Shown here: positions 1-64,000 of the stretch, in pieces
Layout of the letters: each line of letters opens with the position of its first letter
Position numbering within the stretch: position 1 is the stretch's first letter
Source of the DNA: Mycobacteriales bacterium
GTDB lineage: Bacteria; Actinomycetota; Actinomycetes; BP-191
Assembly: GCA_046590575.1 (NCBI GenBank)
Contig: JBKJUS010000165.1
Span: 8,635-72,634, forward strand
Direction: 5' to 3'
DNA: 64,000 bases
Translations under genes and position numbers: made by a program
Notes under the pieces: model-generated
What the model was told of the DNA's origin: nothing
Database searches by the model: none
Seen by the model: the letters and a program-made list of their open reading frames with translations, nothing else

Positions 1-492
1 GTCGGCGTCGCCGTGCTGGAGGCCGGCCACCCGGTCACGCGGGGCGCGCTCGGGGGCGGCCTGCAGGGGGGTCAGATCCCGCTGCCCGGAGGCGACCCGC
101 GGTTCCTCGACACGAGCGATCACTACGACACGCTCGAGGCACTCTGCCGAGCGCGGCGCATCGTCGACTACACCCTCGATGCGGGGGGCACCGACCAGAC
201 GGTCGAAGAGGTCTTCGCGGCGTACGCCGCGGGTGCCGCCGCCGCGCAGGCCGGCGTCGAGCGATGGCGCGCCGCCATGGTGCTGGCAGTCCGCGCGCTG
301 GCCAACGCGCACGGCGCCGACGCCGTCGTGGTCGGCGGGGGACCGCTCACGGAGGGTGGCCCGCTGCTGGCTGGCGTCGAGGCGGCGGTGCAGGCACAGC
401 TGTGGCCGACGCACACCCTCGCCGTACGTCGTGCCGCGCTCGGCGACGCAGCCGCACTGCTTGGCCTGGCGGAGCTCCTGGCCCGGCACTGA
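1..492 (+). CDS. ROK-family sugar kinase/regulator, C-terminal part (5' end lies outside the window)
   Basis: The frame is open from base 1 (track ORF 13..492). The C-terminal segment VVVGGGPLTEGGPLL...AALLGLAELL resembles the ROK/glucokinase C-terminus. Stop is TGA 490-492. Confidence 0.5.
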   Translation, partial: VGVAVLEAGHPVTRGALGGGLQGGQIPLPGGDPRFLDTSDHYDTLEALCRARRIVDYTLDAGGTDQTVEEVFAAYAAGAAAAQAGVERWRAAMVLAVRALANAHGADAVVVGGGPLTEGGPLLAGVEAAVQAQLWPTHTLAVRRAALGDAAALLGLAELLARH

Positions 493-652
493 CCACCATT
501 GCCTAGCCTGTGCGGACGGCTTAGGGTCGGTCATCTTAGGATTACAGGTTGCCTGGGTTCCACTACGTGAGCGCGAAACACGGTCGCGCGGCACGATAGG
601 CGGAGGGGCCCACGGGGCGGCGCACCGAGCGAAAGGCGTAGCGGTTTTCCGC

Positions 653-2950
653 ATGACGGCGACGACGGCTCGCGAGATCCCGCGCGACCCCAAGGTGCTC
701 GCGCACGCCCTCTGGGCCGCTGCTCGGCGGCGCAGTGATGTCGTCGCCCTCACCGCCATCGTGGTCAGCACTGTGGTCTTCCCGAGACGCAGCCCGCTTG
801 GCGTCTACGGCCTCGGTGTCGTCACGGGATCGCTGTTCGCTCTCAACGCGATCGGCCTGGTGCTCGTCTACCGCAGCAACCGCATCATCAACTTCGCCCA
901 GGTGGCCGTGGGCGGCGTAGGTGCCACCTTCTTTGCGACGAGTGTGACCTATGAACCGCTGCTGCGGTTCTGCCTGGACAAGGGCGTGTTCGACACCGAG
1001 CCCTCGTGGTTCACCACGGCCAACTACTGGGCCTCAGCAGTCGTCGGGTTGGCGCTGTCGGTGCTGCTCGGCTGGTTGATCCACACCTTCGTCGTACGCC
1101 GATTCGCCGACGCTCCGCGGCTCGTGGCGACCGTGACGACGATTTTCCTCGTGTCGGTCTGCGGCTTGATCAGTCGGGAGATCCGCAGCTCGAAGATCCT
1201 GCGCAGCACGGACCAGATCGAGGCGCAGGTGCAGGTTGGCGCCCCGGATCCGCCGTTCGACATCACGATTGACTTGCCCGGCGTACGACTCACCAGCCGT
1301 GACCTGCTCGCCGTCGGCATTGTCGCCCTCGTGATCCCGCTGCTCACGCTCTACTTCCGCCGGTCCAGCACGGGTGTGGCGATTCGCGCGGCGGCCGACA
1401 ACCCGTCCCGGGTGGCGTCACTTGGCGTCGACGTCAATGTCGTCGTCGGCAAGGTCTGGCTGATAGCCGCCCTGCTCTCCGGGCTCGCAGCCATCCTCAC
1501 CACGATGGGCAGCGGGCCGCCGCCGGACGGCGTCGAGATCAACGTCGGTCTCCTCGTCCGCATCCTTGCGGCGGCGGTGATCGCCCGTCTCGTCAGCCTG
1601 CCGGTGGCCGGGATCGCGGCCATCGGGCTTGGTGTCCTGCAGGAGACGATGCTGTTCTCGTTCGGCACGCCGCTGCTGCTCGACGCGTTCCTCGTCCTGA
1701 TCATCGGCTTGGTGCTCATGCTGCAGCGAATCACCGCCGTGCGGGCCGACGTCGACGTCGCGAGCTCCTGGCGGGCGGCGCGTGAGGTGCGCCCGATCCC
1801 GGGGGAGCTACGCGGCCTTCCCGAAGTCGTGAAGTGGGTGCGCATCGGCGCCTGCAGCGCGGCGGTGCTGGTTCTGGGCGCTCCGTGGGTGCTCTCACCC
1901 AGCCAGACCGACTTGGCGTCCTACGTCCTGATCGCCACCATGATGTTCCTGTCGGTGCTCGTGCTGACCGGCTGGGCCGGCCAGATCAGTCTCGGACAGT
2001 TCGCGTTCGCCGCCATCGGCGCGTGGGTGACCGGCGCATCCGGCTGGCCCTTCCCGGTGGCCGTGGTTGCCGGCGCTGCTGCGGGTGGAGCTGCGGCACT
2101 GGTGGTCGGCATACCCGCGCTCAAGCTGCGCGGTCTCCACCTCGCGATCATGACCCTGGCCTTCAGCCTCGCAGTGACGACGTTCGTGCTGAACCCTCGT
2201 TACCTCGGTAAGCACCTGCCGAGTGACGTCACGCGCCCGTCGCTCCTCGGCATGAATCTCGATGACGGCCGGGTCTTCTTCTACGTCCTCCTTCTGCTGC
2301 TGGTCCTCGTTGCTGGTGCAGTTGCCGGGCTGCGACGTAGCGCCACCGCGAGAGCACTCATCGCGGCCCGCGACAACGAGGCGGCGGCGCAGGGCTTCGG
2401 CATCAACCTGCTGCGGGCGCGGCTTCAGGCGTTTGCCGCCTCCGGGGCGATCGCGGGCTTCGCCGGCTCGTTGCTCGCCTACCAACAGAACTCCGTCATC
2501 CCCGACAGCTTCAGCGCCGCTCAGAGCCTGCAGGTGTTCCTCTACGCCGTGATCGGCGGCCTCGGAGCGGTCAGCGCCCCACTGATCGCCGGCGTCTACT
2601 TCGCGCTGGTCACAGTCCTCGACTTGCCCGCGGACCTCGTCCAGCTGATGACCGGCGCAGGCGGTGTGCTGCTGCTTATGGTGGCGACCGGTGGACTCGC
2701 GCAACTCGTCTTCGACCTGCGCGACAACCTGCTGCGTGGCGTCGCCCGCCGCCGCAAGATCATCGTGCCGAGTCTGCTCGCCGACCAGCGGGACAGCGGG
2801 ATCGGGGAGTCCCGGCTGGCTATCACGCCGAAGCGCCGCCGCGGGGGTGGCACGGAGTTCGTGCCGGCACGCTATCGACTCGACGGCCAGCACGGCATTC
2901 CGGTGCCGGTCAGCCCACCGGGGGAGTCCGTCGCAGGTGCCCGTGGTTGA
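653..2950 (+). CDS. Fused LivH-LivM type ABC permease (branched-chain amino acid / HAAT family)
   Basis: Track ORF 179..2950, trimmed to ATG 653 (MTATTAREIP) just before the first hydrophobic segments. The N half is LivH-like (LVYRSNRIINFAQVAVGG). The C half is LivM-like (GQISLGQFAFAAIGAWV, ARDNEAAAQGFGINL). Many TM segments. Confidence 0.8.
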   Translation: MTATTAREIPRDPKVLAHALWAAARRRSDVVALTAIVVSTVVFPRRSPLGVYGLGVVTGSLFALNAIGLVLVYRSNRIINFAQVAVGGVGATFFATSVTYEPLLRFCLDKGVFDTEPSWFTTANYWASAVVGLALSVLLGWLIHTFVVRRFADAPRLVATVTTIFLVSVCGLISREIRSSKILRSTDQIEAQVQVGAPDPPFDITIDLPGVRLTSRDLLAVGIVALVIPLLTLYFRRSSTGVAIRAAADNPSRVASLGVDVNVVVGKVWLIAALLSGLAAILTTMGSGPPPDGVEINVGLLVRILAAAVIARLVSLPVAGIAAIGLGVLQETMLFSFGTPLLLDAFLVLIIGLVLMLQRITAVRADVDVASSWRAAREVRPIPGELRGLPEVVKWVRIGACSAAVLVLGAPWVLSPSQTDLASYVLIATMMFLSVLVLTGWAGQISLGQFAFAAIGAWVTGASGWPFPVAVVAGAAAGGAAALVVGIPALKLRGLHLAIMTLAFSLAVTTFVLNPRYLGKHLPSDVTRPSLLGMNLDDGRVFFYVLLLLLVLVAGAVAGLRRSATARALIAARDNEAAAQGFGINLLRARLQAFAASGAIAGFAGSLLAYQQNSVIPDSFSAAQSLQVFLYAVIGGLGAVSAPLIAGVYFALVTVLDLPADLVQLMTGAGGVLLLMVATGGLAQLVFDLRDNLLRGVARRRKIIVPSLLADQRDSGIGESRLAITPKRRRGGGTEFVPARYRLDGQHGIPVPVSPPGESVAGARG

Positions 2951-5900
2951 CCTCCGCAACGACCACGAGCTGCAACGAGTCGCCGGCCCGGTGGGTCATG
3001 GGGAGCTGACCCAGCGCCGACTCGTGCCGACCGGTCGGGAGCAGGCTCTCGGCCGATCCGCAGACGTGGTCACGTTCGAATCGACCGTCGAGGTCGACGA
3101 CGTGTCCACCGAGCAGCGGTCGCCGAGGCGTCGGCGGGTCACGTCCTATGTCCGCAACCTCGACCCCCGGCTGGTCGGCGCGCCGCTGTTCCCGATGGTC
3201 GCCATCTCCCTGGTGTCGACGCTGCAGCAGGTCGAGCTGCGAGCCATCGGCCTGTCGCTGCCGGAGATCCGCACGGACACCGGTCTCAGCCTCACCGCGC
3301 TGCTGTTCGCCATCTCGATGCTGTCCTACGGAACGCAGCTCGCGCTGCCGCTTATGGGCTGGCTGGCTGATCGCCGATCGCGCGTGGCCATGATGCGCAT
3401 CGGTGCGGGCCTGGCCGCTGTCGGCAACGTCGTCTTCGCGTTCGGCGGCTCGATCGCGACGCTCGCGCTCGGTCGGTTGGGAGCGGCATCCGGCGACACC
3501 GTGTCGAGACCCGCGGGCTACACCCTGCTGGCCGACCACTACCCGGTGCTCGCGCGAATCCGCATCGTCTTCTTCCTCTTCACGGTCGGCGGGATCCTCA
3601 ACGTCGTCGTGATCGGCACCGCGGGGTTCGCCATCGGGTCGATCGGCTGGCGTCCGGTATTCGTCGCCCTCGGCCTCGTGTACGCCCTGGGTGCATTGCT
3701 GCTGTTGCGGGTGCATGAGGTGCCGCGTGGCTACTGGGAGCGCAAGGGCCTTGGCGCCAGCGAGGAAGTGGCCCGCACGGAGCAGGCGCCGGTCAGCTGG
3801 AAGGAGAGCTGGCGCGCCGCTGCCAGCATCGGGCTTGTCCGCCGACAGTGGATCGCGGCGCCGCTCTTCGGCGTCGTCAACCTCTTCGTCACGCTCTTCG
3901 TCGGCACCTACTTCGCGCAGCGGTACGGACTGACCCCGGGTCAGCGGACCATCATCGAGATCATCAACGCGTCGGCCGTTCTTTTCGGCCTGCTCTTCAT
4001 CGGTCAGCCGCTCGCTCGACTTATCACGACCCGTCCGCGGGTGGTCATAGGTCTGCAGGCGTCCCAAGGCGTGCTCACGACGATTGGCTTCGGCAGCCTG
4101 CTCCTCGCGCCCAACCTGACGGTCTCCGTGGTCATCGTGGCGCTGATGTCGTTGGTCAGCGGCACGGTCTTTCCGCTCCAGCTGGGACTGCTCTCCTTGG
4201 TGATTCCGCCACGCCTGCGCGGCTTCGGCATGCAGACGCTCTACTTCTGGGCAGTGCCGTCCGCGGTGATCTTCGCGGTCATCGGCGGGCAGTCGGCGAC
4301 CCGCGGTCTCGGTCAGACCCTGCTGTTCATGGCGCCCTTCGGCCTTGCTGCGAGCATCGTGCTGCTGACCGCGATGCCCTTAGTCGAGCGGGACATCCGC
4401 GCCGGGCTGCAGGCCAGCCTCGCGGACGAAGAGGCCCGGCTGGCCCGCGCGAGCGGCCGCAACAAGATGCTGATCTGCCGAGGTGTCGACGTCGCCTACA
4501 GCGGTGTGCAGGTGCTCTTCGGCGTCGACCTCGACGTCGAGGAGGGCGAGATCGTCGCGCTGCTCGGCACCAACGGTGCCGGCAAGTCGACGCTGCTGCG
4601 CGCGATTGCCGGGGTGCAGGAAGCGACCGGTGGAGCGATCTTCCTCGACGGCCGTGACATCACCCACGTGCCGCCGCACGAGAACGCCGCGGCGGGAGTG
4701 GTGGTCGTGCCCGGTGGTCACGCCGTGTGCGCCACGTTGACGGTGGAGGAGAACCTGCGCACCGCGGCTTGGTTGCACCGCAAGGACGAAGGCTACGTCG
4801 CGGAGCGACTCGAGCAGGCGCTCACTCTCTTCCCGGCGTTGCGAGCGCGGTTGGGATCCGACGCCGGCAACCTCAGCGGCGGAGAACAGCAGATGCTCGC
4901 CATCGCCCAGTCCTACCTGATGGATCCGCGCTTGCTGATGATTGACGAGCTCTCGCTCGGACTGGCACCGCAGGTGGTCGAGACCTTGCTCGACTCCTTG
5001 CGGGCCATCAACGCCAGCGGCACGACGATCCTGCTGGTCGAGCAGTCGCTGAACGTTGCGCTGACGATCGCCCAGCGCGCCGTCTTCATGGACAAGGGCG
5101 AGGTGCGGTTCGACGGCAGCACCGAAGAGCTGCTTCAACGTCCCGATCTGGTTCGGGCTGTCTTCATGGGGAGCGCCAGCAGCGGCCGCGCGATTCGCCG
5201 TCGCGCCCGGATGCCAGACGCGGAGACCGAGCGGCTGCTCGATGTCGACGGTCTCACGGTGCGCTTCGGCGGCATCAACGCGCTGACTGACGTGTCCCTG
5301 CTCGTTCGGCCGCGGGAGGTGGTCGGGATCATCGGCCCCAATGGCGCAGGCAAGACCACGTTGTTCGACGCCATCTCCGGCCTGACGCCCACCGAGAGCG
5401 GCCGAGTCGTGATCAAGGGTGGTGACGTCACCGCGCTCACCCTGGACGGCCGTGCGGCGGCCGGCCTCGGGCGGTCCTTCCAGAATGCTCGGCTCTTTCC
5501 CTCAATGACTGTCCGAGAGAACATCGCGGTCGGCCTGCATCGACACGTGAAGGCCCGCAATCCGCTGCTGGCCGCGCTGTGGGCCCCGATGGTTCGCGGC
5601 GCAGAAAGGCAGGCCCGCCTGCGAGTGGACGACGCGATCGAACTCCTAGGCCTGCATGCCTACGCCGACAAGTTCGTCGGCGAGCTGTCCACCGGCACCC
5701 GTCGAGCCGTCGACATCGCCGCCATCATGATGGCCAGTCCAGACGTGCTGCTTCTCGACGAGCCGTCATCCGGCCTTGCACAGGCCGAGACCGAGGCGCT
5801 GGGACCGATGATCCTGCGACTCGTTCGTGAGACGGGCTGCGGTGTGCTGATGATTGAGCACGACCTCCCGCTCGTCACCGGCGTCGCCGACCGGTTGATC

Positions 5901-6110
5901 GCGATGGAGCTCGGTCAGATCATCGCCATGGGCGCGCCGGACGAGGTCATGCGTGACCCTGAGGTGCGTCGTGCCTACCTCTCGGCCTCCAAGGAAGTTC
6001 TGCTCCGGTCCGGCAGCGTCCTCGGTGCCGCTCTCGCCGCTGCGGGCCTGGCTACGAATCCACCCCCTGCTGACGCACCCGTGCTTCGCACCACCATCGA
6101 GAGGACCTGA
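2937..6110 (+). CDS. Single ORF fusing an MFS-type membrane domain with LivF-like and LivG-like ABC ATPase domains
   Basis: Track ORF 2664..6110. GTG 2937 overlaps the upstream stop (2948-2950); the start is uncertain. MFS motif A-like GWLADRRSRVAMMRIG and WRPVFVALGLV. NBD1: GEIVALLGTNGAGKSTLL, LSGGEQQMLAIA, LLMIDELSLGLAP. NBD2: GIIGPNGAGKTTLF, LSTGTRRAVDIA, LLLDEPSSGLA. No stop codon lies between the three modules. Confidence 0.75.
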   Translation: MPVVDLRNDHELQRVAGPVGHGELTQRRLVPTGREQALGRSADVVTFESTVEVDDVSTEQRSPRRRRVTSYVRNLDPRLVGAPLFPMVAISLVSTLQQVELRAIGLSLPEIRTDTGLSLTALLFAISMLSYGTQLALPLMGWLADRRSRVAMMRIGAGLAAVGNVVFAFGGSIATLALGRLGAASGDTVSRPAGYTLLADHYPVLARIRIVFFLFTVGGILNVVVIGTAGFAIGSIGWRPVFVALGLVYALGALLLLRVHEVPRGYWERKGLGASEEVARTEQAPVSWKESWRAAASIGLVRRQWIAAPLFGVVNLFVTLFVGTYFAQRYGLTPGQRTIIEIINASAVLFGLLFIGQPLARLITTRPRVVIGLQASQGVLTTIGFGSLLLAPNLTVSVVIVALMSLVSGTVFPLQLGLLSLVIPPRLRGFGMQTLYFWAVPSAVIFAVIGGQSATRGLGQTLLFMAPFGLAASIVLLTAMPLVERDIRAGLQASLADEEARLARASGRNKMLICRGVDVAYSGVQVLFGVDLDVEEGEIVALLGTNGAGKSTLLRAIAGVQEATGGAIFLDGRDITHVPPHENAAAGVVVVPGGHAVCATLTVEENLRTAAWLHRKDEGYVAERLEQALTLFPALRARLGSDAGNLSGGEQQMLAIAQSYLMDPRLLMIDELSLGLAPQVVETLLDSLRAINASGTTILLVEQSLNVALTIAQRAVFMDKGEVRFDGSTEELLQRPDLVRAVFMGSASSGRAIRRRARMPDAETERLLDVDGLTVRFGGINALTDVSLLVRPREVVGIIGPNGAGKTTLFDAISGLTPTESGRVVIKGGDVTALTLDGRAAAGLGRSFQNARLFPSMTVRENIAVGLHRHVKARNPLLAALWAPMVRGAERQARLRVDDAIELLGLHAYADKFVGELSTGTRRAVDIAAIMMASPDVLLLDEPSSGLAQAETEALGPMILRLVRETGCGVLMIEHDLPLVTGVADRLIAMELGQIIAMGAPDEVMRDPEVRRAYLSASKEVLLRSGSVLGAALAAAGLATNPPPADAPVLRTTIERT

Positions 6111-6111
6111 G

Positions 6112-7152
6112 ATGGCTAGCCCGCGCTCTGTCGGAGCCCGTTCACGGCGTACGCCGAAATCGCGCGAAGAGTTCGCGACGACCTTCGAGGCGATGGTGCA
6201 GAACATCGGCAAGGTCATCAAGGGCAAGGACGACATGATCCGGCTCACGCTGACCGCGATCGTCGCCAATGGCCATGTTCTCTTCGAGGACCTTCCGGGC
6301 ACCGGCAAGACAATGCTCGCCCGCGCGATCGCCAAGACAATCGACGCCGAGCAGAACCGGATCCAGTGCACTCCCGACCTGCTGCCCGCCGACATCACCG
6401 GGTCGCCGGTGCTCGATCGGCGTACCGGTGACTTCGTCTTCCGCCCGGGGCCGATCTTCGCCAACATCTTCCTGTCTGACGAGATCAACCGCGCGTCGCC
6501 CAAGACGCAGGCGGCGATGCTCGAGGCGATGCAGGAGCGCAACGTCACAGTCGACGGGGTGAGCTATCCGCTGCCCCGCCCGTTCTTCGTCCTCGCCACG
6601 CAGAACCCCGTCGAGCAAGCCGGCACGTTCCCACTTCCCGAAGCGCAGCTCGACCGGTTCCTGTTCAAACTCTCGCTCGGCTACCCGGCGCGCCTGTCGG
6701 AGATGGATGTGCTGCTGACCAACCGCACGTCAGAGCCGATCGATGACCTCGGACCAGTCATTGACAAGGACGGCGTGGTGGAGCTCATGCGGTGGGCCGA
6801 CGAGGTGTCGGTCAGCGAGTCGGTGATGCTCTACATCATCGATCTCACCCAGGCTTCGAGGAGCGACCCGGCGTTGTCGGTCGGCGCCAGCCCGCGCGCG
6901 TCGCTGGCCCTCATGCGAGCAGCCCGGGTGCGGGCTTCGTCGCAGGGCCGCGATGACGTGCTTCCCGACGACGTCAAGTCCCTAGCCATGGCCGTGATGG
7001 CGCACCGGGTGATCCTCACTCCCGACTCCATGCTGCGGGAGGAGACCGTCGAGGCAGTCACCGAGCGGATCATCAACAAGGTCAAGGTGCCGACTGGGTT
7101 GGGCGCAACGGTCGAGTCGCCCGACCAAGCGCTCGCCGCTGCGGTCTCCTAG
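6112..7152 (+). CDS. MoxR-family AAA+ ATPase
   Basis: ATG 6112 lies 1 nt after the upstream TGA, with GAGAGGA upstream. Walker A LPGTGKTMLARAIA. LLPADITG. Walker B IFLSDEINRASPKTQAAMLEAMQE. Typical AAA_3/MoxR layout. Confidence 0.9.
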   Translation: MASPRSVGARSRRTPKSREEFATTFEAMVQNIGKVIKGKDDMIRLTLTAIVANGHVLFEDLPGTGKTMLARAIAKTIDAEQNRIQCTPDLLPADITGSPVLDRRTGDFVFRPGPIFANIFLSDEINRASPKTQAAMLEAMQERNVTVDGVSYPLPRPFFVLATQNPVEQAGTFPLPEAQLDRFLFKLSLGYPARLSEMDVLLTNRTSEPIDDLGPVIDKDGVVELMRWADEVSVSESVMLYIIDLTQASRSDPALSVGASPRASLALMRAARVRASSQGRDDVLPDDVKSLAMAVMAHRVILTPDSMLREETVEAVTERIINKVKVPTGLGATVESPDQALAAAVS

Positions 7153-7171
7153 GACCCGGCGACTCGACGCT

Positions 7172-8473
7172 ATGGCGATCGCGGTGGCACCGGCGAGAGG
7201 GACGGCGCGCGCTCTGGCAGCGCGCGGCTCCGGTCTGACCCGTGCCATCGAGCGGCGTACCGGCCTCACATCAACAGGCATCTACGTTCTACTGCTCGCC
7301 GGTGCGCTGTTCGTCGTCGCTCGACTGCTCGGCAACCAAGCGCTCTTCATGCTCACCTACGGCGCCTTCGTCGTCATCGGTCTCGCCTACGTCCTCGCCC
7401 GTCGCAAGCTCTCGGTGGAGACGCGTCGTTCGCAGCTGCCGACGCGGGTGCGCCAGGGTCAGATCATCACGGTGCAGCTCGGGCTGAAGGCCCGGCGCAA
7501 GGTCAACACCGTCGTCCTGGAGGAGGTGCTCGACGAGCACCTCGGCGCGACCGTCCGGCTACCTGTCGCGGTCCTGCCAGCTGGCGAGGAAGTCACCCAC
7601 GAGTACAGCTTCACGCCGCGGCTGCGCGGCGTCTACACCGTGGGTCCGCTTGTCGCGAGCTGGAGCGATCCGTTCGGGCTGACCCGCAAGACCGAGATCC
7701 TGAGCCCGGCCGCCGAGCTGATCGTGCACCCGCGCACGGAGTCGGCGCAGGACCGAGTGCTCAGCCGCGAGTGGGAGGACCCGCCGGTCCGTCCACCGAT
7801 CACGAAGCCGTGGCCGAGCGGCTACGAGTTCTACGGACTGCGCGACTACGTCAGTGGCGACGACCCGCGGCGCATCGTCTGGCGGGCTACGGCGCGGACC
7901 TTGGACCTCGACACCGGGCAAGGCCGCTATTTGGTGCGCGAGTCGGAGCAGGGCATCACCGACCGCGTCTCAATCCTGCTCGATAGCGGAAAGGCCGACC
8001 ACAGCCCCGGCGACCCGAGCGAGACGTTCGAGACCGCGGTGCGCGTCGCCGCGTCCCTCGCGACGCGCCACCTCAAGGACGGCTTCACAGTCACCACCCA
8101 CGTCAACAGCCAGCAGCTGCTCCGGCCAATGCGCAGCCAACGGGACGGCATCAGGCTCCTCGATGAGTTGGCGCGGCTGCAGCCTGAGCCGGAGCGGCTG
8201 ACCGGCGCGGTCGAGCGAATCCTGCGTAACACCCGACGGGACACGCACATCGCGGTGATCGCGCCGCACCTCGACCAGGCGGCGACTGGGCGGATCAAGC
8301 TGCTGATCGACCGGGGTGTCTCGGTGGTGCTCGTGCTCGTTGTCTGGGAGCAGACCGATCCGATCTCGCTGCACCGCGCTGGACAGCTCGGCTGCAACAT
8401 CGTCGAGGTCAACGCCTCCTCCTCACTCGAGGCGGTCTTCCGCACCGTCATCTCCCAGGCCGGCCGCCGATGA
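7172..8473 (+). CDS. DUF58 domain-containing protein (MoxR partner, vWA-like)
   Basis: N-terminal TM pair. DUF58 signature GLRDYVSGDDPRRIVWRATART. Sits directly downstream of MoxR. Confidence 0.85.
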   Translation: MAIAVAPARGTARALAARGSGLTRAIERRTGLTSTGIYVLLLAGALFVVARLLGNQALFMLTYGAFVVIGLAYVLARRKLSVETRRSQLPTRVRQGQIITVQLGLKARRKVNTVVLEEVLDEHLGATVRLPVAVLPAGEEVTHEYSFTPRLRGVYTVGPLVASWSDPFGLTRKTEILSPAAELIVHPRTESAQDRVLSREWEDPPVRPPITKPWPSGYEFYGLRDYVSGDDPRRIVWRATARTLDLDTGQGRYLVRESEQGITDRVSILLDSGKADHSPGDPSETFETAVRVAASLATRHLKDGFTVTTHVNSQQLLRPMRSQRDGIRLLDELARLQPEPERLTGAVERILRNTRRDTHIAVIAPHLDQAATGRIKLLIDRGVSVVLVLVVWEQTDPISLHRAGQLGCNIVEVNASSSLEAVFRTVISQAGRR

Positions 8474-9006
8474 CGATGCTCAGCGATCGCCCGCCCGCGG
8501 CCGGCGGCATCGACCCAGTCCTCACCGACCCAGACACCGGCGCGACATCGGTCGATGACGAAACGGCCGATCGCCCGGTCGGCATCATGCTCACCTGCGC
8601 CGCGGTGCTCCTCTCGTCTGCTGCGGCGGCGTGGATGCTCGCCGGGATCTTCCAAGGCGTGCTGCCCAAGGTGATGGCCTTGGCTGCCGCAGCGGCCGGT
8701 CCCGGCCTAGTTGCGGCGTCGTACCGGACGCGCCGTCCGGCAGTTGTGCAGTACCTCGCGCTGCCGCTGGCACTCGCCGCCGGCGCCGCGGTCGTCGTCC
8801 CCGCCACCACCGGCGGTTCGGCCAACTTGCCCAGCCTGGTCGTGGAGGCGGTGCGCGGGGGTGGGCTGAGCCAGCCGCCGGTGCCCTTCGAGCCGGGCTG
8901 GCGCTTTTTGCTCGTCGTACTCGTCTCCTTGCTCGGTGTCGGCGCGGCCGCGCTGACACCGCCCTCGACAAACCCCGACTCGGCATCGCGGTGCCTCTTC
9001 CGGTAG
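8470..9006 (+). CDS. Polytopic membrane segment resembling the N-terminal (DUF3488-like) part of TgpA-type transglutaminase proteins; either a separate small gene or the 5' fragment of a frame-broken gene
   Basis: ATGA overlap with the DUF58 stop (8470-8473). 178 aa with 4-5 hydrophobic helices. The reading frame ends at TAG 9004-9006, while the hydrophobic pattern continues in another frame. Confidence 0.55.
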   Translation: MTMLSDRPPAAGGIDPVLTDPDTGATSVDDETADRPVGIMLTCAAVLLSSAAAAWMLAGIFQGVLPKVMALAAAAAGPGLVAASYRTRRPAVVQYLALPLALAAGAAVVVPATTGGSANLPSLVVEAVRGGGLSQPPVPFEPGWRFLLVVLVSLLGVGAAALTPPSTNPDSASRCLFR

Positions 9007-11405
9007 TCGTCGCGGCCGCCCTGGTGCAGCCGCCCAGCAGCGCCGTGACCGCCAGCATCGTGGCGATGGTGCTGCTCGTTGCTGCGCTCGTGCTGTCCTC
9101 GGGTGCCCAGCTGATGCAGGACGGTTCCTCGTCGGGGGCGTTCGAGACGCGGCGGCTGCTTCGCGGTCTCGGTGGCCTGACAGTGCTGGCCGTGGCTCTC
9201 GGTGGGGTGAGTCAGGCTGGCTTCCTCTTCCCGGCGCAGCCGGCCGAGCGGGTCATCCCACCGAAGCGTCCGCAGGCGCAGCCACCGCTGTCCGACCGGG
9301 TGCTCTTCACAGTCGAGTCAGCCGATCCTGGACCCTGGCGATTCGGCGTCATCGACGTCTACGACGAGACCGCGTGGTTGCTCCCGCCGCTCGACCGTTC
9401 CCGGTTCGTCGCGGTGCCTGGGTCCGGCAGCCTCGCTGAAGCGGTCGCCGACCGCGCCGAGCGGCCGGACGACGGCCCCGCCGCGATTCCCGCGACGCCG
9501 ACGGGGACGCGCACGCTGACGTTCGAGGTCGGCGACCTGCCCGGTCGCGTGCTGCCGACGGTCGAGGGTCAGATCACCGTCCGCGAGGACAGCGTCGACC
9601 TGGAGCTCGACCCGCGCACCCAGACCCTCCGATCAGGAAAGGGGCGGGCCGCCCTCGGCGGCAGCTACACCGTCACCGCCGCGATCCCGCCCTCGGCGAC
9701 GGACCTCGCTGCGATCTCGGCCGACCTTCCTCGCTCGCTCGATCCGTTCCTCGCGGCACCTGAGCCGCCGTCCGACGTCAGCGCGCTCCTGGCCGCAGCG
9801 CCCCAGGCGCCGTTCGAACGACTGCAGTTCGTCCGTAACGCGCTCTACGCCAAGGTCGTCGCCGCGGGGGAGGGCACTCCCATCGACGTCCCGCCCGCGC
9901 GCGTGGCGGAGCTGCTCAGCGGCGCCGAGGCGACTCCGTACGAGATCACGGCCGCGGAGGCGCTGCTCACCCGCTGGGCCGGGGTGCCTTCGCGCATCGG
10001 CTTCGGGTTCTACTCGGGCACCAGAACCGCCGATGGTGGCGCCTTCGAGGTGCACCCGCGGGACGGGGCCACCTGGCTCGAGGCCTACTTCGAGGGACCG
10101 GGCTGGATCACGATCGTCGGTCGACCACCGAGGGCGAAGGCGAGCACCGACCTCAATCAGAAGAACCAGGACCCGCAGCTGCGAGCCAGCGAGGACCTCG
10201 CGCTCGTCGTGCGGGTGCCGGTCGAGCTGGCAAACCTGCGGCAGCTCTATGACGACATCCGTTTCTACCTGCTCGTCTCGTTGCCATGGGTGCTACTTGT
10301 TGTGCTCGGGATCGTCTTCTACCCCGCCGCCTTGAAGGTCGTACGACGATGGCGCCGTCGCCGGTGGGCTCGTGACCGCGGTCTGCCGGCGCGGGTGCTC
10401 GTCACGTATGCCGAGATGCGTGACCGGCTGCGAGACGTCAACGCGCCTGACCCCTCAGCCACGCCGTTGGAGTTCGTGTCCTCCGTCGACTTCGACGAGG
10501 AGCACTGGGAGCTTGCCTGGCTGACGACGCGGGCACTGTGGGGCGACCTACGGCGCGACCTGCGGCTCGAAGACGTCGAGGCGGCCGAGGACATGGCTCG
10601 ATCGGTGACCCAACGCGTGCTGCGCGCGCAGCGAAGCGTCCCGCGTGCCCTCGGGCAAGCGTCCCGAGTCTCCCTGCGCGACCCCTTCACTCGCGACGTT
10701 CCTAACGCGTGGCCATCCGGTGACCGCGCCCGACGCGTGCGTGCGCAGTCGCGCCGGGTCAGCCCCTTCCGCCTTGGTCGAGCTGTGCTCCCGGCCCTTC
10801 GGGCAATGACGCCCAGTCGTGTGCTGCGCATGCGTCGAGGTGCCCCAGGCAGCGCTGTGATGATCCTGCTGATCGTAGTGATGACCCTGGTCACCGGCTG
10901 CAGCGGCGGCTCGCCGGGGTCGGCCGCTCCGTCGCTGCCGGAGAACCTGGTGCCCGACGAGATCGGTGAGTTTCGGTTGCAGCGGGAGCCGACAGCGGAA
11001 GCGAAGTTCACCGAGGTCGGTGACGCCGCGCTCGTCACCGGGGGTCGCGTCTACACAGTCCGGCGGGACGGCGAAGTGCTCGGCTCACTGCAGGCGGCAA
11101 CCTTCAAGGACTCGGTGCGGGGCAACCTGAAGAAGGTGCAGAAGGGCTTGCGGGCCAGCATCGGCACGGGTGACTTCACGCTGCAGCGCATCGGCACCGA
11201 ACCGGTCTACGTCCTGCAGCAGAACGAGTTGAAGATCCTGCTGTGGTTCCCGCCTGGAGGCGGCTACTACGAGATGCTCGACGCCAGGCAGGGATTCGAC
11301 GAAGCCGAGCGGGTCTTCCTGGCGATCTTGAACTTCCAGCGCGGCCGTCCGGTCGGGCTCGACGCCGACACCGCTGTCGTCGACATCCGCCGTGGAGGCG
11401 ACTGA
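8991..11405 (+). CDS. Transglutaminase-like (catalytically degenerate) / DUF4129-like membrane protein with an in-frame C-terminal lipoprotein-like module
   Basis: Frame of track ORF 8631..11405; first plausible start is GTG 8991. TGase-core-like LLTRWAGVPSRIGFGFYSG...ATWLEAYFEGPGWITIV. A TM helix, then DUF4129-like TPLEFVSSVDFDEEHWELAWL. From 10806 there is a signal/lipobox-like MTPSRVLRMRRGAPGSAVMILLIVVMTLVTGCSGG. Confidence 0.6.
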   Translation: MPLPVVVAAALVQPPSSAVTASIVAMVLLVAALVLSSGAQLMQDGSSSGAFETRRLLRGLGGLTVLAVALGGVSQAGFLFPAQPAERVIPPKRPQAQPPLSDRVLFTVESADPGPWRFGVIDVYDETAWLLPPLDRSRFVAVPGSGSLAEAVADRAERPDDGPAAIPATPTGTRTLTFEVGDLPGRVLPTVEGQITVREDSVDLELDPRTQTLRSGKGRAALGGSYTVTAAIPPSATDLAAISADLPRSLDPFLAAPEPPSDVSALLAAAPQAPFERLQFVRNALYAKVVAAGEGTPIDVPPARVAELLSGAEATPYEITAAEALLTRWAGVPSRIGFGFYSGTRTADGGAFEVHPRDGATWLEAYFEGPGWITIVGRPPRAKASTDLNQKNQDPQLRASEDLALVVRVPVELANLRQLYDDIRFYLLVSLPWVLLVVLGIVFYPAALKVVRRWRRRRWARDRGLPARVLVTYAEMRDRLRDVNAPDPSATPLEFVSSVDFDEEHWELAWLTTRALWGDLRRDLRLEDVEAAEDMARSVTQRVLRAQRSVPRALGQASRVSLRDPFTRDVPNAWPSGDRARRVRAQSRRVSPFRLGRAVLPALRAMTPSRVLRMRRGAPGSAVMILLIVVMTLVTGCSGGSPGSAAPSLPENLVPDEIGEFRLQREPTAEAKFTEVGDAALVTGGRVYTVRRDGEVLGSLQAATFKDSVRGNLKKVQKGLRASIGTGDFTLQRIGTEPVYVLQQNELKILLWFPPGGGYYEMLDARQGFDEAERVFLAILNFQRGRPVGLDADTAVVDIRRGGD

Positions 11406-11406
11406 C

Positions 11407-12495
11407 ATGTCCCGTCTGACGCGCGCCGCTGCGGCGCTCGCTCTCGCTGCACTTGTCGGGTGCTCTCCGCCGACGTCGGTGTCGGTCGGCGTGAAGGACC
11501 TCTCGACCGACATCGAGTTCAGCCGCGCTGACGCCACTCCCGTTCCGGTAGTTGCGCCGCCTCCGGTCACCGGAGTCCCTGGCTTCCCGATCGCACCGCT
11601 GCCGCCCAACGTGGTGCAGCCGGGCGGACCGGTCGTGGTAGCGCTGCCGCCTGACCTGCCGCCGCCAGCCCCGCTGCCGAACACCTGCCCGAAGGCGAGC
11701 CCGCTGGTGGCGGCGAAGAACGCGAACACCCCGCGACCTGGCGCGCCGCCGGTCGCCGCGTCCTACCGCTATCGGCTCTCGGGGAGCTTCACGGTCACGG
11801 GTGCGCATCCGGCGAGCGGCGTCTACCCGGCGACGTCCGTGCGTGGGATCCGCGATGTTCAGGAGATCGCCGGTGGAGGTGGCTACGAGTTCTTCATCAG
11901 CGACGACATGGGGATGGACGTCGGCTACACCGTCATCCCGGAGCAGCGAGCGGCACCGCAGAACCCAGTGGGCGTGGGGGAGCAGCCAACTCCGGTTGAA
12001 GCCGGCATCTATGTGAACGGGTTCACCTACCGGCGGGCGGACGGCACCACGCTGAGTCTGCGGCCACAACCTTTCGTGATGATCGCCAAGCTGCCGCTCG
12101 CTCCCGGTGACAAGTGGCAGTCCAAGGGCGTCGACCCGGCCACTGGCGTCAGTGTCATCGTCAACGGCCAGACCGGGCTGGGGGAGGAGTTCTCCCCGAG
12201 CCGCGACCGGGTCGACGCGTGCGGCACGGTGCTCGACGCGACGTGGGTCGAATACACCGTGGACACCACGCCGTTGACGGGTGCGACGGCTGACGAAGAG
12301 CCGCCATCATCCATCGTTGGCGGCGGTCTCGGGATCCAGTTCGTCGGCACGCGACTCGCCTTCGCCAACCAGTACGGCGGACTGCCCATCCACGAAGTGG
12401 TGCGCCTGGTCGGGGTGGACGGTGCCGACACCGTCGACATCACCCGCGAGGCAGTCATCCTGTCGGAACCAGCGCTTGCCGCGGCGCCCTCGTGA
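11407..12495 (+). CDS. Lipoprotein with proline-rich linker, unknown function
   Basis: ATG 11407 lies 1 nt after the upstream TGA, with GGAGG 9 nt upstream. Signal plus lipobox MSRLTRAAAALALAALVGCS. A Pro-rich tract precedes a globular domain. Confidence 0.7.
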   Translation: MSRLTRAAAALALAALVGCSPPTSVSVGVKDLSTDIEFSRADATPVPVVAPPPVTGVPGFPIAPLPPNVVQPGGPVVVALPPDLPPPAPLPNTCPKASPLVAAKNANTPRPGAPPVAASYRYRLSGSFTVTGAHPASGVYPATSVRGIRDVQEIAGGGGYEFFISDDMGMDVGYTVIPEQRAAPQNPVGVGEQPTPVEAGIYVNGFTYRRADGTTLSLRPQPFVMIAKLPLAPGDKWQSKGVDPATGVSVIVNGQTGLGEEFSPSRDRVDACGTVLDATWVEYTVDTTPLTGATADEEPPSSIVGGGLGIQFVGTRLAFANQYGGLPIHEVVRLVGVDGADTVDITREAVILSEPALAAAPS

Positions 12496-14192
12496 GCAAG
12501 CTGCCTTCCACAGAGCGGAGACGTCGTCGCGTATGTGTGGTGACTCTCGTCATGATCACCGCGAGTGGATGCTTCGGCGGCGCGACATCTGATCCCGCAC
12601 CGATTCCCTCCTCGCTGCCGGGGGTGGCCGCTGGCGGTGAGCTGGTTGTCGGCATAGTCACTCCGGTTTCGATTGACCCCGCGCTGGTGACGCCCACCGA
12701 TGTCGGCGGCACCACCGTCGTGCGCACGATGTGCGACTCACTGCTATCGCTGGACCCGGCAGAGTCGGTTCTGCGGCCGTCGATCGTTGAGTCCTGGCGA
12801 GTGCTGGAGGGGGGCGAGCGGATCGCGTTGCGGCTGCGGGACGATGTCCGTTTCTCCAATGGCGATCGGTTGAGCGCGCAGGACGTTGCCGCGTCTCTTG
12901 CCCGCGTCGTCTCGCCGGACACTGTGTCGCCGGTGGCGAATCAGCTGGAGCGAATCCTCGGCTTCACCGCACTTCGCGAGCGCAAGGTTGAGCGGGACGA
13001 TCTCGCTGGGATCCAGGTCGTCAGCTCACGTGACCTCGAGCTGGTGATCTCCCCTCGGGACGCGCAGTACGTGAACCTGCTCGCGAGCACCCTCGCGGTG
13101 CCGGTCCCCCGCAAAGCGGCGGATGACGCAGCGTTCTCTGCGCGACCGATCTGCGCCGGGCCGTATGTTCTGACGGCTCCCTGGCAAACTGGCGAGCCGA
13201 CGATCATGCTCGAACGTTCGAGTCGGTACTTTTCCGGCAACACCGCCGTGACTCGCGGCGGTGCCGGCTGGGCCGACCGCATCATCTTCAAGCTCTACCC
13301 ATCTCGGGAGAAGGCAGAGGAGGCCTTCCGACGCGGCGACGTCGACGTCGCCCCGCTGGCCAACGACCGGCTCGCGGCGGCCGCCGCGATCCCGGGTGCA
13401 GCGATCGAGACGCGCCCTACCGGCACCCTGGAATACGTCGGACTGCCGACGACGACGGCGCCCTTTGACAACCCCGATGTACGCCGCGCGTTGAGCCAGG
13501 CGTTGGACCGCTCGCGGATCGCGAAAACGGTCTACGTGGGCGGCCGAGTGCCGGCCACGTCACTGCTGCCCACCAACCTGCCCGACCGGCTTGTCGACCA
13601 CGGGGTGTGTGCCGGAGCGGCGCCTGTCGACGGTGATCGCGAAGCCGCCCGTCGGTCTCTGGCCAAGTCCGGGGTGTCGCTGGAAGGCGTCACCGTGCCG
13701 CTCTACTTCAACGATGAGTTTCGCAACCGAGCCCTGATGATCGAGGTGGCCGCGCAGTGGCGGTCCGCTTTCGGACTGCGCACCCGTTTGGTGCCGCTTC
13801 CATTCGACAGTTACGTCGGACGAGGAACCGGCGGCACCGGCTTCGATGGACCCTTTCGGCTCGCCTTCGCTGCGCCGTACCTCGACGCGGGGGAGTTCTT
13901 CGGTCCACTGTTCTCGACCGACGCGATCGGGACCGACAACTTCAGTCGGTTCTCCAGTCCGCGGTTCGACCGGGATCTCCGCCGAGAAGCGCGTCAGGCC
14001 ATCGCCATCGAAGATCAACGGGCGGAGTACGCCGCGCTGCATCAGCTCTTGTGCACCCAGCTGCCGGTGATCCCGGTCGTGCTCGGCACGGCGAGTTACA
14101 TCGTGCGGTCCAGCGTCGTGGCCTCGGCGACGGGGCGGGTGGTCGACAGGGCAACGGCGACACCACTTCTCCGAGAGCTCTACCTCCGGTGA
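12492..14192 (+). CDS. ABC transporter substrate-binding lipoprotein, family 5 (Dpp/Opp/nickel type)
   Basis: GTGA overlap with the upstream stop. Lipobox ITASGCFGG. Family-5 SBP-like segment ERIALRLRDDVRFSNGDRLSAQDVAASLARV. About 560 aa. Confidence 0.75.
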   Translation: MSKLPSTERRRRRVCVVTLVMITASGCFGGATSDPAPIPSSLPGVAAGGELVVGIVTPVSIDPALVTPTDVGGTTVVRTMCDSLLSLDPAESVLRPSIVESWRVLEGGERIALRLRDDVRFSNGDRLSAQDVAASLARVVSPDTVSPVANQLERILGFTALRERKVERDDLAGIQVVSSRDLELVISPRDAQYVNLLASTLAVPVPRKAADDAAFSARPICAGPYVLTAPWQTGEPTIMLERSSRYFSGNTAVTRGGAGWADRIIFKLYPSREKAEEAFRRGDVDVAPLANDRLAAAAAIPGAAIETRPTGTLEYVGLPTTTAPFDNPDVRRALSQALDRSRIAKTVYVGGRVPATSLLPTNLPDRLVDHGVCAGAAPVDGDREAARRSLAKSGVSLEGVTVPLYFNDEFRNRALMIEVAAQWRSAFGLRTRLVPLPFDSYVGRGTGGTGFDGPFRLAFAAPYLDAGEFFGPLFSTDAIGTDNFSRFSSPRFDRDLRREARQAIAIEDQRAEYAALHQLLCTQLPVIPVVLGTASYIVRSSVVASATGRVVDRATATPLLRELYLR

Positions 14193-14782
14193 TGCTGACG
14201 CCAGCGCGCGCGAGCGTCCTCTGCGCTCTCCTCGGCCTGGTGAGCGTTGCCTGCGAGTCCGGTCGTCCGTCGTCGGCGACCCTGCTCGCGGACGTCGTAC
14301 TGACATCTATCGCCGATCCCGGCTTTGTGGATGAGGTTGCGGCGACCGGGCCCATGCCGCTCGACACGGCGGCCAAGGCCACGACGGTGCGAGCCGACGT
14401 GCTCGGTGACTATCTGGGAGAGCAGGGCTACGACGGGGGATTCGCCCGAGTCCTGACCCGCGGCGAGGAGTTCGTCACGCTGCTCGCCTATGACCTCGCC
14501 GATGAGGCGGGCGCAGAGGGACTGGTCGACCTCGTCCTCAGCGAGCTGACCGGGTCGCTGGCCTTTCGACCGTTCGACGATCCGGCGGTGCCAGGCAGCC
14601 GCGGATTCACCCTGACCAGCGATGTAGGCGGCAAGGTGCGGTTCTGCGTCGGTGAGTGGTTCGCGCATCGCTCACATGCCTACGCCGTCACCCGCTGCGC
14701 TCCCTTCGTCCTGTCCGTGCCGGCCGTCACGTCGATTGCGCTCGCCCAGTACCGTCGGGTCGTCGAGAAAGACCTCGCATGA
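14192..14782 (+). CDS. Small lipoprotein, unknown function
   Basis: Track ORF 13757..14782, trimmed to ATG 14192 (GTG 14189 is also possible), overlapping the upstream stop 14190-14192. Signal/lipobox MLTPARASVLCALLGLVSVACESG. Confidence 0.6.
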   Translation: MLTPARASVLCALLGLVSVACESGRPSSATLLADVVLTSIADPGFVDEVAATGPMPLDTAAKATTVRADVLGDYLGEQGYDGGFARVLTRGEEFVTLLAYDLADEAGAEGLVDLVLSELTGSLAFRPFDDPAVPGSRGFTLTSDVGGKVRFCVGEWFAHRSHAYAVTRCAPFVLSVPAVTSIALAQYRRVVEKDLA

Positions 14783-16590
14783 CGCGCTCCCGTCCCGCCG
14801 GCGACATCGCTCTGATGCACCGCACCGGGCGGCGCTCCTCCTATGACAAGGCTCCGGTTGTCGCGGTCGGTGACCGCATGGAGTGCGCGGTCGGCTGGGC
14901 AGAAATCGCCGGTCGGCTGACCTCGGGTGGCCCATCCACGATTGTCGTCGAGACCTACCCGGGCGTGCGCGAGGAGGATCTCGACGCTCTGGTCGCAGAG
15001 CTCGGCGCGAACCTGGTGATTCGCGCGGAGTCCGCCCTCCGCCCGTCCGCCGCGATCGACCAGTTGATTGCCGCCGACCTCACCGACGACCCGGTCTTCG
15101 GCAGGCTGAGCAGTCTCACCCTGCTCGACCTCTTCGATCCGAGCGCACTTGCGGACCTGCGAGCCAGCGCTCGGGTCGGCCAGGGCCGCGTTGTCGTGGT
15201 CGGCGTAGGTGCTTCGTTCATCGTCGACGACGCAGATGATGCTGGCGCGCAGGAGGGCACCACGGTCGTTGTGTACGCCGACCTGCCCCGCCGCGAGCTC
15301 ACCTTGCGCCAGCAGTCGGGAGCGATCGGCAACCTCGGCGCCGACAACGCGGGCGAGCGGGCGTCGGTGAAGTACAAGCGGGCGTTCTTCGTCGACTGGC
15401 GCCTCGCCGATCGGCACAAGCAGGCGCTGTGGCCGAGCGTGCGCTTCGTCCTCGACACCGTGCATGCCGACCAGCCCAAGATGGTCGCCGCCGCGGCGAT
15501 GTTCCGCGGCCTCGAGTTGACGACCACCCGGCCGTTTCGGGTCGTCCCGTGGTTCGAGCCGGCGCCGTGGGGCGGCGACTGGATGAAGGAGGTCTGTGAC
15601 CTCCCGCGCGACACGGTCAACTTCGGCTGGTGCTTCGACTGCGTGCCGGAAGAGAACTCCCTGCTGCTCGGCTTCGGCGACGCCGTCTTCGAGGTGCCAT
15701 CGGCGAACCTCGTCTTCCACTGTCCCGTGGACCTGCTCGGTGCCGATGTGGCAGACCGGTTCGAGGGTGAGTTCCCGATCCGCTTCGACTTCCTCGACAC
15801 CATGGGCGGCGGCAACCTCTCGCTGCAGGTGCATCCGCTGACCAGTTATATCCGGGAGCACTTCGGGCTCACCTTCACCCAGGATGAGTCCTACTACATG
15901 CTCGATGCCGACGAGGGCGCGGCGGTTTACCTGGGGCTGCGCACCGGTATCGACCGACACGCGATGGTGCAGGACCTTCGCTCTGCCCAGGAGGGCGGGC
16001 CGGCCTTCGACACCGACAGCTATGTCAACAAGTGGCCCGCTGCCCGGCATGACCACTTCCTCATCCCGGCCGGCACAGTGCACTGCTCGGGAGCAGGCGC
16101 CATGGTGCTGGAGATCAGCGCAACGCCGTACATCTTCACGTTCAAGCTGTGGGACTGGGATCGCCTCGGGTTGGACGGCCGGCCTCGCCCGGTGCACCTC
16201 GATCACGGGGCGAGCAACATCCAGTGGCAACGCGACACCGACTACGCGATCGCAAAGCTCATCAACCGCCTGACGCCGATCGGGGAGGGCGAAGGCTGGC
16301 GGGCCGAACGCACCGGGCTGCACGAGGCGGAGTTCATCGACACGCACCGGCACTGGTTCACCGGCATCGTGGATCACGACACGTCAGGCGGGGTGAACGT
16401 CCTCAACCTGGTCCAGGGCGACGAGGTCGTGATCGAGTCACCCGATGGTGCTTTCGCGCCGTTCGTCGTGCACTACGCCGAGACATTCATCGTGCCGGCG
16501 GCCGTCGGGCGCTACACGATCCGTCCGCACGGTTCGGCCGAGGGCACTGAGTGCGCGACGATCAAGGCCTTCGTCCGCTCTGCCGAGTAG
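14779..16590 (+). CDS. Class I mannose-6-phosphate isomerase-like (long PMI type I family) protein
   Basis: ATGA overlap with the upstream stop (14779-14782). Cupin metal motifs LSLQVHP...DESYYML and IPAGTVHCSGAGAMVLEISATP. Confidence 0.7.
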   Translation: MTRSRPAGDIALMHRTGRRSSYDKAPVVAVGDRMECAVGWAEIAGRLTSGGPSTIVVETYPGVREEDLDALVAELGANLVIRAESALRPSAAIDQLIAADLTDDPVFGRLSSLTLLDLFDPSALADLRASARVGQGRVVVVGVGASFIVDDADDAGAQEGTTVVVYADLPRRELTLRQQSGAIGNLGADNAGERASVKYKRAFFVDWRLADRHKQALWPSVRFVLDTVHADQPKMVAAAAMFRGLELTTTRPFRVVPWFEPAPWGGDWMKEVCDLPRDTVNFGWCFDCVPEENSLLLGFGDAVFEVPSANLVFHCPVDLLGADVADRFEGEFPIRFDFLDTMGGGNLSLQVHPLTSYIREHFGLTFTQDESYYMLDADEGAAVYLGLRTGIDRHAMVQDLRSAQEGGPAFDTDSYVNKWPAARHDHFLIPAGTVHCSGAGAMVLEISATPYIFTFKLWDWDRLGLDGRPRPVHLDHGASNIQWQRDTDYAIAKLINRLTPIGEGEGWRAERTGLHEAEFIDTHRHWFTGIVDHDTSGGVNVLNLVQGDEVVIESPDGAFAPFVVHYAETFIVPAAVGRYTIRPHGSAEGTECATIKAFVRSAE

Positions 16591-16617
16591 CGCCCGGACC
16601 TAGGGGCGGCTACCTGC

Positions 16618-17709
16618 TCAGATGACGCGGAGGATCGACTCGGCCCACATCGCTCCAGCGGCTCGCTGACCGGCGGCGGCGAAGTGCCCGCCGCGGGAGA
16701 ACGGCGCACGGTGGACACCTATCTCGCGCAGGGTGTCGGTGTCTGGCCCCGGGCGGAAGCCGGGCTCCGACCAGAGGAGCTCAACGGCGTCGCGAACGTC
16801 TGTGCCCGCCTCGAACGGGCGAAGGTTCGTCGGGTGGTACGTCGACTTGGCCGGCAGCCACGGGCGGTCCAGTCCGGTGACCTCGGCCACCCCCTCGCGA
16901 AGAGTGCGCAGCCGCTCTCGGTAGACAGGACCCGGAGTCTCGTCATGAGCGTCGGACTCACCTTGCTGCCACAGCACCGCTCTGACGTCTCCGGCCAGCC
17001 GGACGGCGTCGCAGATGTTGCTGAAGAGCTGGCTGCCGCGCCGCCAGTGCTCGATCCGGGTGCCGCCGACGGCGACGTGCACGAAGCCGACCGGTATGCC
17101 GAGCTCGGCGAGGAGCGCATCGCCGACCGACGGCCAGATGCTGCCTTGAAATGGGGAGTGCGGGCCGTGGGGGAATCCGAGGTCAAGGTCGGCGAGCATC
17201 GCCATCAGCTCCCGCGTCGTCTCGGCGTCGACGCGATCCACAATGTGCGGCTGCGGGTCGTGCGCGATGCGCCAGCCGTCGTGCTCCGGAGAGGTCGCCG
17301 TCACCCGGCCGAGTGGATCGGCGACAGTGGTCACCTCCTCGTGACAGGAAGCGGCGTAGGACTGGCCGGCGACGACGAAGACCTCACCGATGGCGACCGG
17401 CTCCACTGACCCGGTCGCCACGACCACCCCGCCGGACAGCAGCCGCAGCTCCACCCGGAACCAGCCTCCCGAGGCGACCACCGCAGAGGCCCGGCAGACC
17501 TCGGCGACGGTCTCCAGAGTCGCGCCGACCCACTCGGTGCCGGTGCCGAACGACTCCGAGAGCGCCACGGTGCGGAGCTCGGCGGCGTCCACCCCCGCCG
17601 GCACCTCGGAGGCGTCGACGACGAGCCGCCCGGCGCCGAGGCCGGGCGACGTCGTACGACGCTGCAGGACCTGGAGCGGTCGGGGGTGCGTCAGGTGCAG
17701 CTCAGTCAT
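16618..17709 (-). CDS. SASA/DUF303-type carbohydrate (sialate O-acetyl-like) esterase
   Basis: VFVVAGQSYAAS (a variant of the GQSN motif) and VLWQQGESDAHD. ATGA overlap with the upstream gene at 17706-17709. No signal peptide. Confidence 0.6.
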   Translation of the reverse strand: MTELHLTHPRPLQVLQRRTTSPGLGAGRLVVDASEVPAGVDAAELRTVALSESFGTGTEWVGATLETVAEVCRASAVVASGGWFRVELRLLSGGVVVATGSVEPVAIGEVFVVAGQSYAASCHEEVTTVADPLGRVTATSPEHDGWRIAHDPQPHIVDRVDAETTRELMAMLADLDLGFPHGPHSPFQGSIWPSVGDALLAELGIPVGFVHVAVGGTRIEHWRRGSQLFSNICDAVRLAGDVRAVLWQQGESDAHDETPGPVYRERLRTLREGVAEVTGLDRPWLPAKSTYHPTNLRPFEAGTDVRDAVELLWSEPGFRPGPDTDTLREIGVHRAPFSRGGHFAAAGQRAAGAMWAESILRVI

Positions 17710-18836
17710 CCGGGGTGCGGCACCTCGATGAAGCGCGGTCGGTAGTTGTCCACGTCGGAGTAGAGGTCGTCACCATTCCGGGCGTTGACGTTGTAGGTGA
17801 TGAGGATGCGACCGGCGCGAGCGAGCTGGGGGTGCTCCTTCGCGTTGTAGGTGAAGAGCGTTGCCGGGTCCTCCGGCGTGGTGAACAGCAGCGTCTGGCC
17901 GCTCCACGGACCTTCGGGACGCAGTGCGGAGTAGGCGTAGATGTCGCGGCCGATGCCGCCTTCCTGCGCCACGAGGCGGAAGCCGTCGCGGGTGCGGACC
18001 ACGCTCATCTCGTTGGCGACCTTGTCCAGAGTGCGGGCCGAGAGGAGCGGGTTGGTGGTCCACCCCTCGCCGTCGAAGTACTCCCACGGATCCGTGAGCG
18101 GTCGCCCGCGAGGCACCCGAGCGACGTGGAGGTACTTCTGCAGAGCAAAGTCCTCGCAGCCGTAGATGTAGAGGTAGTCAGCCGCCTCGGTGAGGGCGAC
18201 TCCGAACTGCACTGGACCGCCCGGCCCACTCCCCAGGCCAGGACGGAAGCCGGCGGCGGCAGGTGCGATGCCGACCGGTTCGAGTCCGGGCAGCCGGTAG
18301 GTCGCCACGTCGACGCCGACCACGTTGAACGCGGGTCCGGCTCCAGTCACCCGGAAGAGGACCTGCTGCAGAGTGCCACCGACGACCGTGGCGTCGCCGG
18401 GCCAGTACCAGCTGGCGTCATCCGTGGGGTTCGCCCAGGCGCGCGCGCTGCCGAAGAGGCCGTCGGGGCGATAGAACGTCTTCCCCCACTTTCCGTTGCG
18501 CTCCTGGATCACCCAGGTGTTGTGGGCGAAGCCCTGCTGGGCCCGTGAGCGGTCCGGTCGTACCGTGCCGAAGAAGGTGTCACCCCACATCCACAGCGTG
18601 CGGCCGTCCGGGAGCGGGATCGAGTAGCTGCCGTCGGAACCGGTCCAGCGGTCGCCCTTTCCGGCATCGCCGAAGGCATAGAGCGATCGCTGCAGCGGAT
18701 GCACGGCGCTGCGCTGCGCGGCAGCCGCTCGGGGCTCGATCGAAGGCGTGATGAGCGGGAGTGCGACGACAAGCACGACACCGGCGAACGAGAGGCATCG
18801 CCAGGTCGGTCTCCGCCGCGTGAGGGCCACCGTCAC
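17706..18836 (-). CDS. Secreted DUF4185-like beta-propeller protein (candidate glycoside hydrolase)
   Basis: N-terminal signal with an RRR n-region (MTVALTRRRPTWRCLSFAGVVLVVALPL). Motif SIPLPDGRTLWMWGDTFFG and C-terminal YRPRF. Paralogue of 23638..24657. Confidence 0.5.
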   Translation of the reverse strand: MTVALTRRRPTWRCLSFAGVVLVVALPLITPSIEPRAAAAQRSAVHPLQRSLYAFGDAGKGDRWTGSDGSYSIPLPDGRTLWMWGDTFFGTVRPDRSRAQQGFAHNTWVIQERNGKWGKTFYRPDGLFGSARAWANPTDDASWYWPGDATVVGGTLQQVLFRVTGAGPAFNVVGVDVATYRLPGLEPVGIAPAAAGFRPGLGSGPGGPVQFGVALTEAADYLYIYGCEDFALQKYLHVARVPRGRPLTDPWEYFDGEGWTTNPLLSARTLDKVANEMSVVRTRDGFRLVAQEGGIGRDIYAYSALRPEGPWSGQTLLFTTPEDPATLFTYNAKEHPQLARAGRILITYNVNARNGDDLYSDVDNYRPRFIEVPHPG

Positions 18837-18855
18837 TTCTTCGCCGGGCCGACCG

Positions 18856-20946
18856 TCAGACCTGCTGCAGGTGCAGGCCGTCGGCGTCGACGTCGTAGCG
18901 CTGGCCGCGGATCACCAGGTCGCGCAGCCGAGCGGTCGGGTCGACGTCAGCGAGCTGCGGGTTCACTGCGATCGCGCCGTCGAAACCGACCTGAACGCCG
19001 AACACGGCCTCGATCACCAAGCTCACCCACGAGCCGTTGGAGGAGCAAGTCCAGTCGTTGATCCACGGCCACTCGTTTGGTGACTTGCGGGCGCCACCGG
19101 AGTCCGGCTCAACTGCAGACTCGACGAAGTGCGCCTGCCCCAGCGGTCCCTGGTTGGTCGATCGGGCCAGGCCGGCGAGCCAGCCGGCGGCCACCTCGCC
19201 GTGGCCCATCCGGAAGAGGGCAGCTGCCGACTCCGACGGCCAGGCGGGATAGGCCCCGTTCCATTGGTGGTCGGGCCGCACACTGAAGAGCGCGTCGTCG
19301 TCGTACGGCGACAGCGCGTGCATCCAGGTCGGCGTCTGCAGCTCGCGGACGAAGAAGTCAGTCATCTCCTGCTGCTGCTCCGACGAGAGGTCGGCGAGCA
19401 TCCCGAACGGGACCGTGAAGAAGTCATAGCAGTGCCGAACCGGCACGAGTGACCCGTCGGGGTATCTCGCGTGGAAGTAACCCTCACCCTTGGCGTAGAG
19501 GTCGTTGACCCGCGCCGCCAGGGCATCGGCCTCGGCAGCGTAAGCCTCGCTGCGGCTGGTCTCGCCCAGGGCCGTGTCCATGGCGGTTGCGGTGCGCAGC
19601 GTGAAGACGTTGGCGGCGTTGAGGCTGGCCACCGAGTGGATGTAGGTGCTCACGCACTCGAGCAGGTTGTCGATGCCGCCGTAGTCGGCCAGGCCGTGCT
19701 CGCTGCGCAGGCCGCGCCAGGCTGTGGCGTAGTCATGGACGAAGTCGGCGACCGTCTTAATCCCGTCGCCGCCTGCAACAGGTGTCGTAAGCCACGCGAC
19801 GTCGCCGGTCCACGAGACGTAGTCGCGAATCATCCGGGTCATCGCGAAGTCGTTGACGGCGTACCAGTTGCCGACCGGGCTCCCGGTCAACCACTCGGTG
19901 CCGAAGTGGGTGTGCACGTCGGTCGCGATCCAGTGTTCCAGGTGCCGTCTCATGACCGCCGGGTCGAGGAGGGCATGAACGAGCGAGCTGAGGTTGTAGT
20001 CCCAGAGAAAGGTCACCGACTGCCAGTACCGCGGCATCAACGTGTCGTACGTGCGACCCATCACTGAGTGAGTGGAGTCGCGACGGAAGTAGAGGACGCC
20101 CAGTGCACCCATCGTGTAGAGGCGGCGCAGCGCGTCGTTGTCCGTCTCCAGCCAGGGCAGCGAGCCACCGAAGCGGTCGTTGCCCGGGATGAAGAGCGCG
20201 GCCAGCTCGTCGTTCCATGCTCGCTCGCTCGCTCGTAGGACCCCCGGTACGTCAGCAGCGAGGCGGTCGTACACCGCCCGTGTCTCGTCCACCGTGGCAC
20301 CGACCGCGTGGACGTAGCCGACCCGCCACTGCTCGCCCGCCCCGACCCGCACGGTGGTCTCGACTCCGCGCGCCGTCGTACGCGCATCGGGGTCGTCGAT
20401 GCCCTGCATGCTGACGGCCTCGCTGGCCTGCGCAAGGAAGACGAAGCGCCGGCCGGCCTCGTCGATCTCGACGGCATTGTCGTCCTCGCCGGGCGGTTCG
20501 GACCCACCCCAGGGTCGAACGGCTTGAGTCACCGACGCTTCCAACGCGAGCCGGAGCGGCAGCTCGCGATCGACCGCGCCATGATTCTCGATCTCGATCT
20601 CGACGACGAAGCCCTGCACCCCCGGTGCCATCACCGTCGTCGTCGTGATGTCGAGGCCGTCGACCGTGGACTGACGGGTGATTCGGTCAGGGCGCCAGAC
20701 GAACGTGACGGGGGCCCCGAAGGCGGCGAGCAGCCGCCCGCCGAGGAAAGCGCGCGCCGTGATCGTCGTGCCGAGGCTGCCGAACGGCGGGAAGGTGACG
20801 CTGCGCACGCCGACCAGGTCGTTGTCGGACTGCAGCACGCCGAGGAAGTTGGTCAGGCCGGGGGGCGCGAACAGGTCGCCGGGGCGATGCACGAGTGGTG
20901 AGCTCGCGAGGTCCTCGACCACTGGCAGGGCGGTGCGCAGTGGCAT
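18856..20946 (-). CDS. Putative (alpha/alpha)6-barrel-type glycoside hydrolase, family not recognised
   Basis: 696-aa ORF without a signal peptide. The N-terminal part looks beta-rich and the C-terminal part is Trp/Tyr/Asp-rich and helical (YWQSVTFLWDYN, NWYAVNDFAM, QWNGAYPAWPSE). Sits in a carbohydrate-type operon. Confidence 0.4.
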   Translation of the reverse strand: MPLRTALPVVEDLASSPLVHRPGDLFAPPGLTNFLGVLQSDNDLVGVRSVTFPPFGSLGTTITARAFLGGRLLAAFGAPVTFVWRPDRITRQSTVDGLDITTTTVMAPGVQGFVVEIEIENHGAVDRELPLRLALEASVTQAVRPWGGSEPPGEDDNAVEIDEAGRRFVFLAQASEAVSMQGIDDPDARTTARGVETTVRVGAGEQWRVGYVHAVGATVDETRAVYDRLAADVPGVLRASERAWNDELAALFIPGNDRFGGSLPWLETDNDALRRLYTMGALGVLYFRRDSTHSVMGRTYDTLMPRYWQSVTFLWDYNLSSLVHALLDPAVMRRHLEHWIATDVHTHFGTEWLTGSPVGNWYAVNDFAMTRMIRDYVSWTGDVAWLTTPVAGGDGIKTVADFVHDYATAWRGLRSEHGLADYGGIDNLLECVSTYIHSVASLNAANVFTLRTATAMDTALGETSRSEAYAAEADALAARVNDLYAKGEGYFHARYPDGSLVPVRHCYDFFTVPFGMLADLSSEQQQEMTDFFVRELQTPTWMHALSPYDDDALFSVRPDHQWNGAYPAWPSESAAALFRMGHGEVAAGWLAGLARSTNQGPLGQAHFVESAVEPDSGGARKSPNEWPWINDWTCSSNGSWVSLVIEAVFGVQVGFDGAIAVNPQLADVDPTARLRDLVIRGQRYDVDADGLHLQQV

Positions 20947-20991
20947 GTCGGTGCCTCTCAGGCGGCGGTGGACGGCAGCCCAAAGCCTGGC

Positions 20992-21009
20992 ATCCTGTTA
21001 CTACAGGAT
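20992..21009. promoter_or_regulatory. Inverted repeat atcctgt-tact-acaggat; candidate GntR operator in a divergent promoter
   Basis: Perfect 7-bp arms with a 4-nt spacer, lying between divergent genes 20946(-) and 21084(+). The core CCTGTyACTACAGG is shared with the site at 21911-21936. Confidence 0.55.
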
Positions 21010-21083
21010 CAACTGAGCGGACGACCCGAGCCATGGTGGGCGGCCGCTAAGGTGGCCGCGAGCAACGGTCGGGAGAGGTTCCG

Positions 21084-21878
21084 GTGGAGGCGAGCAGCGG
21101 GGCGGACGGGGGCATCGTGCGCTCCGCCGGGGTGCCCTATTACGTCCAAGTCGCCGGCATCGTCCGTGATCTCCTGCGAGAAGGACGGTGGCAACCGGGC
21201 GAGTTGATCCCCTCCGAGTCGGGACTGTGCGAGATGTTCGGCGTCTCGCGCACGGCGATCCGACAGGCGCTCGCGGAGCTCGTGGACGAGGGGCTGCTGC
21301 AGAAAGAGAAGGGTCGCGGCACGTTCGTCAGTCGCCCTCACGTCGCATTAGCCGTCCAGGAGATGCGCGGTTTCTACGACGAGATGGCCGAGCGCGGGCG
21401 CACGGTCGAGACCACCGTGCTCCGCCAGCAGGTCGTTCCCGTGCCGCCCTCCGTGGCCCCCGAGCTGGGATTGCCGATGCGGGCCGAGGTGGTCTGCCTC
21501 GAGCGCGTGCGCAGTGTCGCCGGCGATCCGCTGGTGCACGTCGCGACCTATTTGCCCTTACGTCGATTCGAGCGCCTGCTGGAGGTCGACCTCACCCGGA
21601 CGAGCCTCTATGCCGTGCTCGTCGAGCAGTTCGGCGTCGAAGTGCGTGGCGGCCGTCGGCGGATCGATGCGGTCGCGGCCGACGCGACTCGAGCGCGGCT
21701 GCTCAACGTGAAACCACGCACTCCAGTCCTCCGGGTGACCGCCACCAACGTCGACGCAGACGACATCGCGTTCGAGTACTTCGAGGCGTGGTACCGCGCC
21801 GACCAGACGAGCTTCGAGATCGTGGTGCGCGCCCAGATGACCATCGAGCCCTCGCACGGGGCGCTGCAGCCTGCCTGA
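21084..21878 (+). CDS. GntR-family (HutC/UTRA-type) transcriptional regulator
   Basis: GTG 21084 preceded by GGGAGAGG. wHTH LPSESGLCEMFGVSRTAIRQALAELVDEGLLQKEKGRGTFV. UTRA-like C-terminal domain. Confidence 0.85.
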   Translation: MEASSGADGGIVRSAGVPYYVQVAGIVRDLLREGRWQPGELIPSESGLCEMFGVSRTAIRQALAELVDEGLLQKEKGRGTFVSRPHVALAVQEMRGFYDEMAERGRTVETTVLRQQVVPVPPSVAPELGLPMRAEVVCLERVRSVAGDPLVHVATYLPLRRFERLLEVDLTRTSLYAVLVEQFGVEVRGGRRRIDAVAADATRARLLNVKPRTPVLRVTATNVDADDIAFEYFEAWYRADQTSFEIVVRAQMTIEPSHGALQPA

Positions 21879-21910
21879 CCTGCTTCCAGGTGTGCCAGGG
21901 TGCTGCTAGC

Positions 21911-21936
21911 GTCGGACCTGTCACTACAGGTCCGAC
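21911..21936. promoter_or_regulatory. Perfect 11-bp-arm palindrome gtcggacctgt-cact-acaggtccgac; candidate GntR operator and/or terminator hairpin
   Basis: Lies between the GntR stop (21878) and the next start (21950). Shares the core CCTGTyACTACAGG with the site at 20992-21009. Confidence 0.55.
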
Positions 21937-21949
21937 GCGGAGGAGCGCA

Positions 21950-23647
21950 GTGCCAGCCACGCAGCGCAGTGCTCGACGGCCCCGCGGACCCGGCATCGTC
22001 TACTCGGTCACTGCTTGTGTCGTCGTGCTCGCCCTGGGCGCGGTTGCCCTCTCTGCCGACCAGGCGCCGCCTCCCACGGTCGCCGAGTTTGCTCCTGCGG
22101 CCCTTGACCAGATCGAGGAGGCGCCCGATCGCCAGGGCACCGATGTCGGCGAAGGGGAGGCCGGTGGGGAGGGCAGCTCGAGTGCAGCTCCCACGGCGAG
22201 TCCGAGCGCCAGCGCCTCGGCGACGGCGGCGGTGGCTGCGCCGGTCATCGATGTCAACCGCACCCGCAAGTGCGTCGGCAACCCAGGACGGCAGACCGAG
22301 GACCCGCAGTCACCGCCCTGTGTGCCCTTCTTCGACGGTGACAACGGTGGCGCGACCGCACCTGGCGTCACGCGCGACGAGATCCGGGTCGTGCTGCCGT
22401 ACGGCAACTTCCTGTCCTCGACCACACCCGCGGACTACCAGATCCTGGCGAGCTTCTTCAATACCCGCTACGAGTTCTACGGGCGCAAGATCCGGCTGCT
22501 CCCGTTCGTGGCTCGCGGTGACAACTTCGCCAACCCCAACCCGCCCGACATGATCGCCGATGCCGCGCGCGTGGCGAACGAGTTCAAGGCCTTTGCTTCT
22601 CTGGGATACACCGACCGTCGGGGCGCAGAGCACACCTACTACGACGAGCTCGCCCGCCGGAAGATCATCGCTGTGATCGGCGGCACCGCCGCAGTCGCGA
22701 CGGAGGAGCACCTTCGGGCGCGGGCGCCGTACCAGTGGTCACGGTCGATGGCGACAGACACGCTGCTCCGCAATCTCGGCCAGCTCACCTGCGCCCAGCT
22801 GGTCGGCAAGGCGCCGACGTACGGCGGCCCCTTCCCCTTTGTGCCGCAACCCACTGTGCGCAAGCTCGGCATCATGACGACCCGGGCGCCGGACGGCACG
22901 ATCCCGGACATCGCGCCACTTCAGGCGGCGCTCGCTGGGTGTGGCGAGCGGCCGTTCAGCATCGAGGCGCCCTACGCCGAGGATGCCCGGGCCGGGCTCA
23001 ACCCGGTGATCCAGATGAAGGACCAGCAGGTCACATCGATCCTCTGTATCTGCGACCTGGGCTCGATCCGCAACAGCTACATGCCGTCGGCGGAGAGCCA
23101 GGGTTACAACCCCGAGTGGGTGCTCTCGAGCTACAACGGCAACGACGGAGACAACTCCTACGCACAGGCGCCGCCGGCGCAGGCGCGTCGCGTCTTCGGC
23201 GTCTCGGTCGCCAACAAGACCCAGCGCAACCAGGACCATCCCTGGTTCTGGGCCTACCGTGAGGCCGGCCCGACCCGCACACCGCCGAGCGGCGCCGCGG
23301 GCTATGCCATGACCGGCATCTACAGCGTCATGTCACTCGTTGCCGCGGGTATCCAGATGGCGGGTCCCAACCTGACACCGGAGACCTTCGCGGCGGCGCT
23401 GCAGCGCACCGTTTTTCCCAACCCCGGCGCGGGCGCCGCGCCGTTTTACCAGTCGGCCATCGGGTTTGCGGGTGGCACGCACTCGATGGTGAAGGACACG
23501 GCGATGTACTGGTACGACGCCGCGCAGCAGGGGACGGTCGACCCGGCGTCGCCGGGTGCTGTCTGTTACGTACGGCGCGGCGAGCGATTCGGTCTGGGCG
23601 AGTGGCCGAAGCGTGAGCCGGAGTTTCGGCAGGGTCCGTGCCGATAA
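21950..23647 (+). CDS. Secreted type-1 periplasmic-binding-fold (LivK/Peripla_BP_6-like) solute-binding protein
   Basis: Track ORF 21188..23647, trimmed to GTG 21950 with GGAGGAG 6-12 nt upstream. A hydrophobic anchor/signal, then a Ser/Ala/Gly linker. Segments such as IRVVLPYGN...FKAFASLGYTD...IIAVIGG resemble Leu/Ile/Val-type SBPs. Confidence 0.45.
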   Translation: MPATQRSARRPRGPGIVYSVTACVVVLALGAVALSADQAPPPTVAEFAPAALDQIEEAPDRQGTDVGEGEAGGEGSSSAAPTASPSASASATAAVAAPVIDVNRTRKCVGNPGRQTEDPQSPPCVPFFDGDNGGATAPGVTRDEIRVVLPYGNFLSSTTPADYQILASFFNTRYEFYGRKIRLLPFVARGDNFANPNPPDMIADAARVANEFKAFASLGYTDRRGAEHTYYDELARRKIIAVIGGTAAVATEEHLRARAPYQWSRSMATDTLLRNLGQLTCAQLVGKAPTYGGPFPFVPQPTVRKLGIMTTRAPDGTIPDIAPLQAALAGCGERPFSIEAPYAEDARAGLNPVIQMKDQQVTSILCICDLGSIRNSYMPSAESQGYNPEWVLSSYNGNDGDNSYAQAPPAQARRVFGVSVANKTQRNQDHPWFWAYREAGPTRTPPSGAAGYAMTGIYSVMSLVAAGIQMAGPNLTPETFAAALQRTVFPNPGAGAAPFYQSAIGFAGGTHSMVKDTAMYWYDAAQQGTVDPASPGAVCYVRRGERFGLGEWPKREPEFRQGPCR

Positions 23648-24657
23648 CTGGCACCTCCTGGCCCGAGGCCGACGCGCTGTTCCGGGACGACCGTTGGCGC
23701 GGGTCCGACGATGCGTACTCCATCCGGCTCGGTGAGGACCGGGTGCTCTGGCTCTTCGGCGATACGTTCATCGCTCGACCTGGTGAGCCGACCCGCGTCG
23801 GCTCGTCCTTCATCCGCAACTCGGTGGCCGTGCAGACTGGCCTCGATCCGCTCACCGCGTCGATGGACTTCGCCTGGCGTGGGATGGACGGTGTCCCGGC
23901 GGACTACTTTGGCGGCGAAGGGCCCGGGTCCGATGCGGAGTGGCTCTGGCCCGGGCACGGGGTGTGGCACGACGGTCGGCTGCTGCTCTTCTTCATGGCG
24001 TGCGACCTGCCGCCGGGCGGCGACCCGCACGACCCGCTTGGTCATTCCTTCCGGGTCAACGGGTGGCGCGCGGTCACCGTCGACAACCCGCAGGACCCGC
24101 CTTCGGACTGGCGGATCATCAAGGTGGCGGAGCGGCCCGACACCGCCGGCTCGGTGCTCGGTGCCGCGGCTCTCATCGAAGGCGGGAACCTCTACTTGTG
24201 GAGTCACCGAGACGGTTGTGCGCTCCTTGCGCGCGCCGACGTACGCCGGGCGGTCGCTGGTGACCTCGGCGAACTGAAGTGGTGGGCCGGCGGCGACTCG
24301 TGGGTGCCGGACGCACGGGACGCCGTCGTGGCGCTCGACCCCGCGGTCACCGAGTTCACTGTCCACCGTGACGCCGGGGGAGGGCTTGCCCTCGTCGACG
24401 TACATCCGGTCCGCGAGATCACCGGCGCGATCTGCATCCGCCATGCTCCCGACGTGACGGGCCCGTGGTCCTCGCGGAGCCCGGCGTACCCGATCCCCGA
24501 GGCAGCGCGCGCCGACGCCTTCGTCTATGCCGGCAAAGCCCATCCGGAGCTCGACGCCGACGGGTTGGTCGTCACCTACGCCTCCAACGGCAACAAGCTA
24601 GCGGCGCTCTACTCCGACGAGACCCTCTACTACCCCCGCTTCGCCCGCCTCGTCTGA
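23638..24657 (+). CDS. DUF4185-like protein without signal peptide (cytoplasmic paralogue of 17706..18836)
   Basis: GTG 23638 overlaps the upstream stop by 10 nt. SIRLGEDRVLWLFGDTFI and C-terminal YYPRF align with the secreted paralogue. Confidence 0.5.
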   Translation: MPITGTSWPEADALFRDDRWRGSDDAYSIRLGEDRVLWLFGDTFIARPGEPTRVGSSFIRNSVAVQTGLDPLTASMDFAWRGMDGVPADYFGGEGPGSDAEWLWPGHGVWHDGRLLLFFMACDLPPGGDPHDPLGHSFRVNGWRAVTVDNPQDPPSDWRIIKVAERPDTAGSVLGAAALIEGGNLYLWSHRDGCALLARADVRRAVAGDLGELKWWAGGDSWVPDARDAVVALDPAVTEFTVHRDAGGGLALVDVHPVREITGAICIRHAPDVTGPWSSRSPAYPIPEAARADAFVYAGKAHPELDADGLVVTYASNGNKLAALYSDETLYYPRFARLV

Positions 24658-24679
24658 CCCGGTTGGAGCGCGGGTGCGT

Positions 24680-26794
24680 CTAGGACGCGCCGACGCTCCA
24701 ACTCCGACGTCGTCGGCGTACGCCGATCGCGACGACGCCGAGCGCGGCCGCGGCGAGGGCCATTGGCAGCAGGTCGGCGCCGGTCGCAGGCAGCGGCGCC
24801 GACGGCCTCGGCGCGGGAGCAGGTGCCGGACGAACCGGCGCGGGGTCAGCGGGCGCGGGTCTGGCCGGTGCCGCCGCCGTACGGACGGGGCCGAAGGACG
24901 CGAGCCGCTCCGGCGCCTTGCCGCAGACCTTCGCGGTGGCGAGACCCCCGCCGTCCTCAAGCGTGGCGACTCCGGGTGCGGCGAGCAGCGGCTGTCCGGG
25001 CCGCTCGTCGACCTCGCGGACGTCGAGCAGCGGCAGGCCCGGCGTCGGCATGACGAAGCGCAGCGCGCTGGTGTGCTCGCAGTCGTGCAGCAGCGTGATC
25101 GTTGACAACGTGCCCGAGGGCTGTGAGTCGCGGGTGTAGGTAATCGTCCCAGCAATCGTCACCCGGAGCTTTCCGCCGGCCGGCACGACGAGGTCGGTCG
25201 GCTGGAACCGCACGGGAACCTGCAGCGGCGTGTTGGTCGCCGGCGCTACGCCCGTCTTCTGGATGAAGTAGTTCTCCGGCATCGGCTCGAGGTGCTGCAG
25301 CGAACGAAACCCGAACGTGTTCGCACTGTCCTCGACCGACTCCGTGCCGCCGTGGGTGATGAGGTCGCCGTTCTCGTCGAGCACCTCTATCCGCGCCGCG
25401 ATGTGCCCGTCCGGACGGTTCGTGGTCAACCACAAGTCAAGGATCGGCTGGCCGGTGATGTGCAGCGGCGCCTCGAGCGGCTGGGTCTCGAAGACCGCGC
25501 GCCCCTCCTCCTCGGTGAGTGCCTCTGTGTAAGCCGTCGAGCCGCCCACCTTGGGCAGGCCAAGGATGCCCTCCGGGCCGAGGGACAGGTGGCCGACGGG
25601 GCCACCGGTCGACGGGAACTCGTGCTCGGCCCGCCACTGCCCGTTGCTCGACTGCACCTGTACGTCGGGCCAGTCCTCCACGCCGGTGGGCAGAGTCTTG
25701 AGGTAGCGGTCGAACCAAGCAGTGACCATCGGCATCCAGTCGGCGCGCTCCCAGTCCGGTGCGACCCTCTGGTGGCGGAACGGGAACGCGTGGTTCCAGA
25801 CGCCGAAGAGGCCCTTGTGCGGGGTAGAGGCGGGCAGTCGGTCGAACCATCCAGCGATGGTGATTGGCTGGACGTTGAAGTCGCGCAGACCGTGCACGTA
25901 GAGCGTGGCGGCGGTGATGTTGGGCGCACCGGGCCGGTACTCCCGGTCCTGCCAGTACTTCGTCTTGTCGCCTTGGACGTCGGCACCGCTGGCCAGGACC
26001 TCCGGCTGGCAGAGCAGCTTCTCCGGGTAGCGCTGCGGTGCCGCCTCCTGACCCGGGTTGGCACTGACGCCGTAGAAGTAGCCGGCGCTGCCGAGGAGTG
26101 ACATGCCGGTGTACGGCACGCCGTCCATGAAGTTCCAGTCGTACTGCGCGCCGACCGACGCGGCCGGGATGATCGCCTTGAGGTACTTGATCTTCTCCTT
26201 GTCGCCGAAGCCGGCGACGGAGATCTGCGTCTCCGCGTCGTAGGAGATGCCGTACATCCCGACGTTGCCGTCGGTCCACCCGGCGTCGCGACCGAGGTAC
26301 TCCACAATCCTTGCGCCGTCGTCGGTCTGGTTGGCCGCGGTCTGCTCCAGGCAGCCGCCGGACTCTCCGGTGCCGCGCACGTGGTGCTGCGCGACGGCGT
26401 AGCCGCGGGTAGTCATGTACGCGATGAAGCCGGGTATCTCCGCGGCCTCGTTGGCGGGGTACTCCTCGAACCCCTGGGAGACGTACGGCGTCATGATCAG
26501 GATCGTCGGCAGCTTGGCCGGTGGTGTCTTGCCGTCCTTCTCCGCCGGGAGCCATGTCTCGACGTAGAGCGACACGCCGTCGGCTGCCTCGACCCGAGCG
26601 CGCTGGCGGTCGGGGTCGACGTCCGGAGCCTGCGAGCCGTAGACCGGCTTGGACAGCGGAGTGGGGACGAAGGCGGACCCGGTGACTAGCTGTGGGATGT
26701 CACCTGCGGCGTCCGCCGACCTCAGCGCGGGGGTGAGGAGAGCAAGGAGGGCCAGTGCAGCAACAGGTGGGCGTAGTCGGCGTGCGGCGTACAC
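24680..26794 (-). CDS. CocE/NonD (S15, X-Pro dipeptidyl-peptidase-like) hydrolase with C-terminal LPXTG-type sorting signal
   Basis: Track ORF runs to 26947. I trimmed it to the in-frame GTG near 26794 (VYAARRLRPPVAALALLALL signal); my position counting may be off by 1 nt. Motifs ILIMTPYVSQG, HVRGTGESGG and the nucleophile elbow GMYGISYDA. The tail is LPATG + hydrophobic helix + RRRRR. Confidence 0.75.
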   Translation of the reverse strand: MYAARRLRPPVAALALLALLTPALRSADAAGDIPQLVTGSAFVPTPLSKPVYGSQAPDVDPDRQRARVEAADGVSLYVETWLPAEKDGKTPPAKLPTILIMTPYVSQGFEEYPANEAAEIPGFIAYMTTRGYAVAQHHVRGTGESGGCLEQTAANQTDDGARIVEYLGRDAGWTDGNVGMYGISYDAETQISVAGFGDKEKIKYLKAIIPAASVGAQYDWNFMDGVPYTGMSLLGSAGYFYGVSANPGQEAAPQRYPEKLLCQPEVLASGADVQGDKTKYWQDREYRPGAPNITAATLYVHGLRDFNVQPITIAGWFDRLPASTPHKGLFGVWNHAFPFRHQRVAPDWERADWMPMVTAWFDRYLKTLPTGVEDWPDVQVQSSNGQWRAEHEFPSTGGPVGHLSLGPEGILGLPKVGGSTAYTEALTEEEGRAVFETQPLEAPLHITGQPILDLWLTTNRPDGHIAARIEVLDENGDLITHGGTESVEDSANTFGFRSLQHLEPMPENYFIQKTGVAPATNTPLQVPVRFQPTDLVVPAGGKLRVTIAGTITYTRDSQPSGTLSTITLLHDCEHTSALRFVMPTPGLPLLDVREVDERPGQPLLAAPGVATLEDGGGLATAKVCGKAPERLASFGPVRTAAAPARPAPADPAPVRPAPAPAPRPSAPLPATGADLLPMALAAAALGVVAIGVRRRRRSWSVGAS

Positions 26795-26815
26795 AGGACC
26801 TCCGGGAGCGCAGGG

Positions 26816-27205
26816 TTGTCTAGCCTGCTTCGCCGTCGGTGCACCCAATACCTTTGGCCCGCAGTGTCCGGTTTGCGACGGTGGGGCGGTTACTCTCGGC
26901 CCACCATCGGCGAGCGGCTGACGGAGTGGCTGCGCACCGGTGAGCACGACGTCCTGATCGCGGAGATCGGTGATCGGTTGATCGGGTCGCTGTGGGAACT
27001 TATCCGCGTTGCGGAGGACCTCGCCCGCGCGGCCGGGGTCCGCAAAATCTGGCTAGGCGTGTACGGACCGAACGCTCGAGCTCGCGCGCTGTATGAGCAG
27101 CTCGGGTACGTCGTCGAGGGAGTCCAGCAGGAGCAGTACCCGCGCCCCACGCTGGGTGTCGCCTGGGACCAAGTGCTCATGGCGAAGTTCCTCGACCGCC
27201 CGTAA
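26816..27205 (+). pseudogene. GNAT-family N-acetyltransferase remnant (N-terminally short, acetyl-CoA motif A missing)
   Basis: GNAT-like HDVLIAEIGDRLIGS... then ...AEDLARAAGVRKIWLGVYGPNARARALYEQLGYV. The R/Q-x-x-G-x-G/A loop that normally lies between these segments is absent. Only about 21 bp separate this ORF from the divergent peptidase start. Confidence 0.45.
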
Positions 27206-27269
27206 TCCGTTTCCACAGATGTGCCGCCCCGACCGTTTCGGGTTCTCGCACCGCATCACGCTAGGGCCC

Positions 27270-28343
27270 ATGACAAGTGACGCGATGCCGGTGCTCCGGC
27301 TCACCAGCCCGGGCGAGTGGCTGCAGGCGATGCCCTACCTCTTCGGCTTCACCCCGCGCGAGAGCATCGTGGTGCTCTGCCTCGGCGGTGCCAACGGCAA
27401 GCGGCTGAAGTTCCAGCTGCGCATCGACGTGCCGGAGCCGGCCGACCGGCGCTCTCTGGTTGTCCACGTCGCGAGCATTCTGGTCAAGCAGCGCTTCCAG
27501 GATGCGCTCGTCGTTTTCTACCGTGACGAGGCGGGCCCGCCGGACGAGAGCGACTGGGAGCTGTGGCGGCTGATCGAGGAGCACGTGGAAATCCCCGGCG
27601 ACATCGTCGATGCGGTCGTGGTGCGAGCGGACCGTTTCTGGTCACTGATCTGCACCAGCCCCACCTGCTGCCCCCCTGAAGGCACACCGGTGCCGACTGT
27701 CGATGATGCCGCCCGGATTCCGGCCGAGATGGTGCTGCGCGGTTGCCGGGTCCAGAAGTCCCGCGACGATGTGGTCGGCGAACTGGCGTCGCTGCCCGGT
27801 CCCGCCCGGGCCCTGCTCGCGCAGCGCTGCCTGGCGGCCGACGAGCAGGTCTTTGCTGAGGATGCAGAGCCTCCGAGCTGGAGTCCGGAGTGGGTGGACA
27901 TGGCGGTACACCGGTGGGCGTCGCTCCTCGACGGGCCGGTCGCCGAGAGTCCGCTCGACCCGGATCTCGTTGCGTCGCTCGTCGTACCCCTCACGCACCT
28001 GTCGTTGCGCGACCGGGTCGCTGGGGTTTGCCTGCTGCGACGCGAGCGGGCCCGTTCGGTCCTGCGTGAGCTCGTCCGACGGCTGCCGGGGGAGTGGGTC
28101 GCTGCCCCGGCAACGATCCTCGGGCTGCTCGAGTGGGCCGACGGAGATGGACTCCGCGCTGGTATTGCCCTCGACCGGGCGTTGGAGGCCGATCCGGCTT
28201 ATCGGTTCGCCGACCTGCTGGCGCACGGCCTGCAGGCAGGGATCCGACTGCCCGACGACTTCGTCCGCGCTGTCACTGCCATGGCGCAACCGTCGCGTCG
28301 ACCCCGAGGTCAGCGGCGGCGGCGTCAGAGGTCTAACGGCTGA
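27270..28343 (+). CDS. DUF4192 domain-containing protein
   Basis: Track ORF 27093..28343, trimmed to ATG 27270. The N-terminus LRLTSPGEWLQAMPYLFGFTPRESIVVLCL is typical of actinobacterial DUF4192. Confidence 0.7.
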   Translation: MTSDAMPVLRLTSPGEWLQAMPYLFGFTPRESIVVLCLGGANGKRLKFQLRIDVPEPADRRSLVVHVASILVKQRFQDALVVFYRDEAGPPDESDWELWRLIEEHVEIPGDIVDAVVVRADRFWSLICTSPTCCPPEGTPVPTVDDAARIPAEMVLRGCRVQKSRDDVVGELASLPGPARALLAQRCLAADEQVFAEDAEPPSWSPEWVDMAVHRWASLLDGPVAESPLDPDLVASLVVPLTHLSLRDRVAGVCLLRRERARSVLRELVRRLPGEWVAAPATILGLLEWADGDGLRAGIALDRALEADPAYRFADLLAHGLQAGIRLPDDFVRAVTAMAQPSRRPRGQRRRRQRSNG

Positions 28344-29361
28344 CGGTCATCCCGGCGGACCGCAGGTCCTCGCAGCCTTGCACGACCCGCGCCGCCATGT
28401 TCTTCTCCGCAGCCTTGCTGTAGGAGCGCGGGTCGTAGAGCTTCTTGGCGCCGACCTCGCCGTCGATCTTGAGCACGCCGTCATAGTTGGCGAACATGTG
28501 CCCGGCGATCGGGCGGGTGTAGGCGTACTGCGTGTCGGTGTCGATGTTCATCTTGATGACGCCGTAGTCGATGGTTTCGCGTATCTCGGTGAGCAAGGAT
28601 CCGCTGCCCCCGTGGAAGACCAGGTCGAAGGCAGCCGCGTCGCCGTACTTGTCGGTGACTGCCTTCTGGCCGTCGCGCAGGATGGACGGTCGCAGCTTGA
28701 CGTTGCCTGGCTTGTAGACGCCGTGCACGTTGCCGAATGTCGCCGCGAGGATGTACCGACCCCGGTCACCGGTGCCCAGCCGCTCGGCCACGGTCAGCAT
28801 GTCCTCGGGCGTTGTGTAGAGCTTCTCGTTGGGCACACCCTCGTTGTCGACGCCGTCCTCCTCGCCCCCGACGACGCCGGCCTCGATCTCGAGGATGACG
28901 TCCATCGCGGCGCACTCTTCGAGCAGCTGCTCGGCGATCGTCAGGTTCTCGTCCAGCGGCAGGGCAGAGCCGTCGAACATGTGGCTCTGGAAAAGCGGGC
29001 CCTGTCCTCTCTTGTGACGCTCGGCCGACTCGGCCATCAGCGGTCGCATGAAGCCGTCGAGCTTGTCCGCCGGGCAGTGGTCGGTGTGCATCGCGATGTT
29101 GACCCGGTAGCGGGCCGCGACCCGGAAGGCATAGTCGGCGAGTGCAGCCGCGCCCAGGGCCATGTCTTTCGGCTGACCGGAGAGGAACTCGCCACCTCCG
29201 GTGCTGACCTGGATGATCCCGTCGCTCTCCGCCTCGGCGAAGCCAGCCAGCGCGGCGTTGAGTGAAGACGAGGACGTCACGTTGATCGCCGGGAAGGCGT
29301 AGCGGCCGACCTGCGCGGCGTCGAGCATGGCGCGGTAGGTCTCGGGGGTCGCGATGGGCAC
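28333..29361 (-). CDS. fbaA: Class II fructose-bisphosphate aldolase
   Basis: MPIATPETYRAMLDAA...YAFPAINVTSS...IIQVSTGG...HTDHC...FHGGSGS. Full length, 342 aa. Confidence 0.92.
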   Translation of the reverse strand: MPIATPETYRAMLDAAQVGRYAFPAINVTSSSSLNAALAGFAEAESDGIIQVSTGGGEFLSGQPKDMALGAAALADYAFRVAARYRVNIAMHTDHCPADKLDGFMRPLMAESAERHKRGQGPLFQSHMFDGSALPLDENLTIAEQLLEECAAMDVILEIEAGVVGGEEDGVDNEGVPNEKLYTTPEDMLTVAERLGTGDRGRYILAATFGNVHGVYKPGNVKLRPSILRDGQKAVTDKYGDAAAFDLVFHGGSGSLLTEIRETIDYGVIKMNIDTDTQYAYTRPIAGHMFANYDGVLKIDGEVGAKKLYDPRSYSKAAEKNMAARVVQGCEDLRSAGMTVSR

Positions 29362-29427
29362 GTGGTTCCTCTCGGCCGGGTCCGGGCGCCGATCAGGCTA
29401 GCGCGGTCGGCCGATCGGGGGGAGTGC

Positions 29428-30585
29428 TCAGTGGCGGCGAACCTGGTGAAACCCGAAGCCGTACGTCACCGCGCCCAGCAGGACGAGGGCTACGGCCGAC
29501 AACACGAGGAGCTGGACGGGGCCGCCGGTCGTCGGCAGGTGCGGCGCGGCGGGCGTCTTCACGAGCTTCACGCCCAGGACGGTCGCCGGTGCCGGATCGG
29601 TCGGCTCAGCGGAGGTGCTAGCGGGGCCGGGCGCTTGCGTCACTGCGGCGTCTACCTCGGTCAAGAGGTCGGGTGCACCGGGCGAGCTCGCCTCGACGGA
29701 AGGCAGGGGGCTCACTCCCGAAGCGGCGCTTGCGCTTTGGCTGGCGCTCGCGCTTTGGCTGGCGCCGGGGGTGGCGCTCTCGCTGACGCTAGCGCTGGGA
29801 CTGGCGCTCTGGCTGGCACTCGCGCTCGTGCTGGGACTGGCGCTTTGGCTGGCACTCGCGCTGGCGCTGGCGCTGGCGCTGGCGCTGGGACTGGGACTGG
29901 AACTGGCGCTTTGGCTTGCGCTGGCGCTCGCACTCGCGCTCGCACTCGCACTGGCGCTCGCACTGGCACTGGCGCTGGCGCTTGCGCTCGCACTGGCGCT
30001 TGCGCTGGCGCTTGCGCTCGCACTGGCGCTTGCGCTGGCACTTGCGCTGGCACTTGCGCTGGCGGAGGGCGACGGCGATGGCGAGGCGCAGCTGTCCAGC
30101 CAGAACGTCTTGGTCTTGGTGTCCGCGCCCTGCGACCCGGTCACCGTCACCACCACCGTGATGTGGTAGCCCTGGTTCACCTGCAGCGTCAGTCCAGCGG
30201 TGTTCAGGCGGTAGAGCTCGCTGTGGTCGAGGGTGTTACCTGGTCCTGATCCGGTGAAGGTGAAGCCGCTGGAGCCGGTGAACGGAACGACGAGCGAAGT
30301 GCCGCTGGGCGGTTGGGCGGTGAACGTGACTGTCGTCGTCTGGGTGCCGGTGTCGAAACCGAACCACTCGACCCGGAAGGGGCAGCGGACATGTGGGTCG
30401 TTGCCGACCCCCGGGCCGACCTCCTGACCGTCGATCTTGATCGTTCCATCGTTGCCAGGCGGCGACCCGACTGCGCTGCGGGCCGGCGCGACGATGACGA
30501 GCGTCGTCAGCGTCGCCACGCTGGCGAAGACGATGCAGGAAAGGACCGGGGTCCGCTGGGTCTGAACAGCAGAACGAACCGACAT
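29428..30585 (-). CDS. LPXTG-anchored surface protein with N-terminal beta-rich domain and long (Ser-Ala)n spacer
   Basis: A signal peptide, a roughly 125-aa globular domain bracketed by Cys (RCPF...WLDSC) and a roughly 120-aa SA/SP/SQ-rich repeat. The tail is LPTTG + hydrophobic helix + HQVRRH. Confidence 0.75.
   Translation of the reverse strand: MSVRSAVQTQRTPVLSCIVFASVATLTTLVIVAPARSAVGSPPGNDGTIKIDGQEVGPGVGNDPHVRCPFRVEWFGFDTGTQTTTVTFTAQPPSGTSLVVPFTGSSGFTFTGSGPGNTLDHSELYRLNTAGLTLQVNQGYHITVVVTVTGSQGADTKTKTFWLDSCASPSPSPSASASASASASASASASASASASASASASASASASASASASASASASASASQSASSSPSPSASASASASASASQSASPSTSASASQSASPSASVSESATPGASQSASASQSASAASGVSPLPSVEASSPGAPDLLTEVDAAVTQAPGPASTSAEPTDPAPATVLGVKLVKTPAAPHLPTTGGPVQLLVLSAVALVLLGAVTYGFGFHQVRRH
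29719..30087 (-). repeat. Hexanucleotide (GCGCTS/GCACTS-type) microsatellite encoding (Ser-Ala)n
   Basis: Visible tandem period-6 repeats (ggcgctggcgct, cgcactcgcgct and similar) across about 370 bp. All alternative frames stay open, which generates several shadow ORFs in the track. Confidence 0.85.
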
Positions 30586-30788
30586 GGTGAACCAGCATTC
30601 GTGACGTCGACCGAGTCGGTCTCACCACTGGCTCCCCGCTGCCGCGGCTGGTGACCGGGGACGGCAGCGGATCTTCGCCTCTCGGACGCTGATGACCACG
30701 ATGACCGCGTCGCGGTCCCTCGCCCATGGTCACTTGGAGTGAATTATGGATAGCCTGACCTAACCGGACGGTCATGATCATCATCCAC

Positions 30789-31697
30789 TCAGAGTTCGCC
30801 GGGCGGTCCCTGTTCGGCGAGGAAACGCTCGAGCTCAGCACCGATCTCGTCGGCCGTCGGCAACGTGCTTCCATCGGCCAGCAGCGACCGCCCACGTCCG
30901 GCGACGAAGGCGTCGTACTGCTCCTCGAGGGCCCGCACGACCGCCGCAACCTCATCGGACTGGGCGACCTGCTCGTCGATCAGCCGACGCGTGACGGTGG
31001 CTGCCACGGCGAGCGCGTCGGTCGGCAGGACCAAGCCGGAGATGCGGGACACCGACTGCAGAAGCATGTCGGCGGCGGCCGGGTATTCCGCCTGGGCGAC
31101 ATAGTGCGGTACGTGGACGGCGAAGCCCGCGGCATCCCGCCCGGCCTCGCCAAGGCGGAACTCGATGAGGTGGCCAGCGGCGCCGGGAACCTGGACCTCT
31201 GCCACCCATGACTCGAAGCCAGCGACGATCTCCGGCCGACTGGCGTGCGCGATCACGCCGACCGGGCGCGTATGCGGTACACCCATCGGAATCGCGTTGA
31301 GCCCGACCGAGAGTCGGATGTCGAGCTCCTCAGCGAGCAGCTGCACCGCTCCGACGAACCGTTCCCATTGGTAATCGGGCTCGGGACCGCTGAGCAGGAG
31401 GTACGGCGTGCCGGCGTCGTCGAGAAGGGTGTGGACGGCCAGCTCAGGTGCCTCGTAGCTGTCCCAGTGGTCCTCGATGAAGACCATGGGCGGCCGGCGG
31501 GCGCGGTAGTCGAGCAGTTGGTCGACGTCGAAGGTCGCCACTTTGCTCGCTTCGCCGGAAGCGAGCAGGTGCGCGCGGGCGAGTTGGCGGGCTGCGCCGG
31601 CGTCGACGAATCCGTCGAGGGCCTGCACGAGCACCGGACGGCCCAGGTCAGGCAGGTTGGGCTCGAGCTGGTAGAGCTCGCGAGGGTCGAGCGGCAC
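30789..31697 (-). CDS. PAC2 (proteasome assembly chaperone 2-like) family protein
   Basis: The N-terminus LYQLEPNLPDLGRPVLVQALDGFVDAGAA and the roughly 300-aa length are typical of actinobacterial PAC2-family proteins. Confidence 0.75.
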   Translation of the reverse strand: MPLDPRELYQLEPNLPDLGRPVLVQALDGFVDAGAARQLARAHLLASGEASKVATFDVDQLLDYRARRPPMVFIEDHWDSYEAPELAVHTLLDDAGTPYLLLSGPEPDYQWERFVGAVQLLAEELDIRLSVGLNAIPMGVPHTRPVGVIAHASRPEIVAGFESWVAEVQVPGAAGHLIEFRLGEAGRDAAGFAVHVPHYVAQAEYPAAADMLLQSVSRISGLVLPTDALAVAATVTRRLIDEQVAQSDEVAAVVRALEEQYDAFVAGRGRSLLADGSTLPTADEIGAELERFLAEQGPPGEL

Positions 31698-31756
31698 GTT
31701 GTCTCCGGTCCGGCTGGTCCTGCTGCGCTGTCACATCGGGATGAGAGCATCGTCCC

Positions 31757-32236
31757 ATGCCGACCTGGGACGAGTTCCGCGTGGCGGTGCCCGACCTGGC
31801 TCGTCTGGCGGAGGCGAGGCTCCTCGCGCACAAGCACCTCACGATGGCGACGATTCGTCGCGACGGCGCGCCACGCATCAGCGGCACCGAGGCGGTCCTG
31901 CGCGATGGTGACCTGTGGCTGGCGGGGATGACCGGTGCGCGTCGCTTCGCCGACCTCCGCCGCGATCCGCGGGTCGCGCTGCACAGCGGGTCTGAGGATC
32001 CCGACACCTGGACCGGCGACGCGAAGGTGTCCGGTGTCGCGGCGCAGACCACCGACCCGGGGGACTACCGGAGGTTTGCCGAGGATCCGGACCAGGCGTC
32101 CCACCCGGGCGACTTCGAGCTCTTCCGGGTCGACATCACCGACGTGGTCGTCGTGCGGCTGAGCGATGACAAGGATCACCTGATCATCGAATCGTGGCGA
32201 CCCGGCCGAGGGTTAACACGCGTCGAGCGCCGCTAG
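31757..32236 (+). CDS. Pyridoxamine 5'-phosphate oxidase-like (split-barrel flavin/F420-binding) family protein
   Basis: HLTMATIRRDGAPRISGTEAVLRDGDLWLAGMTGARRFADLRRDPRVALHSG. 159 aa. Confidence 0.7.
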   Translation: MPTWDEFRVAVPDLARLAEARLLAHKHLTMATIRRDGAPRISGTEAVLRDGDLWLAGMTGARRFADLRRDPRVALHSGSEDPDTWTGDAKVSGVAAQTTDPGDYRRFAEDPDQASHPGDFELFRVDITDVVVVRLSDDKDHLIIESWRPGRGLTRVERR

Positions 32237-32604
32237 TGGGGTGAGGGCAGCGGGCGACGGCCTAGGAACCCGAGATCGGCCCGGTGATACCACCCGAGCT
32301 CGGCATCGCCTTCCAGCCAGCAGAGCAAGACCGACTGCCCATCGAGCTCGGCCGGGAAGTCGAGCAGGAGCGGTGCGATGCCCTTCACCTGCACCTCGCC
32401 TTCGGTCAACGCGGTCAGCAGCTCGTCCAGGCGCGCCTGAGCGGCTTTGAGCTCTGGCAGCCCGCCAAGGTCGCTGAGCGGCCCTCCTTGCAGTGATCTC
32501 TGCAGCTCGGCGGTGTCGGCCCGCAGCGAGATGATCTCATCGAGCGCGGGGCGCAAGGCAGCGAGACGGAGGCGGGCCTCTTCGATCGTGTAGAGCGGGG
32601 GCAT
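32233..32604 (-). CDS. DUF2203 domain-containing protein
   Basis: Track ORF runs to 32649; trimmed to ATG 32604 (MPPLYTIEEARLRL). C-terminal LLLDFPAELDGQSVLLCWLEGDAELGWYH. Confidence 0.65.
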   Translation of the reverse strand: MPPLYTIEEARLRLAALRPALDEIISLRADTAELQRSLQGGPLSDLGGLPELKAAQARLDELLTALTEGEVQVKGIAPLLLDFPAELDGQSVLLCWLEGDAELGWYHRADLGFLGRRPLPSPH

Positions 32605-32780
32605 GACCGACACCGTACGACGCCGCCCCCGGACTTGCTGCACAAGCATCCACCGAACGGGTATTCAGGTAGTCTGGCAATGCGCCGATGAGGCGTGTGT
32701 CGACCCGCTCATGGCCCCCGGACCCAACCCTGTCGCTACGAGCGACGCTGCGCCGTGAGGCGACCTGGCGGGATCGGCAC

Positions 32781-32816
32781 GCAGCAGCCTCGGACGTTCG
32801 CGTCCGGGGCTGCTGT
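32781..32816 (-). terminator. Nested GC-rich hairpin with a UUCG-type tetraloop; candidate intrinsic terminator of the PAS/MBL/sigma4-like operon
   Basis: gcagcagcc-t-cggacg-ttcg-cgtccg-g-ggctgctg(t), about 25 nt downstream of the stop at 32841. No U-tract. Confidence 0.45.
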
Positions 32817-32840
32817 GCTGTCGAGCCTCGAGCGGCCTGG

Positions 32841-33188
32841 TCAGTCGGCGGGGGCAGCGGTGCGCCGGTTTCCAGCCACTCGCGAATAGAGCTCGCCGGA
32901 GTCGACGTCGGCGTCGGCCAGCGCGCCCCGCAGCAACTGCAGGGCGCTGCGGGTGAGGGCGTCCGCGTCGTCGGCGGACAGCGACAGCTCGGCGGCCACC
33001 CCGTCGGTGCCTTCGTCGAGTCCAAAGGCGACTACCGCGGCCGCTCGTTCGGCCTGCGGAAGGGCGGCCAGTGCCCCGTTCAGGCGCAACAACAGCTCGG
33101 CGTCAGCTGTCGACGCGGTCGGGGCAGCCACCCCGTCGGCGACCTCGGACGGCACAGGCCGCAGGCGAGGGGGTCGGGAGACGGTCAT
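32841..33188 (-). CDS. Small protein consisting essentially of a sigma-70 region-4-like HTH
   Basis: Track ORF runs to 33323; trimmed to ATG 33188, 10 nt after the upstream stop. LNGALAALPQAERAAAVVAFGLDEGTDGVAAELSLSADDADALTRSALQLLRGAL matches the region-4 pattern (LP..ER...helix-turn-helix...R.AL..LR). Confidence 0.5.
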   Translation of the reverse strand: MTVSRPPRLRPVPSEVADGVAAPTASTADAELLLRLNGALAALPQAERAAAVVAFGLDEGTDGVAAELSLSADDADALTRSALQLLRGALADADVDSGELYSRVAGNRRTAAPAD

Positions 33189-33198
33189 GCCTTGCTTC

Positions 33199-34092
33199 CT
33201 ACACTGCGGGAGCGATCCGTGCGGCCGGAATGAGCGGCAGGATTGGCGTGTCGAGGTTGATATCCATGCCCTCGTAGGCGAGGACCGGAGGGTGCGGCCG
33301 GTCGCCCCACAGGTCGCAGGCACGGACCAGCAGCTCCTCGAGCTGGGAGTCGCTGTGCGCCGGGTCGTGGTGGAAGAGCACCAGCTGGCTCACGTCGCTG
33401 ACCAGCGCGTAGTCGACGACGTGGCGAACGCTCGAATGGCCCCACCCGCGGTGCGTCTCGAACTCTTCCTCCGTGTACTGCGCGTCGTGCAGCAGCACGT
33501 CGGCGCGCAGTGCGAGCCCATAACCGGAGAGCCAGGCGACCTCTGACGTTCGAAAGCTGGCGCCGAGCGCTGGCTCGTGGTCGGGCAGGTAGGCGAGCGA
33601 CTTGCCGCCTTCCTCGATGCGGTAGCCGACCGTCGGACCGCGGTGCATGACCGGCGCGGCCCCGAGCTCTGCTCCGCCGAGCACGGTGCCGTCGAAGGGC
33701 GCGTCATGGCAGATCACGGTCGCGGGCACGTCGACAAGGCTGACGGGGAAGAGCGGGTCGGACATGTACGACGAGACGCGGTCCTGGAGGGATCGGGTGG
33801 GGGATGGCGGGCCCCAGAGGTGTACTTCGACTCCTGCCTGGTAGAGCGGCGCGAAGAAGGCGAGTCCCTGCAGGTGGTCAAGGTGGAGATGCGTCAGCAG
33901 CACGTGGATCTCGGTCTCGCCCTCGGCAACCAGGAGCCCGCCGAGCTCGCGCATGCCCGTGCCCGCGTCAAGGACGACGACTGGGCCGTCGGCGAGTCGG
34001 ACCTCGACGCAGCTCGTGTTGCCGCCGTAGCGCACGGTGTGCGGCCCGGGCGACGCGATGGAGCCACGACAACCCCAGATGCGCGCCCGCAT
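33199..34092 (-). CDS. MBL-fold metallo-hydrolase (Lactamase_B_2 / phosphodiesterase-like)
   Basis: HxHxDH motif in VLLTHLHLDHLQGL. The N-terminus MRARIWGCRGSIASPG...YGGNTSCVEV is typical of this MBL subgroup. Stop/start overlap with the PAS gene (TGATG at 34090-34094). Confidence 0.8.
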   Translation of the reverse strand: MRARIWGCRGSIASPGPHTVRYGGNTSCVEVRLADGPVVVLDAGTGMRELGGLLVAEGETEIHVLLTHLHLDHLQGLAFFAPLYQAGVEVHLWGPPSPTRSLQDRVSSYMSDPLFPVSLVDVPATVICHDAPFDGTVLGGAELGAAPVMHRGPTVGYRIEEGGKSLAYLPDHEPALGASFRTSEVAWLSGYGLALRADVLLHDAQYTEEEFETHRGWGHSSVRHVVDYALVSDVSQLVLFHHDPAHSDSQLEELLVRACDLWGDRPHPPVLAYEGMDINLDTPILPLIPAARIAPAV

Positions 34093-34511
34093 CAGCCGGC
34101 AGACCCGGCTGCGGGGGCAGCCTCCCAGAAGGTTGCCATCACTCCGACGAAGTCCTGCTTGCGCGAGAAGAGGGGGATTGCGGTGAGTTCGACGGTGCGG
34201 CGGGTGCCGTCCGGGTCGGTGACCTGCTGGATGGCGTGCACGGGCGTCCGCTGCTCGAGCGCGATGACGATGGGCATCTCCTCGCGACTCTCCGGAGAGC
34301 CGTCCGAGCGCGTGGGGGCGAATTTCGCCGCCCAGTCCCCCGAGCGCAGCTCACCGGTGTCGCCGAACGGCCCGCCGAAGGCGACCTCGGCCGCCTCGTT
34401 GTAAAAGACGAGGGTGTTGGTCGGGTCGACCAGGAAGACGGGTACGGCGACGTTGGACGCAAACTCTCGCGCCAGGATCAGCGCCAAGCCCTTCTGACCG
34501 CCCATGTCCAT
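34092..34511 (-). CDS. Stand-alone PAS domain protein
   Basis: Track ORF runs to 34544; trimmed to ATG 34511 (MDMGGQ), start uncertain. PAS-like FLVDPTNTLVFYNEAAEVAFG...DPDGTRRTVELTAIPLFSRKQDFVGVMATFWE. Confidence 0.6.
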   Translation of the reverse strand: MDMGGQKGLALILAREFASNVAVPVFLVDPTNTLVFYNEAAEVAFGGPFGDTGELRSGDWAAKFAPTRSDGSPESREEMPIVIALEQRTPVHAIQQVTDPDGTRRTVELTAIPLFSRKQDFVGVMATFWEAAPAAGSAG

Positions 34512-34626
34512 GAGCGGGGACGATACGCACCGGCTCGCCTGCACGGAAGGGTGATCTTGCTCACGTGTCGCGGGCGGGCCGCAATCCGGTCGCCCTGGTC
34601 ACGCAGGCTTGCGATGATCGGCAGCC

Positions 34627-36471
34627 ATGCCCTCCCACGTCTTTGCGGAGTCGGCCTCGCGCTCCGCGGGCTGGCGGTTGATCCGTGCGCTCCTCCGGGA
34701 TGTGCGACCTGAGCTCGTGCGCGGCGTTGCCGCGGGCGTGAGCTGGCAGACGGCGGCTGCTCTCGCGCCGCTGGCCGTCGCGCAGATCATCGACGAGGGG
34801 CTGATCGGTCGCGACGGCGGCGCAGTGTGGCGCTGGGCCGCGGTGCTGGTCGTCCTTGCCTTCGCAGAGGCTTACGCTTCGCGCACCCGGCACAAGAACG
34901 CGGTCACCCTCTTCGCCCGCACGGGCGCTACCGTGCGGACCCGGCTCCTCGAACGGGTGCAGCAGCTCGACGCAAGCTTTTACGACCAGATATCGCCGGG
35001 CTCGCTGCTCGCCCGGGCGACGAGCGATGCCGAGCACATGGCCAACCTCGTCGACCACATCCCGCACTCCGTGGGCTTCGCGGTCTCGATCGTCGTCATC
35101 ACCGGCTTGCTCGCCACCGTCGACCTCGTCGTCGCCGGCGTAGTGGTCGGGTCGATGGCCATGCTCATCGTGGTGGTAGCGCTCGGCGCTCGACCTCAGC
35201 GGAACCGCGCCGCCGCCCTGCAGGAGTCGATCGCGCACGCGACCGTCGGCGCTGAGGAGACCATCGCCGGCTTTGCGGTCATCAAGGGGCTGGGTGCCGA
35301 GCGTGCGCAGGGTGACCGCATCGCGGCGGCCGCCGCTCAGGTACGGACGGCGGGACTGGCGGCCAACCGGCTGGACGCAGTGATCGACACCATGCTGGCG
35401 CTGTTGCCTGCGCTGAGCCTGGCCGCAGCGCTCGCGGTCGGCGGGCGTCGCGCGATCGACGGGCGGCTGACTCTCGGCGAGCTGCTGGCGTCGCTCACCT
35501 ACGTCGGCCTCCTGGTATGGCCGATGCGCGTCGTCGGTGAACGGGTCGGCACCATCCAGAAGGGCCTCGCGTCGGCGCAGCGGCTCGCCGCGGTCTACGA
35601 CGCGACGTCGGCGCTCACCGACCCGGTGATGCCGGTGCCCATTCCCGTGTCCGGCACGGGCCTCGCGGTCGACCTGCTCCGGGTCGACTTCGGCTTCAGG
35701 GCTGGTCCGCCCGTGATCACCGACGTGACCCTGCAGGTGCCGGCCGGAGCCCGGGTGGCGATTGTGGGACCCACTGCCTCCGGCAAGTCGACGCTGCTAC
35801 AGCTGATCGGTCGCGAGTACGACGCGACATCAGGACAGGTGCTCCTCGGCGGCACCGACGTGCGCGAGCTTTCGCTCGTGGACGTACGACGACGGGTCGC
35901 GTTGGTCGGTCACGACCCCGTCCTCTTCGCCGGAACCGTGGCCGACAACATCGCGTTCGCCAGCCCCGATGCCGCGCGTGCCGACGTGCAGCGCGTCGCC
36001 CGGTTGGCTGCGGCCGACGGTTTCGTCCGCCGGCTGCCACGGGGTTACGGCACCGTTCTCGGCGAGCGGGGTATGACGCTGTCCGGCGGCCAGCGTCAGC
36101 GCATCGCCATCGCGCGGGCTCTACTCGCAATGCCCTCGGTGTTGCTCCTCGACGATGCGACTTCCGCGCTCGACCCGGAGACTGAGGCCGCCGTCGTCGC
36201 TGCCCTGACGGAGGCGCGGCGCGACTGCACGATATTCGTGGTGACCCACCGGCCGGCGACCTTGCAGCTTGCCGACACTGTGGCCCTGCTCAGCGCCGGC
36301 CGAATCGTCGCAGAGGGCCGCCATGCCGAGCTGCTGCAGACCAATGCGCAGTATCGCGAGGTGCTCGCGCACGCCCACGTCGACCACGAGCTCCTCGATG
36401 CGGTGCATGACCAGCCGGACGACGCTGGTGAGGTCGGCGACCGCGCCGCCACTGCAGCGGGCACGACATGA
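34627..36471 (+). CDS. ABC exporter, fused TMD-NBD half-transporter (Walker B Glu replaced by Asp)
   Basis: Six-TM type-I exporter domain. Walker A GPTASGKST. Signature LSGGQRQRIAIARALL. Walker B LLLDDATSALD. Confidence 0.88.
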   Translation: MPSHVFAESASRSAGWRLIRALLRDVRPELVRGVAAGVSWQTAAALAPLAVAQIIDEGLIGRDGGAVWRWAAVLVVLAFAEAYASRTRHKNAVTLFARTGATVRTRLLERVQQLDASFYDQISPGSLLARATSDAEHMANLVDHIPHSVGFAVSIVVITGLLATVDLVVAGVVVGSMAMLIVVVALGARPQRNRAAALQESIAHATVGAEETIAGFAVIKGLGAERAQGDRIAAAAAQVRTAGLAANRLDAVIDTMLALLPALSLAAALAVGGRRAIDGRLTLGELLASLTYVGLLVWPMRVVGERVGTIQKGLASAQRLAAVYDATSALTDPVMPVPIPVSGTGLAVDLLRVDFGFRAGPPVITDVTLQVPAGARVAIVGPTASGKSTLLQLIGREYDATSGQVLLGGTDVRELSLVDVRRRVALVGHDPVLFAGTVADNIAFASPDAARADVQRVARLAAADGFVRRLPRGYGTVLGERGMTLSGGQRQRIAIARALLAMPSVLLLDDATSALDPETEAAVVAALTEARRDCTIFVVTHRPATLQLADTVALLSAGRIVAEGRHAELLQTNAQYREVLAHAHVDHELLDAVHDQPDDAGEVGDRAATAAGTT

Positions 36472-38216
36472 GCCTGCCGGTCCTCAGTCGAGGTGAGCTG
36501 CGAGGTCATGTCGTAGTGCTGCTCCGCCCGCACCGGCGCACGATCGTCCTGCTGGCCGCGGCAGTGCTGCTCTCGGCAGCAGCACTGGTCGCCTCGCCGT
36601 TGCTCATCCGACACGCCATCGACGAGGGAGTGCGTCGCGGTGATCCAGGTGAGATCGACGTAGCAGCCGGGGCCTTGGCGGTTCTGTCGATCGTCGGTGC
36701 AGGACTGAGCTGGTGGCGGGTGCGACTCTCCGGTGTCGTGGCTGAGGGCGTGCTGGCGAGACTGCGCACGCAGAGCGTGCGTCGGGTCCTCGCTCTTTCG
36801 GTCGGCGACCTTCGAGGCACCACGCGGGGGGATCTCGTCACGCGTCTTACCAGTGATATCGAGGTGCTCTCCGACGCGCTCCGGCTGGGCGTTCCTCGTG
36901 TTGTGCAGGCGCTGTCGCTGCTCGCTGTCTCGGTGACCGTGCTGCTCGTCGTGTCGCTCCCGCTGGCTGGCGTCGGGCTCGTCGGGCTGCTCGCCGTGTG
37001 GATCCGCGCCCGGCGTCTGGTCCGACGCATCACCCCGGTCTACGCGACGTACCGCACGCGACTTGGTGATGCGCTCGGCATGATGAGCGAGACCGTGTCG
37101 GGAGTGCGCATCGTGCAGGGGTCAGGTCGAGCGGCGGACCGCGCGGCGGCGTACCGCGCCATCAATGAGGATGTGCAGGGCTCACTGCTCGGCATGATGC
37201 GCCTCCGCAACCGCTTCTATCCCCAGCTGATCGTATTTCAGGCTGGCTCAACGCTTGCTGTCGTCGTGACAGGGACGCTGTTGTCCCGGTCGGGACATGC
37301 GAGCGTCGGCACGGTGACCGCTGCGGTCCTCGCGGTGGTCGCGGTCTACAAGCCGGTCGAGGAGCTCGCCGACTGGCTCGACGAGATCAGCGGTGCGTCA
37401 GCCGCGCTGGGCCGCGTAGCCGGACTGCTCGACTTGACCGCTGCGCTGCCTGAGCCCGCGTGTCCCGTGCCCATGCCGGACTCCGGCGCACTGGTGGTCG
37501 ACCAGGTCTGCTTTCGCTACTCCGACGGTGCCGAGGTGCTCGATCGCGTCTCGTTCGAACTGCGGCAGGGGGAGCGCCTGGCCCTGGTCGGCGCCACGGG
37601 TGCTGGCAAGTCGACGCTCGCCCGGCTTGTCGCCCGGCTGGACGACCCGAGCGCCGGCCGGGTGTCGTACGCCGGGGTGGACCTGCGCGACGCGGCGCTC
37701 GACGACGTACGCCGGCACGTGGTCCTCACCCCCCAGGAGGGCCATCTCGTTGAGGGGACGGTCGCCGACAACGTGCGGTTGGCCCGGCCAGAAGCGAGCG
37801 ATGTCGACGTGGCGGCCGCGCTCGACCGCATCGGAGCGCTCACGTGGGCACGGCAGCTGCCCGCTGGTCTCGAGACCCAGGTTGCCTCCCTGGGCTCTCG
37901 GCTCTCGGCCGGCGAGCGCCAGCTGGTGGCGTTGGCTCGGGTGGCACTTGCTGATCCGCGGGTCGTGGTGCTCGACGAGGCCACCTCGGCACTCGACCTC
38001 GGCACCGAGCTGCTCGTCGAGCAGGCCCTGCAGCGCGCCCTCGCCGGCCGCTCCGTCCTGGTCATTGCGCACCGCGCGACGACGGCCGCCCGCGCCGATC
38101 GCGTCGCGGTCCTCGAGGCCGGTCGGCTGGTCGAGGTCGGCACGCATGACGATCTGGTCGCCCGCGGCGGATCGTACGCAGCACTGTGGACGGCGTGGAG
38201 CCGATCCGCCGACTAG
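36468..38216 (+). CDS. ABC exporter, fused TMD-NBD half-transporter (canonical Walker B, degenerate signature)
   Basis: ATGA overlap with the upstream gene. Walker A GATGAGKST. Signature LSAGERQLVALARVAL. Walker B VVLDEATSALD. Confidence 0.88.
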   Translation: MSLPVLSRGELRGHVVVLLRPHRRTIVLLAAAVLLSAAALVASPLLIRHAIDEGVRRGDPGEIDVAAGALAVLSIVGAGLSWWRVRLSGVVAEGVLARLRTQSVRRVLALSVGDLRGTTRGDLVTRLTSDIEVLSDALRLGVPRVVQALSLLAVSVTVLLVVSLPLAGVGLVGLLAVWIRARRLVRRITPVYATYRTRLGDALGMMSETVSGVRIVQGSGRAADRAAAYRAINEDVQGSLLGMMRLRNRFYPQLIVFQAGSTLAVVVTGTLLSRSGHASVGTVTAAVLAVVAVYKPVEELADWLDEISGASAALGRVAGLLDLTAALPEPACPVPMPDSGALVVDQVCFRYSDGAEVLDRVSFELRQGERLALVGATGAGKSTLARLVARLDDPSAGRVSYAGVDLRDAALDDVRRHVVLTPQEGHLVEGTVADNVRLARPEASDVDVAAALDRIGALTWARQLPAGLETQVASLGSRLSAGERQLVALARVALADPRVVVLDEATSALDLGTELLVEQALQRALAGRSVLVIAHRATTAARADRVAVLEAGRLVEVGTHDDLVARGGSYAALWTAWSRSAD

Positions 38217-38319
38217 CGAGGCGGTGTGCTTCCGGCGTGGATGGCGTGGACGGTGTCAACCGGGTCCCTCGTCGGGGGTGGCCCCACTGCCGGAGATCGG
38301 GATCGCGAAGCCGACGTCC

Positions 38320-38868
38320 ATGGCTGCGAGACTAGCCAGCATGCGCGGGTCGGTCCGGAGGTCGCCAGTTAGCTGGCTGATGAGCAGCGCGCTGGTTGCC
38401 GGCTGTGCCGCAGGCGCCGCCCCGGACCGTGCACCACGCGCGAGTGAGCGGCAGGAGGCAGTTGTCGTGTCGATCGTCGACGGCGACACGGTGCGTCTGC
38501 GCGGCATCGGGTCCGGGCTGCTGCCGGCGGAGGTCACGGTGCGGGTTCGACTGCTCGAGATCGACGCCCCTGAGGCAGCGGACTGCGGTTATCGGGACGC
38601 CACCGCTCGGCTGGCCGGTCTGATGCCGCGTGGCTCCACGGTGCGGGTGGAGCGGGACCGCGATCTGCGTGACCGCTTCGACCGCCACCTGCTCTACCTG
38701 TGGACCGAGAACGGACGTTTCGTCAACGTGTTGATGGTGGAGCAGGGATATGCCCGAGCCGTGCTCTTCCGGCCCAACGACGCCTACATCGATCGCATGC
38801 GCGCTGCCGAGGACGAGGCGCGCCGCGCCCGCCGAGGGCTGTGGGCGACGTGCGGTTCCGCGGGCTGA
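38320..38868 (+). CDS. Thermonuclease (staphylococcal nuclease-like) family lipoprotein
   Basis: Track ORF 37528..38868, trimmed to ATG 38320 (ATG 38341 is also possible). Lipobox SALVAGCAAG. SNase-like VVSIVDGDTVRL...VRLLEIDAPE...DRFDRHLLYLW...MVEQGYA...ARRARRGLW. Confidence 0.75.
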   Translation: MAARLASMRGSVRRSPVSWLMSSALVAGCAAGAAPDRAPRASERQEAVVVSIVDGDTVRLRGIGSGLLPAEVTVRVRLLEIDAPEAADCGYRDATARLAGLMPRGSTVRVERDRDLRDRFDRHLLYLWTENGRFVNVLMVEQGYARAVLFRPNDAYIDRMRAAEDEARRARRGLWATCGSAG

Positions 38869-38874
38869 GGCGCC

Positions 38875-39216
38875 GTGCTGGAGGTCAGTGCGGAGCGCTT
38901 CGAGGAGTTGGTCGCCGACGCCCTCGACGACGTACCGCCGGATCTCGCCCGGCTGATGCGCAATGTCGTGATCTTCGTCGAGGAGACATCGGCCGACGGT
39001 CTCCTCGGTCTTTACGAAGGGACGCCGCTCACCGAGCGTGACGCGGGTTATGCGGGCGCGCTGCCAGACCGCATCACGCTCTACCGGCTGCCGATCTGCG
39101 CGATGTGCGACGACGAGGACGCCGTCGCCGACGAGGTCTACACGACCGTCGTCCATGAGATCGCGCATCACTTCGGCATCGACGAGGAGCGGCTGCACGA
39201 ACTCGGGTGGGGCTGA
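38875..39216 (+). CDS. Zincin_1 (DUF1025-type) small metallopeptidase family protein
   Basis: GTG 38875 with GAGG upstream. The HEIAHHFG motif near the C-terminus. 113 aa. Confidence 0.7.
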   Translation: MLEVSAERFEELVADALDDVPPDLARLMRNVVIFVEETSADGLLGLYEGTPLTERDAGYAGALPDRITLYRLPICAMCDDEDAVADEVYTTVVHEIAHHFGIDEERLHELGWG

Positions 39217-39217
39217 C

Positions 39218-39271
39218 GCGTTGTGGGGAGTTGCGTGGTCGTCCCAGCGACCGCAGAACTCCCCGCAACGC
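39218..39271. terminator. Long imperfect hairpin between convergent genes (candidate bidirectional terminator)
   Basis: Arms gcgttgtggggagtt (39218-39232) and aactccccgcaacgc (39257-39271) form 15 bp with one G-U pair. An inner ggtcg/cgacc stem lies in the loop. Confidence 0.45.
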
Positions 39272-39288
39272 TCGATCGTTCGCTCGAG

Positions 39289-40065
39289 TTACGTAGGCAA
39301 GTTCGGGTCGACGGTGATGACCGCGAAGACCGCGCCCTGCGGGTCGGCGAGCACGGCGGTGCGGCCGGGGGGCGAGTCGAAGGCGGGCATGCGCACCGTG
39401 GCCCCGAGCTCGGTGGCTTTCGCCACGGTGGCGTCGGTGTCAGCGACAGCAAAGTAGACAGACCAGTGCGACGGCACCTGCGGTGGGTACTCCGCCGGCA
39501 TCGGCATGAGCCCCGCGACGGCCTTGCCGTTGACGTTCAGGGTGGTGTAGCTCGGGTCGAACTTCGCGGCCTCGGTGGTGAGGGGGAAGGCGGCCGCGTA
39601 GAACGCCTTGGCGACGTCGACGTCGCGGGTGGCCAGCTCGTTCCAGCAGACCGTGCCGGGTTCGCCGATCAGCTCGGCGCCTTTCATCTCGCGCGCCTGC
39701 CACACGCCGACGGCCGCGCCGGTCGGGTCCGCGTAGAACGCCATGCGGCCCGCGCCCGGGATGTCCATGGGCTCGACGATGACCTGGCCGCCCGCCGAGG
39801 TGACGAGCTCGGTCGTCTTGTCCGCGTCGTCGGTGGCGAGGTAGGTACTCCAGACCACTGGCTGACCCTCTGTCATCACCGGGCCGACCCCGGCGACGTT
39901 CTTCCCGCCCTTGGTGAACATCGTGTACCCGCCGAACGCCGGGTCCCCGTCCTCGGACTCCCAGCCGAAGAGACTGCCGTAGAACTCGCGCCCCGCGGCG
40001 CAGTCCGTGGACATCAGGTCGACCCAGATCGGCCTGCCGGCCGGGTAGTCGGTCATCTCTGGCAT
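39289..40065 (-). CDS. VOC (glyoxalase/bleomycin-resistance/dioxygenase) family protein, two-domain
   Basis: GRPIWVDLMSTDCAAGREFYGSLFGWE and a second repeat, VCWNELATRDVDVAKAFYAAAF. Confidence 0.75.
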   Translation of the reverse strand: MPEMTDYPAGRPIWVDLMSTDCAAGREFYGSLFGWESEDGDPAFGGYTMFTKGGKNVAGVGPVMTEGQPVVWSTYLATDDADKTTELVTSAGGQVIVEPMDIPGAGRMAFYADPTGAAVGVWQAREMKGAELIGEPGTVCWNELATRDVDVAKAFYAAAFPLTTEAAKFDPSYTTLNVNGKAVAGLMPMPAEYPPQVPSHWSVYFAVADTDATVAKATELGATVRMPAFDSPPGRTAVLADPQGAVFAVITVDPNLPT

Positions 40066-40175
40066 GTCATTCCCCTCATCACAGTGTGCGGACCGGGCGA
40101 ACGCTAGACCCGGGATGTGACAAGCCGGTAGGGGTGAGGTGAACGTCGAGCCGCAACCGTTACGATGGCCGCCTC

Positions 40176-41300
40176 ATGCTCGACCTACCTGCCGGCGAGT
40201 CCGGCGTCCTGCCCTCGCACTGGCTGCGCAAGGCGATCGACGCGGGCGTCATCGACGCGGCGCCGTACAAGATCCTGGAGACGGCCATTCAGCCGGCTTC
40301 GCTGGACCTGCGTCTCGGTGATGTCGCCCACCGGCTGCGGTGCAGCTTTCTGCCCGACCAGCACGATGTCGCCGACAAGCTCGCCGACTACGGGATGGAT
40401 ACTCTCGACCTGCGCGACGGGGCGATTCTCGAGCGCAACCGGCCCTACCTCATCCCGCTGATCGAGGAGGTGGCACTTCCCGCGGGGGTGCGGGCCAAGG
40501 CCAATCCCAAGAGCTCGACCGGTCGCCTCGACATCTTCACCCGGGTGATCACCGACAAGAGCTTCCTCTTCGACGAGATCGAGGACGGCTACTCCGGCCG
40601 GCTTTACATCGAGGTCGTGTCAAGGTCGTTCACGATCAAGGTGAAGACCGGGCTGAGCCTCAACCAGCTGCGGCTGATGGCCGGCGTCGACCGGTTCGAC
40701 GACACCGATATCCGTCGGCTGCATGCCGAGGACGCTTTGCTGTTCATCGATGGTGCCGTCGTGCCCCCGGCCGACCTCGCGGTGGGCAATGGCCTCTTCC
40801 TCTCCCTCGACCTGACCGGTGACGAGCGCGGTCAGGTCGGCTACCGGGCGAAGAAGAACTCTCATCTGCTCGACCTCTCCCTGCTCGACCACTACGACCC
40901 GGAGGAGTTCTGGGAGCCGGTGCGCCGGGAGAAGGGCAACCGCGTCGTCCTCGAGCCCGAGGAGTTCTACCTGCTGCTCTCCCACGAAGGTGTCCGGGTG
41001 CCTCCGGCGTACGCCGCAGAGATGACGGCCTATGACCCGACGAGCGGCGAGCTGCGCACGCACTACGCCGGCTTCTTCGACCCGGGATTTGGCCACGGCA
41101 CCGACCCGCTGACCGGGTCAAGGGCGGCACTGGAGGTGCGGGCACATGACGTGCCGTTCATGGTTGAGCACCGCCAGCCGGTTTGTAAGCTCAGCTTCGA
41201 GCGGATGCTGGAGACCCCCAGCTCGTTGTACGGCGAGGGTCTCGCGTCGCACTACCAGTTCCAGCGCGGAACGCTCAGCAAGCACTTCCGCCGTCCCTGA
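40176..41300 (+). CDS. dcd: Long-form 2'-deoxycytidine 5'-triphosphate deaminase (DCD family, tandem dUTPase-like fold)
   Basis: GVLPSHWLRKAIDAGVI...IQPASLDLRLG...KANPKSSTGRLDIFTRV. About 374 aa, characteristic of the long DCD family. Confidence 0.7.
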   Translation: MLDLPAGESGVLPSHWLRKAIDAGVIDAAPYKILETAIQPASLDLRLGDVAHRLRCSFLPDQHDVADKLADYGMDTLDLRDGAILERNRPYLIPLIEEVALPAGVRAKANPKSSTGRLDIFTRVITDKSFLFDEIEDGYSGRLYIEVVSRSFTIKVKTGLSLNQLRLMAGVDRFDDTDIRRLHAEDALLFIDGAVVPPADLAVGNGLFLSLDLTGDERGQVGYRAKKNSHLLDLSLLDHYDPEEFWEPVRREKGNRVVLEPEEFYLLLSHEGVRVPPAYAAEMTAYDPTSGELRTHYAGFFDPGFGHGTDPLTGSRAALEVRAHDVPFMVEHRQPVCKLSFERMLETPSSLYGEGLASHYQFQRGTLSKHFRRP

Positions 41301-41357
41301 CGGAGTCGTCGCCGCCGAAGGGTTTCGCACCTACTCCCACCCGGGCAGGTCAAGACC

Positions 41358-42956
41358 ATGGCCGATCCCCGAGTGGACGGACGCCTGGTCGCCGACCGGT
41401 ACCTGCTCCAGGAGCAGGTCGGTCGCGGCGGCATGGGCGTGGTGTGGCGCGCTCAGGACCAGCTGCTGGGCCGCGCGGTCGCCGTCAAAGAGGTCCATCT
41501 CCAGCCGGGCCTGACCGACGACGAGCGCCACGGCGTGCAGCAGCGGGTGATGCGGGAGGCGCGGGCCGCTGCGTCACTCAACCACGTCGGGGCGGTCACC
41601 GTGTACGACGTCGTCGAGCACGACGAGCAGGCCTTCATCGTGATGGAGCTGGTGGAGGCACCGACGCTGGCCGACCTCGTCGCGACCCGCGGGCCGCTCC
41701 CGCCGGCGGAAGTGGCCGGCATCGGCGTCGCGATCTGTGATGTGCTGGCCGCCGCGCACGCCCGGGGCATCGTCCACCGTGACCTCAAGCCTGCCAATGT
41801 CCTGGTTGCCGACAGCGGGATCAAGCTGACTGACTTCGGCATCGCCACCGTGAAGGACGACCCGCGGCTGACCTCCACCGGCATTGTGCTGGGCTCGCCG
41901 TCGTACATCGCACCGGAGCAGGCCCGCGGGCACGCGGTCACCGACGCGACGGACATGTGGGGGCTCGGTGCGACGCTGTGCTTCTCCGTGACGGGGCGGC
42001 CGCCGTTTGACCGCGGCGAGGCGATCGCGACCCTGACGGCAGTCGCGCACGATGAGCTCGACATCGACCCCTCGGCTGGCGCGCTGACGCCGGTGCTGTT
42101 GCGACTGCTGGACAAAGACCCGCTGGCCCGACCTGCGGCCGCGGCGGTCCGAGCTGATCTGGAGCGGGTCGCCGGCGGCGCCTCGTCAACCAGGCTGATG
42201 CCGGCCGTGGCGCCGGAGACGGTCCCCATCTCCCTCCCGACCGCGGCGACGGTGGCCACACCTCACGTCGTCGCCGACGAGCAGGTGTACGCCCCGACGG
42301 CTGCGCGCCGGTCCGTCGTACCTGCTGTTCTGCTCGGCTTGGTCCTGCTCCTCGGCGTCGGTGTCGCGGCTACGCAGCTGGGTGGTGACGACAAGGGCGA
42401 GGCGCCGTCCGGAGCGCTCGGCGAGAGAGCCGCACCCACGTCCTCCTCGAGTGCAGCGTCCGGTACGACTGCAGCGCAGCCCACGGACACTGGACCAGCA
42501 CTGCCTGCGGTGACGGAGCTGACGGAGACCTACACCGACGAGAAGGCCGGGTTCTCGATGCGCTATCCGCAGGGCTGGCAGCAGGTGGAGCGCGCCGGCA
42601 ACGCGCTGGACTTCCGCGAGCCTTCCACCGGGCGCTACCTGCGGGTCGACTGGACCAACAAGCCGGGCGACGATGCGGTCGCGGACTGGAAGCGTCAGGC
42701 GTCATCGTTCGGCGCGCGTCATTCCGACTACGAAGAGCTCCGCATCGAGCCGGCAACGTTCCGCGGCTTCGACGGGGCTATCTGGGAGTACCGCTACTCC
42801 GACGACGGCGCCCGGCTGCAGGCGTCGAACCTCGCCATCGTCACCAACGAGCGCGGCTATGCGCTGAATTTCCAGACCCGCGAGGGTGACTGGGACAGGT
42901 CGCAGGACCTGTACGAGCTACTCGTCAACTCGTTCGAGATCATCGAGCGGGACTAA
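41358..42956 (+). CDS. Transmembrane Ser/Thr protein kinase with extracytoplasmic C-terminal sensor domain
   Basis: GRGGMGVVWRA, AVKEV, HRDLKPANVLV, DFGIA and SPSYIAPEQ. A single TM (VVPAVLLGLVLLLGVGVAA) is followed by a roughly 150-aa globular domain. Confidence 0.9.
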   Translation: MADPRVDGRLVADRYLLQEQVGRGGMGVVWRAQDQLLGRAVAVKEVHLQPGLTDDERHGVQQRVMREARAAASLNHVGAVTVYDVVEHDEQAFIVMELVEAPTLADLVATRGPLPPAEVAGIGVAICDVLAAAHARGIVHRDLKPANVLVADSGIKLTDFGIATVKDDPRLTSTGIVLGSPSYIAPEQARGHAVTDATDMWGLGATLCFSVTGRPPFDRGEAIATLTAVAHDELDIDPSAGALTPVLLRLLDKDPLARPAAAAVRADLERVAGGASSTRLMPAVAPETVPISLPTAATVATPHVVADEQVYAPTAARRSVVPAVLLGLVLLLGVGVAATQLGGDDKGEAPSGALGERAAPTSSSSAASGTTAAQPTDTGPALPAVTELTETYTDEKAGFSMRYPQGWQQVERAGNALDFREPSTGRYLRVDWTNKPGDDAVADWKRQASSFGARHSDYEELRIEPATFRGFDGAIWEYRYSDDGARLQASNLAIVTNERGYALNFQTREGDWDRSQDLYELLVNSFEIIERD

Positions 42957-42964
42957 CAGCCGCT

Positions 42965-43010
42965 CCGCTCCGGCGGCCCACTCCAAAGTGCGAGCGGACC
43001 GCCGGAGCGG
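42965..43010. terminator. 12-bp perfect stem (ccgctccggcgg / ccgccggagcgg) between convergent genes; candidate bidirectional terminator
   Basis: The left arm is 42965-42976 and the right arm is 42999-43010, with a 22-nt loop. It lies between the kinase stop (42956) and the stop at 43016. Confidence 0.45.
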
Positions 43011-43015
43011 ATGGG

Positions 43016-43516
43016 CTAGGCGTTGATGAAACCGACCATGCCCGGCGTCTGCTGGTAGTGCGGGGTGTCGTCGCTCCGGTCGTCAGGCGTGTTGTTGACG
43101 TCCGTGCCGACGAAGCAGAAGTACACGTAGCGCTCGCCCGCGACGATCTTGAGCTTGCGCGCGCGGTCTCCGGTCTCCCCGGGTGCCGCGAACGTGGCGC
43201 CGGCGAATCGGTTGATGTAGTTGTCGTCCTGGGCGTCGGCTGCGGCGATCGCCGCCTCGCGCGTCGCGGTCGCCCCTTCGGCGAGGGAGAACACGACGAA
43301 CTCGTGGAACTCGGTGCCGGAGTTGGTCATCGCCAGGTCGTACTTGCCTGCGTCGAGCGTCGACGGCACGCCGGTGTAGCCGTAGTTGAATGCAACGAAC
43401 TCCAGCGTGTCGGCTGGCTTGGCCAGCGCCGACGGCGCCATGACGCCGGACAGTGCGGTGGTCATGAGCGCGACGGTCACGCCTAGTCGTGCGGCCTTGC
43501 GGGTGGTGTTCGCCAT
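43016..43516 (-). CDS. Secreted cupredoxin-like protein
   Basis: Signal peptide MANTTRKAARLGVTVALMTTALSGVMAPSALA. Possible type-1 copper ligand set: H in EFHEF, C in YFCF, then PHY...GMVGFI at the extreme C-terminus. Confidence 0.5.
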   Translation of the reverse strand: MANTTRKAARLGVTVALMTTALSGVMAPSALAKPADTLEFVAFNYGYTGVPSTLDAGKYDLAMTNSGTEFHEFVVFSLAEGATATREAAIAAADAQDDNYINRFAGATFAAPGETGDRARKLKIVAGERYVYFCFVGTDVNNTPDDRSDDTPHYQQTPGMVGFINA

Positions 43517-43713
43517 GCGGAGGTCCCCCCCGGGAGAGTGAGCGCGGGGCCCTGTGCCCCGCAGCTGAGTTCTACCTGGAACACTCCGGTTGCGATGTCA
43601 AGCATCTGACACTCTCCGTAACGTCATAAATTCGTAGCGTTCGAACCGGAACGCGACGACTGGCCGCCGAGTTGGCACCTGACGACAACTACCGCCGCTA
43701 CCCGAGGTGACCC

Positions 43714-44361
43714 GTGCTCTTCAGCCGCCACGAGACCCAGCTCATCGACCCAGACCAGGCCTTGCCCGGGCGCGACACCCCGATGCCGGTGCCGGCGAAG
43801 CACTTCGTGCTTGGCACACCCATGTGCCCGCCGTACCCCGATGGCCTGGAGACCGCCGTCTTTGGACTGGGCTGCTTCTGGGGCGCTGAGCGGATCTTCT
43901 GGCAGCTCGACGGTGTCTACACGACGTCCGCCGGCTATGCGGGTGGCTACACGCCCAACCCGACGTACGACGAGGTGTGCTCGGGCCGCACCGGCCACAC
44001 CGAGGTCGTCCAGGTCGTCTTCGACCCCACGAAGTCGTCGTACGCCGAGCTGCTGCGGGTCTTCTTCGAGAACCACGACCCGACCCAGGGAATGCGCCAG
44101 GGCAACGACACGGGCACGCAGTACCGCTCCGCCGTCTACACCACGAGCGACGACCAGGCGCAGGCGGCTCAGGCCGCCCGGGAGGCGTACGAGCCGGTGC
44201 TCCGCAAGGCCGGCCACGGAGCGATCACGACCGAGATCGTTCAGGCGGAGGCCTACTACTTCGCCGAGGACTACCACCAGCAGTACCTCGCCAAGAACCC
44301 CAACGGTTACTGCGGCATCGGCGGCACCGGCGTCTCCTGCCCGGTCGGCCTCGCGACCTAG
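43714..44361 (+). CDS. msrA: Peptide-methionine (S)-S-oxide reductase
   Basis: GTG 43714 with GAGGTGA upstream. Active site [40 protein letters not shown]. Confidence 0.92.
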
Positions 44362-44400
44362 AAGGTTCTGCGCAGACGCGGCGACCGTAGGCTGCCGCTC

Positions 44401-45243
44401 GTGGCAGTCGTGGAGCAGCCCGTGGGCCGAGCAGGTGTGGTGGCCGTCGATGATCCCGACGACCCTCGCGTCCTCGACTACCGCTGCCTCACCGACCCCG
44501 AGCTGCGCATGCGCTACGAAGGCGACGCAGGGGTCTTCATCGCTGAGGGTCCGCTCGTCGTCCGCGAACTGCTGAGCTCGCCGTACGACGTTCGCTCGGT
44601 TCTCGTCACGGCTGGTCAGCACGAGGTGCTCGCCGACGCGTTGGCTGGGGTGCCCGCGCCCATCTACGTCGCGAGCCAACGGGTCATCGACGCAATCGCC
44701 GGCTTTCATCTGCACCGGGGGGCGTTGGCCTGCGGGCAGCGACGGGAGCTGGCGAGTGTGGCCGAGGTCATCGCTGCTGCTCGAGTTGTCTGTGTGCTCG
44801 AGCGGATCAACGACCACGAGAACCTCGGCGCGATCTTCCGCAACGCGCGCGCCCTCGGCGTCGATGCCGTCGTGCTCTGCCCTGAATGCTGCGACCCGTT
44901 CTACCGTCGGGCGGTTCGGGTCTCGATGGGCCACCTGCTCCGCGTGGCGATCGCGCGCGCTCCGGATCTGCCGATCGCGATCGCCCAGCTGCGGGCGGCC
45001 GGGTTCACGACCGTGGCGTTCACTCCTGACCTCACGGCCGAGCCGGTGCAGGCTCTTGACGAGCTGCGCGGCCAGCGGGTCGCCCTGCTGCTCGGCGCTG
45101 AAGGACCCGGCCTGCGACCGGCCACCCAGGATGCTGCCGATCGTCGGGTGCGCATCCCGATGCGACCCGGTGTCGACTCGCTCAACGTCGCGACCGCGGC
45201 GGCGATCGCCTTCCATCGGCTTGCGACCGATCTCTCGACATGA
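44401..45243 (+). CDS. TrmH/SpoU-family RNA 2'-O-methyltransferase
   Basis: VLERINDHENLGAIFRNARALG, LLLGAEGPGL and IPMRPGVDSLNVATAAAIAF. Confidence 0.85.
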   Translation: MAVVEQPVGRAGVVAVDDPDDPRVLDYRCLTDPELRMRYEGDAGVFIAEGPLVVRELLSSPYDVRSVLVTAGQHEVLADALAGVPAPIYVASQRVIDAIAGFHLHRGALACGQRRELASVAEVIAAARVVCVLERINDHENLGAIFRNARALGVDAVVLCPECCDPFYRRAVRVSMGHLLRVAIARAPDLPIAIAQLRAAGFTTVAFTPDLTAEPVQALDELRGQRVALLLGAEGPGLRPATQDAADRRVRIPMRPGVDSLNVATAAAIAFHRLATDLST

Positions 45244-46082
45244 CTGGTCCCCTGATCACGACAGACGAGCTTGCGACGCTGCTTGCCGCGGAGGCCCCAG
45301 TGCGCGTGCTCGACGTGCGATGGCGGTTGATGGGCCCACCGGCCTACGCCGACCATGTTTCCGGGCGCGTCCCCGGGTCTGTCTTTGTCGACCTCCCCCG
45401 TGACCTCGCTGCGGCACCAGGGGACGGCGGCCGACACCCACTGCCCTCCCGCGCTGACTTCCAGGTCGCCATGCGTCAAGCCGGGGTCAGCGACGCCGTC
45501 CCTGTCGTCGTGTACGACGACGCGGATGGGACCAGCGCCGCGCGGGCGTGGTGGCTGCTGAGTCACTACGGGCACTGCGACGTCCGGCTACTCGATGGCG
45601 GGTGGCGGGCGTGGGAGTCCGAAGGTCATGCCACGGCGTCGGGACAGCCGGTCACCCCACCGGCAGGCGACTTCCATGCCTCCGACGGCGCGCGGCCGGT
45701 GCTCGACGCTGCGGGTGCGGCAGATCTCGCGCGCACCGGGGTGCTGCTCGACGCGCGCGCGGCGGAGCGCTATCGGGGTGAGGTCGAGCCGGTCGATCCG
45801 GTGGCCGGCCACATCCCGGCGGCCGTGAGCGCACCGACCGCCGCCAACGTGAGGGCGGACGGTCGGTTCCACGACGCCGACGTCCTCGGCGACCGCTTCG
45901 CCGAGCTCGGTGTCGACGGCATCGTCGAGGTGGGTGTCTATTGCGGGTCCGGAGTCACCGCAGCCCACGAGGTGCTGGCGCTCGAGTTGGCCGGCATCCG
46001 GGCTGCGCTCTACCCCGGCTCGTGGAGTGAGTGGGTGCGCGACCCGTCGCGGCCCGTGGCGACCGGCGAAGGCGCACAATGA
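45240..46082 (+). CDS. Tandem-rhodanese sulfurtransferase (thiosulfate/3-mercaptopyruvate type)
   Basis: ATGA overlap with the upstream gene. Active-site loop YCGSGVTAAHE. ERYRGEVEPVDPVAGHIPAA. Confidence 0.8.
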   Translation: MTGPLITTDELATLLAAEAPVRVLDVRWRLMGPPAYADHVSGRVPGSVFVDLPRDLAAAPGDGGRHPLPSRADFQVAMRQAGVSDAVPVVVYDDADGTSAARAWWLLSHYGHCDVRLLDGGWRAWESEGHATASGQPVTPPAGDFHASDGARPVLDAAGAADLARTGVLLDARAAERYRGEVEPVDPVAGHIPAAVSAPTAANVRADGRFHDADVLGDRFAELGVDGIVEVGVYCGSGVTAAHEVLALELAGIRAALYPGSWSEWVRDPSRPVATGEGAQ

Positions 46083-46086
46083 CCAG

Positions 46087-46317
46087 ATGACCACGCGCAC
46101 CGACGTCGCGCCGGATCTGCAGCGCGACGACACCGACAACATCGTCTTCCATTACGTCGACAAGGCGAAGATCGTGCAGAGCGCGGTCCTCGGAGACGTC
46201 GTCACCGCGTTGTGTGGTGCCATTTTTCCGGTGACCAGGTCGGCCAAGCCGGGCTCGCCGGTGTGCCCTGCCTGCCGCGACCTCATGGAGCTATTGCGCG
46301 CCTTCGGCGACAGCTAG
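46087..46317 (+). CDS. DUF3039 domain-containing protein
   Basis: Track ORF 45910..46317, trimmed to ATG 46087. FHYVDKAKIVQSAVLGDVVTALCG...PVCPACRDL. Confidence 0.7.
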   Translation: MTTRTDVAPDLQRDDTDNIVFHYVDKAKIVQSAVLGDVVTALCGAIFPVTRSAKPGSPVCPACRDLMELLRAFGDS

Positions 46318-47072
46318 CGAGCGTGCACGGTGAGGGCACCGGCGCGGATGGCGTCGACCAGTCGTTCGCCGCGCCGGACTACCGACCGCGGCCAGACGAC
46401 TGACCGAACGACCTCGCCGTCGACGACGGCATCGGCACCGATCACGCTCTCGCCGCAATTGGCCGTGAGGTTGGCGCGCAGGTAGTCCGCAGGGGTGCCG
46501 CAGTCGACGAATTCTTGGTCCGTCGTCACCAGGTCGAGGCGGCCGGCCTTTTCCTCGCGCCGCCACAACACCTCGTAGAGACCGCTGGGCGTTGCGTCGA
46601 GGTCGCGGACCGCCGACCACGGAAGGAGGCAGGCGCCGGCGTACCGCAGATTGCCGAAGTCACCGCGCGCAGCGTCGCGGACGCAGAGCAGCCGCACCCG
46701 CTCACCGTCCCAGCCGTCGACCAGCGCGGCGAGCGTGCCGTCGCGCCATGCATCGGCGTTGGCGACGAGCACCGGGCGACCGGCCATCCAGTCGCGCAAT
46801 AGCCCGATCGCGCCCGCCGTACCGAGCGGCTCGGCCCGTTCCAGCGAAATGCGCACTCCGCGGTCGGAGAGGTGCGCGTTCATGAGCTCGGGACGCGCGT
46901 GCACATTGACCGCGATGCCGCGGGCATACGGCGCAACGGCGTCGAGTGCCCAGTCGACGAGAGGTCGGTGGGCGACGGGGCACAACGCCTTGGGCAGCAG
47001 GTCGGTCAGCGGCCGCAGGCGGGTACCTAAACCGGCGGCAAGAATGATCGCGGCGGGCAGGTCAGCGGTCAC
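46314..47072 (-). CDS. NTP-transferase (sugar-phosphate nucleotidyltransferase) family protein
   Basis: AIILAAGLGTRLRPLTDLLPKALCPV. 252 aa. Confidence 0.8.
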   Translation of the reverse strand: MTADLPAAIILAAGLGTRLRPLTDLLPKALCPVAHRPLVDWALDAVAPYARGIAVNVHARPELMNAHLSDRGVRISLERAEPLGTAGAIGLLRDWMAGRPVLVANADAWRDGTLAALVDGWDGERVRLLCVRDAARGDFGNLRYAGACLLPWSAVRDLDATPSGLYEVLWRREEKAGRLDLVTTDQEFVDCGTPADYLRANLTANCGESVIGADAVVDGEVVRSVVWPRSVVRRGERLVDAIRAGALTVHAR

Positions 47073-47127
47073 GTCATGAGCGGCGCTCGCGGTGCTCTAC
47101 TCGACGTTCCTGCACTGGCTGGCTGCG

Positions 47128-48099
47128 CTACCTGCTCCGCGTGGTCACGTAGAGGTCGCTCGAGCCCTCGCCACCAGGTCGCGGGGAACCGAAGTAGAGC
47201 GTCGTGCCGTCCCAGGACAGCGACGGCCGAGTTTCGTTAGCCGCTGTGTTGACGTTCGGGCCGAGGTTGACGGGCGTCGAGAAGGCATCCGACGTTGAGC
47301 TTCTCGTGGCGGCGTAGAGGTCGGCCAGCCCGATCGTGCCCGGGCGGGTGCTGAAGAAGAACAACTCGAGCCCGTCGCGGCGGACGTTGGGCTGGCCGTC
47401 TACGGCTGCGCTGTTGACGCCGGGCACCAGAGCGGCTGGTCCGAAAACGCCACCGTGCGACTCGCTCATGTAGACGTCGCTGTCGCCCGTGGTCACTCCC
47501 GGCGCCTCAGCGGTAAATCCACCAGCCCGGAAGCTGGAGAAGTACAGCACCGGACCAGTTCCGCGCTGAGGCAGGGGGGTCGGGCTCGCCTCGTCGGCAG
47601 CGCTATTTACCACGCAACCGAGGTTGTCGGGCTGCTCAAGACCGGACTTGTTGCGCAGCCGGGCGGTGTAGATGTCGGCGCCGCCGCAGCCCCCCGGCCG
47701 ATTGCTGACGAAGTAGAAGAGGTGGCCGTCGCGGGCGATCGTGGGGCAGAAGTCATCCTGAGGGGAGTTCACCGGTGCGCCCACGTTGACGGGCGGGCCC
47801 CACGGGTCGTCCGCACTGCTCCTGGTTGAGGTGTAGATGTCGAGCCCACCGACCCCGCCTGAGCGGTTCGATGCGAAGTAGAAGGTCTTCGAATCACGCG
47901 CGACTGCCGGGCAGCCCTCAAGTGCCGTCGTGTTGAACGAGGAAGGGGTGCCGGGCTGCTGTTCGATGCTGGTCGCAGGGGTCCAGCCGCCGAAGTCTGC
48001 CCCGGCGGGCGATGCGGTGACGAGGACTGCCGCGAGACTCAGAATCGCGCCAAGCGAACCGGCATTCAATCCTCGATGTGTGGTCGTCCTTGTAGTCAT
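47128..48099 (-). CDS. Secreted TolB-like PD40 beta-propeller repeat protein
   Basis: Track ORF runs to 48132 (GTG). ATG 48099 is preferred because a G-rich RBS lies directly upstream. Signal peptide. Repeats FYFASNRSGGVGGLDIYTS, FYFVSNRPGGCGGADIYTA, LFFFSTRPG..LADLYAA and LYFGSPRPGGEGSSDLYVT. Confidence 0.8.
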   Translation of the reverse strand: MTTRTTTHRGLNAGSLGAILSLAAVLVTASPAGADFGGWTPATSIEQQPGTPSSFNTTALEGCPAVARDSKTFYFASNRSGGVGGLDIYTSTRSSADDPWGPPVNVGAPVNSPQDDFCPTIARDGHLFYFVSNRPGGCGGADIYTARLRNKSGLEQPDNLGCVVNSAADEASPTPLPQRGTGPVLYFSSFRAGGFTAEAPGVTTGDSDVYMSESHGGVFGPAALVPGVNSAAVDGQPNVRRDGLELFFFSTRPGTIGLADLYAATRSSTSDAFSTPVNLGPNVNTAANETRPSLSWDGTTLYFGSPRPGGEGSSDLYVTTRSR

Positions 48100-48197
48100 T
48101 GGGGCCCCCCCGGGTTGTCGTGACGTCGCCACGCTACAACAGCTTCAGGCGCAAAGCGACGGTCCAATCTCAACAGCTGTAGGGCAGGATCGCCAGC

Positions 48198-48986
48198 ATG
48201 GTCATCCCGGTTCACGACGAGAACCCCACGCATCGCCGGCCGTGGGTCACCTACCTGCTCATCGTCATCAATGTCGTCGTCTTCTTTCAGGAGCCGATCG
48301 TGCGCTCGCCGATCGCCGGCGAGACGAAGGCGGCGCAGGCTTGCCGGCAGGAGGCGTTCTTCCGGGAGTACGCCGCTATCCCGAAGGAGGTGGTCACGAA
48401 CGATCCGCTCGACACCACGGCCGGTGCACCGGTCGGTGTCAACGAGTGCCGCGCCGTCAAGCCCGACTACGACAAGTCGCCGGCGCTCTCGGTGCTCTAC
48501 GCGATGTTCTTGCACGGCGGCCTGCTGCATCTGCTTGGCAACATGCTCTTCCTCTTCGTTTTCGGCAACAACGTCGAGGATCGGCTCGGTCGGCTGCGCT
48601 ACCTGCTTTGCTACCTGGTCTGGGGCTATGTTGCGACGTACGTCTTCGCGTTCGCCTTCCGTGACTCGACGACGGTGCTCGTCGGTGCCTCGGGCGCGGT
48701 GGCAGGCGTCCTCGGCGCCTACCTGAAGCTCTTCCCGCGGGCCCGGGTGCTGAGCCTCGTGCCGTTCTTGTTCTTCTTCCCGTTGCGCCTGCCGGCCTGG
48801 CTGGTGCTCGGCTCGTGGTTCGCCTTGCAGTACGTCTACTCGCAGGGGGCCGGGCTCACCGAAGGCAGCGGCGTCGCCTACCTCGCCCACGTCGCCGGAT
48901 TCATCGCGGGCTTCGTGACGCTGCTCGTCCTGCGGACTCGAGGAGGGCAGCGGAGCGGCAGACGGCGTGGCAGGCTGGCCGCATGA
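48198..48986 (+). CDS. Rhomboid-family intramembrane serine protease
   Basis: HGGLLHLLGNMLFLFVFG, catalytic GASGAVAGVLGAY and AHVAGFIAG. Confidence 0.88.
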   Translation: MVIPVHDENPTHRRPWVTYLLIVINVVVFFQEPIVRSPIAGETKAAQACRQEAFFREYAAIPKEVVTNDPLDTTAGAPVGVNECRAVKPDYDKSPALSVLYAMFLHGGLLHLLGNMLFLFVFGNNVEDRLGRLRYLLCYLVWGYVATYVFAFAFRDSTTVLVGASGAVAGVLGAYLKLFPRARVLSLVPFLFFFPLRLPAWLVLGSWFALQYVYSQGAGLTEGSGVAYLAHVAGFIAGFVTLLVLRTRGGQRSGRRRGRLAA

Positions 48987-49600
48987 CGCCAGCCGCTGCC
49001 AAGTCCCGTGCCATCTGCCTCGCCCAGCAGCCTGAGGCGGACGCGCTCCTGACGCGCGACCCGCTCGCGCTGCTCATCGGAATGGTGCTCGACCAGCAGT
49101 TCCCGCTCGAACGCGCGTTTGCCGGGCCATGGGTGCTGACGCAGCGGCTCGGGTACACGCCCGGTGCCGCCGAGCTTGCGTCGTACGACGCCGACGCATT
49201 GGCCGCGGTCTTCGCCCAGCCACCGTGCATCCACCGCTTCCCCGGGTCGATGGCCGCACGCGTGCAGCAGATGTGCGCGCACCTGATCGAGGTGTACGAC
49301 GGCGACGCGGCTGCGGTGTGGACCGGCGCGAAGACCGGCGAGGAGCTGCTGTCTCGGCTGCGCGCTGTGCCCGGCTTCGGGGAGCAGAAGGCGAAAATCT
49401 TCCTGGCGTTGCTCGGCAAGCAGCTCGGAGTCCGGCCTCGCGGCTGGCGGGAAGCGGCCGGCGTGTATGGCGAGGACGGCGCGAAGCGCTCCGTCGCTGA
49501 CATCACAGGTCCCGACTCGCTGCTCGAGGTGCGGGCTTACAAGCAGCAGATGAAAGCCGCGGCGAAGGCGGGCAGTCCTGCGCCGAAGCGCGGCCGCTGA
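48983..49600 (+). CDS. HhH-GPD-type base-excision DNA repair family protein
   Basis: Track ORF 48815..49600, trimmed to ATG 48983 (ATGA overlap with the rhomboid stop). LAQQPEADALLTRDPLALLIGMVLDQQFPLERAF...VPGFGEQKAKIFLALLG. Confidence 0.7.
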   Translation: MTPAAAKSRAICLAQQPEADALLTRDPLALLIGMVLDQQFPLERAFAGPWVLTQRLGYTPGAAELASYDADALAAVFAQPPCIHRFPGSMAARVQQMCAHLIEVYDGDAAAVWTGAKTGEELLSRLRAVPGFGEQKAKIFLALLGKQLGVRPRGWREAAGVYGEDGAKRSVADITGPDSLLEVRAYKQQMKAAAKAGSPAPKRGR

Positions 49601-49622
49601 ATTTTTAGGCGATTTTTGACCT

Positions 49623-50564
49623 TCAAAGTTTGGTGACGTCCGTCCCGGCCCGGAGCAGCGAGAGCTTCTCGGAGTTGGCGGGGTGAAGCAGCAGCCGGCT
49701 GGTTGCTGCGGCCGCGCGCTCCTCGATCTCATCGAGGTGCCGGCCGCGCATGCTGTTCACGCTCAGCCGGGCCAGCGTCGCGACATCAGGTTCGACGACG
49801 AGAACTGGTGTGCCGCTGCGGCGCACCCGGCGGGCTTCAGAGACGACGTAGCGATGCCAGAGCAGGCGCAAGCTCAGGTCGACTCGTGGCCGGGCCGCCG
49901 TCGGCAGCACGGACATGGGGGAGCTGATCACGACGAGATCGAGCCCGCACCCGGCCAGTACATCGGCGTTGGTCGGCGAGTGAATGCCACCATCGACGTA
50001 CTCCACGCCGTTGATGTCCACCGGCTTGAAGTAGCCCGGTATCGCGCAGGAGGCGGCGACGGCGCTGGCGACGTCGGCGGGCGGCGCGCCTTCGCGGCCG
50101 AAGACCACCCGTACCCCGTCGCGTCGTCGAGCCGCCACGACCCACATCTCCCGCTCCGGCCAGGCCGAACCGAATCGTCGTCGTACGCCGACCGAGATGA
50201 GGTCCGTGGACCTGCTGCCGGCGGGTACCAGAGCAGTGGCGAGGACCACGGGTCGGGCCAGCCAAGGACGACGGATCGCGGCAGCCAGCACGCCGACTCC
50301 GGCGATCCGGCGGACGGAGGTCGCGGCGTCTGGCGCGTCGTCCGGGAGGGACGCGACCGGCTGGCCGCTGGGGGAGCGCAGCGAAGCGCCGATGATCGAG
50401 CCGGCTGACGTGCCCACCACGATGGCGGCCGTGCGGGCGTCCCACCCTGCGGTGACCTGGAGCGCGGAGAGCACTCCGCGGTGAAATGCCTCACCGGTGA
50501 TCCCACCGGCACCGAGGACCAGACCGACCCGCGTCACCGGATCGACTGCTCCCGCAGCCTGCAT
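49623..50564 (-). CDS. Patatin-like phospholipase family protein
   Basis: Oxyanion LVLGAGGITGEAFHRG, nucleophile GTSAGS and the catalytic Asp context YVDGG. Confidence 0.85.
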   Translation of the reverse strand: MQAAGAVDPVTRVGLVLGAGGITGEAFHRGVLSALQVTAGWDARTAAIVVGTSAGSIIGASLRSPSGQPVASLPDDAPDAATSVRRIAGVGVLAAAIRRPWLARPVVLATALVPAGSRSTDLISVGVRRRFGSAWPEREMWVVAARRRDGVRVVFGREGAPPADVASAVAASCAIPGYFKPVDINGVEYVDGGIHSPTNADVLAGCGLDLVVISSPMSVLPTAARPRVDLSLRLLWHRYVVSEARRVRRSGTPVLVVEPDVATLARLSVNSMRGRHLDEIEERAAAATSRLLLHPANSEKLSLLRAGTDVTKL

Positions 50565-51892
50565 CAGTCGGTCGCGGCAGGGGGGTCCTGTGGTGCCGGG
50601 GCGGTGTCGGAAGGGACCTCGGCCGCTGGGACGTCGACGGCAGTCGGCTCGGTCGAGTCGGTGAGGGGCGCCGGCTCGACGGGAGTGGGCGGCGCGCCGG
50701 GCGCAGGCGCCTCGACGGAGACAGCTTCGGCCGGTGCTGTGTCGGCCGGTGCTGTGTCGGCCGGTGCTGTGTCGGCCGGTGCTGTGGGCTCATCAGGGGC
50801 AGCCCCGGTTCCAGGGTCGGCGGGTGCCGTCGGCGGGGCCTGCTCCGGCTGGTCGAGCATCGGCACGGCGAAGTCCGTCGGTGCCGCGGTCTCTTCAGGG
50901 GCGTTCGAGTCCGTCGCAGGCGTCGGCTCTCCCTCGCCGGAAGCGATCGCCGCCCCCTCGGCTGGTTGCCCCACTGCGGCTGGTTGCCCCACTGCGGCGG
51001 GCTGCGCGACCTCTGCCGGCGGTGCGCCGGGATCCTGCGGCGGAGTCATCGCCTCTGAGGTCCCCTGCGCGGTCGACGGTCCTTGCGCTTCGATCAGCGG
51101 CGGCGGGTCGCCGGAGACCTCCAGGCTGGCCACAGAACCGTCGGCCCCATCGCCGGGCTCGCCTGGGACGACGCCCTCGGTGGGAGTGGCCGCGTCGGCC
51201 GCGTCGGCCGGACCCTTCTTGCCTCGTCCGCCGCGGCGGCGGCGCTTCTTCGCCCCGTCGGCGCCGGCGATCTCGTCGCCGGGCCGGGGTGGCCGAGCCT
51301 CACCTGGTGTACGGGCAGCGCGCTCCGCGCGCGGCCGCGGCTTCTTCTTCGGCGGCGGGGGAGCGTCGTCGGGATGAGTCTTCACCCACTCGGTGAGGAT
51401 CGCGTCGTGCACGACGCCCCAGCGCCGGCGTACGTCGTCCCAGTCGGCGTCGGCCGACTGCGCAGCGGTAACCAGCTCCCAGGCGAACCGCGCGGCGGGG
51501 TTGGGCTTACGCCCCCGCAGCAGCTGATCCGCCATTTTGTGGCCGGCGGCCTGGAAGTCCGACCAGCCCTCAGCGGCCTCGCCGGCGGCGATCAGCTCGA
51601 CTTCGCCCGGACGCGGGCCCCGGGGGGCCGCTGGTTCGCGCCGAGGTCGTTCGCCACTAGCGGTCGGGCGGGCGGATCCGCCGGCCGGGCGCGCAGACCC
51701 ACTGGCCGGGCGGGAACCCACCGGACGACCACGGCCGGCTGGTCGCTCGCGAGACTTCTCTTCCTCGTACGGGATGCCGAGGCGGAGCGCCTCTTCTTTA
51801 CGGGCCTCACGCTCGAGGGCGTCGTTGAAGCGGAGGATCTCCTTGTTCTCGTTGACCACGGACTTGTCCATGAAGGACACGCGCTTGCTCAT
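50564..51892 (-). CDS. Hypothetical protein: conserved-looking basic N-terminal and central helical segments plus a long Pro/Ala/Glu-rich repetitive C-terminal tail
   Basis: Track ORF runs to 51973; ATG 51892 (MSKRVSFMDKS) is preferred, start uncertain. TGATG overlap with the patatin start. C-terminal repeats PADTA x4 and AAVGQP x2. Confidence 0.55.
   Translation of the reverse strand: MSKRVSFMDKSVVNENKEILRFNDALEREARKEEALRLGIPYEEEKSRERPAGRGRPVGSRPASGSARPAGGSARPTASGERPRREPAAPRGPRPGEVELIAAGEAAEGWSDFQAAGHKMADQLLRGRKPNPAARFAWELVTAAQSADADWDDVRRRWGVVHDAILTEWVKTHPDDAPPPPKKKPRPRAERAARTPGEARPPRPGDEIAGADGAKKRRRRGGRGKKGPADAADAATPTEGVVPGEPGDGADGSVASLEVSGDPPPLIEAQGPSTAQGTSEAMTPPQDPGAPPAEVAQPAAVGQPAAVGQPAEGAAIASGEGEPTPATDSNAPEETAAPTDFAVPMLDQPEQAPPTAPADPGTGAAPDEPTAPADTAPADTAPADTAPAEAVSVEAPAPGAPPTPVEPAPLTDSTEPTAVDVPAAEVPSDTAPAPQDPPAATD
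50728..50785 (-). repeat. 15-bp tandem repeat (cggccggtgctgtgt, about 3.9 copies) encoding PADTA repeats
   Basis: Direct reading of 50728-50785 shows three exact units plus a partial fourth. Confidence 0.9.
50961..50996 (-). repeat. 18-bp tandem duplication (gctggttgccccactgcg x2) encoding AAVGQP x2
   Basis: Two exact adjacent copies, at 50961-50978 and 50979-50996. Confidence 0.9.
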
Positions 51893-52016
51893 GCCAGTGG
51901 CCTTCTTCTTGCTCACGAGACGCGCAGCCCTCCGCTTGGTGACCAGGTGCCGATGACCGGGTCCAGCGAACACCCTGCCATTACGAGGGGTGTTTCGTCG
52001 CCTCAGCAGCGATGGA

Positions 52017-52054
52017 CGCCTCAGCTGGCCGTCACGTCGTACCCCGCTGAGGCG
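52017..52054 (-). terminator. Hairpin directly downstream of the PIG-L gene stop (candidate terminator)
   Basis: Arms cgcctcagc (52017-52025) and gctgaggcg (52046-52054) form 9 bp with a 20-nt loop. It lies 7 nt from the stop at 52061. Confidence 0.4.
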
Positions 52055-52060
52055 CCGACC

Positions 52061-52780
52061 TCAGGCTGTGTCGATCACCCGATAGGCCTCGGCTAACCGG
52101 CCCTCAGGCAGGCCCGCGGCCTGGGCCTGGACGGTGAGCCAGTTGCGCAGCATCCCGTCGAGGTCGTCCATGTGCGCGGTCTGGCTGACGTGCTGACGCA
52201 GCGCCGCGATCTTCGCGTCGTAGGTGTCGGTTACGTCGATCCACCGGTCTGCGTCGGCTGACATGAGCCACATTTCCGCCACTGACCACGCCTCGAGCCC
52301 CTCCTCGGCCAGCAACTCGGGGTGCGCGAACGGGTTGCGCGCATCGGGGTAGACCGCGCACATCGCGGCCTCGCCAGTGGCCAGGTGGTCGGGGTGGCTG
52401 GCGTAGATGCGGGTGTAGTTGCGCTCCGGCGACTGGGTGAGCACTCGCTGCGGACGCACCTGGCGGATGACCCGGGAGATGTCGCGTCGCAGCTCGTGCG
52501 TGACGTAGAGCCGGCCGTCGGGGTAGCCCAGGAATCGGACGTCAGTGACCCCGACCTCCTCGGCCGCAGCGCGCTGCTCGGCCTGGCGGATGCCGGCGAT
52601 GTCTGACCTCGGCACGTCGGGGTCGAAGCCGCCCGCGTCGCCGTTCGTCACGATGCAGTAGGTGACCTCGATGCCAGCCTTCGTCCAGGTGGCGATCGTG
52701 CCGGCCGAGCCGAAGTCGACATCGTCAGGGTGGGCCGTGATGACGAGCACGCGCTCGACGTCGGTGTCGGCCAGTGGCAT
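52061..52780 (-). CDS. PIG-L (LmbE-like) family deacetylase
   Basis: VLVITAHPDDVDFGSAGTIA, YPDG and HPDH. Confidence 0.8.
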   Translation of the reverse strand: MPLADTDVERVLVITAHPDDVDFGSAGTIATWTKAGIEVTYCIVTNGDAGGFDPDVPRSDIAGIRQAEQRAAAEEVGVTDVRFLGYPDGRLYVTHELRRDISRVIRQVRPQRVLTQSPERNYTRIYASHPDHLATGEAAMCAVYPDARNPFAHPELLAEEGLEAWSVAEMWLMSADADRWIDVTDTYDAKIAALRQHVSQTAHMDDLDGMLRNWLTVQAQAAGLPEGRLAEAYRVIDTA

Positions 52781-52877
52781 GTAGTCCTCCTCGAGTGTCC
52801 TGCGAGGCTCATCCTTCCAGTCGCCACAGATATTCCCGCCGGATGCGCTGCGGGCCGGGAGCGGGAAGGATTGTCAC

Positions 52878-53648
52878 GTGCTCCTCGCGACGTGGAACGT
52901 CAACTCGCTCACCGCCCGGCTGCCCCGGGTGCTGGAGTTCCTCGGCGTACATCGGCCGGACGTGCTGTGCCTTCAGGAGACCAAGGTGCGCCCAGAGGCG
53001 TTCCCGCACGCCGACCTCGCCACGGCGGGCTATGCGGCAGTCGACCACAGTGGCGGCCGGTGGGCCGGCGTTGCAGTGATCGCTCCGGTCGGCACTCCGC
53101 TGCTCGACGCGACGCCGGGTCTGCCGGGCGAGGTCGCCGCTGAGGAGGCACGCTGGGTCGAGGCCCAAGTCGGCGAGGTGACTGTCGTCAGCGTCTATGT
53201 GGTCAACGGACGAGAGCTGGACAGCCCGGCGTACGCCGACAAGCTGGTCTTCCTCGATGCGATGGCTGCGCGGCTCGAAGCGCTGCGGGGTCGGCCGCTC
53301 TTCGTCGCTGGCGACTTCAACATCGCGCCCGCCGACGGCGACGTCTGGGACCCCTCCCTCTTCGTCGGTACGACGCACACCAGCGGGCCGGAGCGTGAAC
53401 GACTGGCGCGCATCCTCGACACCGGCCTGGTCGACGCCTATCGCCACCTCGAGCCCGACGCGCCGCACTACACCTACTGGGATTACCGGGCCGGGCACTT
53501 TCACCGCAACCTCGGCATGCGCATCGACCTGGCGTTGGTGAGCGAGGACCTAGTCCCACGGGTGCGCCGATGCGCCATCGACCGTGACTTCCGCAAAGGC
53601 CTCAAGCCCAGCGACCACGCACCGCTCCTCGTGCAGTTCGCCGACTAG
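52878..53648 (+). CDS. xthA: Exodeoxyribonuclease III
   Basis: GTG 52878 with GGGAAGGA upstream. MLLATWNVNSL...PDVLCLQETK...GDFNIAP...YTYWDYR...RIDL...PSDHAPL. Confidence 0.9.
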   Translation: MLLATWNVNSLTARLPRVLEFLGVHRPDVLCLQETKVRPEAFPHADLATAGYAAVDHSGGRWAGVAVIAPVGTPLLDATPGLPGEVAAEEARWVEAQVGEVTVVSVYVVNGRELDSPAYADKLVFLDAMAARLEALRGRPLFVAGDFNIAPADGDVWDPSLFVGTTHTSGPERERLARILDTGLVDAYRHLEPDAPHYTYWDYRAGHFHRNLGMRIDLALVSEDLVPRVRRCAIDRDFRKGLKPSDHAPLLVQFAD

Positions 53649-53664
53649 AGCTCGGGTGGTACGC

Positions 53665-54558
53665 CTATGACCGCATCGGCTTGGTGGAGCGCATCACCGA
53701 GGTCGTGTCGCTGCTGAACTTCACGGCCTGGATCGTGCCGGTGGTCACGGCGTGCTCCTTGACGGTGAGCTGGTAGCGGTCAGCCACCCACGTCTCCATC
53801 TTCGACACGGCTTCGATGTCGCCGGAGAGCGTCAGGGTGCTCGTCACGACGGTGCAGAGCACCTTCTCGCCGCCGATGATGATCGTCTCCGTGCGGGCGA
53901 CTTTCGCCTCGAGAGCGGCGGTGGTGGCGTTGTCGGTCGACACGATGGTCCACTTCCAGGTGCGCCCTGCGGTCGGTGGTTGCGGCAGCAGCTGCACCGG
54001 CTTGATGGGGCGGAACTCCTTCACGAAGGCCGGCGTGGTCAGCTTCAGCTGCACCAGGTCGATGCTCGCCGTGGAGAAGCGCACAGTCTGCTCGGTGCTG
54101 CCCTGGTCTCCGCTGAGTGATGAGTGCTGATCGTCACCGGTGGCGGGGTCGACCTGCAGCTCCGACTGGCTGTCGACCGGTTGCTCGCCGCCGAGGTCGG
54201 AGCGGAAGGTGCCTGTCGTATCCAAGGTGTAGCCGCCCGGCGCCGCTGACAGGCGCTTCGCCGCGGGGCCGGGCGGCAGCGTCGAGACTGGGCTCGGGCT
54301 GGTGTCGCTCGGGATTCCGCTCACCGTCGTGCCGGGTGCGGGTACGACGGTCGCGCCGGGTTGACTCAGCCGCGACGCGCTGCTGCTGGGCACCGCCGCA
54401 GGTGGCGCCGCCGACGTCGCGGACGCGGTCGCCGTTGCCGTGGCGCCAGCCGTGGCGCCGTCGGCTCCGGTGCTGGAGTCGTCGCCACCAGAGCAGGCCG
54501 CAAGGGACAGTGCGAGGACGAGCGAAGCCGTCGTACGGCGGGCGCGAAGTGTGATCAC
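53665..54558 (-). CDS. Lipoprotein with Ser/Ala/Thr-rich linker, unknown function
   Basis: Signal/lipobox MITLRARRTTASLVLALSLAACSGG. A low-complexity linker precedes a beta-rich domain. Confidence 0.65.
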   Translation of the reverse strand: MITLRARRTTASLVLALSLAACSGGDDSSTGADGATAGATATATASATSAAPPAAVPSSSASRLSQPGATVVPAPGTTVSGIPSDTSPSPVSTLPPGPAAKRLSAAPGGYTLDTTGTFRSDLGGEQPVDSQSELQVDPATGDDQHSSLSGDQGSTEQTVRFSTASIDLVQLKLTTPAFVKEFRPIKPVQLLPQPPTAGRTWKWTIVSTDNATTAALEAKVARTETIIIGGEKVLCTVVTSTLTLSGDIEAVSKMETWVADRYQLTVKEHAVTTGTIQAVKFSSDTTSVMRSTKPMRS

Positions 54559-54601
54559 CGACCCATCCTCTCAGTCCTTGCACAAAATGCGGCTCGAGGA
54601 G

Positions 54602-57034
54602 TTAGAGGTCGGGCAGAACGACGCGCATGATGCCGCGACCGAAGGTCGCTGCGGTCAGCGTGTCGGTAGCGCGGTTGAAGTCGAGGTCCATGATCGGTGC
54701 CCGGGGGAGGTTGCGCCCGACGGCGGACCAGCGGGCACCGCCGTCGCGGGTGACGAAGACGCCGACGTCGGTGCCGACCAGGAGGGTGTCGCGGCCGACC
54801 GGCACGATCTCGTTGACCGGGGCGCCCGGCAGGTTTCCACTGATATCGCGGAAAGTGCGGCCGAAGTCGCTGGTACGCAGCACGTGTGCTCGCCCCGCAC
54901 CTGAGCGGTAGCCGGAGTAGGTGACGTAGAAGACGTTGGGGTCGGCCGGGTCAAATTCGACCCGGGTGACCCAGGCCTTCGCCGTGACGCTGCGCGGCGC
55001 CCGAACCTTGGTCCAGGTCTCGCCGAGGTCGCGCGTGGTCCAGACCAGGCCTTCGTCCGTGCCGACGACGAGGCGCTTGGAGTCCTTCGGCGCCGCGGCG
55101 ACCCAGGTGATGACCCCGTAGATGGGGTAGCCACCCGTGTCGAGCTGCTCCGGGTCGGTGGAGAGGTCCTCGCTGATCGCGGACCACGTCGCGCCGCCGT
55201 CGGTCGAGCGGTTGAGGACGTTGCCGCCGTAGTACATGACGTCAGGGTCCGTGGGGTCGAACTGCAGCGGCGTCCACCAGCCGCGCCGGTCCGACGTCGT
55301 GGCACCCAGCGACTGGAACGAGAAACCGCCGTCGAGCGAACGGGTGCACGAGCCGTATTGCGAGCAGCCGTAGACGGTGAGGTCGTTCTCCGGGTTGACC
55401 AACGTCTGCAGGCCGTCCCCGCACAACCCGTACTTCGTCCATGACTCGGGTCGTGACACGCCGCCGACCAGGTAGCTGCGCTGGCAGAGGTTGTCCTGCA
55501 GGCCGGTCACGATGCGACCCGGCTGCTGCCGGCTCACGCCGACGCTGTAGTGCTGGGTCCAGCCCTGCGAGACGCCGGCGACCCATGAGCCGACAAGTCC
55601 GTTGGCCCGCGAGCGGTACATGCCCCCGTCGTTGCCGAGGTAGACCAAGCCGCTTACTCGCGGGTGCCACACCATGGCGTGCTGGTCGGCGTGCACCGAC
55701 ACCTGGTGCAGGCCGGTGGCGACGCCGGCGAGCACAGACGAGTGCGGCACGAAGCTCACGCCGCCGTCGCGGGACTCGATCAGCTCGACGCCCGGGACGA
55801 ATACCCGCTGCGCATCAGCCGGGTCGACGAACAGACGCCCGAACCACCAGCCGTACGACGAGGAGTTGCCGGTGAGCATCGACGTGTCCGGGATGACCGT
55901 CCAGGTGGCCCCGGCGTCGTCCGACCGGAAGAAGCCGCTGTGCCCGCCGTTGGTGGCGATGACGAGGGAGTAGAGGCGGTTCGGGTTGTTCGTGCCGACC
56001 GCGACGCTGATGCGACCGGTCTCTTCGGGTGACTCACCAGTCGGACCGTTGGTCACCCGGGTCCACGTGCTGCCGCCGTCGAGAGAGCGGTAGAAACCCG
56101 AGCCGCGACCGCCGTACACCCGGTGGGTGGGGTAGCGCACGTGGTCCCACGTCGTCGCGTAGACCCGGTTGGGGTTTCCCGGGTCAAAGGCTAGGTCGGC
56201 CGCGCCGGTGGTCGGAGTGGAACCCTTGAGGACGAGGGTCCAGGTGCTGCCGCCGTCGAGGGAGCGGTACACGCCGCGCGGGCCGCCGGGCCGGTAGAGG
56301 TTGCCGGTCGCCGCGGCGAAGACCCGCTTGGGGTTCTTGGGGTCGACCACGATGCGGCCGAAGGCACCGGAGTTCGCCAACCCGACGTAGGTCCAGGTGC
56401 GGCCCTTGTTGCGCGAGCGGTAGATGCCGGTGCCGCCGAAGGTGACGCTGCCGCCGCCTGGACCGGCCTCACCGGTGCCCGCGTAGATCGCTCCGTCGCG
56501 GCCCACCGCTAACGCACCGATCGATTGGGTCAAGGTGTCCGGCCACGACGACGTGTAGGTGGTGCCGCCATCGGTGCTCTTCCACACCCCACCGGTGGCG
56601 GTGGCGATGTACAACGTGTTGTCCTCGGTCGCGTCGACGGCGATGTCGAGCACCCGTCCGCCGATGGCGGTCGGACCCATGAGCTGCCAACGCGCGGCGG
56701 CCAGCGCCGGGTCGCGTCGAGCGGTGTCCGTGGTAAGTGCGTCGGCCTCACCCATGGCTCGGGCATAAGCGGCCGGGTCCGCGGGAGCGCCTGACCCGTC
56801 GGCCCGCTGCGCGTCGAAGAACCCACCAGGCGCCGTGACCCCCCGGTCGTCACCCAGCAGCAGGTCGGGGTCGGTGATCCGGCGTACGGCGTCCGCGGTC
56901 GACAGCCGGGGGTCGGCGCCTCGGTCCGCCGTGGGGGCGGCTACTCCGGCGCCGTGAAGTGCCAGCGCGGCCAGCCCGGCAAGGAGTGTCATGGCGTTGG
57001 TCGCGCCGACCAGCCGCACGATCCGCAAGCTCAT
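54602..57034 (-). CDS. Secreted BNR/Asp-box (sortilin/GH74-like) double beta-propeller protein
   Basis: Track ORF runs to 57052 (GTG). ATG 57034 is preferred because GGGAGGA lies 10 nt upstream. Repeated Asp-box motifs: KSTDGGTTY, RSLDGGSTWT (x2), RSDDAGATWT, SRDGGVSF, RSTDGGATWS and TRDGGARWS. Confidence 0.8.
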   Translation of the reverse strand: MSLRIVRLVGATNAMTLLAGLAALALHGAGVAAPTADRGADPRLSTADAVRRITDPDLLLGDDRGVTAPGGFFDAQRADGSGAPADPAAYARAMGEADALTTDTARRDPALAAARWQLMGPTAIGGRVLDIAVDATEDNTLYIATATGGVWKSTDGGTTYTSSWPDTLTQSIGALAVGRDGAIYAGTGEAGPGGGSVTFGGTGIYRSRNKGRTWTYVGLANSGAFGRIVVDPKNPKRVFAAATGNLYRPGGPRGVYRSLDGGSTWTLVLKGSTPTTGAADLAFDPGNPNRVYATTWDHVRYPTHRVYGGRGSGFYRSLDGGSTWTRVTNGPTGESPEETGRISVAVGTNNPNRLYSLVIATNGGHSGFFRSDDAGATWTVIPDTSMLTGNSSSYGWWFGRLFVDPADAQRVFVPGVELIESRDGGVSFVPHSSVLAGVATGLHQVSVHADQHAMVWHPRVSGLVYLGNDGGMYRSRANGLVGSWVAGVSQGWTQHYSVGVSRQQPGRIVTGLQDNLCQRSYLVGGVSRPESWTKYGLCGDGLQTLVNPENDLTVYGCSQYGSCTRSLDGGFSFQSLGATTSDRRGWWTPLQFDPTDPDVMYYGGNVLNRSTDGGATWSAISEDLSTDPEQLDTGGYPIYGVITWVAAAPKDSKRLVVGTDEGLVWTTRDLGETWTKVRAPRSVTAKAWVTRVEFDPADPNVFYVTYSGYRSGAGRAHVLRTSDFGRTFRDISGNLPGAPVNEIVPVGRDTLLVGTDVGVFVTRDGGARWSAVGRNLPRAPIMDLDFNRATDTLTAATFGRGIMRVVLPDL

Positions 57035-57140
57035 CAGGGGTCGTCCTCCCACATCGTCGTTCCGCTACCGACAGCACTTCGTCACCGCCTGGTTGATCCC
57101 TGTCGGGAGGAATCCCGCGTCGGAGGGCCAATATGAGGTC

Positions 57141-58079
57141 ATGCGGAGTTCCCGAGGTGGCCTGGTCGCGCTCGCGACGGCGATCGCGCTGACCTGCGGC
57201 CTCGGCGTCGTCGCCGCGGGAGAACGCACCCAGCGGGTGCTGCCCGCCGCTGCCATCGGGCCCGAACTGCGGCCCGACCCCACCGACACCCTCGCCGGGA
57301 CGCCTGGTGGCGAAGTGCTGCCCCCGGTTCTTGTGGAGGCGCCGCCGCCACCGGCTCCGGCCGTCGAACGGCCCGCACCGCGCGATACGCCGCCACGCCC
57401 CCCTCAGAAGCGGATGACTCGGCCCCCACAGGCACCGCGGGCACCGAAAGTCTGCCCGCCAGCGCCGGCGGTGCCGAGCACCCGCGCGACCCGGGCGCGG
57501 GTGACCGTGGGCTCGATCGCCGTCTATGCGTCACCGGGCGCGGCCAAGCCAACCCGCACGATGAGCAATCCGCGTGAGGAGGACGGGCTCCCGCTCGACT
57601 TCGTGGTGCGGGAACGGCGTGGCGAGTGGATCAAGGTCCAGCTGGCGGTGCGCCCGAACTTCACCTATGGCTGGGTGCGCGTCCGCGACGTAGAGCTATC
57701 CGGGCTCCCCTACCGCATCGTCATCGAGCTCTGCGCATTCCGGATGACCTTGTACAAGGACGGCCAGGTCGTGATGCGCGAGGTCGTCGCAATTGGCAAG
57801 CCCCAGTACCCGACGCCACGCGGCGAGTTCTACGTCGACTACATCTACCCGTTCAGCATGCGGAGTGGCTACGGTCCGTGGTTGCTGAGCATCGCCGGGT
57901 TCTCCGACGTGCTCAAGAACTTCGCCGGCGGGCGTGGCCAGATAGCCCTGCACGGCACCGGCGCCCGCTGGTCACTCGGTCGTCAGGCCAGCCACGGCTG
58001 CGTGCGGCTCTCCCCGGCAGCGGTTACCCGGCTCAAGGACCTGGTCAAGCCTGGCACCCCGGTCAGCATCGTCGCCTGA
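57141..58079 (+). CDS. L,D-transpeptidase (YkuD) family protein
   Basis: Track ORF 56991..58079, trimmed to ATG 57141 with GAGG upstream. A signal/anchor, then a Pro-rich linker. Catalytic IALHGTG...SHGCVRL. Confidence 0.85.
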   Translation: MRSSRGGLVALATAIALTCGLGVVAAGERTQRVLPAAAIGPELRPDPTDTLAGTPGGEVLPPVLVEAPPPPAPAVERPAPRDTPPRPPQKRMTRPPQAPRAPKVCPPAPAVPSTRATRARVTVGSIAVYASPGAAKPTRTMSNPREEDGLPLDFVVRERRGEWIKVQLAVRPNFTYGWVRVRDVELSGLPYRIVIELCAFRMTLYKDGQVVMREVVAIGKPQYPTPRGEFYVDYIYPFSMRSGYGPWLLSIAGFSDVLKNFAGGRGQIALHGTGARWSLGRQASHGCVRLSPAAVTRLKDLVKPGTPVSIVA

Positions 58080-58112
58080 CAGGTGCAGTGAGCAATCGCC
58101 GGGGAGCGGTGC

Positions 58113-58541
58113 TCAGCCGCGGAATGGTGGCGGCGGGGGAGCGAGATCGGCCCGGGGGCAGATCTCGAGCGAGAGGCCGCCGAAGCTCAGCGCCTCGTCA
58201 CAGAGCGACACCACAGTCCAGCCCTGCTCCTGGCCGAGTGACGTGACCGTCACCCGGTAGATCGTGATGTCGTATCGGGTGGGTGTGCCGTACGCCACCT
58301 GCATCGCGCCGAGCAGGTGGATGTCGGCGAGGGCGTTCTCGCCTGGCTCGGCCGGGCGGTCGAAGCGGCGCCAGAGAGACGGTGTGGCGTGCCAGTGGCC
58401 GCCGGCGCTGACATCCTGTACAGCCAGCTCGACCAGCACGAGACGAGCTGCCTCCTCCGGCAGGATGGCCGCGGGCCGGATCACCTCGGTGACAACGCCG
58501 TCGTCGTACGCCTCGGCCATCAGCCGTTCGAACTCGTTCAC
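58113..58541 (-). CDS. Hypothetical protein
   Basis: Track ORF 58113..58613. It has a balanced, protein-like composition from VNEFERLMAEAYDDG onward. No family was recognised and the start is uncertain. Confidence 0.4.
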   Translation of the reverse strand: MNEFERLMAEAYDDGVVTEVIRPAAILPEEAARLVLVELAVQDVSAGGHWHATPSLWRRFDRPAEPGENALADIHLLGAMQVAYGTPTRYDITIYRVTVTSLGQEQGWTVVSLCDEALSFGGLSLEICPRADLAPPPPPFRG

Positions 58542-58758
58542 GGCGCTCCTGTCAGCTGCCGGTCCAGCGGACCGCACGCGAGGAGTATCGGCCGATAGCC
58601 GCGCGCACTCCACTGCCGGGCGATCGCAATCGTCGCCTGGCCGATACCGCGGGTGTCGGCCAGGTGACAGTCCGATGACTTTAGATTCGCCAGAATTCGA
58701 CCGAGATGCGGTGCTCTACCGAGCGCCGTCAACCCGAACCCGACGTAGGGGGAGCGCA

Positions 58759-59856
58759 ATGATGGCATCGAGGTACCGGGCACGGCATTCAGCGCGGCGG
58801 GAGCAGGGTCGACTGCGCGCGGTCGCTGCCGGCACCGCCGCCACCCTTGCTTTCGGCGGGCTTGTCGTCGCTCTCGGGTCGCCGACCGCGAGTGCTGAGG
58901 AGATCTGCACGCGGAAGTGCTACTCCGCAGTCGTCGCACCGCAGTCGAGCCCGGCCAGCACCTCGGTCGGATTCGGACTGACGTTGACCAACCTCGTCGA
59001 CGCCGGGGCGCAGCGACTCGGCTCGGCCGACCTCACACCACCGGCTGGCTTCTCGATCACGTCGGTGGACGCGCCTGCTCGCGGCTCAGCTGCGCTCGTC
59101 GGCGGCGTCATCCAGTTCCGGAACATCGACCTGGCCGAGGGAGCGGTCGCGACGTACACCTTCACGGGAACCACACCCGCGGCAACCGGTACCTACACCT
59201 GGTTGGTCGCGGCGAAGCAGGCCAACGACTTCAGCGGCGTCGGTAACTCCCTGGCATTGGACAAGCCGCTCAGTGATCTGACCACCTCGGTGACATCCCC
59301 GCCGCCCCCGCCGCCCCCGCCGCCCTGCGTGCCCGTTCCGGGTGAGTTTGACTGCGCCGACAGCGAGATCGACTACAGCAAGGACAACTTCCTCAGCACC
59401 GGCGACGTACCTGACGCGCTCGTGGAGAAGGTCGTCGTCAAGGCCTTCCTCGCGGCCACCAGCAATGTGGGCACCCAGCCCTACCGGATCAGCGCGTTGA
59501 GCACTCCGGGCGCATGCCCGCTCAACGGCGACTTGGTGGGATGCACCTTCGGGGGGCGCTTCACCAAGGTGCCCACCCAGTACGCAGGCGTCCAGGTCAG
59601 ATTCACCTTCCTCTGCGACTTCAGCGTGTGCAAATCGACCTCGTCGGTGGTCAGCATGACCCACTTCAACGAGGAAACCGGCGTGAACACGCAGATCCCG
59701 TCGTGCTCTCTCGCCCCGAGCTCCAACTGCTGGAAGATGGGCGCACCTCAGCCCGGGTACCACACGATCATCGTTGAGAACAACCCCGTCGGCGACCCAC
59801 GGATCGCCGGCATCATGGTCGGCCCGGAGCAGGGACCGGAGATCGGCGCGGCCTGA
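58759..59856 (+). CDS. Secreted two-domain protein: Ig-like (DUF11/CARDB-like) domain, Pro9 linker, Cys-rich C-terminal domain
   Basis: Track ORF 58264..59856, trimmed to ATG 58759 with GGGGGAG upstream. Signal peptide ending in ASA-EE. PPPPPPPPP tract. 10 Cys after the linker. Confidence 0.65.
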   Translation: MMASRYRARHSARREQGRLRAVAAGTAATLAFGGLVVALGSPTASAEEICTRKCYSAVVAPQSSPASTSVGFGLTLTNLVDAGAQRLGSADLTPPAGFSITSVDAPARGSAALVGGVIQFRNIDLAEGAVATYTFTGTTPAATGTYTWLVAAKQANDFSGVGNSLALDKPLSDLTTSVTSPPPPPPPPPCVPVPGEFDCADSEIDYSKDNFLSTGDVPDALVEKVVVKAFLAATSNVGTQPYRISALSTPGACPLNGDLVGCTFGGRFTKVPTQYAGVQVRFTFLCDFSVCKSTSSVVSMTHFNEETGVNTQIPSCSLAPSSNCWKMGAPQPGYHTIIVENNPVGDPRIAGIMVGPEQGPEIGAA

Positions 59857-59885
59857 CGTTGGGCTAGCCACACCGCATCGCCGCT

Positions 59886-59920
59886 GACGGCGGGTGCCCC
59901 TTCCCGGGGTGCCCGCCGTC
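59886..59920. terminator. 15-bp GC-rich hairpin between convergent genes (candidate bidirectional terminator)
   Basis: gacggcgggtgcccc-ttccc-ggggtgcccgccgtc, with two G-U pairs. It lies between the stops at 59856 and 59983. Confidence 0.5.
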
Positions 59921-59982
59921 GGTGCGTCCGGACGGCGACGACCTTCGAGCGAGAGTGGGTACGGGGTCTGGTCGGTGGCAGG

Positions 59983-62900
59983 TCAGGAGAGGCGCGTGGT
60001 CAACAGCGCAGGCGGCTCCGGGACCTGCACGACGCCGAGGCGGGCCAGGATCTCCGCGGACTCCGCGCGCAACGCGGTGGAGTCGCCACCGAGGCGCTCG
60101 GTGACGTCGGCCAAGGCGCGTTGGGTGAGCGCCACCTCGTAATCGGTACGCCGGGCCCGCGCGGCCGCCAAGCTGTGCTCGAAGGCCGCCTCGGCCGCGG
60201 TGATGTCGCCCCGCGCGGCGTGCGCATAGCCGACGATGCGGTGCAGCAGGGGCTCCTGCGGGTCACCGCCCGCCGCGTCGTCGGCGGGTAGGTCGACGAG
60301 CGCGAGCGCAAGGTCGCCGTCCCCGCGCAGGACGAGGCACTCGGCGATGCACGCCTCAGTGCTGCGCAGGTCACCCTCGGCGCCGGCTGCGTGAAACTCC
60401 GCCTGCGCCTCCTCAAGCAGCTCCATCGCTTCGTCGAACCGGCCGGCCCGGGCCGCGAGCCGACCCAGCGTGCTGCGGGCATAGGCCACGCCGGCTCGGT
60501 CGCCGGCGGCCCCCCACACCCGGAGCGCTTTGCGGATCAGTGGCTCAGCCTCGTCAAGGCGACCCTGGTCGCTGCGGATCTCGGCGATGTTGACCGCACT
60601 GATCGCAGCGTTGACGGCGTCGCCGATCTGCTCCCATGCCGCCCCACCCCGCTCGTAGAGCGTCACGGCATCGTCCCAGCGGCCCTGCCAGTAGGCGCGG
60701 GTGCCGAGGTTGTTGAGGACGACGCCCTGCCCCCAGAGGTCGTCGAGCTCGAGGTAGAGCTCCAGGGCCTGGTCGCTGTACGCCGCCTTCTCCCACTGGC
60801 CCAGCATCCCGAACGTCGCGTCGAGGAAGGAGTAGGCGCGAGCCATCGACTCCTTGTCACCGGCGAGCTGCGCCTCTTCCAGGCATCGGGTCGACCATTT
60901 CACGACGAGGCGCATGCGGCCTTCGTCCTTGGCCAGCGAGGCGAAGGCAACGGAAACTTGCGCTCGCAAGGTAGCTGCCTCGCTTCCCTCGGCGCCGGCG
61001 AGGGCCTTCTTCGCCTGGAAGAACCAGCGGCGGGCCTGCGCGAACCGACCCATCCGTTGTCGGACGACGCCCTGTTTGAGCAGCATTCGCGCGCGGCCGA
61101 TGAGATCGTCGCCGAACGCTATACGCGCCGCGCGGTAGGCCCGCGCTGCGCGCCCGAACTCGCCAATGCGTTGTCGTACGTCGCCGTGCGCCTCGTGCAA
61201 CGGCGCCAGCTCAATCGGGTCGAGGCGCAGCCGCTCCGCAGCGTCGATCGCCCGAACGTAGAAGTTGGCTGCCTCGACCGCGGCGTAGATCGCCCGCGCC
61301 TGCTCGGCCGCGAGGCGGGAGTAGTGCAGGGCGGCCGGATAGCGGTGCGCACTCGCATAGTGCAGCGAGAGCAGACCGGCCAGGGTTGCTGAATCCCCCT
61401 CAGAGGCACGCTCCAGCGTCTCGCCGACCCGCGCGTGGAGCTCCCGGCGCAGCCGGAAGGGCATGCTCTCGTAGGCGCCGTCGCGGATCAGGGTGTGCTG
61501 GAAGCGGAAGGAACGGGGACCATCGGGTGCGACGAACTCGGCGAGCCGCCCCCAGGCCGGGTCGTCGTCACCGGGCAGCTCGTCGCCGAGCGTCGACTCG
61601 GCCAACTGCCGGTCGAAGGTCGTGCCGAGCACCGACAGGCGCCGCAGCAGCGATCGCTCGCGGCTGGGCAGACGGTCGATGCGGGCCATCACCACCGCTT
61701 CCAGTGAGTCCGGCAGCTCGGCGACCGACCGGTCTCCCCCCGCCCTAGTCGCAGTGAGGAGCTCGGCGAGGAACAGCGGGTTCCCGCCGGCCCTCGCTAC
61801 GAGCGCAGCTGTTTCGTGCGGAGCGAACGGGCGGTCCTCGGTCAACGCCTCGGCGAGAGCCGTCAGGTGCTCGTCGGCCAGCGGGCCAGGGCAGAGCTGG
61901 GTTGCCTGCGGGGTGCGGGGCGCGGACAGGCCAGTCTCGACGTCGCGGCGCAGGAGGCAGAAGAGCCAGGGCTGCTCCTCCATCTCCAGCATGAGCGCAC
62001 GCAGCAGGTCTGCCGAGGCCTCGTCGACCCAGTGCGCGTCGTCGATCACGACGACCGTCGGCCCCGACAGCAGGCGCTCCAGCAGGTGCACGACGGAGGA
62101 CTCCAGACGGGCCTTGCGGAAGCCGTCGTCCAGACGATCAACCTCCGCCGTAGGCGAGACCACGGCGTGCAGGGGGATGGCGATCAGCGGCGCCCACGGC
62201 AGCAGGTCCGCCGCGACGGCGCCAAGCATCTCGAGCAGCTGACGTCCGGCGGTCTCCTGGTCGGAGTCGGCGTCGATGCCGAGCACTCCCCGGAGCAGCT
62301 GCCGGACCGCGTGGTATGGCGTGAGCCGCTCGTACGAGTGACCGGACCCACTGACCCGGCTCACATCTGTCGCATCGGCCAGCAGCTCTTCGACGAGGCG
62401 TGACTTGCCGATGCCCGGCTCGCCGACGATCTCAAAGAGGCTGCCGCGGCCGGCGCGGGCGGACTCGAGGGCCAGGCGCAGCGCACCCAGCTCCGCGTCG
62501 CGGCCGACGAGGGGTCCGGTGCGGGAGACCGGCGCCGTGGTCTGCGAAGCAACCATCGGCCCGACCACGAGAGCCCGCACCAGCGCGCTCTTCCCCTTGA
62601 CCGCGAAGGGTTCGAGGGCTGTGGTCTCGAACCGTCCGTCCAGCCGCTCGCCCACGACCTCGGTCATCAGGATCTGACTGGAGCCCGCTTTGCCCATCAC
62701 CCTCGCGGCCAGGTTCACCGCGTCGCCCATCACGGTGTACGTCCGGCGGTAGTGCGGTCCGATGGCGCCGGCGAAGACGGCGCCCCGGTTGACCCCGGCC
62801 CGCACCGTGAGACGTCGGTCGACGGCCAGCACGTCGCGCAAGGCGACCAGCATTCCGAAGTCATCGGCGCCCGTCGTCACCGGTGCGCCGGCAACAAGGA

Positions 62901-63924
62901 TCAGCTTGCCTCCGTCAAGGTCGACGTCGGAGCCGAGGAATGTGACGCCATGCTGGTCGACGGCCGCCTGGGTGTCCCTCACCAGATGGTCGATCTCGGC
63001 CGCCGCAGCGGCCACCCCCAGCTCATTGATCAGACTGTCGGTCCCAGTGAACTGCACGAACGCGACCGTCACGCTCCGGTGCTCGGGCTCGACCGAGCCA
63101 CTGAGCAAGTGCTCGCGCAGGGCGGTCGGCAGGCAGCTGGCGAGGTCACCTGACGGCGCCTCCGGCGAGGCGACGTCAGATCCGACCGCACCGCCCGCGG
63201 GCGCCCGCCGCAGCAGTCGTCCCGGCCCCTTCGCCGCACCGACCACTGCCTGCGGCAGGAGAGCAGCCAGCGACTGGCTGACGACGATCTCGCCGCGCTC
63301 GGCCGCCTGCTCCATGCGTACGACCTCGCTCGCTGCGGGGCCGGTGATCAACAGCTCGCGGTGCGAGTCGCCCACCAGAAACAGCTGGAAGCACCCGGTG
63401 TGCACGCCCACCGACATCTGGAGGGTGACCGGGCGGCCGTCCCCGTCGATCGGGCCCATCGCTCGCAGCTCTTGGCGCATCCTGGCCGCGGCGCGGCAGG
63501 CGTGCAGGGGGTGGTCGTCGGCGGTGAAGAGGAGCAGCAGCGCATCGCCACCGAACTTGAGCAGGCTCGCCCCGTGGTCGTAGGCGACGGCCAGTAGCCG
63601 CTCGAAGCACCCGCCGATGGTCTCGGTCAGGTCCTCGGCGCCGACCTTGCCCCGCCGCGCGAGTCGCTCGGAGAGCTTGGTGAACCCGGAGATGTCCACG
63701 AAGGCGACGGTGCCGTCGACGTCGCGATAGGTGTCGTCCGGGGTCTCGGCCAGCCAGGTCGAGATCAGGCGCGGGGAGTAGGGGCTCGCCGGGTCCCGAA
63801 GCGGCACCGCGGACTGCGGGGGCATACCTGGAGTGTGCGGCCTCGCGGCGTCGGACGCCGTCAGGTACCCGACAGTGCCCGGAAGGCCAACGTTCGGCGA
63901 GTCTTCCGTCGAAGCAGTCACCAC
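59983..63924 (-). CDS. Tandem class-III nucleotide cyclase domains + AAA/STAND-type P-loop NTPase + TPR repeats
   Basis: GTG 63924 (ATG 63825 is also possible). CHD1: VAFVDISGFT...KFGGDALLLLF. CHD2: VAFVQFTGTD...TYTVMGDAVNLAARV. P-loop GEPGIGKSRL with hhhhDD (VVVIDDAHWVDEAS). The C-terminal ~550 aa are TPR-like helical repeats. Confidence 0.85.
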   Translation of the reverse strand: MVTASTEDSPNVGLPGTVGYLTASDAARPHTPGMPPQSAVPLRDPASPYSPRLISTWLAETPDDTYRDVDGTVAFVDISGFTKLSERLARRGKVGAEDLTETIGGCFERLLAVAYDHGASLLKFGGDALLLLFTADDHPLHACRAAARMRQELRAMGPIDGDGRPVTLQMSVGVHTGCFQLFLVGDSHRELLITGPAASEVVRMEQAAERGEIVVSQSLAALLPQAVVGAAKGPGRLLRRAPAGGAVGSDVASPEAPSGDLASCLPTALREHLLSGSVEPEHRSVTVAFVQFTGTDSLINELGVAAAAAEIDHLVRDTQAAVDQHGVTFLGSDVDLDGGKLILVAGAPVTTGADDFGMLVALRDVLAVDRRLTVRAGVNRGAVFAGAIGPHYRRTYTVMGDAVNLAARVMGKAGSSQILMTEVVGERLDGRFETTALEPFAVKGKSALVRALVVGPMVASQTTAPVSRTGPLVGRDAELGALRLALESARAGRGSLFEIVGEPGIGKSRLVEELLADATDVSRVSGSGHSYERLTPYHAVRQLLRGVLGIDADSDQETAGRQLLEMLGAVAADLLPWAPLIAIPLHAVVSPTAEVDRLDDGFRKARLESSVVHLLERLLSGPTVVVIDDAHWVDEASADLLRALMLEMEEQPWLFCLLRRDVETGLSAPRTPQATQLCPGPLADEHLTALAEALTEDRPFAPHETAALVARAGGNPLFLAELLTATRAGGDRSVAELPDSLEAVVMARIDRLPSRERSLLRRLSVLGTTFDRQLAESTLGDELPGDDDPAWGRLAEFVAPDGPRSFRFQHTLIRDGAYESMPFRLRRELHARVGETLERASEGDSATLAGLLSLHYASAHRYPAALHYSRLAAEQARAIYAAVEAANFYVRAIDAAERLRLDPIELAPLHEAHGDVRQRIGEFGRAARAYRAARIAFGDDLIGRARMLLKQGVVRQRMGRFAQARRWFFQAKKALAGAEGSEAATLRAQVSVAFASLAKDEGRMRLVVKWSTRCLEEAQLAGDKESMARAYSFLDATFGMLGQWEKAAYSDQALELYLELDDLWGQGVVLNNLGTRAYWQGRWDDAVTLYERGGAAWEQIGDAVNAAISAVNIAEIRSDQGRLDEAEPLIRKALRVWGAAGDRAGVAYARSTLGRLAARAGRFDEAMELLEEAQAEFHAAGAEGDLRSTEACIAECLVLRGDGDLALALVDLPADDAAGGDPQEPLLHRIVGYAHAARGDITAAEAAFEHSLAAARARRTDYEVALTQRALADVTERLGGDSTALRAESAEILARLGVVQVPEPPALLTTRLS

Positions 63925-64000
63925 CCCGGGTTAGCCTGCTCCCCTCCCTTCATCCCTGACCCGCTCTGCCGTGCCCAGAAAGTGCCAGTGACCTCTCCCG

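Follow-up and report, generated by a model that had tools for sequence, protein, structure and literature searches.

We found that a compact array in the window, i.e. the whole 64,000-nt stretch of DNA analysed here, joins a Liv-type ABC importer to a four-gene module encoding a MoxR ATPase, a DUF58 protein, a TgpA-like protein deprived of its catalytic triad (pseudo-TgpA) and a lipoprotein (g7), and that this linkage is conserved in related loci. We give an even chance to the proposal that the module assembles or gates the importer, both belonging to one membrane system. An AAA+/vWA module acting on the transport complex would be the best-supported reading, its basis being the conserved linkage, and the obscure MoxR triad gains a concrete candidate client, a Liv-type ABC importer. 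As the earlier note had supposed, the combination is not described as a system in the literature searched.

Table 1. Features of the array and its flanks (positions in the window).
Feature	Positions	Strand	Description	Method
ROK-family gene, 3' fragment	1-492	+	Flank, not core	
Array g1-g10	653-16590	+	Co-directional, stop/start-coupled; nine genes after correction	
g1	653-2950	+	Fused LivH-LivM-type permease, 765 aa, two BPD_transp_2 domains	
g2	2937-6110	+	MFS_1, LivF-like NBD and LivG-like NBD, 1055-1057 aa	
g3	6112-7152	+	MoxR (MRP-type) AAA+ ATPase, 346 aa	
g4	7172-8473	+	DUF58 protein, 433 aa	
g5+g6	8470-11405	+	One TgpA-like gene, 978 aa when corrected	
g7	11407-12495	+	Lipoprotein, lipobox LVGC	
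g8	12492-14192	+	SBP_bac_5 solute-binding lipoprotein, OppA/MppA-like, lipobox ASGC	
g9	14192-14782	+	Putative lipoprotein, 196 aa, accessory	
g10	14779-16590	+	Cytoplasmic protein, 603 aa, accessory	
SASA esterase	16618-17709	-	Lineage-specific flank	Pfam
DUF5005/DUF4185	17706-18836	-	Lineage-specific flank	Pfam
Conserved 696-aa protein	18856-20946	-	No assigned function; lineage-specific flank	
GntR/UTRA regulator	21084-21878	+	Lineage-specific flank	Pfam
'fam11' SBP	21950-23647 (start approximate)	+	Divergent, Peripla_BP_6-like	tblastn

The array had been read as eleven genes. All of the nine junctions quoted in the earlier note (9/9) were present, but they delimit ten ORFs and, one of them being a frameshift artefact, the count falls to nine genes: the string formed by GTG 8991 and TAG 9004-9006 exists but lies inside a single frameshifted TgpA-like gene. 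The stop of g1 (TGA 2948-2950) is overlapped by either possible start of g2 (GTG 2937 or GTG 2943). TGA 6108-6110 is followed by ATG 6112 (g2/g3) and TGA 11403-11405 by ATG 11407 (g6/g7), a 19-nt gap precedes ATG 7172 (g3/g4), and the other neighbours meet in ATGA 8470-8473 (g4/g5), GTGA 12492-12495 (g7/g8), TGATG 14190-14194 (g8/g9) and ATGA 14779-14782 (g9/g10). The start codons are supported because the alignment of g1 to a 765-aa orthologue (80% over the full length) begins at residue 1, and because identical 8-nt, 1-nt and 4-nt arrangements occur among the called genes of loci L001 and L018. In a heuristic count, junctions of -4, -8, +1 and about 10 nt were seen again in around 20 related loci. 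This recurrence indicates conserved compaction rather than chance in a single genome, and the description of the array as one co-directional, overlap-coupled unit was upheld.

A scan of positions 1-18000, not tuned to Actinobacteria, detected no sigma-70-like promoter on either strand and three terminator-like sites, against 5.0 expected from shuffles. The sole site on the + strand of the array is a weak one within g8 at 13208. The 160-nt gap 493-652 is the one non-coding stretch of note upstream of the array. That the region encodes a single membrane system of several components and is transcribed as one operon is, in our estimate, about equally likely to be right or wrong.

The identities proposed for g1 and g2 were confirmed by Pfam and NCBIfam. 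The permease g1, with about 14 or more hydrophobic segments, matched PF02653 in two stretches (E 4e-50), its N-terminal half corresponding to LivH/UrtB and its C-terminal half to LivM/UrtC in NCBIfam. In g2, Pfam recognized MFS_1 (8e-25), ABC_tran twice (5e-60) and BCA_ABC_TP_C, while NCBIfam placed LivF/UrtE at residues 510-745 and LivG/UrtD at 764-1016. The MFS_1 domain has about 12 TM segments and a motif A, 'GWLADRRSR', and the Walker A/B and signature motifs of the NBDs read intact in the translation.

The importer is, however, not 'SBP-less' as had been claimed: the operon encodes the SBP_bac_5 lipoprotein g8, and the Peripla_BP_6-like fam11 SBP lies 5 kb downstream, a gene that is adjacent to the transporter or to g7 in relatives. 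The g8 protein matched SBP_bac_5 (Pfam 4e-52), and in the PDB it came closest to proteins that bind peptides, murein peptides and oligopeptides (3e-30 to 1e-23). SBP_bac_5 proteins are known to dock on Opp/Dpp-type (BPD_transp_1) permeases and not on those of LivHM type, so that g8 may not feed the LivHM-type translocator. The fam11 copy of the window had no Pfam match but is 45-47% identical to the copies of L004 and L011 (tblastn, E ~1e-150), and the family is tied to Peripla_BP_6 via the L003 member (Pfam 1.6e-7). Its orthologues lie directly upstream of LivHM in L004, L011 and L016, and directly after g7 in L035 and L036; this SBP probably acts as the transporter's Liv-class receptor. Since the slot after g7 holds an SBP gene, either SBP_bac_5, canonical Peripla_BP_6 (L017, L036) or BP6-like (L035, L036), transport components bracket the MoxR module.

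Within the module, Pfam confirmed the first two identities. MoxR (g3; AAA_3 2e-61, AAA_lid_2 8e-21) retains the Walker A (GTGKT) and Walker B (DEINRA) motifs. The DUF58 protein (g4; 3.5e-11) is predicted from hydropathy and the positive-inside pattern to carry a 2-TM hairpin at its N terminus and a vWA-like domain in the cytoplasm, and the alignment of 21 loci revealed the conserved motif 'LLDT[DSG]xxxH[ST]' instead of a canonical DxSxS MIDAS.

The tblastn frame switch and the DNA alignment with L001 and L002 showed that a single TgpA-like gene had been read as two ORFs, 8470-9006 and 8991-11405, because of a 1-nt deletion between 8954 and 8955. The gene is intact in all relatives (968-978 aa), including the closest one (975 aa; 87% identity in g2), and the copy of the window is either defective or an assembly error. 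The corrected protein is predicted to consist of seven TM segments, an extracytoplasmic domain of 346 aa whose transglutaminase-like core lacks Cys, His and Asp, TM8, a 162-aa Arg/Lys-rich loop predicted to be cytoplasmic, TM9 and a 161-aa C-terminal domain; hydropathy and the positive-inside pattern place both the transglutaminase-like and the C-terminal domains outside. The label 'TgpA-like' held for the family, supported by Pfam (Transglut_core 2e-6), by alignment of the transglutaminase-like region to Pseudomonas aeruginosa TgpA (PDB 6g49) and by weak TgpA_N matches of the orthologues. It did not hold for the catalytic triad, which is gone in every orthologue: Cys is replaced by Pro, Asp by Gly or Val, and His by Thr, Ser, Val, Ala and similar residues, within motifs that are highly conserved. 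Inactive TGL domains have been argued to be peptide binders (Zhang & Aravind, PMC3495828).

The lipoprotein g7 comprises a Pro-rich tether and an all-beta domain of about 260 aa with two invariant Cys. Searches of Pfam, NCBIfam and PDB sequences gave no match, and an AF2 model (pLDDT 84.6) yielded no confident fold match; the family counts 645 representatives (50%-identity clusters) at E<=1e-3. Judged by its sequence, g7 is the founder of a new lipoprotein family without a Pfam entry.

The linkage is not limited to this genome. Searches started independently from three seeds, namely the MFS-LivF-LivG fusion, TgpA and g7, led to about 23 independent loci in which LivHM, (MFS-)LivFG, MoxR, DUF58, TgpA, g7 and an SBP are linked, mostly through 4-nt overlaps and with no counter-example. 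The carriers are uncultured soil-bacterial genomes: every locus comes from a MAG or a metagenome, and a cultured carrier was not found among 185,579 species representatives. MoxR was immediately downstream of the g2 homologue in 5/5 loci at >=50% identity, and LivHM and MFS-LivFG accompanied TgpA in 8/8 GTDB-species loci whose contig reaches upstream. In metagenomes, a distant g7 seed (24-30% identical to that of the window) recovered the whole set in all long-enough loci, as did far g7 representatives with long contigs (4/4). Identity to the window's copies ranges from 42 to 87% for g2 and from 54 to 93% for MoxR, and the conserved linkage could partly reflect vertical inheritance in a perhaps narrow radiation.

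This linkage bears on a different view, that two independent systems share an operon because they act in one physiology, for example the turnover of envelope or peptides, and do not interact physically. They would be an SBP-dependent Liv-type importer and an ordinary MoxR-vWA-TGL module of the protein-processing type proposed by Zhang & Aravind. As a self-contained operon of three genes, the triad is very common (PMC3495828), the flanking genes differ among loci, and MFS-LivFG transporters at 37% and 33% identity have no MoxR module; since these distant transporters work without it, the module is not intrinsically needed by the architecture. We nevertheless consider the view rather unlikely, because the triad was never found apart from the transporter with any of the three seeds and is inserted between the translocator and SBP genes. 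Furthermore, the linkage survives an altered gene order and the loss of MFS. In L031 and L034, LivHM follows g7 instead of preceding MoxR (both contigs start inside the module, so that a second, upstream copy is possible), and L037 encodes a 1339-aa permease-2xNBD fusion lacking MFS. Finally, to judge from the residues lost, the peptidase activity of the degradation model would be abolished in every TgpA-like member.

In the mechanism that we prefer, where the module assembles or gates the importer, we infer the interaction, the direction of control and the substrate from gene content, predicted topology, residue loss and strict linkage. The importer is of HAAT/Liv type, built from the fused LivH-LivM permease and the MFS-like 12-TM/LivF/LivG ATPase polypeptide, and probably served by two lipid-anchored receptors, the OppA/MppA-like SBP_bac_5 and the divergent Peripla_BP_6-like SBP. 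The genes of the accessory module (MoxR, DUF58, pseudo-TgpA and g7) are inserted between those of the translocator and those of the receptors. By analogy with NorQ/NorD, CbbQ/CbbO and RavA/ViaA, DUF58 may tether a MoxR hexamer, on the cytoplasmic face, to the transporter or to pseudo-TgpA, and the hexamer may spend ATP on assembling or gating the importer. Facing outwards, g7 and the ectodomain of pseudo-TgpA could make up a non-catalytic platform that binds the SBPs or their ligand and that TM8, the Arg-rich loop and TM9 would connect to the cytoplasmic side. The cargo is likely a peptide or amino-acid-type solute.

The remaining genes vary. The label 'PMI-like' fits the C-terminal half of g10, whose last ~230 aa resemble class I phosphomannose isomerases (QVHP, E and H ligands present; PDB 1qwr 1.2e-9, 1zx5 5e-6), but g10 is lineage-specific and not a core member: it is in the operon only among close relatives of the window, and elsewhere on the opposite strand (L009, L011, L013) or absent. 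Similarly, of the array lipoproteins g7 is core whereas g9 is a lineage-specific add-on, without a match in Pfam or NCBIfam and detected by tblastn in near relatives and in L030 and L036. The ROK fragment is 76% identical to the L001 ROK protein (tblastn, E 5e-48). The 696-aa protein and GntR are conserved in L006, L009, L011 and L013, and the flank genes at 16618-21878 were not seen at more distant loci. Sugar-type genes flank or join the operon in the window and closer relatives, and L017 carries a GH2 gene after Peripla_BP_6, as would be expected of a carbohydrate/glycopeptide utilisation locus whose substrate is set by the PMI-like, ROK, GntR/UTRA, SASA and DUF4185 proteins, MoxR being incidental. 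Such a locus appears highly improbable: distant loci have no sugar genes (their neighbours are TetR, SDR, Nramp, PPK, DUF3887 and similar), g10 switches strand as described, and the closest solved relatives of g8 bind peptides.

Compared with LivJ/K-HMGF and UrtABCDE (HAAT family, TC 3.A.1.4), the array shares LivH-like and LivM-like BPD_transp_2 domains, LivG-/LivF-like NBDs with a BCA_ABC_TP_C tail and, at several loci, a Peripla_BP_6-class SBP. It differs by its fused permeases, by NBDs fused together and to an N-terminal MFS, by a usual SBP that is highly divergent, by a co-encoded family-5 (Opp-type) SBP and by the inserted four-gene MoxR module. To our knowledge, HAAT-family transporters are solely importers.

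The three-gene operon of MoxR (MRP subfamily), DUF58/vWA and transglutaminase-like (YebA/TgpA) genes was reportedly described by Snider & Houry in 2006. The array has the same three families in identical order, with an AAA_3 MoxR, a DUF58 with an N-terminal TM hairpin and a polytopic Transglut_core membrane protein. In contrast to this canonical triad, the array-type TGL domain lacks all three catalytic residues in every member, most members have an extra TM helix and a C-terminal ectodomain, and the triad invariably lies inside the operon of a Liv-type ABC transporter and directly precedes g7. Zhang & Aravind 2012 (PMC3495828) regarded the MoxR-vWA-TGL triad as a stand-alone, mobile unit, predicted to be a membrane-proximal peptidase/protein-processing system.

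Two actinobacterial systems likewise combine membrane-spanning MoxR, vWA/DUF58 and transglutaminase with an extracytoplasmic protein encoded alongside. In the threat-sensing Esr pathway of Schaalia odontolytica (bioRxiv 10.64898/2026.09.08.750141), MoxR and vWA act with a transglutaminase (EsrD) and the surface sensor EsrA; the bifidobacterial PFNA cluster is composed of pkb2-fn3-MoxR-DUF58-tgm (PMC8430577). In Esr/PFNA, an active transglutaminase anchors the large sensor, and the output is Ser/Thr kinase, phosphatase and FHA. In an analogous array, g7, the SBPs and the pseudo-TgpA ectodomain would detect an extracellular cue, MoxR-DUF58 would transduce it, and the ABC/MFS machine (switched uptake or export) would be the output in place of kinase-FHA. 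A lipid-anchored g7 'sensor' would make cross-linking dispensable, accounting for the dead triad. We find this unlikely, since no kinase, phosphatase, FHA, beta-propeller or Ig-repeat sensor is linked at any locus, PADLOC defence models matched generic P-loops only, and the transporter family is known only for import. The array has a small lipoprotein where Esr/PFNA have a large Ig/FN3/beta-propeller sensor, no kinase/FHA, a dead transglutaminase, and an ABC importer with SBPs as linked machinery.

The literature searched held no ABC transporter as a MoxR-vWA client. In NorQ/NorD-cNOR, CbbQ/CbbO-Rubisco and RavA/ViaA-respiratory complexes, MoxR and vWA proteins remodel or mature a client (PMC9976466, PMC13036017, PMC9489729, PMC3893208). 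As in the array, the genes for MoxR and a vWA-type adaptor neighbour those of one particular complex, often a membrane complex; in the array, however, a membrane-anchored DUF58 whose MIDAS is non-canonical takes the place of the adaptor, and the module adds the extracytoplasmic pseudo-TgpA and g7.

A linkage between a Liv-type transporter and a MoxR-DUF58-TgpA module, which the earlier note had proposed to look for by a gene-neighbourhood survey, was found with three seeds in about 23 independent loci (homologous loci in other MAGs and metagenomes are numbered L001 to L038). Neither module stood alone in any of the surveyed loci (about 23) with adequate sequence. The conserved core comprises the permease gene g1, the MFS-LivF-LivG gene g2, the MoxR, DUF58 and TgpA-like genes, the lipoprotein gene g7 and at least one gene for a solute-binding protein (SBP). 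The carriers found are all MAGs of uncultured soil bacteria; immediate experimental access is therefore limited and heterologous expression is needed.

With the g2 fusion as the first seed, a word-indexed search of 5.8 billion proteins gave about nine full-length relatives among the 8,000 candidates scored. MoxR lies immediately downstream of g2 in the five relatives (5/5; 50-87% identity) placed on contigs, and the whole series is present wherever the contig continues past MoxR. Two remoter MFS-NBD relatives (37% and 33%) are accompanied by a Peripla_BP_6-type SBP, without MoxR. The TgpA-like protein, used as the second seed against one genome per GTDB species, gave 12 loci, all in MAGs, labelled Actinomycetota, Frankiales, Frankiaceae, Mycobacteriales, Acidimicrobiales or Actinomycetes. 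The eight loci that reach upstream all carry LivHM, MFS-LivFG, MoxR, DUF58, TgpA and g7, with order and strand unchanged and g2 identities of 42-80%; of the others, three start within the module and one lies on the L001 contig. With g7 as the third seed, a scan of metagenomes that started from distant members of the family produced 16 loci in which g7 is 24-30% identical to that of the window, and the full set was present in all those that are long enough. The system was also found in four of four far g7 representatives, picked by long contigs alone.

LivHM is located downstream of g7, and not upstream of MoxR, in L031 and L034; both contigs start inside the MoxR/TgpA module, and an extra upstream copy of the transporter is possible. 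In L037, a 1339-aa permease-2xNBD fusion without the MFS domain is followed by MoxR-DUF58-TgpA-g7. Complete copies occur in L035 and L036 (GCA_035569495.1 and GCA_054638635.1), two of the four far representatives, whose labels fall outside Actinomycetota: Candidatus Angelobacter (Acidobacteriota in the NCBI taxonomy) and Candidatus Dormibacteria. Their proteins are no more diverged from those of the window than are those of the Actinomycetota-labelled MAGs. The likely reason is horizontal transfer or unreliable labelling of the MAGs, two explanations that such identities do not separate.

In the window (66-73% G+C), long ORFs form an unbroken series on the + strand from 653 to 16590. The junction strings quoted in the earlier note were all recovered at their coordinates, and homology agreed with the proposed starts: residues 1-765 of g1 align with an orthologue that is itself 765 aa long. 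Two close relatives repeat the 8-nt (g1/g2), 1-nt (g2/MoxR) and 4-nt junctions in their called genes. Spacings of -4, -8, +1 and about 10 nt are kept across loci according to a heuristic script, some cells of which are wrong (e.g., g2 to g3 in L011) and of which the overall pattern alone was used. No sigma-70-like promoter was detected by a consensus scan, and a single weak terminator-like site was found on the + strand of the array, at 13208 within g8; the scan is not tuned to Actinobacteria. Over positions 1-18000, both strands included, three terminator-like sites were observed and 5.0 were expected from shuffles. It is probable that the array constitutes one functionally coupled system. 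That the transporter and the module are co-regulated but physically independent systems appears unlikely.

The eleven genes initially claimed have to be reduced. The junctions listed delimit ten ORFs, and because two of them are halves of one gene, the true count is nine. The presumed boundary between GTG 8991 and TAG 9004-9006 lies inside this single, frameshifted TgpA-like gene. Using TgpA orthologues of 968-970 aa as queries, tblastn placed the frame switch near 8961-8976, and DNA alignment with two relatives revealed one missing base between 8954 and 8955 (GCGCT^GACACC), which splits the gene into ORFs 8470-9006 and 8631/8991-11405. The gene is intact in all relatives, including the closest one (975 aa; g2 87% identical). 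The frameshift reflects either an error in the assembly or a very recent pseudogenisation. A programmed frameshift was rejected: slippery or homopolymer context is lacking and every relative is in frame.

Genes of the array and the second SBP gene in the window
Gene	Position	Strand	Predicted product	Supporting match
g1	653-2950	+	Fused LivH-LivM permease	Two BPD_transp_2 stretches (PF02653), E 4e-50
g2	2937/2943-6110	+	MFS_1, LivF-like and LivG-like ATPase domains	
g3	6112-7152	+	MoxR-proper AAA+ ATPase	AAA_3, 2e-61
g4	7172-8473	+	DUF58 protein, N-terminal two-helix hairpin and cytoplasmic vWA-like domain	Pfam, 3.5e-11
g5+g6	8470-11405	+	TgpA-like protein, 978 aa when corrected	Transglut_core, 2e-6
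g7	11407-12495	+	Lipoprotein with Pro-rich tether	
g8	12492-14192	+	SBP_bac_5 lipoprotein, lipobox ASGC	Pfam, 4e-52, 363/368 profile positions
g9	14192-14782	+	Small putative lipoprotein	No matches
g10	14779-16590	+	C-terminal class I phosphomannose-isomerase-like core with N-terminal extension of about 240 aa	
BP6-like SBP	~21950-23647	+	Second SBP	45-47% identical to the L004 and L011 counterparts (tblastn)

The N-terminal half of g1 matches LivH/UrtB and its C-terminal half LivM/UrtC (NCBIfam), and the protein carries an Arg-rich tail of 87 residues. The MFS_1 domain of g2 has a recognisable motif A (GWLADRRSR), and its nearest solved relatives are DHA-type transporters, with weak E-values. 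The Walker A/B and signature motifs, read from the translation, are intact in both NBDs. These regions match two ABC_tran domains and BCA_ABC_TP_C in Pfam, and LivG (5e-96), UrtE (8e-95) and LivF (1e-77) in NCBIfam, all below the equivalog cut-offs.

This transporter had been described as SBP-less, which is wrong: g8 lies in the operon and a second SBP family is encoded further downstream. The nearest solved relatives of g8 are 8upi (3e-30), MppA (8e-24) and OppA (2e-23), which are peptide, murein-peptide and oligopeptide binders. Neither the operon nor the called genes of the related loci include a BPD_transp_1 (OppBC-type) permease. The role of g8 is uncertain, since we know of no family-5 SBP that docks on a LivHM-type permease. 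Genes of the BP6-like SBP family (557-587 aa) immediately precede LivHM in L004, L011 and L016 and immediately follow MFS-LivFG in L003, an outgroup locus that lacks MoxR and whose family member alone reaches Pfam Peripla_BP_6 (1.6e-7). The window's member has no Pfam or PDB match of its own and is linked to Peripla_BP_6 only through its homology with the L003 protein; PDB sequence searches with the family gave nothing useful. After g7, a canonical Peripla_BP_6 gene is present in L017 and L036, and a BP6-like gene in L035 and L036. The position after g7 is an SBP slot, occupied by different SBP classes in different lineages. The HAAT class of the transporter and the OppA/MppA-like SBP suggest that the substrate would be of the peptide or amino-acid type.

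Downstream of the operon in the metagenomic locus L032 (14269-19295), several paralogues or fragments of the BP6-like SBP lie in tandem, which suggests receptor diversification for a single translocator. In the window, an S15 X-Pro dipeptidyl-peptidase (Peptidase_S15 and PepX_C; 24680-26947, - strand) is encoded beyond the BP6-like SBP and DUF4185 genes and could fit a theme of peptide uptake.

The AAA_3 MoxR gene is followed by DUF58 and then by the membrane transglutaminase-like gene, and this order is kept in all loci. The beta1 motif of the DUF58 protein is conserved as LLDT[DSG]xxxH[ST], and not as DxSxS. The PADLOC defence models gave generic P-loop matches alone, and membership in a defence system was rejected on this result. 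The score for bpMoxR was 1e-7, versus 2e-61 for AAA_3.

Hydropathy and the positive-inside rule predict that the TgpA-like protein consists of seven TM segments, a 346-aa outside domain holding the Transglut_core match, TM8, a 162-aa Arg/Lys-rich inside loop, TM9 and a 161-aa outside C-terminal domain. Homology of this last domain with g9 was considered and rejected (BLASTP E 2.7). The family profile aligns to the periplasmic domain of Pseudomonas aeruginosa TgpA (6g49), the catalytic triad of which we take to be C404/H448/D464. Based on this alignment and manual registration, the Cys-His-Asp triad is missing in all of the about 25 orthologues, the most divergent included. The Cys is replaced by Pro within the motif [ST]P[YF][EQ][IL].A, the His by Thr or by Ser/Val/Ala/Met/Leu/Gln (GATWLEAYF), and the Asp by Val/Gly/Thr/Leu. 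The motifs flanking the lost residues are, however, nearly invariant. Loss of the triad everywhere together with the maintenance of these motifs argues that the domain is retained for a non-catalytic role. Inactive TGL domains have been proposed as peptide binders by Zhang and Aravind (PMC3495828).

No sequence match to the lipoprotein g7 was obtained in Pfam, NCBIfam or the PDB. Exhaustive searching of 1.84 billion representatives with HMMER identified 645 members at E<=1e-3, of which 343 reached E<=1e-10; nearly all of the 150 listed measure 300-420 aa. This defines a new lipoprotein family of at least 645 clusters at 50% identity, without a close solved fold. Word-indexed protein searches retrieved only 6-7 relatives, probably because of swamping by the Pro-rich linker. 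The AlphaFold model obtained from a 139-sequence alignment (pLDDT 84.6, pTM 0.76) predicts an all-beta domain at residues ~95-355, and the alignments show two invariant cysteines, C94 and C272. Foldseek comparison of this fold with the PDB gave no significant match, the best E being 1.9e-3 and TM <=0.25; LIMP-2, LolA3 and Phm7/Fsa2, which headed the weak matches, are open beta-barrel ligand carriers. A model from a 7-sequence alignment reached a pLDDT of 51 and gave Foldseek noise only. A role for g7 as the missing type-I SBP was rejected, because its all-beta fold of about 260 aa is unsuited. The lipid anchor of g7 would make transglutaminase cross-linking dispensable in a pathway resembling the MoxR-vWA-transglutaminase sensing clusters Esr (Schaalia) and PFNA (Bifidobacterium), with the transporter as its output; but no kinase or FHA gene is linked to the array, and we regard this explanation as quite unlikely.

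The last gene of the array, g10, has no Pfam or NCBIfam match. Its residues 249-476 match 1qwr (1.2e-9, phmmer), and the motifs LQVHP, ESYY and GTVH provide Gln/His (QVHP), Glu and His at the predicted metal-ligand positions. The earlier assignment as PMI-like thus holds for the C-terminal core, which carries the putative ligands of a class I phosphomannose isomerase. The g9, g10, ROK, GntR, SASA and DUF4185 genes are confined to the sub-lineage of the window. That flanking genes set the locus as one for sugar or glycopeptide utilisation is very improbable, since they are absent from the distant loci.

Several other features of the neighbourhood were recorded. The regions 16618-21878 and 23638-24657 are carbohydrate-flavoured and encode a SASA esterase, two DUF4185/DUF5005 proteins, a GntR/UTRA regulator and a 696-aa protein. 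The latter has no Pfam, NCBIfam or PDB match, and yet it lies beside the operon in L006, L009, L011 and L013; PDB sequence searches with this protein and with g9 gave nothing useful. In one relative, L002, a 100-aa PASTA-domain gene (14690-14992, - strand) is inserted, on the opposite strand, between g9 and the PMI-like gene; PASTA domains bind peptidoglycan fragments. An overlapping pair of half-size ABC exporters (ABC_membrane and ABC_tran; 34627-38216, + strand) has in its vicinity genes for a DUF4192 protein (27093-28343) and a class II fructose-bisphosphate aldolase (28333-29361, - strand). The only STPK of the window is encoded 25 kb away (41358-42956, + strand) and has a C-terminal PsbP/LpqN-like extracytoplasmic domain. 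Further away are an 816-aa BNR/Asp-box, Sortilin-Vps10-like beta-propeller protein (54602-57052, - strand) and a 1313-aa protein in which an adenylate/guanylate cyclase domain occurs together with an AAA_16 (STAND-like) NTPase and TPR repeats (59983-63924, - strand). Faint BNR/PSII_BNR proteins near the operon in L035 and L036 are possibly a coincidence.

The genes of MoxR, DUF58, pseudo-TgpA and g7 are thus situated between the translocator and receptor genes of a Liv-type importer. According to the predicted topology, MoxR and the DUF58 domain are cytoplasmic, and the transglutaminase-like domain, the TgpA C-terminal domain, g7 and the SBPs are outside. The module would be a dedicated accessory of the transporter, and may well act in its assembly or gating. 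By analogy with NorQ/NorD, CbbQ/CbbO and RavA/ViaA, DUF58 would tether a MoxR hexamer to a cytoplasmic surface, and the importer would be assembled or gated by MoxR. Candidate docking surfaces are the NBDs of g2, the Arg-rich 87-residue tail of g1 and the Arg-rich loop of TgpA. The pseudo-transglutaminase ectodomain and g7 would form an external binding platform, coupled via TM8, the cytoplasmic loop and TM9. More tentatively, and with somewhat low probability, the module might consist of obligate attached subunits of a new ABC importer class, in which the AAA+ motor and the non-catalytic platform license or power the hand-over of substrate from two different SBP classes.

To our knowledge, MoxR-DUF58-transglutaminase is one of the most frequent gene triads of prokaryotes for which no client or mechanism is known, and the very recent Esr work is the sole experimental handle on it so far. 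The present system offers a natural experiment, in which the triad is enzymatically dead, strongly constrained and always tied to one membrane machine. As SBP-dependent uptake is easy to assay, the client of the triad is directly testable. If the reading as obligate subunits is true, it would give the triad its first defined client and mechanism and would represent the first AAA+-assisted ABC transporter. A transporter as client would also widen the range of MoxR targets beyond metallo-enzymes and respiratory complexes. Two unusual Liv-type traits are documented here, the fusion of an MFS domain to the NBDs and the co-encoding of family-5 and family-6-like SBPs.

According to the literature, the MoxR-vWA-TGL triad is a very common operon that stands alone and has a predicted active peptidase (PMC3495828), whereas the triads of Bifidobacterium and Schaalia are linked to FN3 or beta-propeller sensors and kinases (PMC8430577; bioRxiv 10.64898/2026.09.08.750141). 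Kaur et al. (2020), who treated the MoxR-vWA ternary conflict systems, do not mention an ABC transporter context. In the literature covered, which is incomplete, we found no description of MoxR, DUF58, TgpA or transglutaminase genes arranged with an ABC transporter, and nothing relevant on an MFS-LivFG or HAAT-MFS fusion. Esr and PFNA comprise a Ser/Thr kinase, a phosphatase/FHA output and a large surface sensor with repeats, whereas none of these is encoded among the called genes of L001, L002, L018 and L035-L038. Ternary conflict systems are characterized by a VMAP/iSTAND-type third component and effector domains, unlike the present system. Active TgpA possesses the Cys-His-Asp triad, which is replaced in the window's family. 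In contrast, the BPD_transp_2 permease pair and the LivG/LivF NBDs are shared with HAAT importers. The system is a HAAT importer joined to a MoxR triad, both of known kinds, with a new lipoprotein family and a pseudo-enzyme.

Follow-up and report, generated by a model that had tools for sequence, protein, structure and literature searches.

An actinobacterial gene joining a Spinster-like MFS domain to LivF- and LivG-like ABC ATPase domains

What role could an MFS domain play on the same polypeptide as the two ATPase domains of a Liv-type ABC importer? The question is raised by a locus in the window, i.e. the whole stretch of 64,000 nt of DNA analyzed here, for which a first-pass annotation had described a single ORF in the order MFS-LivF-LivG and had called the architecture unusual. 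The single ORF is borne out by Pfam and NCBIfam domains, a database copy and the third-position GC content (GC3). The architecture is indeed unusual; in a literature search, an MFS fused to LivF-LivG was found described nowhere. The features of the fusion gene and of the permease gene upstream of it are as follows (NBD, nucleotide-binding domain).

653..2950, + strand: permease gene in which LivH and LivM are fused, 765 aa, two BPD_transp_2 domains (Pfam E 4.4e-50, two stretches)
2937..6110, + strand: MFS-LivF-LivG fusion gene, 1057 aa plus stop (domain matches, GC3, database copy)
2937..3158, + strand: N-terminal cytoplasmic extension, aa 1-74, predicted to be disordered, fast-evolving
3159..4373, + strand: Spinster-like MFS domain with 12 transmembrane helices, aa 75-479 (Pfam, AF2, hydropathy)
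4374..4463, + strand: helical linker, aa 480-509, in which the last TM helix extends into the first strand of NBD1
4464..5171, + strand: NBD1, LivF/UrtE-like ATPase, aa 510-745 (UrtE/LivF models, Foldseek)
5172..5231, + strand: inter-NBD disordered linker, aa 746-765 (low pLDDT)
5232..5987, + strand: NBD2, LivG-like ATPase with BCA_ABC_TP_C tail, aa 766-1017 (Pfam, LivG model)
5988..6110, + strand: C-terminal tail and stop codon, poorly conserved, disordered

The open frame around the fusion gene spans 2664..6110 on the forward strand. Translation probably begins at GTG 2937, which GGGGGAG precedes by 10 nt. The first 14 nt of the gene are shared with the end of the permease gene, including its stop codon (TGA 2948-2950), and the gene ends with TGA 6108-6110. 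The local DNA has a GC content of 69%, and long ORFs are frequent in such DNA. That 2937..6110 is a gene and not a chance ORF follows from the domain matches, the single-frame GC3 signal and the existence of conserved homologues. GC3 remains at 0.79-0.92 in a single frame from about 2900 to 5900, and a hidden frameshift is therefore absent. The database copy of the protein (P0001) is likewise 1057 aa long and matches with 100% identity and coverage. All motifs quoted in the first-pass annotation are present in the translation, namely GWLADRRSRVAMMRIG, WRPVFVALGLV, GTNGAGKST, LSGGEQQ, LLMIDELS, GPNGAGKTT, LSTGTRR and LLLDEPSS.

It is highly improbable that the fusion reflects a lost stop codon or frameshift, or that two proteins are made by internal initiation at ATG 4467. 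Dozens of divergent, independent sequences from different projects keep the reading frame across the junction, and GC3 is continuous. Frameshifts do occur in metagenome bins of relatives (L006-L008), but the junction is intact in L008. The sequencing error with a missing stop that had been considered earlier is excluded by the conservation of the fusion in many divergent homologues. An in-frame ATG is found at the start of NBD1; the corresponding Met511, however, is not conserved in homologues and is not preceded by a Shine-Dalgarno sequence. The artefact part of this alternative is already contradicted, and the fusion is confirmed as one genuine gene, neither an assembly nor a sequencing artefact.

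HMM searches with MFS_1, ABC_tran and BCA_ABC_TP_C, a topology prediction and an orthologue search had been proposed as checks. All three models match. MFS_1 scores 87.9 bits, far above the Pfam gathering cut-off of 33.4, over aa 94-435 (profile positions 5-335 of 347), and ABC_tran matches twice. Twelve MFS helices are found by both AF2 models as well as by a hydropathy scan. In AF2, the first half comprises helices 85-115, 119-144, 149-168, 173-201, 204-236 and 239-258, followed by a loop, and the second half helices 299-330, 334-365, 367-390, 394-422, 425-451 and 458-477; the deep-alignment model has the same MFS helices at a pLDDT of 89. MFS motif A reads GWLADRRSR (aa 141-149); none of its residues Asp145, Arg146 and Arg149 varies in alignments of 14 and of 129 homologues.

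The MFS domain is flanked by a poorly structured N-terminus and a helical linker. AF2 pLDDT is below 50 over aa 1-62 of the N-terminal extension, which has a dN/dS of 0.46 and contains a clade-conserved LVPTxRExxLGR (aa 29-40, nt 3021-3056; alignment A1). The linker helix (aa 480-505) is predicted with a 10-residue block mean pLDDT of 84-93 in the deep-alignment model. Its Asp486 is invariant and its Arg504 is found in 98% of the 129-sequence alignment. The AF2 model of the MFS-LivF unit (129 sequences) has a pLDDT of 89 and a pTM of 0.84, which is high for a chain of 420 aa plus 240 aa, so that the mutual orientation of MFS and NBD1 appears confidently fixed. Judged solely by this pTM, the joint would be rigid.

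Both ATPase domains carry Walker A, signature and Walker B motifs. NBD1 has Walker A GTNGAGKS, signature LSGGEQQ and Walker B LLMIDEL, with PGG at the Q-loop position; the UrtE/LivF models score best over aa 510-745, and the top Foldseek match is the Thermotoga ABC ATPase 1ji0 (42% identity, target-normalised TM-score 0.91). NBD2 has Walker A GPNGAGKT, signature LSTGTRR and Walker B LLLDEP; LivG is the best model over aa 764-1016, and BCA_ABC_TP_C matches aa 994-1015 with 33.2 bits (cut-off 25.5). The linker between them (pLDDT <50 over aa 743-763) is 50% identical to that of P0002, and the C-terminal tail has a pLDDT <50 over aa 1015-1057 and a dN/dS of 0.72. For the full-length model, the best structural matches are the tandem-NBD subunits of M. 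tuberculosis DppABCD/OppABCD (8wdb_D, 8j5q_D), actinobacterial importers that also have two ABC ATPase domains per chain. These belong to the peptide/nickel importer family, lack a membrane domain and do not align beyond the NBDs of the query, with a query-normalised TM-score of at most 0.34.

As described before, the upstream gene is itself a LivH-LivM fusion, and its product probably supplies the transmembrane domains of an ABC importer. Its GC3 is 0.81-0.91 in its own frame. A LivH-LivM gene lies directly 5' of the fusion in related loci (L001, L002, L003, L004, L006-L008, L010), and the two genes overlap or abut in every locus examined. No further LivH/LivM genes were found within the 64-kb window, and no other NBD genes occur alongside LivHM in the examined loci.

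The system resembles the E. coli LivJ/K-LivHMGF transporter (HAAT, TC 3.A.1.4) in its two BPD_transp_2 domains, its LivF-like NBD, its LivG-like NBD with BCA_ABC_TP_C tail and the Peripla_BP_6 proteins in related loci. Unlike in E. coli Liv, the four core modules are distributed over an H-M chain and an F-G chain, LivF is preceded by a 12-helix MFS domain, and the binding proteins, at about 450-590 aa, are unusually long. LivF also comes before LivG. The first-pass annotation had regarded this order as reversed; the order itself stands, but it is the usual one in this actinobacterial Liv subfamily, as in P0010 (H-M-F-G). Further peculiarities are PGG at the LivF Q-loop position, where canonical E. 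coli LivF has PEG, IDEL in Walker B of LivF and the LivG signature LSTGTRR. All of these are shared by P0010; outside the fusion family, no NBDs closer than its own (47% identity) were found.

The NCBIfam equivalogs stay below their cut-offs for LivG (321 bits vs 362), LivF (260.6 vs 441), LivM (82.3 vs 366) and LivH (37.5 vs 379). Since the system is thus a family member and not a Liv orthologue, branched-chain amino acids are not to be assumed as the substrate. The urea transporter UrtBCDE was rejected as an assignment: UrtB (50.6, cut-off 250.3), UrtC (52.7, cut-off 296.2) and UrtD (292.4, cut-off 304.1) all fall short, and the UrtE score of 316.7 (cut-off 285.8) is a whole-protein score that sums two NBD matches.

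A candidate binding protein is encoded 15 kb from the fusion gene.

21950..23647, + strand: candidate solute-binding protein, ~565 aa, with N-terminal membrane anchor or signal sequence (phmmer homology)

The gene starts with GTG 21950, preceded by GGAGGA. Its phmmer matches include the binding protein after the fusion in L002 (2.2e-28) and a 557-aa gene directly 5' of the permease in L004 (1.3e-162). Pfam Peripla_BP_6 does not match the product itself, but matches two of four aligned homologues (best E 6.9e-09). Peripla_BP_6 binding proteins adjoin the system in L002, L006-L008, L012 and the P0012 locus. On these similarities, 21950..23647 is a divergent Peripla_BP_6 homologue that probably serves the transporter, although its distance of 15 kb and the lack of a Pfam match of its own count against this.

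The proposed orthologue search returned the same fusion in many divergent homologues, together with an MFS-LivF version in which LivG is located on the permease chain. The MFS-F-G chain is found in P0002 to P0008, from 87% down to 37% identity. A search with an MFS-only profile yielded 1205 proteins at E<1e-30; among the best 150 representatives (50% clustering), the MFS-F-G architecture is found in about 41 and MFS-F in about 43, with truncated proteins among the latter. The MFS-LivF version, partnered with a LivH-LivM-LivG chain, accounts for at least 284 protein clusters at E<1e-40, with PF07690 plus PF00005 in all 120 of the matches listed; the names are only from Acidimicrobiia/Actinomycetota metagenome bins. 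The MFS-F-G architecture is common in uncultured Acidimicrobiia-like actinobacteria. Among the homologues compared, the MFS domain is always N-terminal and its fusion partner is always LivF. As LivG is located on either the MFS-LivF or the LivHM chain, depending on the subfamily, it must pair with the MFS-tethered LivF. All five modules most likely form one complex, as far as gene organization can tell.

The MFS domain itself is related to the Spinster family (TC 2.A.1.49), which is characterized by lipophilic or amphipathic substrates. With a profile built from 10 fusion-family members, the best matches among solved structures are HnSpns (6e8j; 1.2e-24) and human SPNS1 (6.2e-21). The relation is one at the profile level; a single-sequence search with the MFS domain of the window matched no solved structure. 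Common to both groups are the TM1 acid, GwLaDRxxR, the TM4 RxG, DyYP...R, GWR and EPPRGxxE. The proton and gating network of HnSpns involves Asp41, Arg122, Glu129 and the motif-A relay Asp87/Arg91/Asp142 (PMC9440201). In the profile alignment, Asp41 corresponds to Glu100, Arg122 to Arg180 and Glu129 to Asp187, and the relay to the invariant Asp145/Arg149/Asp200. The MFS domain is Spinster-like and appears to retain most residues for the proton-coupled switching of HnSpns. It differs from HnSpns, SPNS1 and SPNS2 in that its C-terminus carries two ABC ATPase domains and the equivalent of Arg42 is gone: this substrate-binding residue of HnSpns, the arginine in the DR pair of TM1, is replaced by Leu101 in the fusion protein. 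The position equivalent to Glu129 is Asp only in the clade of the window and Lys in most MFS-F proteins. Proton coupling may therefore not be general, since Lys prevails in the larger MFS-F subfamily.

These losses would fit a passive anchor or scaffold, i.e. a non-transporting MFS domain that merely anchors LivF-LivG or aids assembly with LivHM, an unlikely explanation overall. The related P0010 also agrees with it: its four modules form one 1326-aa chain (LivH-LivM-LivF-LivG) without an MFS domain, which indicates that the Liv machine can do without one. In addition, no other structured module diverges as fast as the MFS domain over long distances; in comparison with L003 it shows 34% identity, whereas LivH and LivM show 46% and 62%. 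This faster drift across larger distances counts against the reading favored below, as do the lost Arg42 equivalent, the variable Glu129 position and the MFS-less P0010. Over a shorter distance, in comparison with the 87% orthologue, its dN/dS is 0.10, equal to that of the true permease domains (LivH 0.10, LivM 0.08; NBD1 0.06, NBD2 0.11), and purifying selection on the MFS domain matches in strength that on LivH and LivM. Moreover, the full set of MFS gating motifs is invariant across subfamilies with about 21-30% MFS identity, including motif A, its counterpart PxRLRGxG in the second half, the arginine of TM4 and the buried acid of TM1. Twelve helices would also be a costly anchor when the NBDs already dock on LivHM. 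The evidence weighs against a role as a dead scaffold; of the other functions suggested in the first-pass annotation, it is compatible with regulation as well as with direct energisation.

The reading we favor, with about even confidence, is a binding-protein-dependent Liv-type importer with a working MFS module that is state-coupled to the ATPase. The fusion protein and the LivH-LivM chain would together make up an ABC importer of the Liv (HAAT) type with five modules on two polypeptides, in which the LivF-LivG pair would power LivH-LivM as usual. The N-terminal module would be a complete Spinster-type MFS, still able to alternate between inward and outward states and connected with LivF through a single uninterrupted helix. 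At 1:1 stoichiometry it could act as a working accessory carrier or sensor in the complex, with MFS conformation and ATPase cycle influencing each other through cross-regulation or as coupled steps of one pathway; the MFS would not itself be the ATP-driven path. What the data show directly is the domain architecture and its conservation, together with the selection on the MFS domain and its Spinster relationship; that the modules share one complex is inferred. The MFS-ATPase coupling, its direction and the substrate are proposed as a hypothesis.

An independent passenger, i.e. an autonomous proton-driven MFS for a related substrate that is fused for co-expression or co-localisation without ATPase cross-talk, is rather unlikely. 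Such a carrier might export a product or import a second substrate. Fusions of pathway partners are common, the proton-network residues are kept, and close stand-alone relatives (P0102, P0212) are ordinary autonomous MFS genes in non-Liv contexts. Against this, the continuous helix from TM12 to NBD1 and the pTM suggest a fixed geometry and not a loose tether, and the linker residues Asp486 and Arg504 are kept across subfamilies. The constant LivF partner and N-terminal MFS position are also more specific than co-expression needs.

A further reading has a low probability, namely that the MFS rocker-switch and the LivF-LivG dimer are mechanically coupled, such that ATP gates or drives the MFS or the proton-driven MFS gates the ATPase. 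If true, this would be a primary/secondary transporter hybrid in one machine, an energy coupling described for neither the MFS nor the ABC superfamily. Quite improbable is hybrid energisation, in which the LivF-LivG dimer, as it closes and opens, would directly drive or gate the MFS as an ATP-powered path, alone or beside LivHM. A membrane domain followed by an NBD, with the last TM helix entering the NBD, is the layout of an ABC half-transporter, and the MFS-NBD1 geometry is a high-confidence prediction. However, a single NBD is tethered by a single helix, the MFS retains its own proton-coupling residues, and a complete LivH-LivM permease without other ATPase genes accompanies it in every locus and depends on these NBDs. 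Among the structural matches of the fusion models there is none to an ATP-driven MFS. A precedent in favor is ArsB, a secondary carrier that the ATPase ArsA can energise; LplT-Aas is an MFS fused to a cytoplasmic partner. A family of Sensor Kinase-MFS fusions is classified as TC 2.A.1.34 (PMC3924187). These are conceptual precedents from unrelated families, in none of which an ABC nucleotide-binding domain is fused to an MFS.

Downstream of the fusion gene, another ATPase gene follows.

6112..7152, + strand: MoxR AAA+ ATPase gene (Pfam AAA_3 E 3.1e-61)

It begins 1 nt past the fusion stop, with ATG 6112 preceded by GAGAGGA, and heads a MoxR-DUF58-transglutaminase operon. No terminator-like sites were found on the + strand between 400 and 7300. 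By position, the MoxR gene appears co-operonic with the fusion, and a MoxR neighbor is also found in L001, L003, L004 and L010.

The gene at 2937..6110 (+) encodes a single chain of 1057 aa, equal in length to its database copy P0001, and is a real gene. The open frame on the + strand spans 2664..6110, and the likely start is GTG 2937. GGGGGAG is located 10 nt upstream, and the start of the gene overlaps TGA 2948-2950, the stop of the preceding permease gene (LivHM, 653..2950 (+)). GC3 is 0.79-0.92 in one frame from ~2900 to 5900, and the frame changes exactly at both gene boundaries. As this signal is continuous in one frame, the gene contains no hidden frameshift. Together with the conservation of the fusion in homologues, it rules out a sequencing or assembly artefact and contradicts the missing stop raised as an alternative in the first-pass annotation. 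Internal initiation at ATG 4467 (Met511) appears improbable, as the residue is not conserved among homologues and an upstream Shine-Dalgarno sequence is lacking. Promoter-like or terminator-like sites were not found on the + strand in 400-7300.

The fusion in a single ORF, claimed in the first-pass annotation, was confirmed by Pfam and NCBIfam domain matches, GC3 and conserved homologues. All motifs quoted there are present in the translation, and the domain matches also support its structural reading, MFS-LivF-LivG beside a fused LivH-LivM permease. Pfam MFS_1 matches aa 94-435 with 87.9 bits (gathering score 33.4), ABC_tran matches twice, and BCA_ABC_TP_C is found at aa 994-1015. UrtE/LivF-type models of NCBIfam align to aa 510-745 (the LivF-like ATPase domain, NBD1) and the LivG model to aa 764-1016 (NBD2). 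The upstream gene contains two BPD_transp_2 domains (Pfam) and is therefore assigned as a LivH-LivM fusion; a solved structure matching this permease was not found. Judged by these matches, the system belongs to the HAAT/Liv family at the domain level and is not a Liv orthologue. All Liv and Urt equivalog cut-offs of NCBIfam are missed except that of UrtE. The UrtE score exceeds its cut-off by adding two NBD matches, and UrtB, UrtC and UrtD fail, so that a urea transporter was rejected. Neither branched-chain amino acids nor urea should therefore be assumed as the substrate.

The fusion architecture is conserved across relatives in the protein databases. An MFS chain with two NBDs is also found in the database proteins P0002 to P0008, whose identity ranges from 87% to 37%, and a shorter chain with MFS and one NBD in P0011 to P0015. 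A profile restricted to the MFS domain was searched against 1.84 billion representative proteins and matched 1205 proteins at E<1e-30, the best 150 of which were subjected to domain calling.

Domain composition of the best 150 of 1205 MFS-profile matches
MFS with LivF and LivG (MFS-F-G): about 41
MFS with LivF only (MFS-F), some truncated: about 43
MFS only: 63

Another search yielded at least 284 clusters with E<1e-40, of which the best 120 all carry PF07690 and PF00005, with lengths of 650-776 aa. Where family members have an organism name attached, it is always that of an Acidimicrobiia, Acidimicrobiales or Actinomycetota metagenome bin, and a contig search with a narrower MFS alignment returned only 4 loci, all of them metagenome bins. 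The neighbour-joining order of the MFS domains intermixes stand-alone, MFS-F and MFS-F-G forms and is too crude to count fusion origins. An apparent split of MFS and livF genes in the related locus L008 was rejected, as it is a frameshift upstream of the MFS-NBD junction, which is intact. Broken reading frames of the fusion or binding-protein gene occur in L006 (5567-11718), L007 (6890-11729) and L008 (6956-9965), each across several frames, and are probably assembly indel errors rather than pseudogenes.

No transporter superfamilies are larger than those of the MFS carriers and the ABC transporters, which are seen as alternatives, one gradient-driven and the other ATP-driven. Their union in one chain is a surprise for transporter specialists, and a widespread one. 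The architecture is already in databases under automatic names, such as the JGI name 'ABC-type branched-subunit amino acid transport system ATPase component/predicted MFS family arabinose efflux permease', yet it is unstudied: a paper describing MFS fused to ABC nucleotide-binding domains was not found in the full-text literature outside subscription journals. Automatically assigned names like 'MFS transporter' or 'branched-chain amino acid ATPase' conceal a distinct machine.

The MFS domain is under selection, as judged by dN/dS values calculated with the 87% orthologue in locus L010 as reference.

dN/dS of the window genes, by domain or region
N-terminal extension of the fusion protein: 0.46
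MFS domain: 0.10
NBD1: 0.06
NBD2: 0.11
C-terminal tail: 0.72
LivH: 0.10
LivM: 0.08

Twelve MFS helices in the canonical 6+6 arrangement are predicted in both AF2 models. At the profile level, the domain is a member of the Spinster family. The best solved relatives of the family MFS profile are HnSpns (bacterial Spinster homologue, 6e8j; 1.2e-24) and human SPNS1 (6.2e-21), with which it has characteristic motifs in common, among them EPPRGxxE past helix 6; with the window MFS sequence alone as query, no solved structure was found. In HnSpns, Asp41, Arg122 and Glu129 form the proton-switch network, and Asp87-Arg91-Asp142 the motif-A charge relay (PMC9440201). Asp41 corresponds to Glu100 in the window protein, acidic in at least 94% of 129 homologues, and Arg122 to Arg180, present in 98% of them. 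The equivalent of Glu129 is Asp187, which is Asp in the clade of the window protein and Lys in most MFS-F proteins. The relay is represented by the invariant residues Asp145, Arg149 and Asp200. The substrate-binding Arg42 of HnSpns is not retained, and the window protein has Leu101 instead. Overall, the MFS domain looks alive; the evidence weighs against a dead anchor, which is an unlikely reading.

Close relatives of the MFS domain also exist as stand-alone proteins. P0102 is encoded by an ordinary MFS gene beside MarR and an ABC exporter, and P0212 by one among peptidase genes; both neighbourhoods are unrelated to the Liv system. The fused module therefore derives from autonomous transporters. 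That it now travels with the ATPases as an uncoupled passenger transporter appears less likely than the coupled mechanism proposed below. The gene of P0212 (425 aa) lies in L014 (1-10317), where its neighbours encode peptidases of families M3, S10, TldD/PmbA and S9 (two genes). This context hints, if weakly, at a role of this MFS subfamily in handling peptides or amino-acid derivatives.

In the window, LivHM is followed by the fusion gene (stop/start overlap) and then by MoxR, DUF58 and transglutaminase genes.

Genes of the apparent operon directly after the transporter genes, 6112-14192 (+)
from 6112 (+): MoxR AAA+ ATPase, first gene, start 1 nt past the fusion stop
within 6112-14192 (+): DUF58, after MoxR
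8631..11405 (+): TgpA-like transglutaminase, after DUF58
within 6112-14192 (+): 367-aa protein, after the transglutaminase
12492..14192 (+): SBP_bac_5 protein, end of the apparent operon

The order from LivHM to the transglutaminase is shared by L001/L005 (80% identity), L010 (87%), L003 (56%) and L004 (50%). In L002 (37% identity) and L006-L008 (about 26-28% in the MFS domain), LivHM and the fusion are followed by a Peripla_BP_6 binding-protein gene. The transporter-MoxR linkage (L001, L003, L004, L010) thus holds to 50% identity and is gone in more distant loci, where the binding-protein gene is found instead; it may reflect either a functional tie or mere shared synteny. In the MFS-F subfamily, the next gene overlaps, and its single-chain product of 926-949 aa comprises LivH-LivM-LivG; a Peripla_BP_6 gene is nearby in two of four loci (the P0012 locus and L012). 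LivG is thus located on the MFS-LivF chain in one subfamily and on the LivHM chain in the other, and no NBD genes besides LivF and LivG accompany LivHM. Because LivF and LivG must pair as an ATPase dimer, this would place the MFS domain in the same complex as LivHM, and the gene arrangements strongly suggest that LivHM and MFS-LivF-LivG form one complex. P0010 carries LivH-LivM-LivF-LivG in one chain without any MFS domain; the MFS domain is therefore accessory, and F-then-G is the normal order for this subfamily. The first-pass annotation had described the NBD order correctly, but it is not odd within the subfamily.

The full-length AF2 model (14 sequences; pLDDT 74, pTM 0.60) is predicted to be disordered at aa 1-62, 743-763, 869-886 and 1015-1057. 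For the MFS-LivF unit (aa 60-750), a model from 129 sequences reached pLDDT 89 and pTM 0.84. Helix 12 is predicted to continue unbroken (aa 480-505) up to the first NBD1 strand; linker Asp486 is invariant, and Arg504 is present in 98% of the 129-sequence alignment. Since a chain of 420 aa plus 240 aa could not reach pTM 0.84 if its two domains were placed independently, the predictor appears to be confident of the mutual orientation of MFS and NBD1, as far as pTM alone tells. Foldseek matched the tandem NBDs of M. tuberculosis DppD and OppD to part of the full-length model and the Thermotoga ABC ATPase 1ji0 to NBD1 (42% identity, TM-score 0.91 normalised to target), and found no solved structure with the whole MFS-LivF-LivG architecture.

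In the proposed mechanism, the LivF-LivG dimer would power LivHM, as with any Liv-type importer, and the MFS module would be a working carrier or sensor. Its inward/outward state and the ATPase cycle would affect one another via the rigid helix, a mutual influence that we hypothesise. An MFS domain driven directly by ATP is a less likely reading and, like the uncoupled passenger, compatible with the evidence. A complete, selected Spinster-like MFS domain would be a permanent part of the ABC importer. It is joined to one ATPase by a conserved helix, an arrangement seen in hundreds of protein clusters from abundant, uncultured actinobacteria. Should the two engines communicate, cross-regulation or hybrid energisation of transport could be studied here in a natural system, and the regulatory principle would be new to ABC importers; otherwise, it would still be a clear case of one pathway's two transport steps hard-wired.

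Canonical LivF and UrtE have Glu or Gln in the Q-loop (PEG, PQG). NBD1 has Pro-Gly-Gly at this position (aa 592-594, 4710-4718 (+)), invariant in the family. The same PGG Q-loop, Walker B IDEL and LivG signature LSTGTRR are found in the MFS-less P0010; they are therefore not tied to the MFS domain, and a peculiarity of the fusion was rejected. These motifs could be the hallmark of a subfamily in which one ATP site is asymmetric or degenerate. Inside the fast-evolving, disordered N-terminal extension, the motif LVPTxRExxLGR (aa 29-40, 3021-3056 (+)) is conserved between the window protein and P0002 to P0006. More distant relatives lack this motif, which might serve for docking or be phosphorylated.

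No binding-protein gene adjoins the window operon. The orphan gene at 21950-23647 (+) encodes a large (about 565 aa), divergent Peripla_BP_6-like protein with an N-terminal hydrophobic anchor and an Ala/Ser/Gly-rich linker. It is homologous to the L002 binding protein (2.2e-28), and its L004 orthologue (1.3e-162) is encoded by the gene that immediately precedes LivHM. Pfam Peripla_BP_6 is found in two of its four aligned homologues and not in the window member itself, and solved structures matching the binding-protein candidates were not found. We infer that the transporter is served by a Peripla_BP_6-type binding protein.

A ROK-family regulator gene (1-492 (+)) ends just upstream of the operon, and SASA esterase and DUF5005/DUF4185 genes are located at 16618-20946 (-). 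DUF4432, FAA hydrolase, short-chain dehydrogenase and gluconolactonase-like genes are found in L001 (1-7604) and L010 (1-5458), and an enolase-superfamily (MR_MLE) gene in L001. Apart from the regulator, these neighbours are of kinds usually found in glycan trimming and in the catabolism of sugars or sugar acids, and any link to the transporter is putative. Rfam models detected no riboswitch near the operon, the only element being 24 kb away: a c-di-GMP-II (GAG variant) riboswitch aptamer at 30605-30691 (-), matched over the full model length with 70.8 bits (gathering score 40) and unrelated to the fusion.
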